DNA of 63,598 bases, filler included, from Reclinomonas americana ATCC 50394 (Eukaryota), in assembly GCA_048213135.1 (NCBI GenBank). It is 7 parts of 3 records of this genome, joined end to end, with 100 filler letters (N's around TTAATTAATTAA, not from the genome) between each part and the next. Parts side by side here need not be neighbours in the genome. Positions count along the whole stretch, not along the records: positions 11,886 to 24,676 come from PS015701.1; positions 24,777 to 36,038 come from PS015701.1; 5 more parts are not named here. One strand, written 5' to 3'. The position numbers and the translations under genes were made by a program. Of this stretch, positions 1 through 63,598 are shown in pieces (position 1 is the first letter of the stretch; every line of letters starts with the position of its first letter). The notes beneath the pieces are model-generated. The model did no database searches and had not been told where the DNA came from. It worked only from the letters and a program-made list of their open reading frames with translations.

Positions 1-14
1 ACGTACGTACGTAC

Positions 15-62
<48 letters not shown>

Positions 63-244
63 CTCTCTTCTTCTTCCTCCTCTCTCTCTCCGCCCTCCTC
101 TCTCTCTCTCTCTCTCTCTCTCGTTCTTCTGTCTCTCCTCAACATCCTCTCTCTCTCCTCACTCTCTTTCACTGTCAATCTTCCTTCCCCTTCTTCCCCC
201 TCCTGTCCCTTCCCTCCCTCTCCCTCCCTTCCCCGATCACCCAC

Positions 245-2736
245 CTCCACAATCTTCGCGAGAGGCATCGGGCACACATGTGGGAGATACCGGCTGAACG
301 ACGGCGTGCTCCACGTGCCGTCCGCCTGCCGATTCGGCATCAGCAGGCCGGCCAGACAGCACGCAATGTACGAGTTGATGTCGTCGTTGGTGATGCGCAC
401 GTAGGAGCCACCGGCGCCACTCCTCCGCTCGCCCTTGAGGGCCTTGGAGAGTGCATTCAGCAGCACGTCGTTGCGAAAGTTGAGCACGCAGTCGGTGTAC
501 TGCGTGAGGCGCGACATGGAGAGCACGGTGTTGTAGTTTTGCAGCGGCGACTCGCCGGTGCTGTGCGGGGAGACGCACACCGAGGTGATGACGTGCGCTG
601 GGTACTCGCCGCGCAGCAGCTCCACCAGGCGACTTCCCAGGCCGGATCCGGTGCCTGTGCGAGAGGGGAGAAGGGGAGAAGAGGAACACAAGGAGGATAA
701 ACAAGGCAGAAGGCACAGGGTGAAGACAATGTCGATGCAGGCAAGGAATGGAGAAGAGAATGCAGATATGACGAAAGGAGACGGTAAAGTCCACTAGCGT
801 GTGGAGAAATCACAAAAGGAGACGGTGAAGTCCGCGATGCCGCACAGAAGCACAACGCAGACGAGAGGGAAGAGAACAGCGACCGTGAGCGCAATGTCGT
901 CTCCGTACCGCCCAATGACGGCAGAATCATCAAGGACACGACAACAAGTAATGATGACAAAACGATGACGCTGGAACCACACAGACACAGACACACAGAC
1001 ACACAGACACACAGACACACACGCACACACACACACACGCACACACACACACACACACACGCACACACACGCACACAGACAGAGAGAGAGAGGCCGCACC
1101 TCCACTCAGACTGTGAAACACCACCAGATCCGTGACCGCGTCGGCCTTTTCGCACTCGCGACGGACGTGATCCATGGCGCCGTCGGAGAGAGAACATCGC
1201 GGGACTTCGTCTTCGAGGATGCCGCGTCGTCGTTGCACGCCGTGGTAGCCTGGTGAGAGAAAAGGAGGGAGGATGGAGAGAGAACGGTGAGAGGAAGAGG
1301 GGGAAGAGGAAGAGGAGAGAATAGCGAACACGAAGAACAGAAGAGAAAAGACGATGAAGAGAAAGAGACGGAGGAGGAGGACGAGGAAGAGAGAGATGGA
1401 AGAGGAAGGAGAATGGAGGAGAACAGCGAGTTGCCTCAGTTCTACATTGGAGGAACTACAGGGCGACAAGGAAGGAAGGGAGAAGAGGGAGGAGGAAGAG
1501 AGATGAGGGAAGAGAATGGAGGAGGAAAAGCAGGCAGCGAGCTGTTCTTCTCCACTGTGAACTGGAGGAAGACAGAGAAGCAATGGTATAGAGAGGAAGG
1601 AAGACAAGAGGAGGAAGAGAAATATGGAAGGAGGAGGAGAGAAAGAGAAGACGAAGAGAACAGAGAACGGCGAGTTGTCCCTCAGAAGAATGAAAAGGGG
1701 AGACAGACGGAAGTAAGAAATGTGAGGAGGTGACAACAGCGAGATCAGCGAGTTGTCCCTCAGCAAGTGCTGTGGAGCAAGACAGAAGGAACAAAGAAGA
1801 GGGAAGACAAGAGGAGGAAGAGAAAGGAGGAAGAGGGAAGCAAGATCAGCGAGTTGTCCCTCCGCTGCCGAGAGAAGCCAAGGAATACTGAAGAGGGAAG
1901 ACAAGAGGAGGAAGAGAAGAAGGGAGATAAGAGGAGGAAGTGAAGAGGGAAGACAAGAAGAGGAAGAGAAGATGAAAGACAAGAGGAGAAAAGAGCAATG
2001 AGTTGTCCTTCATGAGAGAGAGGGCTGTGTCATTCACCCATTGCCCAGTTGTTTCCGCGTCCACTCTGCTCAAAGACGACATTCTCGGGTCGGAAGAAGC
2101 CGCCAGAGAGGTGCTTGCTGAGGGCTTTGATGACCTATGACAAGGAGATGAGCAAGAAAGAGAGAGAGACTGTGAGAGAGACTAAGTGTTAACCTTGGGC
2201 TCACTGTCAACGAGCACTGTCTTGAGCAGTCCATCGGCTTGGAAGAAGGCGTGACGAGACCATGTTCTGCGCAGAGAGAGAGAGAGACAAGTGTGAGAGA
2301 AAGGGAGAGAAAGAGAGAGACAAGAGAGACAAGAGAGACAAGTGAGAGGCAAGTGAGAGACAGGTGAGAGACAGTGAGAGACAAGTGAGTGTGTGTGTGA
2401 GACAAGAGACTGGTGGGCAATCAGGCACTGTGTGTGTGTGTGTGTGTATGTGTGTGTGTGAGAGAGAGAGAGTAGTTTGTGAGTGAGAGAGGGAGACAGA
2501 TGAGTGAGACTGGTGGGCACGTGAGTGAGTGAGTGAGTGAGTGAGTGAGTGAGTGAGTGAGAGAGTGAGTGAGTGAGAGAGAGTGAGAGGGTGAGAGGGT
2601 GACAGGAGAGAGTGAGTGTGTCAATCAATCAATCTGTGTACTTTTTCTCATCGCGTTCATCCTCTGTGCAGACAACATCCCAGAAGGCGGTGGCGACTTG
2701 ATTGCCACACTGGCCGACTTGCAGGAAGACAGTCAT
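245..2736 (-). CDS. Zeta(eta)-type tubulin, at least 5 exons, 3' end runs off the window
   Basis: Spliced via GT-AG: MTVFLQVGQCGNQV..; LKTVLVDSEPK|VI..EQSGRGNNWAMG; VRRECEKADAVTDLVVFHSLSGG|GTGSGLGSRLVE..GESPLQNYNTVLSMSRL. Tubulin signature GGGTGSG is present. DSEPKV, GRGNNWA and SPLQxYN fit zeta better than delta/epsilon (from memory of the family). Confidence 0.85.
1420..2010. repeat. Degenerate purine-rich tandem repeat in tubulin intron
   Basis: Motif (c)agcgagttgtccctc recurs about 6 times (~1424, 1537, 1670, 1746, 1846, 2000) between GA-rich tracts. Confidence 0.65.
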
Positions 2737-3129
2737 CTCTCTGGCTCGAGTGTGATTGAGTTGTCCTTGAGAGAGTGGGACGAGAGTGGGGAGACCGCGA
2801 AGTTGAGGCCAGGTGAAGCTCTCATCACTTCGTTGAAGCGTAGCCGTGTGGAAAGTCTCCATTGTGCACGGAGATAAAGTTTCAAAGCCTTTGCACCTGG
2901 CAAAGCACCCTTGTTCGCCCTCACTTATGCCAGTGCATCTGTACTGCAACTCTTCGTTTGATCGATGAGTGGAAGCCAACAGAAGCGATCCGATAAGGAG
3001 AACACAATCGTCAGGGTGTCTTCGACTAAGTGCTACTCTCCTCTCTAATACTCCTCTCGGCAGGCTGGAGATGCCAGTAAGGTGGCATCTGTTCGAATTC
3101 ACCAGCACACACACACACACACACACACA

Positions 3130-3225
3130 TAAAGGAACCTGCTGCTGCCTCAAGATCGGTGTCTGTGTTGATGTTTTGGATACGGTTGAACTTGGCCATC
3201 AAGACAGCTGTTGCTTGTTTGTTGG
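3130..3225. repeat. Short dispersed repeat, second copy at ~55472-55565
   Basis: aaggaacctgctgctgcc..caaga..tgtgttg..tgtt..ggat.cggttgaacttgg.catcaagacagc.gttg appears at both sites in the same orientation. Confidence 0.75.
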
Positions 3226-3481
3226 TGAATGAATTTGTTGTCGTTGTTGTTGTACTCAGCGTCCATGTACAGGAAGGTATCTGAGGCACACATAACGTCT
3301 GCGTTCCAGCTGCACCAATCGAGATGAAAGACACTGCAGTCTTGGCTCGACAAGAGAAGAACAAACCGTTCGTGGTGGTGCTGCTGCTGTGGCATTGGAG
3401 GCGAAAGTCAGAATCCGCTGCATGCATTACAACTCCTGCGCAGATCACTGACTCGCCATCGCCAGCTATTCACTTGTCGTG

Positions 3482-5277
3482 CTAGTGACCAATCACCGGC
3501 ACATCCTCCCCCTCCAGCGCCCCCTCTCCATGCACCAGTATCCGCGCCAGCAGCGCCGCATCAATATTTCCCCCCGACACCACCGCCACAATGTGCTTCT
3601 CCGCCGGAATCTCACCCCGCGCCGAGAGCTGCAGTGCGGCGGCCAGTGCGGCACCACCAGCCCCTTCGGCAACGACCTTGTTTCGCAACGCCATGCTCTG
3701 TATCGCGCCGGCCGTGGCAGCCTGGGGGAGGGGGTAAGGCACCACTAGCAGTTGTGAAACACACCAGCGTGTCGCACCTCGGTCACCACCAGCGAGCCGT
3801 CGACCAAGTCACGCACGTGCGGCCACATTTCGTCGAGCACACACGCGCTGCCGATGCCATCAATCAGCTTGGGTGGTCTCGTGTCGATGCGCACAGGATT
3901 GCCGTCTGCGAGAACATCGCCAGTCAGGGGAGGCAGGATCAGGGGTAGTGGGGGAAAGAGTGACGCAACTCTCGAGGGCTGCTGCGAGGGGTGCGGCAAT
4001 GTCGGGCTCGCTGCAGGAGTGGGAAAATAGAGGTGAAACACAAGGAGCGCACAAGGATGCTGCAAGAACACAGACCATGCATACACACGAATGGAGGGGT
4101 CCAGCTCCTTGGCAGCCTGCAGCGAACATGAGCGCAATTGAAAGTGGAAGAGAGAGGCAGACGACGCACCCGCGCAATGCCGACTGTGAGTGCGCCACCG
4201 CCGTATGGAACGACAAAGGCGCCCACTGAGTTGTCGCCGAGCTCGGCGATGACCTCGCGAGCGATGTCTGTGGATGAGGGGAATAGGGAATGAGCGCACT
4301 GACGAGAAGTGAAATATGGCGTCATTCAGCTTTCAGTCTGCAAGTGAATGACAGTTTCTCTCTCTCTCTCTCTCTCTCCATCCCTCCCCTCCCCCCCTCC
4401 TCTCTCTCTTACACTCACCACCATACGCATTCTGCACGCTCCTGTTGCACACCTGCCACCCCCACATGAATGAGACGCACGGCAAGAGACTTGCTCACCT
4501 CGTCACCGCACTCACCGGATGCAAGAACAACGCCCCCGTCGCCGCCAGCTCCCCTCGACACTCGTGCGTCACAATCGTCTCCCACCACTCCGCCATCGGT
4601 ACCCGTCGAACCACCGCACCCAACTCCTCCAGCAGGCGCGTCTTGGCCTCCGGGGCGTGGTCGGGCACCAGCACGTAGCACGGCACAGCGCCAATGCTCT
4701 CCTGCAGCACATCGCGGCAGTAGCGCGCGAGGCCGAGAGCGAAGTTGCCGGCGGAGGCTGTTGAAGTAGGGAAAGGGGGAAAGGGAGGAGAATGAGGGCA
4801 TGGGGAAGATGGACAAGGACGGGAGGCAAACTCTCCTTTGCCTGTCAATGTGCATGCATGCACGCCCCGATCATTCTTCAATTACACCTTCCTCTTTTGT
4901 GCATCTCCCCTCCTTCCCACCCTGCCAAGTTCCTTCTTTGACTACACTCGCATCACGAGTGTCTCTCTGTCTCTCGTGGCTCTTTCATGTTCCCAGGGTT
5001 GCTCTTACTTTGTAGCCATGCGTCACTCGCCTCTCTCTCATTCTCTCTCCCTTTTCCCTTCCCTCTCTGTCACTCTCCCCTCTTCGCGTCTCTTCTCCTC
5101 TTCCTAGGCCTAGCTTTCTCACTCCCCCCTTTCTCACCCTTCACCTTTTATCAATCTATCCCTCTCGCCTTCTCCCTTCCATCCTTCCACCCTTCTCCGT
5201 TCTATTGGTGCCCCGTTGCCCTCGACGCCTTTCACCCTTCTCCTCCTCGGCCTTCCACCCACTTTCCCTCTCATCCG

Positions 5278-5313
<36 letters not shown>

Positions 5314-5931
5314 GTTGACTGCAGCTTGCAGTCTCCTTTCCTTCCTCAATTTCTCCGATCCCTTCCCCTCCCTCCCCTCCCTTCCCCCCCTCCTTCCCCT
5401 CCTCCTCCTCCTCCACCCACCTGTAATCACACCCTTGGAGAGATCCACACCCCTCTCCATCGCGTCCACGAGAGCTCCCCTCGCACCGCGAATCTTGAAG
5501 CACCCGACACTCAGCAAGCATTCACACTTGAGATAAATGCTGTTGCGCGTTTCCTGTAATCAAGAGAGAGAGAGAGAGACAAAGGCAGAGAATAAGAAGG
5601 GGAGGAGGAGACAGAGGCAGGGGGATAAAAAGGAGAGAGGAGAGAGAGAGGAAAAGGAGAGAACGAAGAAGGAGAACAGGAGGAGGAAAAGGAGGATGAG
5701 GCAAAGAAGGACGGAGAGGAGAAGAAGAGTGAGAAGTGAGTGAGTGAAAGAGAATGCGAGAGAGAAGAAGATGAGGAGAAAGAAGAGCAAGCAAATGCAG
5801 AGAGAGAAGGAACAGTGAGAAAGAGAGAAGAGGTAGAGAAGAGCAAAGGAAAGAGATGCAGCGGAAAAGGAGGAGAAACAAGAAAACGCAACTTGCAGAG
5901 TGTTGGCCTTGACCAGTGGCGACTTCTCCAT
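3482..5931 (-). CDS. PLP-dependent threonine dehydratase/serine racemase-like enzyme (fold type II), multi-exon; true start may be slightly upstream
   Basis: KSPLV..; IYLKCECLLSVGCFKIRGA (PLP lysine motif); ASAGNFALG; VVPYGGGALTVG; LIDGIG; VVAEGAGGAALAA; VAVVSGGNID. No C-terminal ACT domain seen. Confidence 0.9.
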
Positions 5932-6253
5932 CGTTGCACAAAAATTGTCGGATTTGTCGGATTTCCTTCACAAACCTGTCGCCAGACTCAGAAAAAAAGA
6001 AGCGAAAACTCTTCGCACATGCACCACACATAGCGCAACAACACACCACAGCGCAATCCACTGCCACTCGCTCCACTGTTGACGACTTCGCTCGTCCTCA
6101 TGTCCGGCGGCACTCAACGCCCGCGATGACGTCATCACTCATCACGCACTCTCTCACTCGCTGCCCTGCGCGAGTGTGTGCGTGTGGCCCTGTCTTCGCA
6201 CACATCTCTCTCTTTTCTCTCTTTCTTTCTCTCTGTCTTCGTCTCTCTGCTCA

Positions 6254-6500
6254 ATGGAACTCCCCATTGCTCAATCCAACAAGCGCATTCAACTTCGCGG
6301 TCTGTTCCCCACACACAGCGGCCAGCGCGTCCTCGTTGAAGCGTCCCGCGATGATCCGTCGATCGGCATGGCACGCCTCGATCCACGCGTCCGTCTCGTC
6401 TCCTCCACCACCACAACATCAACAACACCTGCTGAGTCATCACTGCCATCATCGCACGCAACGTCACCGCCTCGCTCGCTCGCGTCCGCCATGCGCATGA

Positions 6501-6539
<39 letters not shown>

Positions 6540-9500
6540 CGATCAATCATCATTATGCGCAGGTCGGACACAATGACTGTATCTTTGGTGCTGGAACCGC
6601 ATGATTGATTGGTTGGTTTTTTGTTCTCTCTCTTTCTCTCTGTGGGAGTAGGAGCATGTGATGAATCCGCCGGGGCATGCGCCGAAGTTCCGGCCGTCAA
6701 GCTCGTCAATTGTGACGAGGAATGCGCGGGCGTTGTATGGGCATTTGAGTGTGGCGAATCCGGTGGCGGCGACGTATGCGGGTGGGCCGAGTGGTGAGTG
6801 GTGGTGGGAGAAGGGGAAGAGGAGGAGGAGGAGGAGGAGGGAGAGGGCGGAAGGGAGGGCTGGGGGGAAGAGAGGGAGGGAGGAGATTGTCGATCATGAC
6901 TCGTACGGTATATGAAAGTATGGAGAGAACAGTAGCGAGAGAGAGGGAGAGAGAGAGAGAGAGAAGGCCTATCGCCTGCCTGTATCAAGAGAGCACCGAA
7001 GGATCACTGGGAGAAGGTGGGGAGATTGATCGTGTGGCCAGATTTCGGAAGATATGTGAGGCGCGGCGTGAGAGAAAAGGCATATCGTGTGATCGCCGGG
7101 AGTTGGTTGGATCGTTGATGATCATGCCAGCTGATATCGAAGTTGCCGAAGGCGGCGACTCACGCACGCACGCACACACACGCAGATAGAGAGAGAGAGA
7201 GAGAGAAAGAGAGAGAGCATAGCACTTCTACGTTTCTGTACCATCAGCACGCGGAGGATCACTGGGGAGCGGAAGATTGTGGATGCTTGATCATTTGGGA
7301 AGATATCGGAACTGAGAGAGAGAGAGAGAGAGTGTGTGTGTGCGAGAGAGAGAGAGGGAAGGCAAATCGAGTGTGCCTGCATCACGAGGGCACCGAAGGA
7401 TCACCGGGAATAGGTTGGATTGTTGATGATCGTACCAGCAGACATCGAAGTTGCAGAAAGCAGCGACACACGCAAGCACATACGCAGAGAGAGAGAAAGC
7501 GTACTCATCATTGCACGTGAAAGAAGGTTGGGAGATTGAAGGTTGAGAGATATTGATGGATCGTACCGGGAGATATCGTTTGCAGAACGCTGCGACACAT
7601 ACGCACGCACACACACACACACACGCGTACACAAGGACACACACCCTTTCTCTCTCCCTCTCTCACAGCAAGATCGTATATCTGTATCATCATCAGTGCA
7701 CGAAAGGATCTCTGGAAGAAGATGTCAGCAGAGCGAAACACACACACATACATACTACATACGCACAACGAGAGGGAGAGAGAGAGAGAGAGAGAGAAAT
7801 CAGTTTCGGTTTCATCTGTTCACGTGAAGGTTGACGGTCTTTCAAGCTGGTAGCGAAGATGCGCACACTTACGTGGAGAGACATGGATCGCAGACACATC
7901 CAGACAGACAGATAAATAGAAAATAGGCCTTCAAGCAAGCACAAATACAGCGGGAAAGAAACAAGGCATAAAGGGGAAAACAAGCAATAGACGTACATCG
8001 CAGACATGATCAGCGACTGTGAGAGTGGGAGAGAAAGACATTCGTGTTAAAGAGAACAGACCGCTCGCCACATTTCAATAGCATGACGGCAGTTTATCAA
8101 GACCCAGCCTTCTAATCTTCCCCTTCTCCCCTTCCCCCCTCCCTCCCCCATCTTTCTCCATTCTGCAGTCCCCCCCTCCCGCTCCCCCAGCCCACCCCCC
8201 GGCGACCCCGCCCTCGGCGACTCTGCCAACCTCGCCGGCTCCGTCCGCCTGCCTCCACTCCGCTCGCAATCCACACCCCCACTGGCCGCGGCAATTTTGA
8301 ACCAGGGAGTGCAGAAAGGTATTCACATCTCATTCTCCCTCCCTTCTCTCTACTCTCCCCACCTCACACCTTTCCCCCCCGCAACCAGGCCTGCAAGCCT
8401 ACAGTGGCCTCCCACCCGCCGCCGTCGCCGCCTTGACCGACCACCTCCGCGATCCACCGATCACACAAAAGGAGGCGGAGCGATTCTGGGCGCGTTTGGA
8501 GACCGGCAACGGGAGTGTGGAGTTTGCGAGTGGAGTGACTGGACTCGGCGTGGAGACGCCGTACATGATGTTGGTGGGCGCTTCCAACGTGCGACGGCAC
8601 AGTCGGGTGGCTCCGTGGGTTGCGTAGGCGCTGGGAGAGAGTGTGGGGGAAGGGAGAGGGGATGGAAAGGGGGAACAAAGAAGGGGGATGGGGGAGGAGA
8701 CAACAGCGAGGAGGACAGCAGCGGTGAAGAGAAGAGAAGAACTGGTGTTATTGGAAACGATAGAAGCGAGGACAGCGATGCTCGGAAGTTGGTTGCCACA
8801 GGTGAGACAAGAGAGAAGAGGAAGAGCAGAAGCGACTGAGGACAGGGTAAAGACGAAAGTACGAAATGCGCGAAGAGATAATGGAGTGGAGGTAAAGGAC
8901 TTTTAGCAACAGGGAAACACAGCAGGGAAGCGGAGACGAACTGCATTGCGAGAGCAGAAGAAGAGGGCGGATGGTAACAACACGGATGAACAACAACACT
9001 CTTCCTTTCCCCCGTCTCCCTTCTCCCTTTCCCTTTGCTCCCCCTCACCCTTCCCCCCTTTTCCCGCAGAGCTCCGTCCGAGGCCCCTCCCCACCCCCTC
9101 AACAACAACAACAACAACAACAAGGTCCTAACGGCCCTTTGTCCACATCAACCACCACTACTGCCACTACCGCCGCCGCCGCCCGCTCGCCCTCCCCACC
9201 CATCGCCTTCATCTACGGCGCCAGCAGCGCGGACGCCCTCGTGCCGAAGCGCGGACTCTCCATTGTGCCGCGTGAGCAACCGCAGCCTCCGCAGCACCTG
9301 CGCTACAGCCTGCCGCCACCGAAAGCGCGCTCACAGCCGCGCATCTCGCCCTTCCGGCCCGACGACGACGCACACGTGTTGCCGGGCATGCTCGAATCGC
9401 CGCTCTCCCACGGCGCCGCCGCCATGTATTCGCCAGTCGAACCCTCGGCGCCACCCACCACGTTTGCGACGCCCATGTCGCCGCCGCCCGCATCGCCGCC

Positions 9501-9726
9501 ACCTCCTCCGCCGCCGCCCCCACTGGCACCCATGTCGCCGGCCTCGTCCGTCGACCCGCAGTCGCCATCGGCCGCCGTCAAGCGCAAGAAGAAGACGGGC
9601 AAGAAAAAGTCGAAAAAGGCGGCGGCAGCGGCCGCAGTGGAGGCGCCGCCACCCGACATGGTGCCGTCCAAGAAGCGCAAGCGCGAGCACCTGATCAACC
9701 CGGAGGCGCCACCGATTCTGGTCCCC
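6254..9726 (+). CDS. Hypothetical Q/P/S-rich protein with basic NLS-like tract, at least 4 exons, 3' end in gap
   Basis: Phase-consistent exons ~6254-6563, 6651-6793, 8389-8573 and 9070-9726; polyQ, polyP and KRKKKTGKKKSKK. No recognisable domain. Confidence 0.6.
6960..7750. repeat. Degenerate ~200-400 bp unit repeat in intron
   Basis: Recurrent gcaccgaaggatcac.ggga / gatgatc.t.ccagc.ga.atcgaagttgc blocks separated by AG/AC tracts. Confidence 0.6.
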
Positions 9727-10943
9727 NNNNNNNNNNNNNNNNNNNNNNNNNNNNNNNNNNNNNNNNNNNNNNNNNNNNNNNNNNNNNNNNNNNNNNNNNN
9801 NNNNNNNNNNNNNNNNNNNNNNNNNNNNNNNNNNNNNNNNNNNNNNNNNNNNNNNNNNNNNNNNNNNNNNNNNNNNNNNNNNNNNNNNNNNNNNNNNNNN
9901 NNNNNNNNNNNNNNNNNNNNNNNNNNNNNNNNNNNNNNNNNNNNNNNNNNNNNNNNNNNNNNNNNNNNNNNNNNNNNNNNNNNNNNNNNNNNNNNNNNNN
10001 NNNNNNNNNNNNNNNNNNNNNNNNNNNNNNNNNNNNNNNNNNNNNNNNNNNNNNNNNNNNNNNNNNNNNNNNNNNNNNNNNNNNNNNNNNNNNNNNNNNN
10101 NNNNNNNNNNNNNNNNNNNNNNNNNNNNNNNNNNNNNNNNNNNNNNNNNNNNNNNNNNNNNNNNNNNNNNNNNNNNNNNNNNNNNNNNNNNNNNNNNNNN
10201 NNNNNNNNNNNNNNNNNNNNNNNNNNNNNNNNNNNNNNNNNNNNNNNNNNNNNNNNNNNNNNNNNNNNNNNNNNNNNNNNNNNNNNNNNNNNNNNNNNNN
10301 NNNNNNNNNNNNNNNNNNNNNNNNNNNNNNNNNNNNNNNNNNNNNNNNNNNNNNNNNNNNNNNNNNNNNNNNNNNNNNNNNNNNNNNNNNNNNNNNNNNN
10401 NNNNNNNNNNNNNNNNNNNNNNNNNNNNNNNNNNNNNNNNNNNNNNNNNNNNNNNNNNNNNNNNNNNNNNNNNNNNNNNNNNNNNNNNNNNNNNNNNNNN
10501 NNNNNNNNNNNNNNNNNNNNNNNNNNNNNNNNNNNNNNNNNNNNNNNNNNNNNNNNNNNNNNNNNNNNNNNNNNNNNNNNNNNNNNNNNNNNNNNNNNNN
10601 NNNNNNNNNNNNNNNNNNNNNNNNNNNNNNNNNNNNNNNGAGAGAGAGGAAGACGGGCAGAGAGGAAGGAGAGAGAGAAAGAGAGAGAGAACGAGAGAGA
10701 GCGAGGGAGAGTGTGAGTGAGAGAGGGAGGGGAGAGAGTGGGGAAGAGAGACTGGGAGAGACTGAGTGCGAGACTGAGAGGCATAGAGAGAGCCTATAGA
10801 GACTGAGAGAGACAGGCTGAGTGAAAGAGAAAGAACGAGAGAGAGAGAGGAGGGAGAGAGAGAGACTGAGCGAGAGGCAGAGAGACACAGAGCGCGTATT
10901 GCGACTGAGACAGAGAGAGACAGAGACTTACAGAAAGAGAGAG

Positions 10944-10986
<43 letters not shown>

Positions 10987-11829
10987 GTGACGGTGAGAGA
11001 GACTGAGATTGACAGCCAGACAGAGAGACTGAGACTGAGAGAGGCAGAGAGACTCAAAGAATGAACGTGTCTGTTTGCATGACCTTTTGCTTGCCAGTCT
11101 CTTTCTCTCTCTTTTGTCTTGTGTGTCTTCCTTTGTCTTTCGCTCTTTCACTCTTTCTTTCTTTGTTCGTTTCTATCGCAATCTTCAGTTGCAGTCATTT
11201 CTCGACTCAATCTCTCACTCTGTCTCTCTTGAAGTCTATCTCTCGCCTGATCGTGGAATGTGCCTCTGTCTGTCGCCCTCTTCCTCACCATCTCTCTACT
11301 TCCTCACTCTGTCTTGCTCTGCTCGTTCTTAGTGACTCAGTCTCGTTTCTTGCCTCTCTCTCTCTCTGTCTCTCTCTCACTCTCTCTTCCCACAGTCGTT
11401 CGCTGTTTGTTTGTCTCTCTTTTCTCTTTTTCTGTTTGTCTCTCTGCGAATCATTGTCAATCGCTCTCTCTCATCCTCACCTGACTTTCGAGCAGTCTGC
11501 AGTCGAAGTCTTCTTCTTTCTTTTCCCTTCTCACTCACGAATCCTGCGCTTGTTACTTGCAGTTTGTATGCTGCTTGCGTCAGTCTCTGCGTGTCGCTGT
11601 CACCTCCTTCTGTCTCTCTTTCTCACTTTATTGAAGTGTTACTCATCGCTGCCTTGCCTCTCCCCTGCAATACACGCAGATACTTCGGCTTCACGCGATC
11701 ACGTACGTAGTCTGTGCATTACTCTTTCTCGCGTCTTGACGGTGCACTCATATTACCACGTGTCTCTCGCTCCCCTATTTCCATTNNNNNNNNNNNNNNN
11801 NNNNNNNNNNNNNNNNNNNNNNNNNNNNN

Positions 11830-11841
11830 TTAATTAATTAA
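11830..11841. other. Artificial contig linker N-TTAATTAATTAA-N (also 24721, 36083, 48693, 60888, 62428)
   Basis: Identical palindromic 12-mer with stops in all six frames, centred in ~100-nt N blocks six times. Confidence 0.95.
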
Positions 11842-11936
11842 NNNNNNNNNNNNNNNNNNNNNNNNNNNNNNNNNNNNNNNNNNNNCATTCTTCGTCATTC
11901 ACCACTTTCTTGTTGGGTTGCCTTTTTCATGCGCAG

Positions 11937-12487
11937 CAAGAGAGCTTGGCAGATGGCGTTCGAAGGCGATATGACCGCGTTGCGCAAGCTAATAGTGCGT
12001 AAGGGCGCGCACATTCTGCTCAAGAAAGAGGAGATGCATGAGGGGGGCTCTGCATTTTATGCTGCCTCTCAGCAAGGCCATCTCTCTGTGTTGGAGTTCT
12101 TGTGGGAGGAGAGTGGTGTCGGTCCAGAACTCGCACTGGTGCCTAACGACTATGGCTTGACGCCACTGATGGTTGCTGCCATCAAAGGTCATCTGCAAGT
12201 GGTCGAGTGGTTGCTGGCCGATGAGCGACGATGTCCGCCGGAGATGGTGCGGGCGGTCGCCGATGATTGTGACGACCGTCCGCAATCCACTGCGCTGCAT
12301 TTTGCTGCCGATTGCGGTCATGAAGCTGTTGTTTGCCTGCTTGCCACCCGCTTTCCCGACCTCATTCCCATGGTCGACGATGAGGGCAAGACCGCGGCTG
12401 ATAGTGCTCGCGCCAGTGACAAGGAACGCGTGGCCGAGTCGCTCGATCGCCTTGCTGCACTGGTAGCGCCACCTCCTCGTCAACAAG
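11937..12487 (+). CDS. Isolated ankyrin-repeat exon of the ANK-CC-kinase family (probably the missing exon 2 of copy C)
   Basis: [68 protein letters not shown] acceptor and GT donor present; flanked by gaps. Confidence 0.9.
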
Positions 12488-13446
12488 GTATGNNNNNNNN
12501 NNNNNNNNNNNNNNNNNNNNNNNNNNNNNNNNNNNNNNNNNNNNNNNNNNNNNNNNNNNNNNNNNNNNNNNNNNNNNNNNNNNNNNNNNNNNNNNNNNNN
12601 NNNNNNNNNNNNNNNNNNNNNNNNNNNNNNNNNNNNNNNNNNNNNNNNNNNNNNNNNNNNNNNNNNNNNNNNNNNNNNNNNNNNNNNNNNNNNNNNNNNN
12701 NNNNNNNNNNNNNNNNNNNNNNNNNNNNNNNNNNNNNNNNNNNNNNNNNNNNNNNNNNNNNNNNNNNNNNNNNNNNNNNNNNNNNNNNNNNNNNNNAATG
12801 CACGCGAAGGGACATATAACTCTCACCGCTGCTGACGACTACCACTTCCGGCAGCTCGGTTCTGTACGGCAGCCATTCCTCTTCCTCTTCCCGCGCACGT
12901 GTCGACAAAGTGCAGTGATGGATAGGAGGGAAACACTTGTGTCCTATCACATTTTGATTTTCCGACCAGACGTCGACTTCAGCACTTGTCACTGCTCCGC
13001 GTGAAGCTGGGTTGCGTGACAACTCGAGCCAACGATGCACCCTTGTCACCAAGCCGAGCAGTTGGCCATGAAGCTGATGAGCGTCCAACTGATAACGCTG
13101 TAATCACTTTGATCATGAGCACAACTGAAGGACGTGCTGCCGCGGTTGCAAGGCGCCACGTATGCGCAACAATCGATCTTCACCATCGACACGCAGCCGT
13201 TTGCTTTACCGCCGATGAGCAAAAAGCGCTGATCTACGCCTTTCGAGCAACTGAGGTCTGAACGACAGCAGCTGCCGTGCCGTGCGACAAGCAGTAGTAT
13301 TCTCACTTCAGCATTCAGTTTCCCTCGAGTGATATTGAAGACGACCTGCATGACTGCATCATTGTGCAAACCATTAACACCATAAACAAGCGACAAAACC
13401 CTCTCCTCATTCCGCCTCTGTCTCTCCTCCTCAGTTCCTCTCCAAT

Positions 13447-16400
13447 TCACAGCTCCATGGTGAATCCACCCAGCCTTTCTCTTAGATCGCGCATCACTAT
13501 CCTTGCCTCCGCCGCAGTTGGTCTGTCATAGAACAGCGACATACATCTGCACAGAAAGCAAGCGAAGTGAGTGGTGAGTCAACTCTTCTCTCTCTCTTCT
13601 CCGTCGGACGCAACTGCACCCCCAACCGCAGCATCCCGCTCGCCACATCCGCCGGCCACTCACCCGCACTGAGGTCTGCCTCTTCTGCACCGTCCACCGA
13701 CTCGAGTGACCGTTCCCACCGCGCAGCCTGTCCCACCAGAGTGCGCGCCTCGCGACCCGTCAGCAGCTGCAACAAGATGACACCGAATGCGTGCAGATCC
13801 ATGGCTGCACGAATCTCGCCCGAGCGGAAGAAGAGTGGATCGGTGTAGTACGAGGAACCGGCGTGTTTGGCGGTGTGGTGGTGGGTCTGTGTGCGGGGAG
13901 AGAGGGGGATGAGAAGAGAATGGCGAAGAGGGATGCATTCTCTGTTCGTGAACTCATGCTCTCGACGTGCTCTCAAGACACAATCTCTACCCATGCGAGA
14001 GTGAACAATGATATTCTGTCTATTCTCTTTGCGACGAGGAAAAACGATGTGCAACTCATCCTCTCAACGTGGAGAGGCGAGTACACGTTTACCTTCCTCT
14101 CACCCGTTGCATAAATCACAGGTCCACGATCACGGAGACACGGAGAACGAGAGAGTATTCTCGTGCACCAGAGTAGCGAAGGAAATAAGTGTGGACACAA
14201 AATGAGCAAGGCGATCACGCTGAGGAATGGAGAAAGAGTGCACATGTACGACAAACATGAACGCTCCATCGATCGCGCTACAAGCACCTGCTAAGTTTCG
14301 ATGACAGTCATGGAAGAATCCACTCGACAAAGAGAGTGAGAAGAGGAAAGAAGACGAGCTCTGGGTCTCCAACAAGCAACTGTGCAAGGGGATCGACAGA
14401 GCGAGCACACCAACGTAGAAGAAGAAGAAAATCATCTCACTCTTCGACACTCACCTCACCCTCATCGAAAATGCGCGCAATGCCAAAGTCACCGAGTCGC
14501 GGCTCACATCGATTGTCAAGCAGAATGTTGGATGGTTTGAGATCGCGATGCACGACGCCATTCTGAAAGGAGAGAAAGTGAGGGTGATGGTGGAAGGCAG
14601 GTGAACATTCGGAAGGAGAGGGTAATGGTCCCCGAGAATGCATGACGACGAGAAAGGAACGACGGGCCGAGAAAGTATCGACAAATGGCAGATTGTGGGA
14701 GAGGTGGAAAAGAAGACAGCGGTGCATGTACATAGCAAATGATGGTATCCACAAGTGAACTGTCGAAAGTGAGAAGCACGACTAGAGAAAGACAAGAAAC
14801 AGAACCCAACGACAGACAACTCAAGGAAGACGAGTGCCCGCCCACTCTCCGCTGACGATAACCAAAGACACAACCAACTGAGCAGAGAAGAATCACACGA
14901 TGCTCTCGCATCAACCAAAGACACAAACAAAGATTGCTCTCGCCAAGCAGAGCAGCAGAGGGAGTCTGCTGCCTCACTCACCTGATGCAGGAAACACATG
15001 CCCTCAACAATTCCAAGTCCGATTTGCACACGCTCCACCACCGTCAGTGGCTGCATCCCGTCCTTCCGCTTCATGAGTCGCACCTCCAAATCTTGTCCAC
15101 TGTGTGCGAAGCGAGTGAGGCGAGAAGAAGAAGGGAATGCAGAGAGAAAAGGAAAGAAGCAAAAGGAGGAGACAATGCGCTTGGTTGAAGAATGACGATC
15201 TCTGGAAGGTGCTCATTGTTGTATATGGATCAGTGAAGATTCAGATTATTACAAGGAGTGAGAGAGAGAAAGAGACTCAATGAGGGGAGGTGGAGGAAAC
15301 AGCGGAGAGAGCAAGTAAACGGGGATGAACAGAAGAGAATCAACAAACCAACCGCCTCGTCACACTTCCCTCCACCAACTCACCGCATTGCTCGATACAC
15401 CAAACATCGCCCTCGCACACCGCCACCCTCCACCAGCGTGGAATAACCCAAAAGCGGAACAAGTCGGCGATGATGTAGTCGTCCAATCGTGTTCAACTGG
15501 CATGAGGAGAAGTGAGCAACAGCTTAATCCCATCCCCTCCTGCTGCAACAGACCTCGGCATCGTACGACTCCATCGCCGATGGCGCAGCACCATCCAGTC
15601 GCTTGACAGCCACCTCTTCCTCGTTCAGCCAACACAGATACACGTCACCATGACCGCCTTCGCCGGCCTTCAAGTCGTCGGAGAAGGATTCGGTGGCCCG
15701 CACAATGTCAGGCCAGGGGTATTCGCGCAGGCGATTGGGATCCGCGGCTGCAGATGGGGAAAGGAGAGAGAGAGGTTCAGAGCGATAGTACGCAGAGAAG
15801 AGGCGCATCGCTCTCTCGCACCTTGGAGAGAAGCCAGCTCGCGGCGCAAGCGACCGACCTCATGGGTGAGATCGACCCGCTCACTGGCAAACAGTTGCGC
15901 CTGCTGTTCCAGTTCACGCTGCAGCTGCGCGACACGCTGCTCCAATACGGCATTGGTTTGTCGAAGTTCCTCGTGCTGCCGCTCGAGTTGCTGCTGCTGC
16001 TGCTCTCGCTCACGGCGGTATGCGTCGTATTCATGCCGAAGATGAGAAATGATGGCGTCCTTGTCGGCGAGCTGTCGGGCCACCGCGGAGGAGTCGTCCA
16101 CAGCCTGCAGGTAACAAGGAGGTCGGAAAGAGTAGAGAGAAAGAGAGCGACAAGAAACCACCAGAGACGGTACGCGAATGGACTGATATGGGAAGGAATG
16201 CGCAGATTCTCACCTGCCGCTGTGGCGAAGCTGCTGCTGGCAAACGAGCAACTTTGATGATGGGGACGGAGTAGGAACACAAAGTCACGAAGTGCAGGTC
16301 AGCATGTGCAAGGGAGAGCCAACAGCACACGTCAGAGAAAGACCTGGAGGCGAAGATCGCGGCTGCAGTTGTTGTTGTTGTTGTTGACGAGGTGGTGCTG

Positions 16401-17059
16401 GTTGCGCAGCGAGGCGGTCGAGCAACTCGACCACGTGTTCGTGGCCTGTAATGCGTGCCCATTGAGCCGCCGTCCTGCCCTTCTTGTCGACTATGGGAAT
16501 GAGGTCGGAAAAGCGTGTGGCAAGGAGTCGCACAATGGCTTTGTGGCCCCAGGCGGCAGCCCAATGCAGTGCAGTGGACTGTGGATTCGGATGACGATCA
16601 TTGGTACCCGCCCGCACCATCTCCGGCGGACATCGTCGCTCATCGGCCAGCAACCACTCGACCACTTGCAGATGCTCTTCATCGGCAGCAACCATCAGCG
16701 GTGTCTGGCCAGTATCGGTGACCACCAGTGCAAGTTCCGGACCGACGCCACTCTCCTCCCACAAATACTCCAACACAGAGAGATGGCCTCCGTGAGCGGC
16801 ACGGTAAAATGCCGAGCAGCCCTTGTGCATCTCCTCTCTCTTCAGCAGAGTGTGTGCACCCTCGCGTACCACCAACTCGCGCAGTGCCTTCACATTGCCA
16901 TTCCACGCCATCTCCCAAGCTTTCTTCCTGCAAAACACAACAAGCAGAGAGAGTGAGTTTGCACAGAGATCGATCGGACAATATCACACACATTCACACA
17001 CGCACACACCTCTCAACACCACCACTCCCCCCCACAGCTCCCCTGCGCGCCGCGCTCAT
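13447..17059 (-). CDS. Ankyrin-repeat / coiled-coil / IRAK-Pelle-like protein kinase, copy A (10 exons, ~600 aa)
   Basis: MSAARRG..|KKAWEM..ANK exon (~16927-16344)|[13 protein letters not shown]|coiled-coil exon|..[113 protein letters not shown]..|[15 protein letters not shown]. All junctions GT-AG and in phase. Confidence 0.9.
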
Positions 17060-17559
17060 CCTCCCCAACAACGACAGGAACGAAGTCGTGACAGAAGTGT
17101 CCTGCAAGTTTCGTTCACTTTGTCGTTTTCGCTTTCTCCATTTCCCTCCATCACTCGCGACTCCACTAACGCACACAGCCATCGAACTTCACGTGTGTGA
17201 CAGAGTAAACACACGCGCAAACAGAACTCAACAAGTCGACGTTCATCACGACGTCGCAATTCCGTAAGTTCAAGCTTTAAGTACCCTCCGCCGACCGACG
17301 TATGAGGTTCCTCATCGCACACCTTCATTAACGCGCTCAACATTTCCCTGCTCTCATCGAACGACGACGTTGCCTCGACGGCTGTGCATGCACTGAACTC
17401 TCGCTCGGAGTCGCCAAGCGTGGCGGGCTGCACGGTGACTGGCCGCAGTCAACATCGACAGTCCTCCAGTCACCTGCCAACGGCACAGGCGACAGATGTG
17501 GCCACAAAAACAGGAGGGCACCTGGGTTGCAATGCACCTTCCATTCCCTTGTTGTCTCT

Positions 17560-20500
17560 TCACAGCTCCATGGTGAAGCAACCCAGTCGCTCTCGCAGAT
17601 CACGCATCACCGTCCTTGCCTCCGCCGCAGTTGGTCTGTCAAAGTACAGCGACATGCATCTGCACAGAGAGCAAGCGAAGTGAGTGGTGATTCAGCTTTC
17701 TCTCTCTCCTTCTACTCCTCCTCGAGCTCGCACGCAACTGCACTCCCAACCGCAACATCCCGCTCGCCACATCCGCCGGCCACTCGCCCGCAGCAAGATC
17801 CGCCTCCTCCGCACCGTCCGCCGACTCGAGTGACCGTTCCCACCGCGAAGCCTGTCCCACCACCGCACGTGCGTCGCGACCGGTCAACAACTGCAGCAAG
17901 ATGACGCCGAATGCGTGCAGATCCATGGCTGCACGGATCTCGCCTGCGCGTACGAACAGCGGGTCGATGTAGTACGAGGAGCCGGCGTGCTTGGCGGTGT
18001 GGTGGTGGGTCTGTGCGCGGGGGTATGAGAGGAGAACGACGAAGAAAGATGCATTCTCTATTCGTGAACTCATGCTCTCGCCGTGCTCTCAAGACACAAT
18101 CTTCACATATGAGAGTGCACAACGACAATCATTCCATTCTCTCTGCGACGAGAAATCGCTGTGCAACTCAACTTCATACCGCGGAGACAGTCGAGCGCAC
18201 GATCCTCTTTCTTTCACTCATGCACGAGTCGAGGGCGCGTGACCAATGAGACACGGAGAACGAGAGAGCATTCTCGTGCACCACAGTCGCGAAGGAAATG
18301 AGTGTGGACACAGAATGAGCAAGGCAATCACTCTCAGGAAAGGAGAAAGGGTGCATATGTACAACAAACATGAACGCTCCATCGATCGCGCTGCAAGCAC
18401 CTGCTAAGCTTCGATGACAGCCATGAAAGAATCCACTCGACACCGAGAATGAGAAGTGGAAAGAAGACGAGCTCTGGGTCTCCAACAAGCAACCCGATTC
18501 GAGATAGATAAAATGAGTGAAACGCACACCAACAACAAAGAAGTGGAGAAGTATCTTCCTGCTATTCTCCATCTGCTGACACGCACTCACCTCCCCCTCA
18601 TCGAATATGCGAGCAATACCAAAGTCACCGAGGCGTGGCTCACATCGGTTGTCAAGCAGAATGTTGGATGGTTTGAGATCGCGATGCACGACGCCGTTCT
18701 GATAGGAGAGAAAGTGAGGGTGATGGTGGAAGAGAAGAAGAACATTTGGAGAGAGAGGGCGATGGTCGCCGAGAATGCATGACGACGAGAAAGGAACGAC
18801 GGGCCGAGAAAGTATCGACAAATGGCAGATTGTGGGAGAGGTAGAGGAGAAGAAAAGAAAGATCACCAACACGTGCGTGCATGTACATAGCAAATGATGG
18901 CATCTACAAGTGAACTGTCGAGAGTGAGAAGAACGACTAGAGAAAAGACAGGAAACACAATCCAACGGCAGACAACTCAAGGAAGACGAGTGCCCGCCCA
19001 CTCTCCGCTGACAACAACCAAAGATACAGCCTAATGAACAAGAAAGAGCCTCACGATGCTCTCACGAAAAAAGGCACAAACAAGGATTACTCTCGCCAAC
19101 CAAGCCAGCCGAGGAGCTGTACATGGAGTCTGCCGCCTCACTCACCTGGTGCAAGAAACACATGCCCTCAACAATGCCGAGACCGATTTGCACACGCTCC
19201 ACCACCGTCAGTGGCTGCATCCCGTCCTTCCGCTTCATGAGTCGCACCTCCAGATCCTGTCCGCTGTGTGCGAAGCAAGGGAGGTGAGAGGAAGAAGGGA
19301 ATGCAGAGAGAATAGGAAAGAAGCAAAAGGAGGAGACAATGCGCTTGGTTGAATAAGAATGACGATCTCTGGAAGGTGCTCATTGTTGTGTGTGGAGCAG
19401 TGACGATTCAGATTATTATTTCTAGGAGAGAGAGGGAGAACGAGAAACAATGACGGGAGGTGGAGAGCAAACAGGGGGAGAGACGGATATGATGCAAGTA
19501 AACGGGAGTGCACAGAAGAGAATCAACAAACCAACCGCCTCGTCACACTTCCCCCACCGACTCACCGCATGGCTCGATACACCAAACATCGCCCTCGAAC
19601 ACCACCACCCTCCACCAGTGTGGAGTAACCCAGCAGTGGAACAAGTCGACGATGATGCAGCCGTCCAATCGTGTTCAACTGGCATGAGGAGAAGTGAGCA
19701 ACAGCTTAATCCCATCCCCTCCTGCTTCAACAGACCTCGGTATCGTACGACTCCATTGCCGATGGCGCAGCACCATCCAGTCGCTTGACAGCCACATCTT
19801 CCTCGCTCAGCCAACAAAGATACACCTCACCATGACCGCCCTCGCCAGCCTTAAGGTCGCTGGAGAAGGATTCGGTGGCGCGTAGAATGTCAGGCCAGGC
19901 GTACTCGCGCAGGCGATTGGGATCTGCGGCTGCGTGAGAGAAGGAGAGAGAGAGAGGTTCAGAGTGACGGTACGCAGAGAAGTGGTGCATCGCTCTCAGT
20001 CATACCTTGGAGGGTGGCTAGCTCGCGGCGCAAACGACTGTTTTCATGCGTGAGATCGACCCGCTCACTGGCAAACAGCTGCGACTGCTGTTCCAGTTCA
20101 CGCTGCAGCTGCGCGACACGCTGCTCCAATACGGCATTGGTTTGTCGAAGTTCCTCGTGCTGCCGCTCGAGTTGCTGCTGCTGCTGCTCTCGCTCATGGC
20201 GGTATGCGTCGTATTCATGCCGAAGATGAGACATGATGGCGTCCTTGTCGGCGAGCTGTCGGGCCACCGCGGAGGAGTCGTCCACAGCCTGCAGGTAACA
20301 AGGAGGTCGGAAAGAGTAGAGAGAAAGAGAGCGACAAGAAACCAACAGAGACGGTACGCGAATGGACTGATATTGTAAGGAATGCGCAGATTCTCACCTG
20401 CCGCTGTGGCGAAGCTGCTGCTGGCACACGAGCAAATTCGATGATGGGGACGGAGTAGGAACACAAAGTCACGAAGTGCAGGTCAGCATGTGCAACGGAG

Positions 20501-21228
20501 AGACAACAGCACAAGGCAGAGAAAGACCTGGAGGCGGGGGTCGCGGTTGCTGTTGTTGCTGTTGGGGTGGTGGCGCTGGTTGCGCAGCGAGGCGGTCGAG
20601 TAACTCGGCCACTTGCTGGTGGCCTTTGCCGCGTGCCCACTGAGCCGCCGTCTTGCCCGCCTTGTCGACCACGGGAACGAGGTCGGGAAAGCGCGTGGCG
20701 AGGAGTCGCACAATGGCTTCGTGTCCATTCAAGGCAGCCCAATGCAGAGCAGTGGACTGTGAAGTGATGCCATGATCATTGGTGACGGCCCGCACCATCC
20801 CCGACGGGCACCGTCGCTCATCGGCAAGCAACCACTCCACCACTTGCAGATGCCCATTGTAGGCAGCGATCATCAGCGGTGTCTCGCCATAATCGGTGAC
20901 CACCAGTGCGAGTTCCGGACCGACACCACTCTCCTCCCACAAATACTCCAACAAGGAGAGATGGCCTTTCACAGCGGCAGCATAAAATGCCGAGGAGCCA
21001 AGCTCATTCATCTCCTCTCTCTTCAGCAGAGTGCGTGCATCCTCACGCGCCACCAACTCGCGCAGTGCCTTCACATCGCCATTCCACGCCATCTCCCAAG
21101 CTTTCTTCCTAGCAAAGAGAGTGAGTTTGCTTCAGAGATCGATCGGACAACATCACACACATTCACACACGCACACACCTCCGAGCGCCACCACTCCCCC
21201 CCACAGCTCCCCTGCGCGCCGCGCTCAT
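17560..21228 (-). CDS. ANK-CC-IRAK/Pelle-like kinase, copy B
   Basis: Same exon structure and motifs as copy A; ANK exon ~21107-20528. Confidence 0.9.
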
Positions 21229-21718
21229 CCTCCCCAACAACGACAGGAACGAAGTCGTGACAGAAGTGTCCTGCAAGTTTCTTCCAACTTCGTCGTTTTC
21301 CCCTTTCCTTCCCTCGCTCACTCGCGGTTCGACTAACGCACACAGCCATCGAACTTCACGTGTGCGACAGAGTAAATACCCGCACAAACAGAACTGAACA
21401 AAGTCGACGTTCATTACGACGTCGCCATTCCGTAAGTTCAAACTTAAGTACCCTTCGCCGACCGACATATGAGGTTCCTTATCGCACACCTTCATTATCG
21501 TGCTCAGCATTCTCCTGCTCTCATTTCGAGCGACGACGTTGCCTCGATGGCTGGTCACTGAAATCTTGCTCGGAGTTACTCAGCAGGCTGCACGGTGACT
21601 GGCCGCAGTCAACATCGACAGTCCTCCAGTCACCTGCCAACGGCACAGGCGGCAGATGTGGCCACGAAAGCAGGAGGGCACCTGGATTGCAATGCACCTT
21701 CCACTCTCTTCCGTCTCT

Positions 21719-24676
21719 TCACAGCTCCATGGTGAAGCCACCGAGCCTCTCTCGCAGATCACGCATCACCATCCTCGCCTCCGCCGCAGTTGGTCTGTCA
21801 AAGTACAGCGACATGCACCTGTAATAGCCATTGTAAGTGGTGATCCAACTCTTCTCTCCCTCTTCTCCTCCTCGCACGCAACTGCACTCCTAACCGCAGC
21901 ATCCCACTCGCTACATCCGCTGGCCACTCACCCGCACTGAGGTCCGCCTCCTCTGCACCGTCCACCGACTCGAGTGACCGCTCCCACCGCGCAGCCTGTC
22001 CCACCACCGCACGTGCGTCGCGACCGGTCAGCAGCTGCAGCAAGATGACGCCGAATGCGTGCAGATCCATGGAGGTGCGAATGTCACCTGCGCGTACGAA
22101 AAGCGGGTCGATGTAGTACGAGGAGCCGGCGTGCTTGCAAGTGTGGTGGTGGGTCTGTGCGCGGGGGTATGAGAGGAGAACGACGAAGAGAGATGCATTC
22201 TCTGTTCGTGAACTCGCTCTCAAGTCACGATCGCTACACATGCGAGAGTGAATAATGACATTCTGTCTCTTCTCTCCGCGACGAGAATTGTTGTGCAACT
22301 CATCCTCTCAACGGGGAGACAGACGAGTACACGTTTACCTTTCTCTCACCTATTGCACAAATCACAGGTCCACGATCAAGGAGACTTGGAGTACGAGAGT
22401 AGTTCTCATGCACCAGAGTTGCGAAAAAAGTGAGCGGACACAGAATGAGCAAGGCGATCACTCTCAGGAATGGAGAAAGAGTGCACATGTACAACAAGCA
22501 CGAATGCCCCACTCATCGCGCTGCAAGCACCTGCTAAGTCTCGATGACAGAAACGAAAGAACCCACTCGACAGAGTGAGAAGTGGAAAGTGAGAATAGGT
22601 GCTCTGGGTCTCCAGCACGCAACTGCGCGATATCGATAAAACGTGCGCAGTGCGCCCCAAGAAAGGAGAGGAGAAGCATCTTCCCGTGCTATCATCCATC
22701 TTCCTGCACAGACACTCACCTCCCCTTCGTCAAAAATACGCGCAATGCCAAAGTCACCGAGGCGTGGCTCACATCGATTGTCAAGCAGAATGTTGGATGG
22801 TTTGAGATCGCGATGCACAACGCCGTTCTGAGAGGAGAGAGAGAGAGAGAAAGTGAGTGTGATGGTGGAAGAGAAGAAGAAGGCATTTGGAAGGAGAGGG
22901 CGATGGTCTCCGAGGATGCATGACGACGAGAAAGGAACGACGGGCCGAGAAAGTATCGACAAATGGCAGATTGTGGGTGAGATGGAAGAGAAGACAGGTA
23001 AGATCACCAACACGAGCGGTGCAAACACATAGCAAACGATGGTATCGACAAATGAACTGTCGAGAGTGAGAAGCATGCCTAGAGAAAAGACAAGAAACAG
23101 AATCCAACGACAGACAACTCAAGGAAGACGAGTGCTCGGCCAGCCTCGGCTGACAAAAACCAAAGACAACAGCGTTATCAACAAAGAAGAGTCTCTCGAT
23201 GCTCTCATCAACCAAAGACACATACAAAGATTACTCTCGCCAACAGGGAAACTGTCGCTTCACTCACCTGATGCAAGAAGCACATGCCCTCTACAATTCC
23301 GAGTCCGATTTGCACACGCTCCACCACCGTCAGCGGCTGCATCCCGTCCTTCCGCTTCATGAGTCGCACCTCCAGATCCTGTCCACTGCGTGCGAAAGCA
23401 AGGGAGGTGAGGAAGAAGGGGATGCAGAGAGAAATGGAAAGAAGCAAAAGGAGGAGACAATGCGCTTGGTTGAAGAAGAATGATGATCTCTGGAAGGTGC
23501 TCATTGTGTATGGATCAGTGAAGATTCAGATTATTATTCCTAGGAGAGAGAAAAAGAAAGAGAAACAATGAAGGGAGATGGAGAGCAAACAGGGGGAGAG
23601 ACATATATTATGCAAGTAAACGGGACTGCACAGATGAGAATCAATAAACCAACCGCCTCATCACACTTCCGCCACCAACTCACCGCATGGCTCGATACAC
23701 CAAACATCGCCCTCGAACACCACCACCCTCCACCAGTGTGGAGTATCCCAGCAGCGGAACAAGTCGGCGATGATGTAGTCGTCCGATCGTGTTCAACTGG
23801 GGAGAGCGAGAATGAGCGAGTGACAATCCCAATACCATCTCCTTCTGGCATCACGTACTTCCGCATCGTACGACTCCATTGCCGATGGCGCAGCACCATC
23901 CAGTCGCTTGACAGCCACCTCTTCCTCGTTCAGCCAGCACAGAAACACGTCACCTTGGCCGCCTTCGCCGGCCTTCAGGTCGTCGGAGAAGGATTCAGTG
24001 GCGCGTAGAATGTCGGGCCACGCGTATTCGCGCAGGCGATTAGGATCGGCGGCTGCAGATGGGGAAAGGAGAAAGAAAGGTTTAGAGTGACGGTTCGAAG
24101 AGCAGAAATGCGTCTCTCTCACGCGCACCTTGGAGGGTGGCAAGCTCGCGGCGCAAACGACCGACCTCATGGGTGAAATCGACTCGCTCACTGGCAAACA
24201 GTTGCGTCTGTTGTTCCAGTTCACGCTGCAGCTGCGAGACACGCTGCTCCAACATGACATTAGCCTGTCGAAGTACCTCATGCTGCCGCTCATACTCCCG
24301 CAGCTGCTGCTCTCGCTCGTGTCGATATGCGTCGTATTCACGCTGCAGATGAGCGACACGCTGCTCGTGCTCTCGTCGCTGCTGCTCAGCTTGTCGCTCA
24401 TACTCCCGCTGCTGCTGTTGTTCTCGCTCCTGTCGACATGCATCGTATTCGCGCTGCAGACTGGCAATGGTGGAGTCCTTGTCGGCGAGCTGACGCGCCA
24501 TCGCAGCAATGCCGTCAACGGCCTGCAAGGAACGAACGCGAGAGGGTGAGAGAAAAGTGAGTCGAAGGCTGTCAGGTGGAGGGCGACTCACCTGCTGCTG
24601 CTGTTTGGCTGAGGAACACATCAAAAGGAAACGTCATCAAGCGATGGAACAAAAAACGCAATCGCCAACGAAAGGG
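21719..24676 (-). CDS. ANK-CC-IRAK/Pelle-like kinase, copy C (5' exons missing at gap; long coiled coil)
   Basis: All kinase exons and an extended coiled-coil exon are present; sequence stops at the gap inside the intron following the ANK exon. Confidence 0.85.
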
Positions 24677-25435
24677 NNNNNNNNNNNNNNNNNNNNNNNN
24701 NNNNNNNNNNNNNNNNNNNNTTAATTAATTAANNNNNNNNNNNNNNNNNNNNNNNNNNNNNNNNNNNNNNNNNNNNAGTGCACGCGAAGGGACACATCAC
24801 TCTCACCGCTGCTGACGACTACCACTTCCGGCAGCTCGGTTCTGTACGGCAGCCATTCCTCTTCCTCTTTCCGCGCACGCGCGATGCAACAAAAAAAGGG
24901 AAACACCTCGTGTCCTGCTGATTCTCCGACGTCGACTTTAGTTCTTGTCACTGCTCCGCGTGAAGCTGGGTTGCGTGACAACTCGAGCCAACGGTGCATC
25001 CTTGTCACCAAGCCGCGCAGCTGACCATGGAGCTCAAGAATCCTGAACTAATAAGCTGTAAGCGCATTATGCACCTCTCACGTTGTGCTGCTGCGGTTGA
25101 AAGGCGCCACACATGCGCGACTGTCGGTCTTCACTGTCGAAACGCAGCCGTTTGCTTTTACCACCGATGAGCAAGGGCGCTGGTCTGCGCCATTCGAGCA
25201 ACTGAGGTCTGAACGACAGAAGCTGTCGTCAGCACCTCAACTGGTGCCTGGAAACCAGCAACTCACAATGCCGTGCAACAAGCAGTAGTATTCTCACTTC
25301 AGCATTCAGTTTCCCTCGAGTGACATTGAAGACGACCTGCATGACTGCATCATTGCAAACCATTAACACCATAAACAAGCGACAAAACCCTCTCCTCATT
25401 CCGCCTCTGTCTCTCCTCCTCAGTTCCTCTCCAAT

Positions 25436-28400
25436 TCACAGCTCCATGGTGAATCCACCCAGCCTCTCGCGTAGATCGCGCATCACTATCCTTGCCTCCG
25501 CCGCAGTTGGTCTGTCATAGAACAGCGACATGCATCTGCACAGAGAACGAGCGAAGTAAGCGGCGAGTCTTCTCTCCATCCCTCTTCTCCTCGCACGCAA
25601 CTGCACCCCCAACCGCAACATCCCGCTCGCTACATCCGCCGGCCACTCGCCCGCACTGAGGTCCGCTTCCTCGGCACCGTCCGCCGATTCCAGTGACCGT
25701 TCCCACCGCGCAGCCTGTCCCACCACCGCACGTGCGTCGCGACCGGTCAGCAGCTGGAGCAAGATGACACCGAATGCGTGCAGATCCATGGCTGCACGGA
25801 TCTCGCCTGCGCGGACGAACAGCGGGTCGATGTAGTACGAGGAGCCGGCGTGCTTGGCGGTGTGGTGGTGGGTCTGTGCGCGGGGGTATGAGAAGAGAAT
25901 GGCGAAGAGAGATGCATTCTCTGTTCGTGAACTCGCTCTCAAGTCACCGTCGCCACACATGCGAGAGTGAACAATGCCATTCTGTCTCTTTTATCTGCGA
26001 CGAGAAAAACGATGTGCAACTCAACCTCTAAACGCCGAGACAGGTGGGCACATGATTCTTTGTCTCTCACCCATCGCACAAATCACAGGTCTACGATCAA
26101 GGAGACGTGGAGAACGAGAGAAGTTCTCGGGCACCAGGGTTGTGAGACACAGAACAGGAACGGAGAAGTGAGCACTGGCAACAAACACGAATGCTGCCTC
26201 AATCTCGCTGCTGATCACTGCTGTGTCCATCTCTTCCATGACAGAAACGAAAGAATCCACTCGACAACGAGAGTGAGAGGTAGAAAGAAGACGTGCTCTG
26301 GGCCTTCCAACAGTAACTCAGCTCGGCGATACAACGTGCGCAGTGCGCCCCAAGAAAGAAGAGGAGAATCATTTTCCTGTGCTATCATCCATCTGCCGAG
26401 ACACTCACCTCCCCCTCATCGAAAATGCGCGCAATACCAAAGTCACCGAGGCGCGGTTCACACCGATTGTCGAGCAGAATGTTGGATGGTTTGAGATCGC
26501 GATGTACAACGCCGTTCTGAGAGGACAGAGTGAGTGTGATGGTCGAAGGGAAGAACATCTGGAGAGAGAGGGCGATGGCATCCGAGAATGCATGACACAC
26601 CAAAGAACTCGTCATCCGAGGGATGTTTGTGGGTGAAGTGGAAGAGAAGAAAGGAAAGATCGTCAGCTTGAACAATGAGCACCACATAACAAATGAGGGC
26701 ATCTACAAGTAAACTGTCGAGAGTGAGAAGCACGACGAGAGGAAAGACAAGAAACACACTACAACGACTGGCAACACAAAGACGCGAGTACTTACTCTCT
26801 GCTGACAACAACCAAAGACACAGCCTAATGAACAAAGAAGAGCCTGAAGAGCTCTCACAAACAAAAAACACAGACAATGATTGCGCTCGCCAACAGGGAA
26901 ACTGTTACCTCACTCACCTGATGCAAGAAACACATGCCCTCGACAATGCCGAGTCCGATTTGCACACGCTCCACCACCGTCAGTGGCTGCATGCCGGCCG
27001 CTCGCTTCATGAGTCGCACCTCCAGATCCTGTCCACTGTGTGCGAAGCAAGGGAGGTGAGGAAGAAGGGGATGCAGAGAGAAATGGAAAGAAGCAAAGAA
27101 GGAGACAATGCGCTTCGTTGAAGAAGAGTGACGATCTCTGGAAGGTGCTCATTGTGTATGGACCAGTGAAGATTCTATTAATTCTAGGAGAGAGAGAGAG
27201 AGAGAAAGAGACACAATGAGGGGAGGTGGAGAGCGAACAGCGGAGAGACAGATATGATGCAAGTAAACGGGAGTGAACAGAAGAGAATCAACAAACCAAC
27301 CACCTCGTCACACTTCCCCCACAAACTCACCGCATTGCTCGATACACTAGACATCGCCCTCGCACACCACCGCCCTCCACCAGCGTGGAGTATCCCAGCA
27401 GTGGAACAAGTCGACGATGATGCAGTCGTCCAATCGTGTTCAACTGGCATGAGGAGAAGTGAGCAACTGGCATGAGGGGAAGTGAGCAACAGCTTGATCC
27501 CATCTCCTTCTGCCTCAACGGACCTCGACATCGTACGACTCCATGGCCGATGGCGCAGCACCATCCAGTCGCTTGACAGCCACCTCTTCCTCGTTCAGCC
27601 AGCACATATACACCTCACCATGACCTCCTTCGCCAGCCTTCAGGTCGCTGGAGAAGGATTCGGTGGCGCGTAGAATGTCAGGCCAGGGGTATTCGCGCAG
27701 GCGATTGGGATCAGCGGCTGCAGATGGGGAAAGGAGAAAGAGAGGTTCAGAGTGACGGTACGCAGAGAAGAGGTGCATCTCACTCAGTCATACCTTGGAG
27801 TGTGGCCAGCTCGCGGCGCAGGCGACCGACCTCATGGGTGAGATCGACCCGCTCACTGGCGAAGACATGCGTCTGTTGTTCTAGCTGTGCGACACGCTGC
27901 TCCAATACGGCATTGGTTTGTCGAAGTTCCTCGTGCTGCCGCTCGAGTTGCTGCTGCTGCTGCTCTCGCTCACGGCGGTACGCGTCGTGTTCGCGCTGCA
28001 TTTGGGCGATGAATGCATCCTTCTCGGCGAGCTGACGGGCCACCGCGGCGGCGTCCAGTGCCTGCCCAGAAGCAGGGAGGTCGGCAAGAGTAGAGAGAAA
28101 AAGAGCGAGAGGAAACCACCAGAGATGGTACGCGAATGGACTGATACAGGAAGGAATGCGCAGATTCTTACCTGCCGCTGTGGCGAAGCTGCTGCTGGCA
28201 CATGAGCAACTTTGATGATGGGGACGGAGTAGGAACACAAAGTCGCGAAGTGCAGGTCAGCATTCGCAAAGGAGAGACAACAGCACACGTCAGAGAAAGA
28301 CCGGGAGGTGGAGGACATCGCGGCTGCTGTTGTTGTTGTTGACGTGGTGGCGCTGTTTGTGCAGCAAGGTGGTCGAGCAACTCGGCCACTTCCTGCTTGC

Positions 28401-29008
28401 CACACTCGCGTGCCCATTCAGCCGCCGTCTTGCCCTCATAGTCGACCATGGGAATGAGGTCGGGATAGCGAGTGGCAAGGAGTCGCACAATGGCTTTGTG
28501 GCCCCAGGCGGCAGCAAAATGCAGTGCGGTGGACTGTGGATTGTTGGAACGATCATTGGTGACCGCCCGCACCATCTCCGGTGGACATCGTCGGTCATCG
28601 GCAAGCAACCACTCCACCACTTGCAGATGTCCATTGCAGGCAGCCACCATCAGCGGTGTCTCACCACAGTCGTTGACCACTAGTGCGAGTTCCGGACCGA
28701 CACCACTCTCCTCCCACAAGAACTCCAACACAGAGATATGGCCTTGTTGAGCGGCACAGTAAAATGCCGTGCAGCCATCGTCTATCTCCTCTCTCTTCAG
28801 CAGAGTGCGCGCACCCTCACGTGCCACCAACTTGCGCAGTGCCTTCACATTGCCGTCAAATGCCATATCACATGCTTTCGGCCTGCAAAACACAACAAGC
28901 AGAGAGAGTGAGTGCGCACAGAGGTCGATCAGACACACACATTCACACACACACACACCTCCGAGCGCCACCACTGCCCCCCACAGCTCCACTCCGCGCC
29001 GCATTCAT
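25436..29008 (-). CDS. ANK-CC-IRAK/Pelle-like kinase, copy D
   Basis: MNAARSG..|[10 protein letters not shown]..; same exon structure; [12 protein letters not shown] and DFG intact; ends GGFTMEL*. Confidence 0.9.
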
Positions 29009-29409
29009 TCTCCCCTTGCAGCGAGATAGGAGATCGACAGGGAGTGTGTCCTGCAAGTTTCATTCCAAACTTTATGGTCTTCGCTTTTTTCCATTTCCGT
29101 TTCCCTCGCTCGCTCGCGGTTCGACTAACGCACACAGCCATAGAACTTCACGCGCGTGACAGGAAAAAACACACGGGCAAACAGAACTCAACAAAGTCGA
29201 CGTTCATCACGACGTCGCCCTGTCATTCCCTAATTCAATGAGTACCGTAAGTTCAAGCCTAAGTACAATACCCCTCGCCTCCCGACATATGAGGTTCCTT
29301 ATCGCACACCTTAAGTTATCGTGCTCGGCATTCCCCTGTTCTCATGTCGAACGCCGTTGCCTCGATGGCTGGGCACTGAAACCTCGCTCGGAGTCGCCAA
29401 GCGGGCTGC

Positions 29410-29542
29410 ACGCAGCGGTGACTGACCGCAGCCAATATCGACAGTCCTCCAGTCACCTGCCAACGGTGCAGGCGACAGCTGTGGCCACAAGCGTCGGAGG
29501 GCACCTGGATTGCAATGCACCTTCCACTCCCTTGTTGTCTCT
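29410..29542 (-). pseudogene. Decayed C3HC4 (IAP/MDM2-type) RING coding remnant just after the kinase stop (homologues at ~17435-17559 and ~21590-21718)
   Basis: With two frameshifts reads [41 protein letters not shown]. Confidence 0.55.
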
Positions 29543-32500
29543 TCACAGCTCCATGGTGAAGCCACCCAGCCTTTCTCGCAGATCACGCATCACCATCCTC
29601 GCCTCCGCTGCAGTTGGTCTATCAAAGTACAGCGACATGCATCTGCACAGAGAGCAAGCGAAGTGAGTGGTGAGTCAACTCTTCTCTCTCTCTTCTCCGT
29701 CGGACGCAACTGCACCCCCAACCGCAGCATCCCACTCGCCACATCCGCCGGCCACTCGCCCGCAGCAAGATCCGCCTCCTCGGCACCGTCCGCCGACTCG
29801 AGTGACCGCTCCCACCGCGCAGCCTGTCCCACCAGAGAGCGCGCCTCGCGACCGGTCAACAACTGCAGCAAGATGACGCCAAAAGCGTGCAGATCCATGG
29901 CTGCACGAATCTCGCCCGAGCGGAAGAAGAGTGGATCGGTGTAGTACGTGGAACCGGCGTGTTTGGCGGTGTGGTGGTGGGTCTGTGCGCGGGGAGAGAG
30001 GGGGATGAGAAGAGAATGATGAAGAGAGATATTCTCTGCTCGTGAGCTCATGGTCTCGCCGTGCTCTCAAGACAAAAATCTCCACCCATGCGAGAGTGCA
30101 GAACGACAATCTTTCCATTCTCTCTGCGACGAGAATAGTTGTACAACCCATCCTCTCAACGTGGAGATGCACGAGTACACGTTTACCTTTCTCTCACCCA
30201 CTGCACAAATCACAGGTCTACGATCAAGGAGACACGGAGTATGAGAGTAGTTCTCATGCACCAGAGTTGCGAAGGAAATGAATGTGGACACAGATGAGCA
30301 AGGCAATCACTCTCAGGAAAGGAAAAAGGGTGCACATGTACAACAAACATGAACGCTCCATTGATCACGCTGCAAGCACCTGCTAGGTTTCGATGACAGT
30401 CATGAAAGAATCCACTCGATAACGAGAGTGAAAAGTGGAAAGAAGACGAGCTCATCTCAGGGATCGGAATAATGAGTGAAACGCACACCAACAACAGCAG
30501 AAGAGAATCATCTTCCTGTGCAGTCATCCATCTGCCGAGGCGCACACTCACCTCCCCCTCATCGAAGATGCGCGCGATGCCAAAGTCTCCAAGACGTGGC
30601 TCGCATCGATTGTCAAGCAGAATGTTGGATGGTTTGAGATCGCGATGCACGACGCCGTTCTGAGAGGAGAGAGGAGAGAGGGTGACGAAGGAAGGAAACA
30701 TTTGGAAGGAGAGGGCGATGGTCTCCGAGAATTCATGATGACGGGAAGGAACATGCCATCCGAGGGAAGGTTGTGGGAGAGGTGGAAAAGAAGACAAGGA
30801 AGATCACCAACGCACGTGCGGTGCAAACACATAGCAAATGATGACATCTACAAGTGAACTGTCGAGAGTGAGAAGCACGACGAGAGAGGAGGCAAGAGAC
30901 ACAATCCAACGACTGGCAACTCAAGGAAGACGAGTACCTGCCCACTCTCCGCTGACAACAACCAAAGACACAGCCTGATCAACAAAGAAGAGTCGCTCGA
31001 TGTTTCCAAAGACACATACAATGATTGCTCTCGCCTATACGAGAGGTCGCGCAGGGAGTCTGCCGCCTCACTCACCTGGTGCAAGAAACACATGCCCTCG
31101 ACAATGCCGAGACCGATTTGCACACGCTCCACCACCGTCAGTGGTTGCATCCCGTCCTTCCGCTTCATGAGTCGCACCTCCAAATCTTGTCCACTGCGTG
31201 CGAAGCACGGGAGGTGAGAGGAAGAAGGGAACGCAGAGAGAAATGGAAAGAAGCAAAGGAGGAGACAATGCGCTTGGTTGAAGAATGACGATCTCTGGAA
31301 GGTGCTCATTGTTGTGCATGGATCAGTGAAGATTCAGGTTATTATTTCAAGGAGTGAGAGAGAGAAAGAGACACAATGAGGGGAGGTGGAGAGCGAACAG
31401 CGGAGAGACAGATATGATGCTAGAAAGCGGGAGCGAACCAACCGCCTCGTCACACTTCCCCCACCAACTCACCGCATGGCTCGATACACCAGACATCGCC
31501 CTCTCACACCACCACCCTCCACCAGCGTGGAGTATCCCAGCAGCGGAACAAGTCGGCGATGATGTAGTCGTCCAATCGTGTTCAACTGGCATGAGGAGAA
31601 GTGAGCAACAGCTTAATCCCATTCCCTCCTGCTTCAACAGACCTCGGCATCGTACGACTCCATCGCCGATGGCGCAGCACCATCCAGTCGCTTGACAGCC
31701 ACCTCTTCCTCGTTCAGCCAGCACATATACACCTCACCATGACCGCCCTCACCGGCTTTCAGGTCGTCGGAGAAGGATTCAGTGGCGCGTAGAATGTCGG
31801 GCCAGGGGTATTCGCGCAGGCGATTGGGATCTGCGGCTGCGTGACAGAAGGAGAAAGAAAGGTTTAGAGTGACGGTTCGAAGAGCAGAAATGCGTCTCTC
31901 TCACGCGCACCTTGGAGGGTGGCAAGCTCGCGGCGCAAACGACTGTTTTCATGCGTGAAATCGACTCGCTCACTGGCAAAGAGTTGCGCCTGCTGTTTCA
32001 ATTCACGCTGCAGCTGCGCAACACGCTGCTCTGCGATGGCGAGAGCCTGTCGAAGTACCTCATGCTGCCGCTCATGTTCCCGCAGCTGCTGCTCTCGCTC
32101 GTGTCGATATGCGTCGTATTCACGCTGCAGATGTGCGACACGCTGCTCGTGCTCTCGTCGCTGCTGCTCAGCTTGTCGCTCATACTCCCGCTGCTGCTGT
32201 TGTTCTCGCTCCTGTCGACATGCATCGTATTCGCGCTGCAGACTGGCAATGGTGGAGTCCTTGTCGGCGAGCTGACGCGCCATCGCAGCAATGTCGTCCA
32301 TGGCCTGCAAGAAACGCACGCAAGAGGGTGAGAGAAGAGTGAATCGAAGGCTGTCAGGTGGAGGGCGACTCACCCGCTGCTGCTGTGCGACTGAGGAACA
32401 ATCAAAAGGAAACGTCATCAAGCGATGGAACAAAAAACGCAGTCGCCAAAGAAAGGGCACACCTTGCTGATGAGATGGCGGCGCTGATTGTGCAGTGAGG

Positions 32501-33141
32501 CGGTCGAGCAACTGGGCCACTTGTTGGTGACCGTTGCGGCGTGCTCTCTGAGCCGCCGTCTTGCCCTCATAGTCGACCATGGGAATGAGGTCGGGAAAGC
32601 GAGCGGCGAGGAGTCGAACAATGGCTTCGTGGCCCCAGGGGGCTGCGAAATGCAGAGCAGTGGACTGTGAACTCAAGTGACGGTCATTGGTGACCGCCCG
32701 CACCATCTCTGGCGGACATCGTCGCTCATCGGCCAGCAGCCACTCGACCACTTGCAGATGTCCCTTGCAGGCAGCCGCCATCAGTGGCGTCATGCCATTG
32801 TCGGTGACCAACAGTGCGAGTTCCGGACCGACGCCACTCTCCTCCCACAAATACTCCAACACAGAGAGATGGCCTTCGTACGCGTGAGCGGCATAGAAAA
32901 ATGCCGAGCCGTTTTTACGCATCTCATCTCTCTTCAGGAGAGTGCGTGCGCCCTCACGTGCCACCAACTCGCGCAGTGCCTTCACATCGCCAAGCAAAGC
33001 CATCTCCCAAGCTTTCAGCCTGCAAAACGCAACAACAAGCAAAGAGAGTGACTTTGCACAGATCAATCAGACTGCAAACAACAGATCAAGGCACGCGCAC
33101 CTCTTTCCTCCACCGTTGCCTCTGTTCTGTGCAGCACTCAT
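29543..33141 (-). CDS. ANK-CC-IRAK/Pelle-like kinase, copy E (long coiled coil)
   Basis: MSAAQNRG..|[10 protein letters not shown]..; kinase exons intact; ends GGFTMEL*. Confidence 0.9.
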
Positions 33142-33529
33142 TCTTCACACACTCACAGGGCTCCACACACAAGGTTGATCACACGGCCCCGATCACAAGG
33201 GCAGAGTTGGCGGAGTGGCAACGAACGAGAAAGATGTCCTGCATGCGTTGTGGATCGTCGGAACATTCAGGGAATGAACGTCCTTTGCCAGCGTTGGGTG
33301 GTGCGGCAAGTACGACATGCAGAATGGGAGCACACGGGAGAGGGGGTATGACGTCGACGTCGACGATGCTGAAGTTTGTGCCGGTTCGGCGTCAGCTGAA
33401 AGTCGGCTCACCAGTGGCCACCAGAACTTGTGCTGACAAAGTTCTCATGCCTGAGCCCCATCAACAGTTTTGACTCAGACAGGAGGGATGTATCCATTGT
33501 CTGTTGTTGTTGTTGTTGACTTTACTTCA

Positions 33530-35331
33530 AAGCTTCTTGACGAGTCCACTCAGCTTCTCTCGGAGATCCCGCATTGCTGACAATGGAATAGCGGCGCGCA
33601 TCTACACAAAAGAATGAGAGGCATCCCTTTCCCATCTCTTCTCCTCACAGAGACGCAACTGCACACCCCCCTTCCAAAGTATCGGTTGTACTGATCGTTC
33701 CCGTCTGGCCTGCGCAGCACTTGCACCAGATTCACCTCGAGTGTAGTGCAGCGTGTTGGAGTTCGGCCAGTTCGCGGCGCAAGCGCTCGATTTCACAGTT
33801 TTGATCGGCAGACTTCTGGACAAGTGCCTGAGCTTGCTGCTCTACATCGCGTTGCAGCTGGGCGACTCGCTGCTTTGCGATGGCGTGCAACCGTTGAAGT
33901 TCTTCGTGCTCTCGTCGCTCATGTTTCCGCTGTTGCTGTTCTCGCCGTCGTCGGTATGGATCAATCAAGGCGTCATGCTCAGAGCTGACGCACCACGCGA
34001 CACCGTCCAATGGCTGCAGGGAAACAGGGAGGTGGGCAAGAGGGCGAGAGAGGGAGGGAGGGAGGATAGGAGGGAGGGAGGGAGAGAGAAAAGAGAGAGG
34101 AAGTGAGCGAAAGAGAGTGAAAGAGAAAGAAGATGAGAGTAAAAAGAGAGAAACGAGAGAAAAAGAAAGAGAAAGAGGAGAGAGAGAGAGAGAGAGAGAG
34201 TAAAGAAGAATCTGGAGATGCATGAGAGGAAGAGAGACAGAGGCAGATCTGAAAAGAGAATGCGCGCGCGAGAGAGAGAGAGTGAAGAACACGAGCGAAT
34301 GAGTGTGCAGTGAGTGTACGCAAGGGCATGCATGGGACAGAGACAGGCAGCCAAAGAGAGATAGTGAGTGAGATAAACGTTGAGAGAGAGAGACTGACTG
34401 ACAGACAGAGAGAGGAGGGGGGGGGGAGAAAGACAAAACAGAGAGAAAAAGAAAAGTAGTGCGAGAGAGAGAGAGAGAGTGACAAGTAGCGTGCTCACAG
34501 ATGATACACGAAGGAACTTGGTCGCAAAGCACACGCAGTGTCTCACCTGACGTTGTGGGGACGCTGCTGTGGGTTGGTTCGGGAAATCGCGACACGAAAT
34601 GCAAAGTCAGGAAACGAGAGACAACAGCTAATGAAGACAACGAGAGACAAATATACCTGGAGGTGGAGATCGCGGCTGCTGTTCTTGTCGATGTGCTGGT
34701 GCTGGCTGCGGAGCGAGGCGATCGAGCACCTCGGCCACTTGGTGGTGGTCGTTGTCGCGTGCCACCTCAGCCGCCGGCTTGCCTTCCTTGTCAACCATGG
34801 GTACGAGATCGGGGAAACGAGTGGCAAGGAGTTGCACAATGGCTTCGTGGCAACTCCAGGCAGCGAAATGCAGTGCAGTCCACTGTTCATAGTCGACTAC
34901 CTCTGACGCACATCGTTGCTCATCGGCCAGCAACCATTCCGTCACATGCAAATGTCCTTGCTCGGCAGCTACCATGAGTGATGTCATGCCATAGTCAGTG
35001 ACCAACTGTGCGAGTTGTGGCCCGACGCCACTCTCCTCCCACAGAAACTCCAACACAGAGAGGTGGCCTTTCCACGCGGCACAGTAGAATGCCGAGGCGC
35101 CCTCATCCATCTCCTCCTTGTTCAGCAGAATGTGCGTGCCCTCATGCGCCACCAACTCGCGCAGTGCCCTCACGTCGCCGTAATAAGCCATCGCACATGC
35201 TCTCAGCCTTTTACCATGAAGCAGCCAGTGTGCGTTCCATAAGACTGACATCGAAACAACGAATTGCACATACACACGCACCCCTCATCGCCACCACGTG
35301 CATCCTTGCCTCTCCTCCGTGCGGCACTCAT
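33530..35331 (-). pseudogene. Kinase-less copy F (ANK + degenerate coiled coil + kinase C-terminal remnants); pseudogene or decoy
   Basis: Open ANK exon ~35206-34657. The coiled-coil frame stops at 33732. Only AQARRERSV..GVQLR and MRDLREKLSGLVKKL* remnants follow; N-lobe, HRD and DFG exons are absent. Confidence 0.75.
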
Positions 35332-35624
35332 TCTTGAACACACAAACAGCTGACAGCGTTGTCCTGCAAGATTGTTCCGACGAAGTCACGTCACGCTTCA
35401 TTGCGAAGCAGTGGTGCGTCTTACGTAGCAGACGCACGAAGCCAACAGCAAGTGCACTTTACCGACTGCGACGTTTCCATCTCCTGCTTGAGATTGACCT
35501 GGCTCGTTCCGACACCTCGCGATCGGTCTCAGCAGCCGTAGCTGGTTAACGTTGCTCTGCAGTCAAGTGAAATTCACAGCCAAAGAGGCTGCGCTGGCCG
35601 CCGAACGCGACCTCGTGTTCATCT

Positions 35625-35745
35625 GCAATGGCCACTCTTACTTGCGCTGACAAAGTGCTGATGCCTGAGCCCCATCAACGAGGATGCATTTCTCTGCAGC
35701 TGCGTTGTCTGCATGACTTCACTTTAAAGCTCCTTGAACTGGGAA
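35625..35745 (-). pseudogene. 3'-end remnant of a further array copy
   Basis: cttgcgctgacaaagt..atgcctgagccccatcaac and actttaaagctccttga match 33415-33540 (copy F terminus/3' flank). Confidence 0.65.
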
Positions 35746-35822
35746 AGGATGGGATGCATGAAGGGTCCTCTTTGTCATGCAATGCATTTTTCCGACTTAC
35801 TTTTTTGTTTATCTTTTCTCAC

Positions 35823-35944
35823 ATGTCGATTGCTGAGGATCTCGCCGGTCACTTTGTGGAGGTTCCTGCCACGCAGATTGGGCGGGTTATTGGTGCAGTT
35901 GCGGTTTTTTGTGAGAAAGGAGAGAGGGAGGAGATTGGGGAGAA

Positions 35945-35992
<48 letters not shown>

Positions 35993-36238
35993 GGAGGATA
36001 CTCCGACATTGCTAGTTGACGTGAGTGACATGATCCTANNNNNNNNNNNNNNNNNNNNNNNNNNNNNNNNNNNNNNNNNNNNTTAATTAATTAANNNNNN
36101 NNNNNNNNNNNNNNNNNNNNNNNNNNNNNNNNNNNNNNGTTAGGTACCTCTGTAGTCGTCTCTCTACTCTCTGTCTCTACTTTACCGTTCCTTTCGTTCT
36201 ACTCTTTCTACGTCTCAGCCTCGTGTCCTCCTCTCCTC

Positions 36239-36270
<32 letters not shown>

Positions 36271-39200
36271 TCTCTCGTTCTGCATCACTCACTTCATCAC
36301 CATTGCACAGAAAGGCTCTCATGTGCAGGAACTGGAGTCGACTTACGGAGTGGTGCTGCGTGTGCCCGGGCGAGGAGCCGTGGGACCGGTGTCTGTCAGT
36401 GGACCGTGAGTGGTGGAAAGGGAGAAGGGGCGAAGAAGGTGGACATAAGGAGAGAGAGGAAGAGAAGGGAGATCAAGAGAGAGACAGAGAGAGAGACAGA
36501 GAGAGAGAAAACGTGAGGGAGAGAGAAGGAGGAAAGAGAGTGAGAGAGAGGAGGAAAGAGAGCGAGAGAGTGAGAAGGAGGCCAGATGGTGAGCGCGAGA
36601 GAGGTAAAGCAGGAAGAGTGAGTGAGAGAGAGAAGGAGGAAAGAGAGATAAAGAGAAAGAGAGAGAAAGAGAGAGAGAAAGAGAGAGAACGGAGAGAGAT
36701 CGAGAGAGAGAGAGAGAGAAGGAGGACAGAGAGCGAGAGCGAGAGAGGTAAAAGGAAGAAGGAGTAAGAGAGCGACTGGGAGCGCCTCCTCTGCCCTATT
36801 CCCCGCCCCGCCCTCTCTGAGAACGCCTTGAAGAACATCACAAACCCCACCCATCTCTCACTCTCTTCTCCCTCCACAGTGAACGCGGCTGCTGCGATGC
36901 CCTGCTGGCCATCCTCCGTGCCGCGGGAGACAACGTACGAGTCGCGGTGCAGATGCCGTTTGTGAACATTGCCGGCGACGTGACGGCCTTTTTCGGTGCG
37001 TTGTGCTCTGCTCGTCTTACTGGCAGTCACTGACTCACTGTGCTCTCTCCTTGCCTTGCGCAGCCGACTTGAAGGTTTGTATCTTTGTGAGGGACCTCCT
37101 CTCTCTCTCTCTCTCTGTCTTTGTATAACTGTGGTGCACGGTGACTGCGGGATACCTTCCTATCAGTAGACTCTTTCGTTTCGTTCTCGCCTGCTGTGAC
37201 TTGGACGATTGACAACTGGTGCTAGTTTCTCACGTGACATCCACAATCATTTCTCGCTTCGCGTCACACATGCGCTAGTGGAGGCAGTACATTCGCTCTT
37301 GTGGACTGCTTACCGTTTGTTGTGTTTATTTGTTGCTCTGTCGTTGTCTACCGGTGCACTACTCGGCATGATTCATCCCTTGACCCTCGCCCTACGCGGG
37401 TTACTTGGAGTTCTTTCTCCCATTCTCTTTCTGTTTGTCGATCTTGTTCTTGTGGGTGTTTGTTTGTTTGCGATTCAGCAGTTCAACCACGCTCACTCAT
37501 CTCTATGCTCTGCCTGCTATATTGCGCATGTTCTTCACGCGTCTCTCTGCCTTGACTCTCGTATGGTGGCATTTGTTGCAACAATTGTTTCTCGCTCTCA
37601 CCTGTTCGTTTCTCTTTCTTGTCAACACGGTTGACGCTCCTCCTTCTTGTGTTAACATTGTTTTTCGCTCTCATCTACTCGCTACTCTGTCATGTCAACA
37701 CGCTTGACGCTCCTCCTCGCTCTCACACACTCTCCTTTGCATTTTCTTCTCCCTCCCCCCTTTCCCCCCCTTTCCCCCCTCCCTCCCCCCCTTTCCCCCT
37801 CCCTCCCCCCCATCCCACAGCCCGACCTCGAAGGCATTCACGTCGTCGACAGCGAGATGAAAGTCGCCGTCGTCTCCGGCGAATCGGCCATCGTGCGCAA
37901 GCTCCTCTTCACCTACATTATCCAGGCAGCCCCGTGGGGACGAGGTGGGCGCTCGTTTCTCTTTCTGATACCCTCTTATCTTTGCTAACTTCTTCGACAG
38001 GCGAGTACGCCTTTGTCGAGTACTTTGTGCCGTCGGCCCGCGTGGGCCGCATCATTGGACCGCAGGGCTCGGTGATCCGCGACATGCAACAGGCCACCGG
38101 TGCCAACATTCAAGTGCTGCAGCCGAATCGCGGTCGACAAGGCGCCGACGAGCACGTGGTACACGTGACGGGTCCGCCGGCGGCCGTGCGCGCGGCGTGC
38201 CAGCGCGTGGAGGCGGCGTCGGGGGTGGTGAGTGAAGGAGAGAGAGAGCGGGCGAGAGGTAAGAGACCGGAGAGTTGAATGTGCGTCTGCTCGCAGGCTG
38301 ACCTTCACGGCACCGCGATCTTGGCGCCGCCGGGTGCGCCACCGGCAAACACCGTGTCGTCGTCGCCGTCGTCGTCTGACGCGTCTGCCCCAACGGCTGC
38401 CGCCGGAGGTGCTTCAGGATCTGGTTCCTTCCTCCCCACGCCGGGAGTTGCTTCCGCCGCTGCGACTCCGGCGGATCCGGGCGACACCTTCACCGCCATT
38501 GGCGCGCTGCTGGTGGCCAGTTGCAATCACTTTTTGGAGAATGCCGGCACGCGAGTGGCCATCCGTGCCGACATGGCGAAACTGCAGCAGGCGTTGAAGC
38601 AGGCGCCAGGTGCGTTCAAGGGGGAAGGGTGGAGTGGGAGATCATCCGAGGACGTGCATCTTTGCGTAGTTTTCCTTGTCGTGCCCTTCCCGTTCCCTTT
38701 CGTGTTGAAGAGGGAAGGGTGGTGTGAGGGGATCCTCCAAGGACGTGCATCTTTGCGTAGTTTTCCTTGTCGTCTCTTGTGCTCTTTGCCGTGCCCTTTT
38801 TCGTTCCCTTTTGTGTTGAAGGGGGAAGGGCATTGTGGGGCATCCTCCAAGGACGTGCATCTTTGCGTAGTTTTCCTTGTCGTCTCTTGCGCTCTTTTAC
38901 CGTGCCCTTCCCGTTCCCATTTGTGTTGATTACCTTGAGAATAATCACGCATTCTCTTTGTACCGTCTATAGCACGGGTAGTCTCTCTCGCCATGCTCTG
39001 TTTCCTCCTCCTTTCAAGGACAATGATCATGTCGTACGTCTCTTGCTTTCTTCTCCTTCTTCCTGCCCTTCTCTTCAATCAAGGGGAAAGGTGTGACATC
39101 CGTGGCGAGGACACAGATCATGTCGTGTCTCTCCGCTCTCATAATTTTCTTCTCTTGTCCTTCGTTGGTTGCTACAGGACATGCTTTTGCGTCTTCCTTT

Positions 39201-40615
39201 TTGCATGTGCAATCTCTCACTGCTTCCCCTGTTTTCCTTTTTCCGTTCTGTGTGCATCTTTGTGCACTATTCATTGCAGGTGTCATATCTTTCACGGCCC
39301 TGTCTTTCTTTTCCCATCTGCACTGAGAAAAAATCGTGACGTGCCTTTCCTCAGCAAACATTCCCTTGTCTCCCCTCCGTGGTTGCTACGAAATCATCTT
39401 TGTTGCATCAGTCTATTACGCATGCAGTTCCCTTCTTTCCCCGAAGGTGGTGGTTGCGATGAGAATGGTCGATTCGTGACTGCCATCTCTGCTTTCTTGC
39501 CATTCTCGATCCCTTCTGTATATGGCGCGAAGGGAAAGAACATTCGCCACCGCCTCTGCAACTTCTTCCTTCTCCTCCTCTTCCTCTTCCTCCTCCTCCT
39601 TCTCCTCCAACGCCGCCGCTGGAGCCACGACCTCCACCACCTCCTCCTCCTCCTCCTCCACGTCTTGTTCTTCCACCACCTCCATGTCCACAACCTTCTC
39701 GTGTCATGCTTCTCGTCTCTGCCTGTCCCTCTCCCTTGTGTGTGTGTGACCGCGATGCAACTGATGATTCTTTCTCTTGTCATGTTTCTCACTCTCCCCC
39801 CTTTCCCTTTCCCTTGTTTCCCTTTCCCTTTTGCAGACGTCACCTTTGCCTGCACCAGCGCCCGCCGCCTCATGCACGCCACCGCCAAAAGCGCCCTCTC
39901 GCGAGGCGGCCTCGACCCGGAGTTGTTTGTCGACTGGATGAGCGACGTCGCCGAGTGCATTGCCGTTGCCGAGCACAATGCGGTTCGTTACATAGTCATT
40001 TCTCTTTGTGTATTCTTGCTGAGTTTGCGGACACAGACCGCCCAACACGAATGCCTGTTCTTCCCCTCCGAGGCCTCGTACCTGCGTGTGCTCGAGGTGC
40101 TGAGCTCGGCGCACGTCTCCATGGACATTTGCGTGTTCACCATCACCGACGATCGCATCTCCAACGCGGTGCTGCGTGCGCACGATCGCGGAGTGCGTGT
40201 GCGCGTCATCAGCGACGACGAGTGCCTGAAGCAGCGCGGCTCGGATGTGGAGCGCATGGTGAGGAGAAAGCGGTGAAGTGGTTATTCTCGTTGTCATCTC
40301 ACCGCTTTCGCACAGGCGCGAGCTGGCATTCCGTGCCGTCCCGACGCCAATCCGGCCTCGCACATGCACCACAAGTTTGTGATTATCGATGGTGGTCGTG
40401 GTGAGTGGCAAAAAAAGAACGGAGGTGTGTCGTGGAGGCCTTCTCACTGCGCATCGCCAGTGATGAACGGGTCGTACAACTGGACGCAGAACGCCTCGCA
40501 CATCAACCGCGAGAATGTGGTGATTACGAGCGAGCCGTCGGTGGTCAGCGCTTTCCAGGATCACTTCAACACGCTGTGGGTGGAGTACCGAGCCAATGAG
40601 CTGCCGCGCAAGTGA
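35823..40615 (+). CDS. Multi-KH-domain + single-HKD PLD6/Zucchini/Nuc-family nuclease/phospholipase fusion (~11 exons; one small exon presumed in the 36039-36138 gap)
   Basis: KH1 VEVPATQIGRVIG..ELESTYGVVLRVP..VSVSGP; KH FVPSARVGRIIGPQGSVIRDMQQATGANIQV..VHVTGPPAAVRAACQRV; PLD LFFPS..SMDICVFTITDDRIS..VRVRVISD..HMHHKFVIIDG..NGSYNWT..NRENVVI..F..LW. Junctions from 37821 to the stop are phase-consistent; the 5' linkage across the gap is less certain. Confidence 0.82.
38615..38930. repeat. 3 x ~90-110 bp tandem repeat at start of intron
   Basis: ggacgtgcatctttgcgtagttttccttgtcgt at ~38650, 38741 and 38851. Confidence 0.9.
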
Positions 40616-41352
40616 TAAGAGGGGAAGAGAGGTGTGAAGTAGAAGCGAGTGGTAAAAGTCATTTCTTCGATCGCGCAAGCAACGCTGAAGGATTGCGAGG
40701 AAATGTGAGGGAGGGAAAGGGGCAAAGGAACTCTGTGTAACTCCTGTCTGTTATGCACACTCGCACACCTGGACGCATTTGATGCACGAAGGCATGTGGA
40801 TGGGGTGAACGGAATTACGCAGTCTCTCATGTACCCGAATCTGCAAGCTGATCTGGTCACCAACTTCACAACCCGTCAGAGCCTTGGTTTGTTATTGCCT
40901 TGTTTCGTCTTCCCTCTTCTCCCTCTCATTCCCTCTCCCCAGTCTCAATGCGTTTCTGTCTCCCTTTTTGTGTGCGTGTGTGTCTCTCTCTCTCTCCCCC
41001 ATTGTCAACATCGTTCACATCAACGAACTGCGTGGTGCACAGAGCCAGTGAGTTTTGCGCTGCCCAGGGTCACCGCAACACACGAAAATGCTGCCACACA
41101 CGAGCATCGCGCGAGACAAGGGAAGAGCTACAGCCGCAGACTACGTCGCGCTCCTCTTGCTCTTATTACCTGCCTTCGTCACTCTCTTCGTCTGCCTCCC
41201 TGTCTCCTACGCATCTCCAGATCGTGTATCGAGTAGCCAGCGACAAGTGCCTCCCAGGATCACACGTGTGAGACGTGCGAGACAATTAAACAAGAAGCAG
41301 CTATACTATGATTCTCCCTTCCCCTCTCCTTCTCCTCTCTCTCACTCCTTAT

Positions 41353-42413
<1,061 letters not shown>

Positions 42414-42635
42414 CACAGCAGCAAAGGAAATGAAAGGATGAATGGCGATTGGTTGGTTGGTCGGTGGTCTTTCGGTGAACGTGTTTCTCTTGGTCTCTCT
42501 GGTGTGTGAGTGTGTCGCTGTGGTGAGTGTGAGGGGTTTTTTGCCTTCTCGAGAGGTGTACAACACAATACCGAACCGAACATGATGTGAGAATTATGAG
42601 GAGCGTTTTTTTGCTCGACGAAGCTTTGTGGTCTG

Positions 42636-42666
<31 letters not shown>

Positions 42667-43535
42667 CTTCACTTATCCAAACAGCAACACAGCTGCATGA
42701 TGATCGCCATCTTGAGTGAGCACCAGAAACTCAGACATCGCGAGAAAAGCGAGAAAAAGTCGAGACGGCTAATGCTGGCGTTTCTGCAAGGCATGGATTT
42801 GACGCCGAATTCCACAAAGGAAACGAGTAAGATTGCAAGAGGTGTTGGCGTCAGAACACATAGGGAAAACCAACAAAGCCAGGCAACATGCAATTACTGT
42901 AAGTCCGGGAAGGAGCTGAGCTGTAGTTGAGTGGTTGTCGCTGATGATGGTGTTGCTCACGGGAGTTGTCACTGCCGCCGGCAGCTGTTGTTTTTGCTCG
43001 ACGATGCTTTGTGACTTGAGGTGATTGGCACGTGGAGATCACAGCTGCATGGCCGCAAGGATAGTGCATCCGATCCCAAGCGTGCGAGGGAACTGCAGTG
43101 AAACCGTGCGATGGTAGAAACCACAATAAAACCACTTCGCCAGCGAACTCCACGTCGACAACAACAGTTGCTTCGCAAATGCAAACAGCGACACAGCTGC
43201 ATGATGATCACCTTCTTGTGTGGTTGAAATGCCTAATGTTGGCTTGCGGCATATGATCGCAAGTACGCAGTCAGCGACGACGCCTCCGGTGCTTGGCTGT
43301 TGGTGAATGAATTGCTGTTGTGAAACCTTACGATTGCAGTTATTTCAACTTGCCCCTCTCTCCTTTTGCTGTCTTCCACTCTCCCCTTTTGCTCTCATCG
43401 CCTTGCCCATGTTGCTATCCTTCCCCTTGCCCCTTTCTTGCTGCCCTCCCCTTCCCCCTTTCTTGCTGCCCTCCCCTTGTCCCTTTCTTGCTGCCCTCCC
43501 CTTCTCCCCATTTGTGTCAGACAATTCCATTCGCC

Positions 43536-45869
43536 TCACTTGTCAGCATCCACAGCCATTCGCTGCACGCTGGGAATGCGCTTGCTCGGAGTACCACCAC
43601 TGCCTTCCGCGAGCATTGCAGGCGGGCGCAGCACACTGGCGGCTGCGGCGGCGGCAGCAGCAGCAGAGGCAGAGGCGGCAGGTGGTGGTCGCTCCACACT
43701 CCCCTCCCGGATCATGCGGACGATGCTGTTACTGCTGGTAAAGACGAGGTTGCTGCGCAGGTATTGCGCGACCTGCGTGACAAGGTGAGACATAGAATCA
43801 CCCACCTCTTCACGCATCCCTCGCACTCACCGCCGCCGGCGCCGACTTCATGGCCAAGTTCTCGTGCAGCAGGCGCGGCTCGCTCGAGCCCTTTAGCAGC
43901 ACCTTGAAGGCCACTTCAGCGCTGCCGGGCGCACCCTCCTCGCCCACGAGAGTGGCACCAATGACACGCCGAATGGTGCCTTCTTTCGTCTCGCCGTTGC
44001 CGTCGCGATACTGGGGCGAAAGAATAAGGGGAAGGTGGGTGGGTGCTTCGGGGCAAGGGACGCAACGAGGAATGGCGCAGGGGTGAGGTCAATGTGCTTG
44101 GTGATGATCACGGTGGAGGGGTCGATGAGGGCGGCGGGGGTGTCGACCTCGGCCTCCCATTGTGAGTCGTCGGTGGAGAGGTCGGACTGCGCGGAAGAGG
44201 GGAAGGGGGGTGAGGGAGAAGGGAACGGGGGCAAGGGAGAGAAGGAAAGGGGCAAGGAGAGGAGGAAAGGGGCAAGGAGAGGAGGAAAGGGTGCTGAAAG
44301 GAAGGAGTATAAGTGAGAAGGAACTGGAGAGGTGAGCCACTTCTCTGCGCTCAGAACACGGTCCGGCGGCAGCGGAAGAGAATCCATTACAGCTGCTCAC
44401 CTGCTCCAAAATATGATCCAGCTTCCTCGCAGTCTATCTCTTATCTCTCCCCCCTTCCTCCCTCCCCTCTCCCTGCCCCCTCTCTACCCTCCTCCTCACC
44501 GGTCGGTTCGTCGAAAACCTACGACGCTCCTTGCTGCCCGACGACGACGCACCATCACTGGCGACTCCCTCCATCAGCCTCCGCTTCTTCTTCACACTCT
44601 CCCCGTTGGCGTCGCGTACAGGTGTCGCGAGGTGACGAACCGCGGTGGAGGGTGATTTCTGCGCAAGGGGGGACAACGTGAGTATGGGAGGAGGGGGTGG
44701 ACAGGGAAAGGGCGGTAGATGGAAGGGAGACGAGGGAAAGAGAGGAGGAGAATGAGTGAAGAAGAAGAAGAGGAGGAAGAGGGAGGAAGAGGGAGGGAAG
44801 GGAAGGGGGAAAGGAGGAGCAGAATAAGAGTAGAATGATGGAGGGAGGAAAAGAGAAGAGAGAGAGAGAGAGAGAGCAGCCAAGGGTGACACGGAGAGAG
44901 AGTGAGAGAGAGGCAGGACACGAGGAAGAGATCGAGGGAGGGGGAGGGAAGATGAACGAGGAGAGGAACGTGGAAGAGAGAAGTGAGGAAAGGTACAAAG
45001 TGAGGTCGGGAGCAACAGAGGGGTGGAATGGGAGCGCAACAGAGAGACAGAGAGGCAGGAAGAGAGGAAGAGATGAAACGCAATGATCATGGACAGGCAG
45101 AAAGGAAAAGAGAGGAAGAGAGTGAGAACGCAAGCAGCAAAGGGATGGAAAGAGATTGACATGGAAAGAAACAACAGCGAGTGTGTGTGTGAGAGAGAGA
45201 ATGATAGGCAGTACGAGAGGATGAGATGGATGAAAAGGCATGAACATGGACGAGAGACGTGAGGAACAGGAAGAGAGTGAGAATGCAAGCAGCAAAGGGA
45301 TGGAAGAGATTAAAATTGAATGAGAGAGAGAGTGTGTGTGTGAGAGAGAGAGAGGCACATGCAGTACGAGAGGAAGAGATGAACATAGACGAGGAAACTG
45401 AGCAATAGGAAGAGAGTGAGAACGCAAGCAGCAAAGGGATAGAAAGAAACAGCACAGAGAGAGAGAGAGTGTGTGTGTATGTGCAAGTGACAGACAGTCA
45501 AGGTCGTTGTGAGGGGGAAAGACCCACTCGACAACCAACTCACCTCTCCAACCAACACGTCTCGCTTATCGCCCAACTCCTTCTTCTTCTCCTCCTCCGC
45601 CTCCATCTGCAGCACCACAAAAAGTCAGGCGCCACCCGCAAGTCACCCCTCAGCGAACAAGCACACACCAATGCACGCTTCTTCATCCTGGCGAGCTTGC
45701 GCTTGTACTCCTCCAGCGCGCCCTCGCAACCAATCAGGTTCTTCTCCGGTTCCCATGTGTCGCTGTCGGGTGAGTAGCCTGTTGACATGGTGTGAGGAAT
45801 TAAAGGAGAAATGAGAGAGAGAGACGGGAGTGGAAACAGCGCACCTTTCCATCGTACTTTGTACTCCCA
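43536..45869 (-). CDS. HP1-like chromodomain + divergent chromoshadow protein; 5' end in or beyond gap 46122-46726
   Basis: WEYKVRWK|GYSPDSDTWEPEKNLIGCEGALEEY (chromo); hinge KKKRR; IRRVIGATLVGE..VAFKVLLKGSSEPRLLHENLAMKSAP..VAQYLRSNLVF (chromoshadow-like). Confidence 0.8.
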
Positions 45870-46829
45870 CTGCGAAAGAGGGAAGAGTGATAGAGAGAGA
45901 GAGAGAGAGAGAGAGAGGTCAGTCTCGTGCAGGAGGTGAGTGAGGGAAGGAGAGAGAGAGTGAGTGAGTGAGTGAGCGAAGGAGGAAGGAGTGAGTGCAG
46001 CGAGTGAGTGAGTGAGTGAGTGAGTGAGGGAGTGAGGGAGTGAGGGAGGGAGAGTGAGAGTGAGTGAGTGTGAGTGTGTGAGTGTGTGTGTGCGTGTGTG
46101 TGTGTGAGTGAGTGTGTGAGTNNNNNNNNNNNNNNNNNNNNNNNNNNNNNNNNNNNNNNNNNNNNNNNNNNNNNNNNNNNNNNNNNNNNNNNNNNNNNNN
46201 NNNNNNNNNNNNNNNNNNNNNNNNNNNNNNNNNNNNNNNNNNNNNNNNNNNNNNNNNNNNNNNNNNNNNNNNNNNNNNNNNNNNNNNNNNNNNNNNNNNN
46301 NNNNNNNNNNNNNNNNNNNNNNNNNNNNNNNNNNNNNNNNNNNNNNNNNNNNNNNNNNNNNNNNNNNNNNNNNNNNNNNNNNNNNNNNNNNNNNNNNNNN
46401 NNNNNNNNNNNNNNNNNNNNNNNNNNNNNNNNNNNNNNNNNNNNNNNNNNNNNNNNNNNNNNNNNNNNNNNNNNNNNNNNNNNNNNNNNNNNNNNNNNNN
46501 NNNNNNNNNNNNNNNNNNNNNNNNNNNNNNNNNNNNNNNNNNNNNNNNNNNNNNNNNNNNNNNNNNNNNNNNNNNNNNNNNNNNNNNNNNNNNNNNNNNN
46601 NNNNNNNNNNNNNNNNNNNNNNNNNNNNNNNNNNNNNNNNNNNNNNNNNNNNNNNNNNNNNNNNNNNNNNNNNNNNNNNNNNNNNNNNNNNNNNNNNNNN
46701 NNNNNNNNNNNNNNNNNNNNNNNNNNAAGCAAACAAACAAACAAAGGGAGAAAGACAGACTTCTCACTCACTCTCACACTCTGTCTTCCTTGCGTTCTTC
46801 TTGCCAATGAGTGATGAAATACTGGAGGG

Positions 46830-47640
46830 ACAATCATTTCGCGCGCTCTCTCGATCTTTTCTCTCTCTCTCTGTCTCGTTCTGGTGTGCTGTTGTACTGC
46901 ACTGTTGCCTCTTTCCTCTTTCACTGCATTACACAAGCAGGAAGAGGGAGAAGAAAGCAACGTGACTTCGCAGTGACTGCAATGCATATGCATATGGACA
47001 ATTGCATCGCTTTCTCGATCTTCTCTCTCTCTTTCTTCACTCTCTGGCATCGTACTCGTGTGCCGTGTTGCATTCTCGTTCCTTCCTCTCACCGCATAAC
47101 ACAAGCAGAAAGAGGGAGAAGTGGAATATCGATTGATATTGCACTGCTGGATCCGGAGTGGACAGTTGCAATCATTTTCGCAGCGCGCACTTTTCTCTCT
47201 CTTTTTTTGGCTCTGTGTCTTCGTTCTTGTGTGCTGTTATGTTGCATTCTTCCTTCCTCTAACTGCAATATACACAAGCTGAATGAGTGAGAAGAAAGCA
47301 ACACAGGATATATCGATTGCACTGCTCGTGGACAATCGCTCTTTTGATCTTCTCTCTCTTTCTTCGCTCTCTGTCATCGTTCTTGTGTGCTGTTGTGTTG
47401 CGTTCTTCCTTCTTCTCACTGCCTTCTCAACACGAGAAAGAGGGAGAAGAGAGCAACAGTGATTTCGATTGCAATCACTGTATTTTCGCGTGTTTGCGTG
47501 CTTTCTCTCCTCTCTCTGTCCTCGTGTGTGTGTTGCGTTGTGTGTTGTGCTTTCTTCTTCTCTCTTGCTGCATTACGCAAGCAGAAAGAGGGGGAAAGAG
47601 CAACACGGGATATTGATTGCAATCACTGCTTCTCTCTTTT
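46830..47640. repeat. Degenerate ~180 bp unit repeat (about 5 units) upstream of AASDH
   Basis: Recurrent tgtgctgttg..ttcctct..gcat.acacaagcagaaagagggagaag..gattgca blocks. Confidence 0.7.
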
Positions 47641-47737
47641 CTTGTCAACAGTGCGCAGAGTCACTGCTTCCTTCCCTTTCTGATCGCTCATTGTCTGTCT
47701 CTTCCCCTTGTTTCATACTCTATCTCCCCCCTCTCTC

Positions 47738-50700
47738 ATGTTTCTCATCGAGGAGAGCTTCGCGAGTGAGACTGCATGTGCTGTTCGTTGTGTTTCCAGT
47801 GGTGGTGCTGGTGAGGATGAGCTGTCGTTTGCGGAGTTGTTGGTGCGAGTGAGGTGTGTGAGTGCGGCGTTGGCAGAGGTGAGATGCGTGAGAGGGAGGG
47901 AGGGAGGGCAGAGCTCCTTTCGTTCTTTTCCCTTCTCAGTTTCTCCTCCTGGTTCTTTTTTGTTGTTCTTCTACTCCTTCCTTTCTTGCTTCCACCTCTC
48001 CCTTCTCCTGCTCATCCTGCTTCTTCTTCCTCCATACTCTTCTTCTTCCTCCACGCTCTTCTTCTTCCATCACCTCATCTGCTTCTTCCCTCCACCTCCT
48101 CCTCTTATTCCCTCCACCTCCACCTCCTTCTGCTCCCCCGCTTTTTCTTCTCCTTCTTCTTCTTCTTCTCCTCCTCCCCCTCTCATCCTCCTCCTCCTCC
48201 TCCTCTTCCCCCCCTCTCATCCTCCTCCTCCTCCCCGCCCCCCCCCCCCCTCTCTTCCTTCTCACCCGCCTCTTGCAGCACGATGTCAGTGGTCTCGTCG
48301 GCCTCTGGGCGAGCCACTCATGCGCACTCGTCGCCATGTCACTGGGGTGCGTCCCCTTCCCCCCTTTTTATCTCTCCCTCACCCTCACATCTCGCACGCG
48401 CAGTGTCGCGCAGCTTCCCGACTGTGCATTCTTCTGCTTATCGCCACACGCACCGGCGACGCAGCATCCACACGCCGCAGTGTTCCCGTTGCTGGGCGCC
48501 ATCATCGTGCCGCAGGAGCAGGCTGGCGAGAGGCAGATGGAGGTGCGTTCTCTCGAGTAAGTGGAGAGATATGCATTCCTTCACTCATTTACCTTTTTGT
48601 AGTACCTCCATTCGGTGGCCTCCCATTGCCTCGCCCTCGAATACCCCANNNNNNNNNNNNNNNNNNNNNNNNNNNNNNNNNNNNNNNNNNNNTTAATTAA
48701 TTAANNNNNNNNNNNNNNNNNNNNNNNNNNNNNNNNNNNNNNNNNNNNCCATGCGCGTTCTGTGGACCGCCACCCCACACTCATCGCCAGTGCATCTCCC
48801 ATTGCACATCGCCGATGAGGACATTGTGTACGCCATGCTCACCTCGGGCACCACCGGCACTGCCAAGCTTGTGTGGTTGGTGATTCCACGTCGTTCCTTC
48901 TAGGGATTCAATGGGCTCACCAGTGCCGCCAGTGTACCTCGCGCCTGTGTTCTGCCCAACATTGACGATTTCAGGGAACGAGTGTGGCGAGTTGTGCGCG
49001 AGGTGCGTGCGAATCAAATGGAGACAGTTGCTGTTCAATCTCTCTGTCATCATTCATCTCCCTCTCTTTCTATCCTCGCCCGTTTCTCTCTGTCCTCATC
49101 ATTCTTCAGTTCTTTCTGTCCTCGTTTCTTCTCCGTTCTTCGTTCTCTTCCTTCTCCTGTTTCTCTGCCCTCATCCTCCCCGTTTCTCTCTTTTCCTCGT
49201 CCTCTCCTCTGTTTTTCTGTCTTCATCCTTCTCCTCTGTTTTTCCTTCTTCATCCTTCTCCTACATCTCTCTAGTCCCCTTCTCTTTCAGTCTCCTTCCC
49301 CTCTGTCTATCTGCTCTTCTTTCTCCTGTTTCTCTACCCTCATCCTCCCCATTTCTCTCTTTTCCTCGTCCTCTCCTCTGTTTTTCTGTCTTCATCCTTC
49401 TCCTCTGTCTTTCTGTTTTCATTCTTCTCCTACATCTCTCTAGTCCCCTTCTCTTTCAGTGTCCTTCTTCCCTCGTCTTTTCCAGTGTCTCTCTGTCCTT
49501 AATCCTTCTCCATCTCTCAGTGTCCTCATTCCTCTTCGTTCTTTTCCTGCTACTGTTTTCTCTGTTCATCCCTTCGTCTCTATCTCCTAATCATCATCTG
49601 TCTCCAATTCTCTCTGTTCTCATCCTTCCCCTCCTTCTTCTTCGGTTTCTCTGCCCTGATCTTTTTCCTGTTTCTGTCCTCATCCTGTCTCTTTTTCGTT
49701 GTCCTCACCCTTCCCCCTGCTTCTCTGTCCACATCCCCTCTCCTCTTCCCCTTACTCACCCTTCTCCTTTCCACCCTTCCCCCTTTTTCACCCTTCTCCC
49801 TTCTTGATCACCAGGACACCATCCTCTGCCTCTCACCACCCCACTTCGACCCCTCCATCATCGACATGTGGACGGCGTTCACCGCCCGCGCCACCCTCGT
49901 CGTCACCTCACCAGAAAACGTCGCCGACACCCAATCCCTCCTGCAAGTCATGCAGAAGTCGCGCCCCACGTAAGTGCTCACCTCACATGTGCATCCTTCC
50001 TTTTCTTCATTCCTGCGTCGCAGAATCGTGCACATGACACCCACCGTCCTCCACCGCCTCGCTCTCGTCACCTCTCCCGCCGACCTCTGCGCCACCGTGC
50101 CCTCCTTGCGCTTGCTCTCCCTCGGCGGCGAGCCGTGCCCTGCACCGTCCCTGCTGAAGCGCGTGCTGGGCCGTGCACTTCCGCCGGGATTCCGCGTGGT
50201 GAATGTGTACGGCATCACGGAGGTGTCGGTGGTGAGTGTGAGCACCGATTGCCGGCCTCCACCTCTCTTCTCACACGCATGGTGACAGTGGGCGTCGGTG
50301 GAGGAGGTGGATCTTGCGGAAGGTGACGACGACGAGATGAGTGTCCCCGTCGGGTCGCCTTTGCAGGGCACGCACTTTGCGCTCGAGTCGGAGGAGTTTC
50401 GTTGGTGATAGACTCGTCTTTGATGGCTGTCTGTCGCTGATGAATGGCACGCAGAAATGGTGGTGGCGTGTTGACACCCCTGGCCTCACTGACGCACATG
50501 CTGGAGGCGAGTGGAATTTTGTGGATTGGTGGAACGCAGCGCCAGTGTCACTGTTTCTCTCTTCCTTCGGTCACCGCGGTCGAGCCGCGTGTGGCAACAG
50601 TGGCTCACGAAAACGTCATGTTTGCGTCGTCGGGTGATGTGGTCGCGTGCACGCGAGAGGTTTGCCTTTTGCGCTCCAGTATTTTTGTTGCAATCTACTC

Positions 50701-63598: not shown

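Follow-up and report, generated by a model that had tools for sequence, protein, structure and literature searches.

Our analysis of a 63,598-nucleotide stretch of DNA from Reclinomonas americana ATCC 50394 (hereafter the window) reveals a set of related genes which, in a reading that we give roughly an even chance of being correct, form a multigene family of ~590-620-aa cytoplasmic 'recognition kinases', each combining an N-terminal four-repeat ankyrin (ANK) domain with a concave, DARPin-type binding surface that varies between copies, a long helix and a conserved C-terminal RD kinase of the RLK/Pelle/IRAK kind. The features of a repertoire present in the window are the paralogues themselves, diversifying selection on the ANK surface and a conserved kinase (six sequences, with gene conversion present). 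No relatives of this ANK-helix-kinase family were found in the sequence collections searched.

Using unit A (13301-17300) as a blastn query against the window, we detected four further minus-strand units at 83-90% nucleotide identity, as well as two ANK matches, one weaker and ANK-only (34655-35173, 75%), the other inverted (11933-12486, 79%). The units measure ~4 kb and lie head-to-tail on the minus strand. A model of nine exons reads open in genes A, B, D and E (587-619 aa), with splice sites conserved in every copy; it includes a micro-exon of 17-23 nt separating the ANK exon from the helix exon, and a last intron that is probably GC-AG. The features are as follows.

11786..11885, no strand: contig linker at the left end of the contig with Z, A, B and C; 44 N, then TTAATTAATTAA, then 44 N, from the N-run table and the alignment letters.
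11886-24676: contig holding Z, A, B and C.
11953..12486, plus strand: Z, a lone, inverted ANK exon at the contig edge; 178 codons, open, Pfam Ank_2 E 8.7e-18.
12797..13446, minus strand: 3' flank of gene A; the corresponding flank of gene D (24777-25435) is homologous by blastn.
13447..16911, minus strand: gene A; nine exons, 593 aa, open from ATG to TGA.
16911-16344 (ANK), 16236-16214 (micro-exon) and 16104-15822 (helix), minus strand: exons 1-3 of gene A, spliced model.
15747-15554, 15496-15384, 15099-14982, 14562-14455, 13886-13612 and 13546-13447, minus strand: kinase exons of gene A, spliced model.
17559-21466, 21718-24504, 25292-29218 and 29542-33062, minus strand: further units found by blastn with unit A.
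17560..21092, minus strand: gene B; nine exons, 592 aa, spliced model.
21092-20528, 20420-20398, 20288-20006, 19929-19736 and 19678-19566, minus strand: exons 1-5 of gene B, spliced model.
19263-19146, 18698-18591, 18010-17736 and 17659-17560, minus strand: exons 6-9 of gene B, spliced model.
21719..24608, minus strand: gene C; exons 2-9 open, exon 1 (ANK) lost in the contig linker.
24677..24776, no strand: contig linker between the blocks; 44 N, then TTAATTAATTAA, then 44 N; block adjacency and orientation are as stitched.
24777-36038: second contig, holding D, E and F.
25436..28866, minus strand: gene D; nine exons, 587 aa, spliced model.
28866-28302, 28194-28172, 28061-27794, 27717-27524 and 27443-27331, minus strand: exons 1-5 of gene D, spliced model.
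27035-26918, 26516-26409, 25873-25599 and 25535-25436, minus strand: exons 6-9 of gene D, spliced model.
29543..33003, minus strand: gene E; nine exons, 619 aa, spliced model.
33003-32463, 32390-32374, 32304-31911, 31836-31643 and 31585-31473, minus strand: exons 1-5 of gene E, spliced model.
31193-31076, 30659-30552, 29982-29708 and 29642-29543, minus strand: exons 6-9 of gene E, spliced model.
33530..33670, minus strand: kinase remnant downstream of F; end of exon 8, last intron and exon 9, with the tail frame '..AMRDLREKL..'.
33732..35191, minus strand: F, an ANK-helix copy without kinase; open 278-aa ORF, from tblastn, the sequence and a model.
35191-34657 (ANK), 34566-34547 (micro-exon) and 34013 to the stop at 33734-33732 (helix), minus strand: exons of F.

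An earlier note on this DNA had described a ~23 kb tandem array of six genes with one architecture. Two blocks of two to three tandem copies are indeed present, but they do not establish one continuous array, since the linker at 24677-24776 joins separate contigs. Within each contig the head-to-tail units are gapless and at least two are complete (A-B-C at 13.3-24.6 kb; D-E at 25.3-33.1 kb), and such paralogous units on both contigs bear out the proposal that the family expanded by tandem duplication. The tally of six genes has to be revised to seven ANK exons against five kinase domains. Genes A, B, D and E are complete, and C has no exon 1 because the linker cuts it. By its sequence, F has had its kinase exons deleted. 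The exon of Z is followed by 304 N (12493-12796), and blastn aligns the 3' flank of A with that of D at 81% over 483 bp and at 97.6% over 169 bp. In the spliced models the ANK domain occupies a single exon and the sequence motifs quoted in the note are all present, as had been reported. The absence of a signal peptide or transmembrane stretch likewise holds: the N-terminus is hydrophilic (taking the chosen ATG of a modelled 5' end) and the highest Kyte-Doolittle 19-residue mean, 1.39, falls in the kinase aF helix. The proteins are therefore of the cytoplasmic RLCK type and not transmembrane RLKs, insofar as the 5' end is itself a model. In all five kinase copies the ORF ends ~30 residues past subdomain XI at a conserved TGA.

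Nine ORFs were scanned with Pfam. Ankyrin repeats were found in all four of the ANK ORFs among them (Ank_2 E 3.6e-22 to 8.7e-18), with Ank_2, Ank and Ank_4 exceeding the cut-offs in each; the HRD-DFG ORF matched Pkinase (E 1e-10), three ORFs had no match, and for the helix ORF the sole matches were coiled-coil-type families below threshold. Neither death domain, TIR nor NOD was found by Pfam in the ORFs scanned, those for ANK and helix returning only ankyrin and sub-threshold coiled-coil families, and the array proteins are therefore not IRAK/Pelle orthologues. The exons of gene B served as queries for the PDB searches described below, and its ANK and helix exons as input to AF2. For the ANK exon AF2 predicted four helix pairs plus an N-terminal cap (pLDDT 89.2), the N-terminal 170 residues thus adopting an ANK-repeat fold in the model, and a Foldseek search with this model returned at least 500 matches at E<=0.001, the best being DARPins (TMt ~0.8). 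The helix exon was predicted as a single helix spanning exon residues 2-93 (pLDDT 95.5), with heptad leucines L40/L47/L54/L61 and, in the best register, hydrophobic residues at 52% of a/d positions versus 24% elsewhere. Helix length ranges across copies from ~92 to 131 residues, and C and E have a 37-codon insertion in common.

The kinase was compared with the PDB exon by exon, where all E-values are modest and the evidence is one of ranks for individual exons. With exon 4, all 20 phmmer matches were plant RLK/RLCK or IRAK kinases (best E 1.8e-5); with exon 5, all six were BRI1 or SOBIR1 (best E 0.0099); exon 6 gave a single, non-significant match (E 0.34); and exon 8 matched plant RLK/RLCK and IRAK kinases (best E 1.9e-4) until RIPK3 appeared at rank 54 (E 0.08). 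IRAK1/IRAK4 are among the matches of both exon 4 and exon 8. The best 60 rows for exon 7, which carries HRD and DFG, were by contrast MAP kinases and NEK2. The assignment to IRAK/Pelle/RLK-like kinases made in the earlier note thus finds support in exons 4, 5 and 8 and in the best database matches but not in exon 7 (exon 6 contributes its one match at E 0.34), and the catalytic-loop stretch running to DFG, cited there as typical of IRAK/RLK kinases, proved generic and not IRAK-specific. When a profile of exon 8 was searched against 5.8 billion proteins, four matches at E<=10 were obtained among proteins pre-selected by shared 5-residue words; two of these are plant proteins with kinase and U-box, and another, a fragment comprising the kinase alone, is identical in alignment to one of the two. 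At E<=0.01 the library proteins comprise only plant U-box kinases and this fragment.

One of these plant proteins, Phaseolus P0008, aligns by blastp with the spliced product of gene B over 358 columns of helix and kinase at 27% identity. The alignment starts in the pre-kinase helical region of P0008 and takes in the whole kinase domain, including 'AT..FS' before the G-loop and 'AGEWP ... C ... RP' in the C-lobe; motifs in common are 'DL(S/A)AGEWP', 'Y.DP', 'LLQLLTG' and 'LVY'. In a PDB search with P0008 itself, the first 57 rows were plant RLK/RLCK and IRAK kinases. A Tyr gatekeeper is a hallmark of IRAK kinases; in the array proteins the Tyr of 'CLVYRAM' aligns with that of 'SLVYEYI' in P0008 and is invariant in all five copies. 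The same five copies retain GEGG(H/Q)G, VAVK, the aC Glu in 'YD.EL', HRD, DFG and 'DRP'; the Glu of APE is replaced ('YY[I/T]DPL'), an unusual substitution in an active kinase. The kinase appears to be an RD Ser/Thr kinase with intact catalytic motifs, nearest to plant RLCK-IXb (PUB-VI). Between copies it is 93-97% identical in amino acids, with dS 0.26-0.41 and dN/dS 0.05-0.10, and is under strong purifying selection.

The ANK exon evolves differently. Using our own site-model code on six paralogues, with NEB instead of BEB, model M2a was preferred to M1a for the ANK exon with an LRT of 43.07 (p 4e-10) and omega2 of 3.8 on 16% of codons, whereas with the same code the kinase gave an LRT of 0.00 and the helix one of 0.07. 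The ANK LRT was 36-57 under three other topologies, including a star tree, and with the four complete genes alone, and omega2 was ~3.8-7 across the ANK site-model runs. Of 20 sites with posterior >0.8, 14 fall on 25 binding-surface positions fixed beforehand; similarly, 13 of 20 hypervariable columns, which lie in the final two residues of helix 1 and in the loops before it, fall on 26 surface positions (Fisher p 3.7e-8). A parsimony count gave an omega of 1.23 for the surface, not significantly above 1 (P 0.26), and 0.35 for ANK framework residues. Between A and B, dS is 0.11 in the helix, 0.25 in ANK and 0.38 in the kinase, while identity is 96% in the introns adjoining the ANK exon, 92% in the 5' flank and 84% in the ANK exon; this variation of dS along the genes shows gene conversion, which can inflate site-model tests of the ANK exon. 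Under the site models, the ANK exon alone shows positive selection, which is concentrated on its predicted canonical binding surface, and the earlier suggestion that this domain is a sensor thereby gains real support.

The most serious alternative, possible but on balance improbable, is that the array encodes ordinary substrate-targeting or scaffold kinases whose ANK domains recruit endogenous partners, the copies having undergone sub- or neo-functionalisation after duplication with no recognition of anything foreign. The anatomy fits this account equally well, as does the lack of a death, TIR or NOD domain in the ORFs scanned; young gene families of any kind commonly pass through episodes of positive selection once duplicated; and in the published excerpts available the closest plant relatives, RLCK-IXb, include members with non-immune roles such as PUB35 in ABA signalling. 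It accounts less well for an omega2 of ~3.8-7 that recurs across all copies on a ligand-binding surface alongside a frozen kinase and helix, a pattern described, in the excerpts consulted, for recognition receptors such as fungal NLRs with ANK repeats and not for housekeeping scaffolds. A short post-duplication burst is moreover disfavoured because the copies are old (dS ~0.3). The surface variability could also be non-adaptive, arising from relaxed constraint or from conversion homogenising all but the ANK exon. The parsimony estimate, indistinguishable from 1, and the conversion tracts, seen in the A-B intron and flank identities and in the uneven dS, are in keeping with such an origin, and recombination is a known source of M2a-type false positives. 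We nevertheless judge it quite unlikely: M1a already allows omega=1, yet M2a is better under every topology tried; the framework of the same exon is constrained; all six ANK ORFs are open; and the selected sites concentrate on positions preset from ANK structure.

Other doubts concern the kinase and the locus. Lineage-specific TKL clades are numerous in protists, making up 60% of Phytophthora TKLs according to the source excerpt, and the kinase might belong to one of these or to another TKL family, resembling RLKs in a few motifs only. The proximity of the catalytic-loop exon to MAPK/NEK2, the weakness of the exon-level matches (none better than 1.8e-5, and exon 6 not significant) and the mere 27-35% identity of the best plant match are what such a family would give; on the other side, the named matches of four exons, the non-significant one of exon 6 included, are all plant RLK/RLCK or IRAK kinases ahead of RIPK3, and the plant U-box kinases with their identically aligning fragment are the sole library proteins at E<=0.01, in an alignment covering the entire domain. 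We therefore hold this reading, too, to be improbable. An artefact of collapsed alleles or haplotigs, mis-stitched contigs or pseudogenes is scarcely credible. Artificial linkers do occur in the window, one of them splitting the array, 3' flanking sequence is homologous between the two blocks, one copy has no kinase (F) and one is a lone exon (Z); each contig, however, holds at least two complete, gapless head-to-tail units, and the low kinase dN/dS and intact ORFs exclude pseudogenes for A-E. The copies were also considered as alleles, which was ruled out: a kinase dS of 0.26-0.41, indels such as the insertion in C and E, and the lack of a closest A-D, B-E or C-F pairing make them old paralogues.

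Returning to a family of recognition kinases, its architecture was not known to the earlier note as a described family. The helix-plus-kinase part does have a precedent, as plant PUB-VI/RLCK-IXb proteins carry a long alpha-helical domain immediately before a closely similar, RLK/Pelle-type cytoplasmic kinase, likewise with no transmembrane segment. In the part of the PUB33 preprint consulted, a coiled-coil dimer is predicted for the helix of Arabidopsis PUB33, and yeast two-hybrid assays show that the protein associates with itself; PUB-VI/RLCK-IXb members are described, again in excerpt, as targets of pathogen effectors and as modulators of immunity. The plant proteins differ in having an N-terminal USP, often degenerate according to the excerpts, where the array proteins have ANK (no USP was detected in P0008 at E<=0.01), and a C-terminal U-box E3 ligase (P0008 from Phaseolus, P0009 from Melastoma) that the array proteins lack. 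Several are non-RD or pseudokinases (HGN in P0008) whereas all array copies have HRD, at an identity of 27-35%, and no hypervariable sensor is described for them in the portions of the literature examined. With IRAK1-4 and Pelle the array kinases share the broad kinase family, by the exon-level PDB matches, and the gatekeeper Tyr. IRAK/Pelle kinases are cytoplasmic; an N-terminal death domain recruits them into the Myddosome, and induced proximity within an oligomer activates them. The array proteins have ANK and helix in place of the death domain and would thus carry their own recognition module instead of acting as an adaptor-dependent relay.

Other ankyrin-kinase proteins include ILK, TNNI3K and RIPK4/ANKK1. 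Plant KEG is RING-kinase-ANK, and in Phytophthora infestans PITG_06288 an oomycete-specific TKL is preceded N-terminally by 15 ANK repeats, both as given in source excerpts. All these proteins, KEG included, resemble those of the array in joining ANK repeats to a TKL-group kinase in a single cytoplasmic chain, and ILK, TNNI3K and PITG_06288 also have the ANK-then-kinase order; unlike them, however, they have MLK-like, RIPK or oomycete subfamily OS1 kinases, have no intervening long helix and either exist in one copy or are not described as forming tandem arrays. They are not known for positive selection on the ANK surface, nor do the excerpts examined describe it for them. Such selection is described for fungal NLR-like (STAND) proteins, whose ANK, TPR and WD repeats are hypervariable and whose ANK concave surface (inner helices, beta-hairpin/loop) is positively selected, according to the part of PMC4986451 (Dyrka et al. 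2014) consulted. In the same excerpt the fungal proteins form paralogous repertoires with ANK repeats as presumed sensors, some having a protein-kinase effector, in which they resemble the array; they are built on a NACHT/NB-ARC NTPase core and vary by highly conserved internal repeats and by repeat number. Array proteins, in contrast, have no NTPase and a fixed four repeats, and vary between tandem gene copies.

The mechanism that we propose is that the ANK groove of each paralogue would bind a different, fast-changing protein partner, while the helix would pair two chains. Partner binding might alter the geometry or occupancy of the dimer, upon which the activation loops of the RD kinases would undergo trans-autophosphorylation and the kinases would phosphorylate a downstream target that they have in common; F, as a kinase-less ANK-helix protein, could act as a regulator or decoy by pairing with full-length copies. 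An innate-immune receptor role, an oligomeriser role and the recognition of non-self, symbiont or host are candidate functions. The more far-reaching reading, in which a protist independently built germline one-chain intracellular receptors from a hypervariable DARPin-like ANK domain, a dimerising helix and an RLK/Pelle/IRAK-type kinase, dispensing with NOD, TIR and death domains, is one that we put forward tentatively and regard as unlikely.

RLK/Pelle/IRAK kinases are the signalling engine common to plant and animal innate immunity and, to our knowledge, are few and unstudied outside those two groups. In the source excerpts available, five IRAK-class kinases, predicted to be inactive, are listed for Phytophthora and none for Dictyostelium, Plasmodium, Paramecium or a diatom; in the window, at least five apparently active kinase copies are found in a genome that is neither plant nor animal. 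In evolutionary terms, a positively selected ANK surface combined with a frozen kinase is the mark of a recognition repertoire. Should the ANK partners be ordinary cell proteins, the array would still offer a tidy case of a tandem gene family in which selection differs by domain. If confirmed, the recognition kinases would provide a simple soluble two-module receptor (binder and kinase) for study, a data point on how often RLK/Pelle/IRAK kinases have been recruited for recognition, and an outgroup for the poorly understood, effector-targeted helix-kinase proteins of plant RLCK-IXb. If an independent protist repertoire were true, this would be a third recruitment of the kinase family to recognition or immunity, besides those of plants and animals, and the RLCK-IXb helix-kinase module would predate, or have moved beyond, the plant lineage.

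The window is eukaryotic DNA with a G+C content of about 55%. Using unit A, a minus-strand gene copy of the ankyrin (ANK)/helix/kinase type, as query, we compared the window with itself at the nucleotide level. Besides A, this comparison returned four minus-strand units of about 4 kb with 83-90% nucleotide identity to it, a weaker ANK-only match (F) and an inverted ANK match (Z).

Units from the self-comparison with unit A, and linkers
11933-12486, plus strand: Z, inverted ANK match
13301-17300, minus strand: unit A, the query
17559-21466, minus strand: unit B
21718-24504, minus strand: unit C
25292-29218, minus strand: unit D
29542-33062, minus strand: unit E
34655-35173, minus strand: F, weaker ANK-only match
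11786-11885, 24677-24776, 36039-36138, 48649-48748, 60844-60943 and 62384-62483: six linkers of 100 bp, each 44 N, TTAATTAATTAA, 44 N

The twelve letters TTAATTAATTAA between paired 44-N runs constitute a six-frame-stop linker, and the six occurrences of this structure identify the window as a chain of contigs. Of these linkers, 24677-24776 separates C from D within the array and 11786-11885 lies upstream of Z. Genes A and D have homologous 3' flanks (12797-13446 and 24777-25435; 81% over 483 bp and 97.6% over 169 bp), and this common flank is absent from B, C and E; on this pattern the contigs resemble either paralogous blocks or opposite ends of one rearranged array. Given the linker between C and D and the homology of the A and D flanks, only two blocks, Z-gap-A-B-C and D-E-F, are demonstrated rather than one array, and the adjacency of these blocks is a statement of the assembly, not an observation; the same applies to gene order and orientation across all six linkers. 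The spacers between genes measure 626-676 nt. The earlier note had described a tandem array of six such genes; the tandem kinase genes are real, but they number five (four of them complete) and lie on two stitched contigs.

Other parts of the window carry a few unrelated signals. On the plus strand at 38945-40612 we observed a PLD-like HKD exon of the PLD6/Zucchini kind (PLDc_2, E 2e-13), with a long ORF upstream in the same frame and a single stop between the two. The best library matches of this exon (40277-40612) are only 47% identical, and the four with a name or source label among the 20 matches looked up are two dinoflagellate transcriptomes, a pseudoscorpion PLD6 and an unlabelled transcriptome contig; a dinoflagellate spliced-leader motif gave no match, and neither did Rfam. 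A short tubulin-like N-terminal exon ('..VGQCGNQ..') on the minus strand at about 2632-2740 scored below the Pfam cut-off (Tubulin, E 6.6e-4), and ORFs at 55689-56333, 60957-61718 and 63119-63598 (all plus strand) gave weak PH, RING-finger and Armadillo/HEAT signals, near or below the cut-offs; these ORFs are probably exons of unrelated genes. An (AG)72 microsatellite occupies 41854-41996, and long CT/GA- and CA/GT-rich low-complexity tracts across the window yield many spurious 'SLSLSL' and 'CVCVCV' ORFs.

Alignment of the five units rendered a single predicted model of nine exons, with splice sites conserved in all copies. Exon 1 holds the entire ANK domain, its ATG lying 20 nt past an acceptor-like CAG; exon 2 is a micro-exon of 23 nt, or 17 nt in C and E. 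The helix is encoded by exon 3 and the kinase by exons 4-9. A further coding exon upstream was rejected: the 5' flank of E is unrelated, yet its ATG context is the same. Seven introns of the model are GT-AG. In every copy the last intron seems to have a GC donor (TT/GCGT...CAG/), since no available GT donor has the right phase, read-through shifts the frame in four of the five copies (A, B, C and E) and only the GC-AG join restores the last exon; alternative 3' ends were rejected on these grounds. The sites are 13612/13546 in A and their equivalents in B-E, with a normal CAG acceptor. In D the last intron is in frame, and read-through would add about 22 residues. Differences between copies in the last exon are mostly synonymous, and the joined sequence '...LGVQLCMSL(F/Y)(Y/F)DRP...' matches the plant kinase C-lobe in a gap-free alignment.

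The predicted spliced ORFs encode 593 (A), 592 (B), 587 (D) and 619 (E) amino acids; exons 2-9 of C are open and its exon 1 falls within the linker. Copy F (33732-35191, minus strand) is open through its ANK exon, a micro-exon of 20 nt and a helix exon that ends in a stop, for a total of 278 amino acids. Downstream lie no more than traces of exon 9 and of the last part of exon 8, so its kinase has been deleted; F may be a naturally truncated protein acting as regulator or decoy, or else a young pseudogene. The ANK exon Z is likewise open and enters a run of 304 N (12493-12796).

The type of kinase was assessed by searching solved structures exon by exon. All 20 matches of exon 4, which covers the pre-G-loop 'AT..FS', the G-loop and VAVK, were plant RLK/RLCK or IRAK1/4, the best of them at E 1.8e-5. 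For exon 8, which runs from the activation segment to subdomain X, there were 90 matches at E<=1, with PBL2 as the best (E 1.9e-4); among the best 60 of these the first member of another family was RIPK3, at rank 54 (E 0.08). BRI1/SOBIR1 accounted for six of six matches of exon 5 (best E 0.0099), and the one match of exon 6, to PBL2, was non-significant (E 0.34). For exon 7, spanning the catalytic loop to DFG, the best 60 of 2379 matches were MAP kinases and NEK2; the catalytic-loop motif is therefore generic, and its listing as typical of IRAK kinases is overstated.

A search of 5.8 billion proteins with the exon-8 profile gave, among 3150 candidates, four matches at E<=10: two proteins with kinase and U-box (P0008 from Phaseolus and P0009 from Melastoma), a kinase-only fragment (P0007) with an alignment identical to that of P0008, and an unrelated Pkinase/APH protein (P0010). 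Spliced B and P0008 are 27% identical over 358 columns, from the helix through the kinase; both carry 'DL(S/A)AGEWP' and 'Y.DP', and Tyr is aligned to Tyr in 'LVY'. The first 57 PDB rows of P0008 are plant RLK/RLCK/IRAK, with CTR1 and RIPK4 next, and P0008 is, as judged from these similarities, a typical RLK/Pelle kinase. The G-loop, VAVK, the aC Glu, HRD, Asn, DFG and the subdomain XI Arg are retained in all five copies, and the APE Glu is replaced by Leu in the kinase copies. U-box, USP and death domains, the markers of named subfamilies, were absent from the ORFs scanned and from the gene models. We file the putative kinase as RLK/Pelle/IRAK-like, nearest to RLCK-IXb, on similarities that are modest and on exon-wise rank evidence. 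An RLK/Pelle/IRAK assignment, as first proposed, is probably right at the family level, although the exon-wise evidence is weak, with exon 7 generic and exon 6 non-significant.

Pfam placed ankyrin families above cut-off in all four ANK ORFs scanned and Pkinase/PK_Tyr_Ser-Thr in the ORF with HRD and DFG; the remaining short exons matched no Pfam family. For the six ANK exons, AlphaFold2 predicted an N-cap helix and four helix pairs (pLDDT 89.2), with designed ankyrin-repeat proteins as the nearest solved folds (TM about 0.8 on target, 29-34% identity). The helix exon was predicted as one unbroken helix at residues 2-93 (pLDDT 95.5), with Leu 40/47/54/61, Val58/Leu65 and Asn 51; in the best heptad register 52% of the a/d positions are hydrophobic, as against 24% elsewhere. 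For the modelled helix we favour a coiled coil over a charged single helix. C and E have in common a helix insertion of 37 codons. Under the chosen start codon no transmembrane segment or signal peptide was detected by hydropathy, since the 19-residue maximum (1.39) falls within helix aF of the kinase and the protein begins with a hydrophilic stretch; to this extent the proposed lack of both is upheld.

Over 303 indel-free codons, the kinase domains are 93-97% identical in protein sequence, with dS of 0.26-0.41 and dN/dS of 0.05-0.10; dN/dS in the helix is 0.18-0.41. By the kinase values the copies are old, separately maintained and putatively functional paralogues rather than alleles or pseudogenes. 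Identity among the ANK domains is only 64-78%, and their differences are unevenly spread. Designed ankyrin proteins are randomised at repeat positions 2, 3, 5, 13, 14 and 33; these, placed by GH anchors and fixed before the variation was viewed, defined a surface set of 26 positions. Thirteen of the 20 columns with at least four residues among the six copies fall on this set (Fisher p 3.7e-8), and in the AlphaFold2 model the variable columns map to the last two positions of every first helix and to the loop ahead of it. Mean pairwise identity is 38% at surface positions and 77% elsewhere. By parsimony on the tree, surface codons have undergone 80.8 non-synonymous and 15.2 synonymous changes, for an omega of 1.23 that is not significantly above 1 (P 0.26), and framework codons 114 and 108 (omega 0.35); the two omegas differ (Fisher p 1e-8).

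Site models were fitted with purpose-written code (GY94, F3x4 codon frequencies, naive posteriors), which calls for some caution, as does the small ANK set of six sequences and 162 codons. M2a was favoured over M1a for the ANK exon (LRT 43.07, p 4e-10); it put 16% of codons in a class with omega 3.8, and 14 of the 20 sites with posterior >0.8 are among the 25 pre-defined surface positions present in the data. The LRT was 47-57 under two alternative resolved topologies and a star tree, and 36 with the four complete genes only; run on the kinase and on the helix, the same code gave 0.00 and 0.07, respectively. The suggestion that the ANK domain acts as a sensor is thereby backed by a selection signal specific to its exon.

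Identity between A and B is 96% in the introns on either side of the ANK exon and 84% in the exon itself; dS for this pair rises from 0.11 (helix) through 0.25 (ANK) to 0.38 (kinase). In the aligned sequences this is clear evidence of patchy gene conversion among copies, and such conversion can inflate site-model tests; that the selected sites fall on the structural binding surface does not depend on this problem.

The ANK and helix ORF (400 aa) found no close relative among 8000 candidates scored, only generic ANK proteins at E>=9.1e-6, and the exon 8-9 read-through had no relative at E<=0.001 among 5593 candidates. In metagenomes, none of 117 pattern matches to the exon-8 profile was confirmed, and the five loci matching the ANK exon were all generic ANK with no adjoining kinase. 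ESM Atlas leads placed exon 8 in kinase-fragment clusters, most commonly from Streptophyta, and ANK plus helix in generic ANK clusters; no Atlas cluster combined ANK and kinase. This lack of relatives in protein libraries, Atlas and metagenomes probably reflects an unannotated, poorly sampled lineage and not true uniqueness.

Other ankyrin-kinases, such as ILK, TNNI3K and RIPK4/ANKK1, belong to different kinase families or have different domain orders. KEG, named in a 2026 preprint on Arabidopsis PUB33, is a further example, and Phytophthora PITG_06288, described as an oomycete-specific TKL with 15 ANK repeats, is another. The closest known system is plant PUB-VI/RLCK-IXb, whose order in the PUB33 preprint is USP, long alpha-helical domain, kinase and U-box. 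The same preprint predicts that the PUB33 helix forms a coiled-coil dimer, reports self-association in yeast two-hybrid and, as does PMC12803775, describes members targeted by pathogen effectors. The helix-kinase core is common to both systems, whereas the plant ends are USP and U-box and the ends here are ANK and nothing. The architecture had been presented as not known from a described family: its core has this plant precedent, and we found no description of an ANK-coiled coil-RLK/Pelle family in the main texts of the open-access papers searched.

Animal IRAK/Pelle proteins have the same kinase family and induced-proximity logic, with a death domain instead. In fungal NLRs, hypervariable ANK sensors evolve under positive selection at their concave face, but these proteins, as described by Dyrka et al. 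(2014, PMC4986451), are built on an NTPase. A Phytophthora study describes five IRAK-class kinases, all predicted inactive and four with a transmembrane segment, and reports the class absent from Thalassiosira, Plasmodium and Paramecium; absence from Dictyostelium has also been reported. RLKs are recorded in glaucophytes and some green algae and reported absent from red algae.

What the models show is a putatively soluble three-part protein, with an ANK binder diversifying at its predicted binding face, a rigid zipper-like helix and an intact, conserved RD kinase, amplified in tandem. The main rival is a scaffold kinase with ordinary diversification of its partners; we hold it a lesser though real possibility given the strength of the ANK-exon signal. 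Relaxed constraint or a conversion artefact would draw on the patchy conversion and on the surface omega not significantly above 1, and is improbable in view of where the selected sites fall. That the kinase lies outside RLK, as the matches of exon 7 might suggest, we likewise consider quite unlikely beside those of exons 4 and 8. An artefact of assembly or of pseudogenes could invoke the stitched contigs and is, with kinase copies constrained as these are, extremely improbable.

We regard the recognition-kinase reading as evenly poised. The ANK groove of each copy would bind a different partner, the helix would pair two chains, and partner binding would control both trans-autophosphorylation and the signalling that reaches a common substrate; F, with ANK and helix only, could pair with full-length copies as a decoy or regulator. 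An explicitly immune role is rather unlikely. Positive selection this strong on a binding surface suggests that the ANK partner is itself changing, as would, for example, a pathogen, symbiont, host or polymorphic self protein.

What the first reader, a model, noticed from the sequence alone, without database searches (positions are those of the whole stretch)
16344..35206. Ankyrin exons are hypervariable at the DARPin-like binding-surface positions
Seen, in order orphan/A/B/D/E/F. First helix end: FE/WN/WN/FD/LL/YY. Repeat 1 after FY: AASQQ/RAAHG/AAAVK/CAAQQ/AAHAYE/CAAWK. Hairpin: DYGL/DTGQ/DYGE/DCGE/DNGM/DYGM. Repeat 2 after AA: IK/DE/YN/CN/CK/EQ. Loop: DCDDRP/DRHPNP/DHGITS/DRSNNP/DRHLSS/deleted. 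Repeat 3 after AA: DC/AW/LN/AW/PW/WS. Last after AR: AS/IT/GK/EC/RN/DN. Scaffold stretches ([21 protein letters not shown]) are nearly invariant, and adjacent introns of A (~16110-16340) and B (~20295-20525) are nearly identical. Established: these are the hairpin and helix-1 residues forming the concave binding face and randomised in DARPins. Inference: diversifying selection on ligand recognition, i.e. a natural ankyrin binder library.
Basis: partly seen in the sequence, partly recalled or inferred. Interest (0 to 1): 0.9.

Follow-up and report, generated by a model that had tools for sequence, protein, structure and literature searches.

The report
Hypervariable ankyrin sensor on kinase genes
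A cluster of duplicated protist genes joins a small ankyrin-repeat domain to a signalling kinase, and the copies differ mainly at the residues ankyrin domains use to grip partners, the pattern expected of a receptor family selected to recognise many targets.

Summary

**What is there.** The window holds six intact copies of a roughly 580-nt exon. It encodes a five-repeat ankyrin (ANK) domain: Pfam Ank_2, AlphaFold pLDDT 94.8, best fold matches N3C DARPins. Four copies (A, B, D, E) open genes of the form ANK, microexon, coiled coil, then RLK/Pelle/IRAK-like kinase.

**Selection tests (my own codon-ML code).**
- M1a/M2a gives 2dlnL = 57, with omega 4.7 on 15% of sites. M7/M8 gives 71.
- The result survives separate trees for each half, a star tree, gap-free columns and the four-copy subset.
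- Twelve null simulations reached at most 1.2.
- The kinase shows omega 0.09 and no signal.

**Where the sites lie.** Of 25 sites with posterior above 0.5, 18 fall in the 26 canonical DARPin-randomised positions (2, 3, 5, 13, 14, 33), Fisher p = 3e-13. That class has omega 2.8. Back-face helix-2 positions have omega 0.34.

**Caveats.**
- If the class is given its own synonymous rate, omega is 1.7 and no longer significant (p = 0.10).
- There are only six or seven sequences.
- The window is a draft made of concatenated contigs.
- The ligand is unknown.

The nearest precedent is the ANK repeats of fungal NLRs. The likely source is Reclinomonas americana or a close relative.

The parts
11938..12459 (+). 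Orphan ANK coding block (copy O). It follows an acceptor and ends near a GT donor at about 12487. It is bounded by a contig spacer (11786-11885) and an N gap (12493-12796).
16344..16927 (-). ANK exon of gene A: five ankyrin repeats plus a Gln-rich tail.
20528..21108 (-). ANK exon of gene B. This is the copy that was modelled (pLDDT 94.8).
28302..28882 (-). ANK exon of gene D.
32463..33019 (-). ANK exon of gene E.
34657..35207 (-). ANK exon of gene F. It has an 8-codon deletion in the repeat-3 loop. It is followed by a coiled-coil-like stretch, and tblastn found no kinase.
17010..17059 (-). Inferred exon 1 of gene A (ATG, MSAARR...), ending in a GT donor. It is conserved upstream of the ANK exons of A, B, D, E and F.
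   Evidence: (alignment); inferred, no RNA evidence
16214..16254 (-). Inferred in-frame microexon of gene A (41 nt, or 23 nt with the alternative acceptor), ending at a CAG|GTGAG donor.
   Evidence: inferred
15811..16104 (-). Coiled-coil block of gene A. C and E carry a longer, 135-residue version.
13450..15751 (-). Kinase blocks K1-K6 of gene A, with introns between them. Motifs seen: [24 protein letters not shown].
17563..19933 (-). Kinase blocks of gene B.
21722..24522 (-). Coiled coil and kinase blocks of gene C. Its ANK exon is not assembled because the contig piece ends at 24676.
25439..27721 (-). Kinase blocks of gene D.
29546..31840 (-). Kinase blocks of gene E.
24677..24776 (.). Artificial spacer (44 N + TTAATTAATTAA + 44 N) joining two contig pieces. 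Adjacency of genes C and D is therefore not established.

Best explanation
**What it is.** The ANK exons belong to a young paralogous family of cytoplasmic proteins. From N to C terminus each has a short leader, a five-repeat ANK domain the size of an N3C DARPin, a Gln-rich linker with a microexon, a coiled coil, and an apparently active RLK/Pelle/IRAK-like Ser/Thr kinase.

**Shown here.**
- The copies share a near-constant scaffold.
- Positive diversifying selection has driven them apart at the beta-hairpin tips and at the end of helix 1 of every repeat (canonical positions 2, 3, 5, 13, 14, 33, plus position 10). These residues form the concave ligand-binding face of ANK domains.

**Inferred.**
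- Each paralog binds a different ligand through that face.
- Binding is relayed to the kinase, probably through coiled-coil-mediated oligomerisation.
- The family therefore acts as a germline-encoded set of sensors or adaptors with different specificities. It may be directed at fast-changing non-self targets such as bacterial, viral or prey proteins.
- Gene conversion homogenises the flanks, while the ANK exon itself stays diverse.
For: **Domain.**
- Pfam Ank_2 in 4 of 4 copies scanned.
- AF2 model of copy B: pLDDT 94.8, pTM 0.89, alternating helix pairs.
- The top Foldseek PDB hits are five-repeat DARPins, TM 0.78 (query) and 0.86 (target).

**Selection.**
- M1a/M2a 2dlnL = 56.95, omega2 = 4.69, p2 = 0.15.
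- M7/M8 71.35 and M8a/M8 58.58.
- 5' half 20.2 and 3' half 34.3, each with its own tree; star tree 67.6; 162 gap-free codons 49.7.
- Copies A, B, D, E alone: 35.9.
- Twelve data sets simulated under M1a gave at most 1.19.

**Location of the sites.**
- 18 of 25 sites with NEB above 0.5 lie in the 26 canonical positions (Fisher 2.9e-13).
- Those positions are the ones randomised in DARPins (passage read in PMC1261162).
- Class omega 2.78 against 0.38 for the rest; omega = 1 rejected with 2dlnL = 36.4.
- Back-face class omega 0.34.
- F/W/Y make up 14.3% of residues at selected sites and 5.8% elsewhere (p = 0.0015).

**Contrast with the rest of the gene.**
- Kinase omega 0.088, LRT 0.
- Coiled coil LRT 5.17, p = 0.075.

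**Neutral yardsticks.** ANK dS 0.24-0.31, kinase dS 0.25-0.39 and kinase introns 0.10-0.34, against surface dN 0.48-0.73.

**Kinase.**
- [15 protein letters not shown] and the glycine loop are present.
- K4 hits Pkinase at 2.9e-11.
- All 12 PDB hits of K1 and all 6 of K5 are RLK/RLCK/IRAK kinases.

**Seventh member.** P0113, a Reclinomonas americana EST protein, keeps the scaffold. It carries new residues at the same positions.
Against: - When the 26 canonical codons get their own synonymous rate, omega falls to 1.72 and omega = 1 is not rejected (2dlnL = 2.78, p = 0.096). The extra rate parameter is itself not significant (2dlnL = 2.36).
- NG86 restricted to those codons gives pN/pS = 0.93. 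That estimator is unreliable for codons with several differences.
- There are only six codon sequences, from a draft built of concatenated contig pieces. Chimeric assembly of near-identical paralogs cannot be excluded, and no read set could be found.
- The codon-ML program is my own, not PAML or HyPhy.
- Splice sites and the gene model are inferred.
- Expression rests on a single EST-derived paralog.
- No ligand, no population data and no evidence of any immune role exist. Across all ANK proteins these positions are the least conserved anyway (PMC1261162).
Confidence: 0.6

Rival explanations
1. Relaxed constraint rather than positive selection. The binding-face positions are structurally free and drift neutrally. 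The rest of the exon and its flanks look young because purifying selection and repeated gene conversion keep them similar, or because mutation is locally higher at those codons.
For: - The dual-rate test does not reject omega = 1; its null needs a 2.5-fold higher local rate.
- NG86 within-class pN/pS is 0.93.
- E's flanking introns differ from those of A, B and D by K = 0.39-0.82, as much as the surface sites do.
- There is clear mosaicism. Among A, B and D the flanks are 3-14% diverged and the exon 15-17%. C and E share a long coiled-coil type.
- These positions are the most variable in ANK repeats generally (PMC1261162).
Against: - Neutral sites cannot exceed the synonymous rate, yet omega = 1 is rejected with the exon-wide synonymous rate (2dlnL = 36.4) and by all random-site tests.
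- Equally exposed back-face positions have omega 0.34.
- Synonymous differences in scaffold codons next to selected sites are barely raised (0.265 against 0.218).
- PHI finds no recombination signal inside the exon (p = 0.29).
- Conversion tracts would not skip single codons unless selection kept them diverse.
- The alignments of E's introns have 11-47% gaps and are unreliable.
Confidence: 0.2
2. Diversification is real but directed at the cell's own proteins. After duplication each paralog adapted its ANK face to a different endogenous substrate or scaffold, so that the kinase is aimed at different targets. No arms race or non-self recognition is involved.
For: - ANK domains in known ANK-kinase proteins act as adaptors (general knowledge, recalled).
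- The kinase and the scaffold are under strong purifying selection, as expected of working housekeeping signalling proteins.
- The neighbouring genes are ordinary: KH, PLD-like, PH, proline dehydrogenase and RING fragments.
Against: - Selection is pervasive over all branches of a star-like tree, with omega of about 4.7 on 15% of sites. That looks more like continuing turnover than a single burst of specialisation.
- Clustered, rapidly diverging copies with one broken or short member (F) are typical of environment-facing families. This is inference only.
Confidence: 0.15
3. Assembly artefact. The copies are chimeric or collapsed products of assembling a repeated locus, so the pattern does not describe real genes.
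For: - The window is a chain of contig pieces joined by artificial 100-nt spacers.
- One piece ends exactly where copy C's ANK exon should begin.
- The orphan exon stands between a spacer and an N gap.
Against: - Mis-joining reads cannot place differences specifically at structurally defined codons while keeping six open frames.
- An independent EST-derived protein shows the same scaffold and the same variable positions.
- The kinase parts of five copies are intact and conserved.
Confidence: 0.05

Closest known systems
ANK-repeat domains of fungal NLR/STAND proteins (Podospora; Dyrka et al. 2014, PMC4986451; abstract and passages read)
   Same: They are natural ANK domains. [quoted passage not shown] They are interpreted as a fast-diversifying recognition repertoire.
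   Different: - The fungal proteins carry a NACHT or NB-ARC domain. None is present here.
- Their repeats are more than 85% identical to each other and vary in number through repeat shuffling.
- Here the five repeats of one protein are 11-44% identical, the repeat number is fixed, diversity lies between clustered paralogous genes, and the output domain is a kinase.
DARPins (designed ankyrin repeat proteins, N3C format)
   Same: - Same size and fold: the top Foldseek hits have TM 0.78-0.86.
- A constant scaffold with variation at positions 2, 3, 5, 13, 14, 33 (PMC1261162; 18 of 25 selected sites).
   Different: - DARPins are synthetic consensus proteins selected in vitro.
- This is a natural gene family with non-consensus repeats and a long insertion before repeat 3.
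- It has extra selected sites at position 10 of repeats 1 and 4 (helix 1).
- It is fused to a coiled coil and a kinase.
RLK/Pelle/IRAK kinases, including plant receptor-like cytoplasmic kinases (PBL2, CERK1, BRI1, SYMRK, IRAK1)
   Same: Both kinase exon pieces that were searched find only this family in the PDB. The catalytic motifs are intact. The logic of a variable recognition module coupled to this type of kinase is also shared.
   Different: - There is no transmembrane segment, LRR or LysM ectodomain, or death domain.
- The recognition module is an N-terminal intracellular ANK domain.
- E-values are weak (7e-6 to 5e-4) because only single exons could be searched.
- No phylogeny was made.
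ANK-plus-kinase proteins of animals and plants (ILK, TNNI3K, RIPK4/ANKK1; recalled, not tested)
   Same: They combine ankyrin repeats with a kinase of the TKL group.
   Different: To my knowledge they are single-copy, conserved adaptors with no reported hypervariable binding face. Domain order differs in RIPK4 and ANKK1.

Membership tests
Ankyrin repeat superfamily (Pfam CL0465) | Sequence match to ANK profiles above the curated cut-off. | tested here: met
   Ank_2 scores 69.8-83.4 bits (cut-off 27.3) in 4 of 4 copies scanned.
Ankyrin repeat superfamily (Pfam CL0465) | A stack of helix-turn-helix-hairpin repeats. | tested here: met
   The AF2 model (pLDDT 94.8) shows five helix pairs. At least 500 PDB matches have E of 0.001 or less, and the best are ANK proteins and DARPins.
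DARPin-like binder scaffold | Variation confined to positions 2, 3, 5, 13, 14, 33 on a constant scaffold. | tested here: met
   18 of 26 such codons against 7 of 151 others are selected. Omega is 2.78 for the class, 0.34 for the back face and 0.39 for the rest. Seven selected sites lie outside the set.
DARPin-like binder scaffold | A designed consensus sequence selected in vitro. | tested here: not met
   This is a natural intron-containing gene. Identity to DARPin chains is 27-35%. It works like a DARPin but is not one.
RLK/Pelle/IRAK kinase family | A protein kinase domain with intact catalytic motifs. | tested here: met
   K4 hits Pkinase at 2.9e-11. GxGxx[13 protein letters not shown] and DFG are read. 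Blocks K2 and K4 are 100% conserved in copies B-E relative to copy A.
RLK/Pelle/IRAK kinase family | Placement inside the family by phylogeny. | tested here: inconclusive
   Only nearest PDB neighbours were examined. 12 of 12 (K1) and 6 of 6 (K5) are RLK, RLCK or IRAK kinases, at E 7e-6 to 0.03. No tree was made because spliced sequence could not be submitted.
Fungal-type NLR/STAND with ANK repeats | A central NACHT or NB-ARC NTPase domain. | tested here: not met
   The 4.1-kb unit is filled by the ANK, coiled-coil and kinase blocks. No P-loop NTPase family appears in the Pfam scans of the pieces.
Fungal-type NLR/STAND with ANK repeats | Repeats of one protein more than 85% identical, with repeat-number polymorphism. 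| tested here: not met
   Repeats of copies A and B are 11-44% identical to each other. All six copies have five repeats.

The most novel reading that the evidence does not exclude
Jakobid flagellates (Discoba) may carry a germline repertoire of DARPin-like variable ANK receptors wired directly to Pelle/IRAK-type kinases. That would be an independently evolved intracellular non-self recognition system in a free-living bacterivorous protist. It would use the same class of signalling kinase as plant and animal innate immunity but a different recognition fold.
Probability: 0.2. Interest if true: 0.8.

Novelty: new variant of a known kind. Interest (0 to 1): 0.62.

Why it matters
Positive selection on the concave face of ANK repeats is known from fungal NLRs. 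The general hypervariability of these positions is what DARPin design was built on.

**What is new here.**
- The architecture: a fixed five-repeat ANK domain, a coiled coil and an IRAK/RLK-like kinase, diversified between clustered paralogous genes rather than between repeats.
- The host lineage: probably a jakobid. My two literature searches on it found no description of a recognition-receptor family.

**If the family senses foreign molecules.**
- It would widen the list of folds that evolution has used for variable receptors (Ig, LRR, WD40, TPR, ANK).
- It would make the early history of Pelle/IRAK-type signalling testable in a deep-branching eukaryote.
- The natural variants also give a small, ready-made map of which ANK surface positions tolerate and reward change.

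Tried and rejected
- **Whole genome.** None is held, so no census of paralogs outside the window was possible.
- **Sequencing runs.** None was listed for 13500-17100. Splice sites, expression and assembly correctness could therefore not be checked with reads. No RNA holder was listed.
- **Earlier scan notes.** Nothing by place or by sequence.
- **Protein searches.**
  - The 'longer' search with the ANK domain gave 111 generic ANK proteins. Identity was 42% or less over more than half of the query, and none carried a kinase Pfam.
  - The 'near' search gave only P0113.
  - The kinase C-lobe 'near' search gave nothing at E of 1e-5 or less.
  - The profile search of 1.84 billion representatives was swamped by giant multi-repeat ANK proteins. 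P0113 was the only single-stretch full-length match among the 150 listed. This says little about presence or absence in other taxa.
- **Failed run.** M1a/M2a on the tree built from surface codons alone failed numerically (NaN from a near-zero branch). It was not repeated.
- **Pfam on single kinase exons.** K1, K2, K3 and K5 gave no hit because they are short. Only K4 hit.
- **Repeat shuffling within a protein, as in fungal NLRs.** Considered and rejected, because the repeats of one protein are only 11-44% identical.
- **Hypermutation or micro-conversion hot spots.** Considered. Scaffold synonymous differences near selected sites are only slightly raised and PHI is not significant. This is not excluded.
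- **Literature.** Searches for Reclinomonas with 'nuclear genome' or 'ankyrin' gave nothing relevant. Only listings and abstract openings were seen.

Full report
**What is in the window.**

The sequence is eukaryotic: about 55% G+C, with GT-AG introns and microsatellite tracts. Six runs of '44 N + TTAATTAATTAA + 44 N' divide the window. From recall, such spacers with stops in all six frames are used to chain contigs into pseudomolecules. The gene cluster therefore lies on two pieces, 11886-24676 and 24777-36038, and their adjacency is not established.

On the minus strand there are five units of about 4.1 kb (A-E). Each holds a coiled-coil block and six kinase blocks. tblastn with the ANK exon of A finds six ANK exons:
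- A, B, D and E, each at the head of a full unit.
- F, which is followed by a coiled-coil-like stretch; tblastn found no kinase.
- An orphan on the plus strand at 11938-12459, between a spacer and an N gap.

Copy C has no ANK exon because its contig piece ends about where that exon should start.

**Gene model (inferred; no RNA evidence could be obtained).**

The multiple alignment shows three features:
- A conserved ATG exon (MSAARR...) with a GT donor about 80 nt upstream of the ANK exon.
- An AG acceptor in front of the ANK exon and a GT donor after its Gln-rich tail. For A the exon is 16344-16927.
- A short in-frame microexon (23 or 41 nt in A), ending in CAG|GTGAG, within the next 240 nt.

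Downstream come a coiled-coil exon and a split kinase domain with [21 protein letters not shown] and DFG.
- Block K4 hits Pfam Pkinase at 2.9e-11.
- All 12 PDB hits of the N-lobe exon are RLK/Pelle/IRAK kinases: LysM-RLK3, IRAK1, CERK1, BRI1, a lectin RLK and PBL2.
- All 6 PDB hits of the C-lobe exon are plant RLK or RLCK kinases: PBL2, SYMRK, a LysM-RLK and RIPK-like proteins.
- E-values are modest because only single exons could be searched.

Neighbouring ORFs carry fragments of ordinary families (KH, PLD-like, PH, proline dehydrogenase, RING).

**Source organism.**

The only close relative in 5.8 billion clustered proteins is P0113. It is 72% identical over 77% of the query. It is a 154-residue protein predicted from an EST of Reclinomonas americana (EukProt EP00694).

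P0113 has the same scaffold (LWEESGVGP and others) and new residues at the variable positions. The window therefore probably comes from this jakobid or a close relative, and at least one family member is transcribed.

**Checking the observation.**

In the canonical ANK numbering (G at 4, TPLH at 6-9, GH at 15-16) they fall as follows:
- WN/FD/... = positions 13-14 of an N-terminal capping repeat.
- The strings after 'FY', 'AA' and 'AR' = positions 10, 13 and 14 of repeats 1-4.
- DYGE and its variants = positions 2-5 of repeat 2.
- The variable loop = positions 33 and 1-3 before repeat 3.

A passage read in PMC1261162 states that DARPin libraries randomise exactly positions 2, 3, 5, 13, 14 and 33. 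It also states that these are the hypervariable, ligand-contacting positions of natural ANK repeats.

The AF2 model of copy B, built from the seven-sequence alignment, is confident (pLDDT 94.8, pTM 0.89). It shows five helix pairs. Its best PDB matches are five-repeat (N3C) DARPins, with TM 0.78 normalised to the query and 0.86 to the target.

**Is it more than relaxed constraint?**

Pairwise Nei-Gojobori estimates among A, B, D and E:

| Quantity | Range |
|---|---|
| ANK dS | 0.24-0.31 |
| Kinase dS | 0.25-0.39 |
| Three kinase introns, K | 0.10-0.34 |
| Kinase dN | 0.013-0.033 |
| ANK scaffold dN | 0.07-0.105 |
| dN of the 26 canonical binding-face codons | 0.48-0.73 |

I then wrote a Goldman-Yang codon likelihood program (F3x4 frequencies, pruning on the IQ-TREE tree).

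| Test | Result |
|---|---|
| M0 | omega 0.59 |
| M1a vs M2a | 2dlnL = 56.95, omega2 = 4.69, p2 = 0.151 |
| M7 vs M8 | 71.35 |
| M8a vs M8 | 58.58 |

As a control for recombination, the LRT stays significant in every variant tried:
- 5' half with its own tree: 20.18.
- 3' half with its own tree: 34.28.
- Star tree: 67.57.
- 162 gap-free codons: 49.72 (all).
- A, B, D and E alone: 35.91.

A PHI-type permutation test finds no recombination signal inside the exon (p = 0.29).

Controls for the program:
- Kinase (304 codons, five copies): omega 0.088, LRT 0.
- Coiled coil: LRT 5.17, p = 0.075.
- Twelve data sets simulated under the fitted M1a: LRT at most 1.19.

One run, on a tree made from the surface codons only, failed numerically.

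**Where the selected sites are.**

Twenty-five codons have NEB posterior above 0.5. Eighteen of them lie in the a-priori set of 26 canonical positions, against 7 of the other 151 (Fisher p = 2.9e-13). At posterior above 0.9 the counts are 16 of 26 against 4 of 151.

Of the seven outside the set:
- Two are position 10 of repeats 1 and 4. That is one helical turn before positions 13-14, so inferred to lie on the same face.
- One is position 1 of the repeat-3 hairpin.
- One is the first codon of the alignment.
- Three are weaker calls in helix 2 or the turn.

Fixed-class results:
- The canonical set has omega 2.78 against 0.38 for the rest.
- Omega = 1 is rejected (2dlnL = 36.4, p = 1.6e-9).
- Twenty-five back-face positions of helix 2 (18, 21, 22, 25, 26) have omega 0.34.

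Variability is therefore not spread over the surface. Aromatic residues are enriched at the selected sites (17/119 against 53/920, p = 0.0015), as at many protein-binding hot spots (recalled).

**Results that weaken the case.**

- If the 26 codons are given their own synonymous rate, the estimate is omega 1.72 with a 1.64-fold synonymous rate, and omega = 1 is no longer rejected (2dlnL = 2.78, p = 0.096).
- The extra rate is itself not significant (2dlnL = 2.36), and 26 codons hold few synonymous sites.
- The claim of omega above 1 therefore depends on using the exon-wide synonymous rate, the kinase dS or the introns as the neutral yardstick.
- NG86 within the class gives pN/pS = 0.93. This is biased for multiply substituted codons.
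- Synonymous differences in scaffold codons within two codons of a selected site are only slightly more frequent than farther away (0.265 against 0.218).

**Mosaic history.**

Among A, B and D the ANK exon is more diverged than every flanking non-coding segment:

| Segment | Raw divergence |
|---|---|
| ANK exon | 0.151-0.168 |
| Intron 0 | 0.043-0.111 |
| Intron 1 + microexon | 0.054-0.069 |
| Intron 2 | 0.028-0.138 |

That is the reverse of the usual exon/intron relation.

E's flanks, in contrast, are very different from the others (K 0.39-0.82, alignments with 11-47% gaps). Yet its ANK exon is no more distant (dS 0.29-0.31). C and E also share a 135-residue coiled-coil type, while A, B and D share a shorter type of about 98 residues.

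The simplest reading is inferred. Gene conversion or unequal exchange homogenises parts of the units, and converted ANK exons are not retained.

**Comparison with known systems.**

The closest precedent is the ANK domain of fungal NLRs. In Podospora, positively selected and polymorphic sites map to the concave face (PMC4986451; abstract and passages read).

This family differs in four ways:
- There is no NOD domain.
- The repeats of one protein are only 11-44% identical, against more than 85% in the fungal NLRs.
- The repeat number is fixed at five.
- The output is a kinase.

It works like a DARPin library but is natural. Its kinase resembles RLK/Pelle/IRAK kinases, but membership was not settled by phylogeny. 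Searches for papers linking Reclinomonas with ankyrin or describing its nuclear genome returned nothing relevant (listings only). A search on ANK positive selection, paralogs and kinases returned no description of such a family (listing only).

**Verdict.**

The clustering on the binding face is overwhelming. Positive diversifying selection is the best-supported cause, at about 0.6 for selection plus a recognition role. A neutral or locally mutable alternative stands at about 0.2.

The function as a variable sensor is inference. The immune-like reading is the boldest one the data allow, at about 0.2.

Noticed in passing
window 11786-11885, 24677-24776, 36039-36138, 48649-48748, 60844-60943, 62384-62483: There are six identical artificial spacers (44 N + TTAATTAATTAA + 44 N, with stops in all six frames). 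The window is a chain of contig pieces, so gene order across the spacers is not evidence of linkage.
   Followed up: partly
window 16214-16254 (A), about 20398-20438 (B), about 28172-28212 (D), about 32374-32390 (E), about 34547-34566 (F): A probable in-frame microexon (17-41 nt), rich in Ala, Gln and Pro codons, lies between the ANK and coiled-coil exons. In B the upstream AG acceptor is lost, but a second in-frame acceptor 18 nt downstream is present in A, B and D.
   Followed up: partly
window 15811-16104 (A) against 24118-24522 (C) and 31900-32304 (E): There are two coiled-coil types. A, B and D have about 98 residues. C and E have 135 residues, with an internal duplication-like insert. 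C/E coiled-coil dS is 0.124 and A/B is 0.118, while the between-type values are 0.41-0.85. This is a sign of segmental exchange between units.
   Followed up: partly
window 33732-34656 (gene F downstream of its ANK exon): In F, a long CT-rich low-complexity tract and a coiled-coil-like stretch follow the ANK exon, but no kinase blocks were found. F may be a truncated member or a short ANK-coiled-coil isoform gene.
   Followed up: no
window 2629-3198, 37556-38278, 38945-40276, 55689-56336, 60078-60737, 60957-61721: Neighbouring ORFs carry fragments of ordinary eukaryotic families: tubulin-like (weak), KH, PLD-like, PH, proline dehydrogenase and RING. No further ANK or kinase copies were seen outside 11.9-35.3 kb.
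   Followed up: partly
window 9727-10639 and 46122-46726, with low-GC bins 10001-12000 and 46001-48000: Two long N runs lie in bins where G+C falls to 0.31-0.34. The drop probably reflects how the N runs are counted in the profile rather than real AT-rich DNA.
   Followed up: no

Follow-up and report, generated by a model that had tools for sequence, protein, structure and literature searches.

In the window, a 63,598-nucleotide stretch of DNA from Reclinomonas americana ATCC 50394, we identified a gene on the plus strand at 35823-40615 in which KH domains are joined to a nuclease-type phospholipase D (PLD) domain. A hand-built splice model connects 11 exons into a single reading frame of 522 amino acids bounded by an ATG (35823-35825) and a TGA (40613-40615), and all ten introns are of the form GT..cAG. 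This is a real multi-exon gene with a self-consistent structure, and its features are summarized in Table 1. A preliminary description had given the gene the same outer coordinates, and a start codon and a stop codon are indeed found at the two ends; it had, however, read the last exon as coding throughout, whereas a 60-nt intron lies inside it. Only with this intron removed does the PLD motif HxK(x)4D(x)6GSxN take its exact, canonical spacing, reading HHKFVIIDGGRVMNGSYN (aa 461-478 after splicing), and the product then fits 11 relatives free of gaps. The start codon is a predicted one, and the relatives likewise start just before the first KH domain (KH1).

Table 1. Features of the KH-PLD gene, in positions of the window; intron sequence is in lower case.
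Feature	Position	Strand	Content
Exon 1	35823..35897	+	aa 1-25: start codon, KH1 first strand and GxxG start (…IGRVIGA)
Join within intron 1	36039..36138	.	44 N + TTAATTAATTAA + 44 N, read as assembly join
Exon 2	36311..36405	+	aa 26-57: second half of KH1 GxxG, helix 2, strands
Exon 3	36880..36995	+	aa 57-95: KH1 C-terminal helix, then start of middle segment
Micro-exon, 11 nt	37064-37074	+	aa 96-99 ADLK: CCGACTTGAAG, preceded by gcgcag and followed by gtttgt
Exon 4	37821..37944	+	aa 100-140: middle segment, no detectable KH
Exon 5	38001..38227	+	aa 141-216: second KH domain in full, with IIGPQG
Exon 6	38297..38609	+	aa 217-320: A/S/G/P-rich linker, then first helices of helical segment
Exon 7	39837..39982	+	aa 321-369: remainder of helical segment
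Exon 8	40037..40258	+	aa 370-443: PLD first half (ECLFFP…DICVFTITDD…VRVISDD)
Exon 9	40316..40400	+	aa 444-471: HKD motif; H461 (40367-40369), K463, D468
60-nt intron	40401..40460	+	gtgagt…cgccag; taken as coding in the preliminary description
Exon 10/11	40461..40615	+	aa 472-522 and TGA: GSYNWT, NRENVVI, PLD C-terminal helix

Since the join falls inside intron 1, exon 1 and exons 2-11 are read as belonging to different contigs. The exon 1 donor (GCA/gttgcg) was chosen because it restores VIGAKG and leaves the product gap-free against the relatives P0282 and P0273; the spliced KH1 reads IGRVIGA/KGSHVQELE, and a KH profile match at aa 12-60 spans the join. Exons 2 and 3 meet in a phase-2/phase-1 junction that forms the codon CC/T. 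The 11-nt micro-exon, needed for the frame to stay open from exon 3 into exon 4, is the least certain part of the predicted model, and the alignment with P0282 runs ungapped across it. If intron 5 were retained, the frame would stop at the TGA at 38276-38278, with an in-frame ATG directly after it at 38279, and the locus could be read as a KH gene followed by a separate PLD gene. Such an artefact of the gene model is very improbable. Splicing is canonical and in phase, and a helical homology unit runs from exon 6 into exon 7 across an intron of 1227 nt. Moreover, P0282 and P0273, and in total the 75 retrieved proteins described below, keep KH and PLD in one open reading frame or transcript, which argues for one transcript at this locus as well.

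The encoded protein has two type-I KH domains, both with intact GxxG loops (VIGAKG and IIGPQG), in agreement with the two domains, one of them with IIGPQG, first noted from the sequence. Exon 5 matched Pfam KH_1 (E 6.4e-18, 64.7 bits) and the family KH profiles (26-27 bits). KH1, which is spread over three exons and the join, matched a KH profile built from the relatives with 31.7 bits, exon 2 alone being sub-threshold against Pfam KH_1 (E 0.11). A possible degenerate KH domain had also been proposed between the two, and this was not borne out: in hhalign comparisons of the middle segment (aa ~73-143), as one sequence and as a three-sequence alignment, against two KH profiles the probabilities were 0.1-0.5%, while the positive control reached 97.8%. 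In the AlphaFold model of the closest relative, P0282, the pLDDT is below 50 over the middle segment, so a KH-like fold there would be compatible with it.

The C-terminal part is a PLD domain. Exon 8 (2.3e-9, 37.6 bits) and the last exon (2.7e-13, 50.3 bits) both matched Pfam PLDc_2, for which the gathering cut-off is 27 bits; KH_1 and PLDc_2, the pair of domains suggested for checking, are both recognized by Pfam in the exons of this gene. HHKFVIID, GSYNWT and NRENVV are present in the last exons as previously described. The family PLD profile gave 181 bits over aa 373-513, and this is the only PLD match in the spliced chain, which thus has a single HKD motif. Ahead of this domain lie the low-complexity linker and the helical segment of the preliminary description, the former recognized by its A/S/G/P-rich composition and the latter by helices that align to bacterial PLD6-like proteins. 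Hydropathy analysis upheld the absence of a mitochondrial anchor, KH domains standing N-terminal in its place: the N-terminus, MSIAEDLAG, is acidic and runs directly into KH1, and no transmembrane segment was found, the highest 19-aa Kyte-Doolittle mean being 1.53, within the PLD core.

Among solved structures, exon 8 was best matched by mouse PLD6 (9lkx/4ggj, 1e-9), followed by Zucchini chains (4-5e-6). The relative P0040 gave the same order (PLD6 1e-24, Zucchini 8e-14, Nuc 7e-9), and a fold search with P0282 gave as top matches 4ggj (TM 0.82), 4gel (0.70), 1byr (0.86) and 6ehi (0.78). Motif, profiles and nearest structures agree on the earlier assignment, a single-HKD PLD of the PLD6/Zucchini/Nuc type fused to KH domains. 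The protein shares the single-HKD fold and HxK(x)4D(x)6GSxN with mouse PLD6/MitoPLD (4ggj, 9lkx) and Drosophila Zucchini (4gel), but where these have an N-terminal transmembrane or mitochondrial anchor it carries its pair of KH domains, followed by the linker and the helical segment. In structures of Zucchini and PLD6, a Zn-binding insertion also separates the first strand from the first helix; in the present PLD domain (ECLFFPSE-ASYLRVLEVL) only three residues lead from the LFFP strand to the next helix, leaving no room for such an insertion, and no Cys/His cluster was found there. Nuc from Salmonella (1byr) and NucT from H. pylori (6ehi) are minimal single-HKD dimeric nucleases, secreted or periplasmic, that act on DNA or RNA and lack KH domains, and they share their fold with the relative P0282. 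As they are clear relatives by sequence and fold, and some KH domains can bind single-stranded DNA as well, the protein might be a Nuc/NucT-like DNA nuclease acting on single-stranded DNA bound by its KH domains. We consider this unlikely, as the sequence similarity to PLD6/Zucchini is stronger than that to Nuc and NucT, type-I KH tandems in eukaryotes bind mostly RNA, and we saw no sign of nuclear localisation or of a DNA-repair context.

A profile search of 1.84 billion proteins identified KH together with PLD in 63 of the 150 best cluster representatives and in 75 of the 287 proteins retrieved. The HKD motif is intact in 74 of these 75. Members of at least 300 aa have a median length of 331 aa, most being 300-400 aa long, and 55 of these 57 carry one or more hydrophobic-GxxG motifs ahead of the PLD domain. 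The organisms named are Diplonema, Rhynchopus, Lacrimia, Rigifila, Flabellula and Nonionella, and the named members span Discoba, CRuMs, Amoebozoa and Rhizaria. KH-KH-PLD proteins such as KAJ9465457.1 from Diplonema papillatum (P0172), EP00004 P013969 from Rigifila ramosa (P0143), P0040 and P0045 resemble the R. americana protein in that one chain carries KH domains followed by one PLD6-like domain, but most lack its middle segment, long linker and helical segment. Among the relatives found, only P0282 (518 aa) and P0273 (559 aa), each with two KH_1 stretches and PLDc_2 in Pfam, share the long layout. The fusion had been thought undescribed; full-text literature searches found no paper describing a KH and PLD6-type architecture, and no biochemical work on any KH-PLD protein was found in the literature, but the family is widespread and present in databases under automatic names. 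Judged by sequence, the R. americana protein appears to belong to a widespread, apparently unstudied protist KH-PLD family rather than being a one-off.

The automatic names of the relatives include 'Mitochondrial cardiolipin hydrolase' and K16862/PLD6, and PLD6 has been reported as a cardiolipin hydrolase too. Five of the 75 KH+PLD relatives begin with MGxC, which we take to resemble a dual-acylation membrane signal. These features would suit a protein that is mainly a lipid phosphodiesterase, producing phosphatidic acid from cardiolipin as MitoPLD does, with KH domains that only localise or regulate it, for example on RNA granules. That role has a low probability for the R. americana protein, which has neither a transmembrane segment nor an MG start and has an acidic N-terminus; that the fusion to two KH domains with intact GxxG loops is conserved also speaks for a nucleic acid as substrate. 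In addition, according to PMC10783504, single-HKD homodimeric PLDs are typically nucleases, lipid PLDs having both HKD motifs in one chain.

The PLD domain of the R. americana protein shows its highest identity (53%) to the KH+PLD protein P0189. In free trees it adjoins another KH+PLD protein, P0199, yet falls outside the main KH+PLD cluster, a weakly supported placement in a tree that is poorly resolved, with 12 of 101 inner branches well supported. A single clade of all 55 full-length KH+PLD rows was not rejected (AU p 0.7), and the tree so constrained surpassed the free quick tree by 17 lnL units. The top single-domain scores (150-164 bits) came from bacterial stand-alone PLD6-like proteins of ~228 aa, including P0003, P0013, P0049 (Planctomycetaceae MAG), P0057 (Myxococcales MAG) and P0073 (Pelagibaculum spongiae), whose N-terminal helical segment and PLD domain align end to end with aa ~306-515. 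Unlike the R. americana protein, they are prokaryotic, lack KH domains, and are known by automatic 'endonuclease / cardiolipin hydrolase' names. The helical segment is closer to these bacterial proteins than the short KH-KH-PLD form is, so the fusions of long and of short form might be independent of each other.

The KH-PLD fusion is read most economically as an RNA-directed nuclease. We favour, with moderate confidence, a soluble endonuclease that works as a homodimer, cleaves single-stranded RNA bound by its KH domains and is likely to act in RNA processing or decay in the cytosol. The predicted chain would run from a KH domain through an unclassified segment of ~70 aa, a second KH domain, the low-complexity linker and the helical segment to the single-HKD PLD domain. 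Two chains would pair through their PLD domains, each contributing one His-Lys-Asn set (H461, K463, N478), and the paired sets would make up one phosphodiesterase site that needs no metal, like that of Nuc, Zucchini and PLD6. With four KH domains, the dimer would grip single-stranded RNA by their GxxG loops and offer it to the catalytic groove, which would cut it endonucleolytically, leaving 5'-monophosphate ends. Dimerisation, RNA substrate, end chemistry and cell location are all inferred here, dimerisation from the rule, given in PMC10783504, that single-HKD nucleases build their active site through homodimerisation; according to the same paper, PLD6/Zucchini cut single-stranded RNA to leave 5'-phosphate ends. 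The protein would be a long-form member of an ancient protist KH-PLD6 family, with a probable role in RNA processing or decay that is cytosolic and not tied to the mitochondrial membrane.

The pairing of an endonuclease module with a KH module for holding single-stranded RNA is also found in KHNYN and N4BP1 (KH-like and NYN) and in bacterial RNase Y (KH and HD). Their catalytic folds (NYN/PIN-like and HD) are metal-dependent and unrelated to PLD, and the resemblance is one of functional analogy only. A more specialised role, making small RNAs in a Zucchini-like manner, with 5'-phosphate and possibly phased products feeding an Argonaute or Piwi protein, or defending against viruses or transposons, would accord with PLD6/Zucchini being nearest among solved proteins and with the KH proteins Papi/TDRKH acting in the animal pathway. 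It is improbable here, as the bacterial stand-alone enzymes are no less similar to the PLD domain. More speculatively, KH-PLD6 might represent the ancestral eukaryotic form of Zucchini/PLD6, a soluble enzyme that finds RNA with its own KH domains; animals would then have exchanged these for a mitochondrial anchor and moved RNA handling to separate KH/Tudor partners, and the R. americana protein would to this day supply an Argonaute-type protein with small-RNA precursors that bear a 5'-phosphate and may be phased. We regard this scenario as quite doubtful.

In animals, piRNA production begins with the nuclease PLD6/Zucchini, for which a role as a lipid hydrolase was long argued instead. At least four deep eukaryotic lineages have the same catalytic domain in conserved fusion to KH domains, with catalytic and GxxG motifs intact, which is 'Rosetta-stone' evidence for RNA as the old substrate of the family. 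The KH-PLD proteins are predicted to be soluble and anchor-free, and expression and assays should be simpler with them than with the animal proteins, which are membrane-bound. Together they form a family, so far untouched, of protist enzymes that are likely to process RNA.

The region looks eukaryotic, short coding blocks being separated by GA/CT-rich, stop-filled stretches, and from the sequence we built a predicted 11-exon gene on the plus strand (the KH-PLD gene) with a product of 522 aa, referred to here as the window protein. All ten introns are GT..cAG with consistent phases, and the spliced model upheld the limits given in the preliminary description, the start codon falling at 35823 and the stop (TGA) at 40613-40615. 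The last exon, there read as continuous coding, proved to contain a 60-nt intron; once this is removed, the protein reads HHKFVIIDGGRVMNGSYN, an exact HxK(x)4D(x)6GSxN, and fits eleven relatives without gaps. To keep the reading frame open from exon 3 to exon 4, an 11-nt micro-exon is required, a candidate that is the least secure element of the model, its sole support being gap-free alignment across that stretch to P0282, the closest relative, which has a similar layout. Skipping the micro-exon through a donor GAC/gtgacg was rejected, as this would cost 13 residues from a stretch aligned to P0282 without gaps. An exon 1 donor G/gtgcag used with an acceptor aaag/ was likewise set aside, the GxxG loop coming out two residues shorter than in P0282 and P0273, a second long relative. 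In-frame ATGs farther upstream (35.6 kb) were discarded in favour of 35823, because the 35.6-kb stretch recurs upstream of one of the adjacent ankyrin genes (ORF 32808-33473) and because the relatives begin directly at the first KH domain (KH1). Exons 6 and 7 are separated by a 1227-nt intron that holds 2.3 copies of a 110-nt unit (87% matches, 38676-38929), and when the exon 6 donor is skipped the frame stays open through this repeat as far as 38929. Scans of the window for Rfam families (gathering thresholds) and tRNAs matched nothing. Feature coordinates are collected in the table.

The Pfam matches were KH_1 for exon 5 (E 6.4e-18) and PLDc_2 for both exon 8 (2.3e-9) and the last exon (2.7e-13), all above curated cut-offs; these matches, with one HKD domain containing all motif residues, bear out the proposed fusion of KH and single-HKD PLD domains. 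The GxxG loop is retained in both KH domains (VIGAKG at aa 22, IIGPQG at aa 158). An acidic N-terminus (MSIAED) leads directly into KH1, and the second KH domain (KH2) is followed by 88 aa enriched in A, S, G, and P, then by a helical segment and the PLD domain. A possible degenerate KH domain between the two (aa ~73-143) was not borne out, its probability in profile-profile comparison (hhalign) being <1% with either one sequence or a three-sequence alignment, against 97.8% for KH1 as positive control in the same comparison. The AlphaFold2 model of P0282 (28-row alignment) was too poor to settle the fold of this middle segment, with pLDDT <50 across most of aa 14-188. No membrane span was found in the window protein, where the peak 19-residue hydrophobicity (1.53) lies within the PLD core.

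A single transcript for the KH and PLD exons is suggested mainly by relatives carrying both in one ORF, together with a homology unit (helical segment plus PLD) that continues across the intron from exon 6 to exon 7, and a gap of only 69 nt between the KH exon (exon 5) and exon 6. Two separate genes are a reading that we regard as very improbable and whose sole basis is that retention of intron 5 (between exons 5 and 6) would bring in a stop at 38276-38278 and an ATG at 38279. A scaffolding linker, N44-TTAATTAATTAA-N44, lies inside intron 1, and exon 1 thus comes from a different contig. This join nevertheless looks correct, since exons 1-3 jointly yield a KH domain (IGRVIGA/KGSHVQELE), which scored 31.7 bits against a KH profile made from the relatives. 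Six joins in the window share one geometry, with 12 bases flanked by 44 N on either side; the 12 bases were read as TTAATTAATTAA, with stops in all six frames, at 36083-36094 only. The window is thus a pseudo-scaffold of small contigs, in which part order and orientation are not guaranteed. It also has three longer runs of N.

Features of the window
Feature	Position	Strand	Remarks
KH-PLD gene, exon 1	35823-35897	+	
KH-PLD gene, exon 2	36311-36405	+	
KH-PLD gene, exon 3	36880-36995	+	
KH-PLD gene, micro-exon	37064-37074	+	11 nt, candidate
KH-PLD gene, exon 4	37821-37944	+	
KH-PLD gene, exon 5	38001-38227	+	KH2
KH-PLD gene, exon 6	38297-38609	+	
KH-PLD gene, exon 7	39837-39982	+	
KH-PLD gene, exon 8	40037-40258	+	
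KH-PLD gene, exon 9	40316-40400	+	
KH-PLD gene, last exon	40461-40615	+	
Array copies (examples)	34628-35284, 31864-33066, 28168-29004, 20469-21131, 16285-16983	-	
Array copy	11842-12819	+	
Tubulin-family gene exons	2-3198	-	MTVFLQVGQCGNQV… start; truncated at window edge; Pfam Tubulin 2e-13
PH-domain exon	55689-56336	+	weak, below cut-off (E 1e-4)
RING-finger exon	60957-61721	+	weak, below cut-off (E 1.6e-4)
Chromodomain-like stretch	~45.6-45.9 kb	-	…YKVRWKG…DTWEPEKNL…; judged by eye only
Joins	11786-11885, 24677-24776, 36039-36138, 48649-48748, 60844-60943, 62384-62483		
Longer N runs	9727-10639, 12493-12796, 46122-46726		

Elsewhere in the window, a tandem array of paralogous genes with ~4 kb spacing occupies ~11.8-35.3 kb, mostly on the minus strand. 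Each gene combines ankyrin repeats (Pfam Ank_2, about 4e-19) with a coiled-coil-like stretch rich in glutamine and arginine and an exon encoding a protein kinase (…DFGIARIF; Pkinase 3e-10). The final copy is transcribed divergently from the KH-PLD gene and lies some 540 nt upstream of that gene's start codon.

The solved structures nearest to exon 8, taken alone, were mouse PLD6/MitoPLD (1e-9) and, next, Drosophila Zucchini (about 4e-6). The last exon, searched among longer proteins, gave matches of 33-45% identity only and no close orthologue, and a search with the N-terminal 330 aa of P0282 returned P0282 alone. Word-based searches found proteins of 300-400 aa with KH_1 and PLDc_2 in one chain. 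A profile made from eleven such KH+PLD relatives and four window exon fragments (alignment A1) was then run against 1.84 billion cluster representatives, with 28,632 matches at E <= 0.001. Local KH and PLD profiles assigned the best 150 of these to KH plus one PLD (62), KH plus two PLDs (1), KH only, in long vigilin-like proteins (46), two or more PLDs with KH absent (25), and one PLD with KH undetected, several being fragments (16). The KH+PLD combination was present in 75 of the 287 proteins fetched, and HxK(x)4D(x)6GSxN is intact in 74 of them, the exception being a 242-aa fragment. Thirty clusters were looked up by exact sequence; six carry organism names, three are EukProt transcripts, and the others are JGI/Logan/ENA records, mostly contigs of 1-2 kb. 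The six named members are the diplonemeans (Discoba) Diplonema papillatum, Rhynchopus humris, and Lacrimia lanifica, as well as Rigifila ramosa (CRuMs), Flabellula baltica (Amoebozoa), and Nonionella stella (Rhizaria, Foraminifera).

MGxC-type N-termini occur in five of the 75 KH+PLD relatives, namely P0172 from D. papillatum (KAJ9465457.1; MGCDQSK), P0214 (MGCFESK), P0155 (MGICGS), P0273 (MGACQGK), and P0279 (MGSCCSC), and are absent from the window protein, which begins MSIAED. We take them to be myristoylation/palmitoylation (dual-acylation) signals, so that some family members may be membrane-tethered, through a putative lipid anchor as opposed to the transmembrane helix of animal PLD6/Zucchini. 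A second eukaryote-looking architecture has two tandem PLD6-like domains per chain and no KH (P0001, P0002, P0152, P0163, and 21 other representatives). In P0152, a C-x9-C-x5-C-x3-H stretch precedes each PLD; CCCH zinc-finger models matched weakly and below threshold (18-20 bits), and these stretches may be a further tie of this PLD clade to RNA.

The typical member is KH-KH-PLD with a short linker and a median length of 331 aa (members of at least 300 aa), and the window protein is longer than most. Its parts run in the order KH, middle segment, KH, linker, helical segment, PLD, a layout that recurs in P0282 (518 aa, intron-free, from an ENA contig of 2.3 Mb; 34% identity overall, 45% over the helical and PLD part) and P0273 (559 aa, a EukProt transcript), each with two KH_1 stretches and one PLDc_2 in Pfam. 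Bacterial stand-alone proteins of ~228 aa, from sources including a Planctomycetaceae MAG, a Myxococcales MAG, and Pelagibaculum spongiae, had the top single-domain scores (150-164 bits) and align end to end with the helical segment and PLD of the window protein (aa ~306-515).

PLD-domain trees, which contained no animal PLD6/Zucchini sequences, were made from 150 columns with FastTree (270 rows) and, for a subset, IQ-TREE quick (LG+G4). The subset dropped PLD domains <135 aa and KH+PLD proteins <300 aa, and comprised all 55 full-length KH+PLD rows with random draws of 35 of 122 single-domain and 14 of 54 tandem-domain rows. KH+PLD proteins cluster strongly (5 changes against 34.9 expected from shuffling). 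The window protein pairs with the KH+PLD protein P0199, just outside the main cluster in an unsupported position; on these 150 columns, only 12 of the 101 inner branches have good support. Constraining all 55 KH+PLD rows to one clade gave a likelihood 17 log units above the free quick search (AU p = 0.7), making a single origin of the fusion compatible with the data.

PLD6 and Zucchini are described in passages of PMC10783504 as ssRNA endonucleases leaving 5'-monophosphates, with an active site that arises by pairing of two single-HKD chains; such two-chain sites are typical of PLD-family nucleases, whereas lipid PLDs have both motifs in one chain (PMC10783504, same passages). The window protein resembles PLD6/Zucchini/Nuc in belonging to the PLD superfamily and in its single HKD, and the same mode of action is predicted; a lipid hydrolase with KH domains serving localisation seems unlikely to us. 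The pairing of one HKD domain, its motif complete, with two KH domains whose nucleic-acid-binding loops are intact has been conserved in deep eukaryotic lineages. The reading with the best support is that of a soluble endonuclease acting as a homodimer, in which two single-HKD chains would pair and the KH domains would capture single-stranded RNA and supply it to the PLD groove for an endonucleolytic cut. We infer the dimerisation, the substrate, the chemistry of the ends, and the role in the cell; we consider it improbable that the enzyme is an ssDNA nuclease, and doubtful that it has a dedicated small-RNA or defence function.

Animal PLD6/Zucchini proper has a membrane anchor, which the window protein lacks by the hydrophobicity scan, and a Zn-binding insertion, reportedly described in structure papers of 2012, which, so defined, it also lacks. 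We therefore class it as a predicted PLD6-type nuclease belonging to a separate KH-fused family and not as a Zucchini orthologue. The preliminary description knew of no earlier account of the fusion. No paper on a KH-PLD6/Zucchini fusion was found in the full-text literature covered, subscription journals and supplements lying outside it. The databases already contain the family under automatic names, NCBI labelling the Diplonema protein 'Mitochondrial cardiolipin hydrolase' and the Rhynchopus entry bearing K16862/PLD6. Passages of PMC9935688 report no Zucchini homologue for Toxoplasma or trypanosomes, and in excerpts of PMC10542128 Zucchini is mentioned solely in the reference list. The gene of R. 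americana is apparently one more member of an existing and apparently unstudied family, and the interest lies in the KH-PLD family as a whole rather than in this locus.
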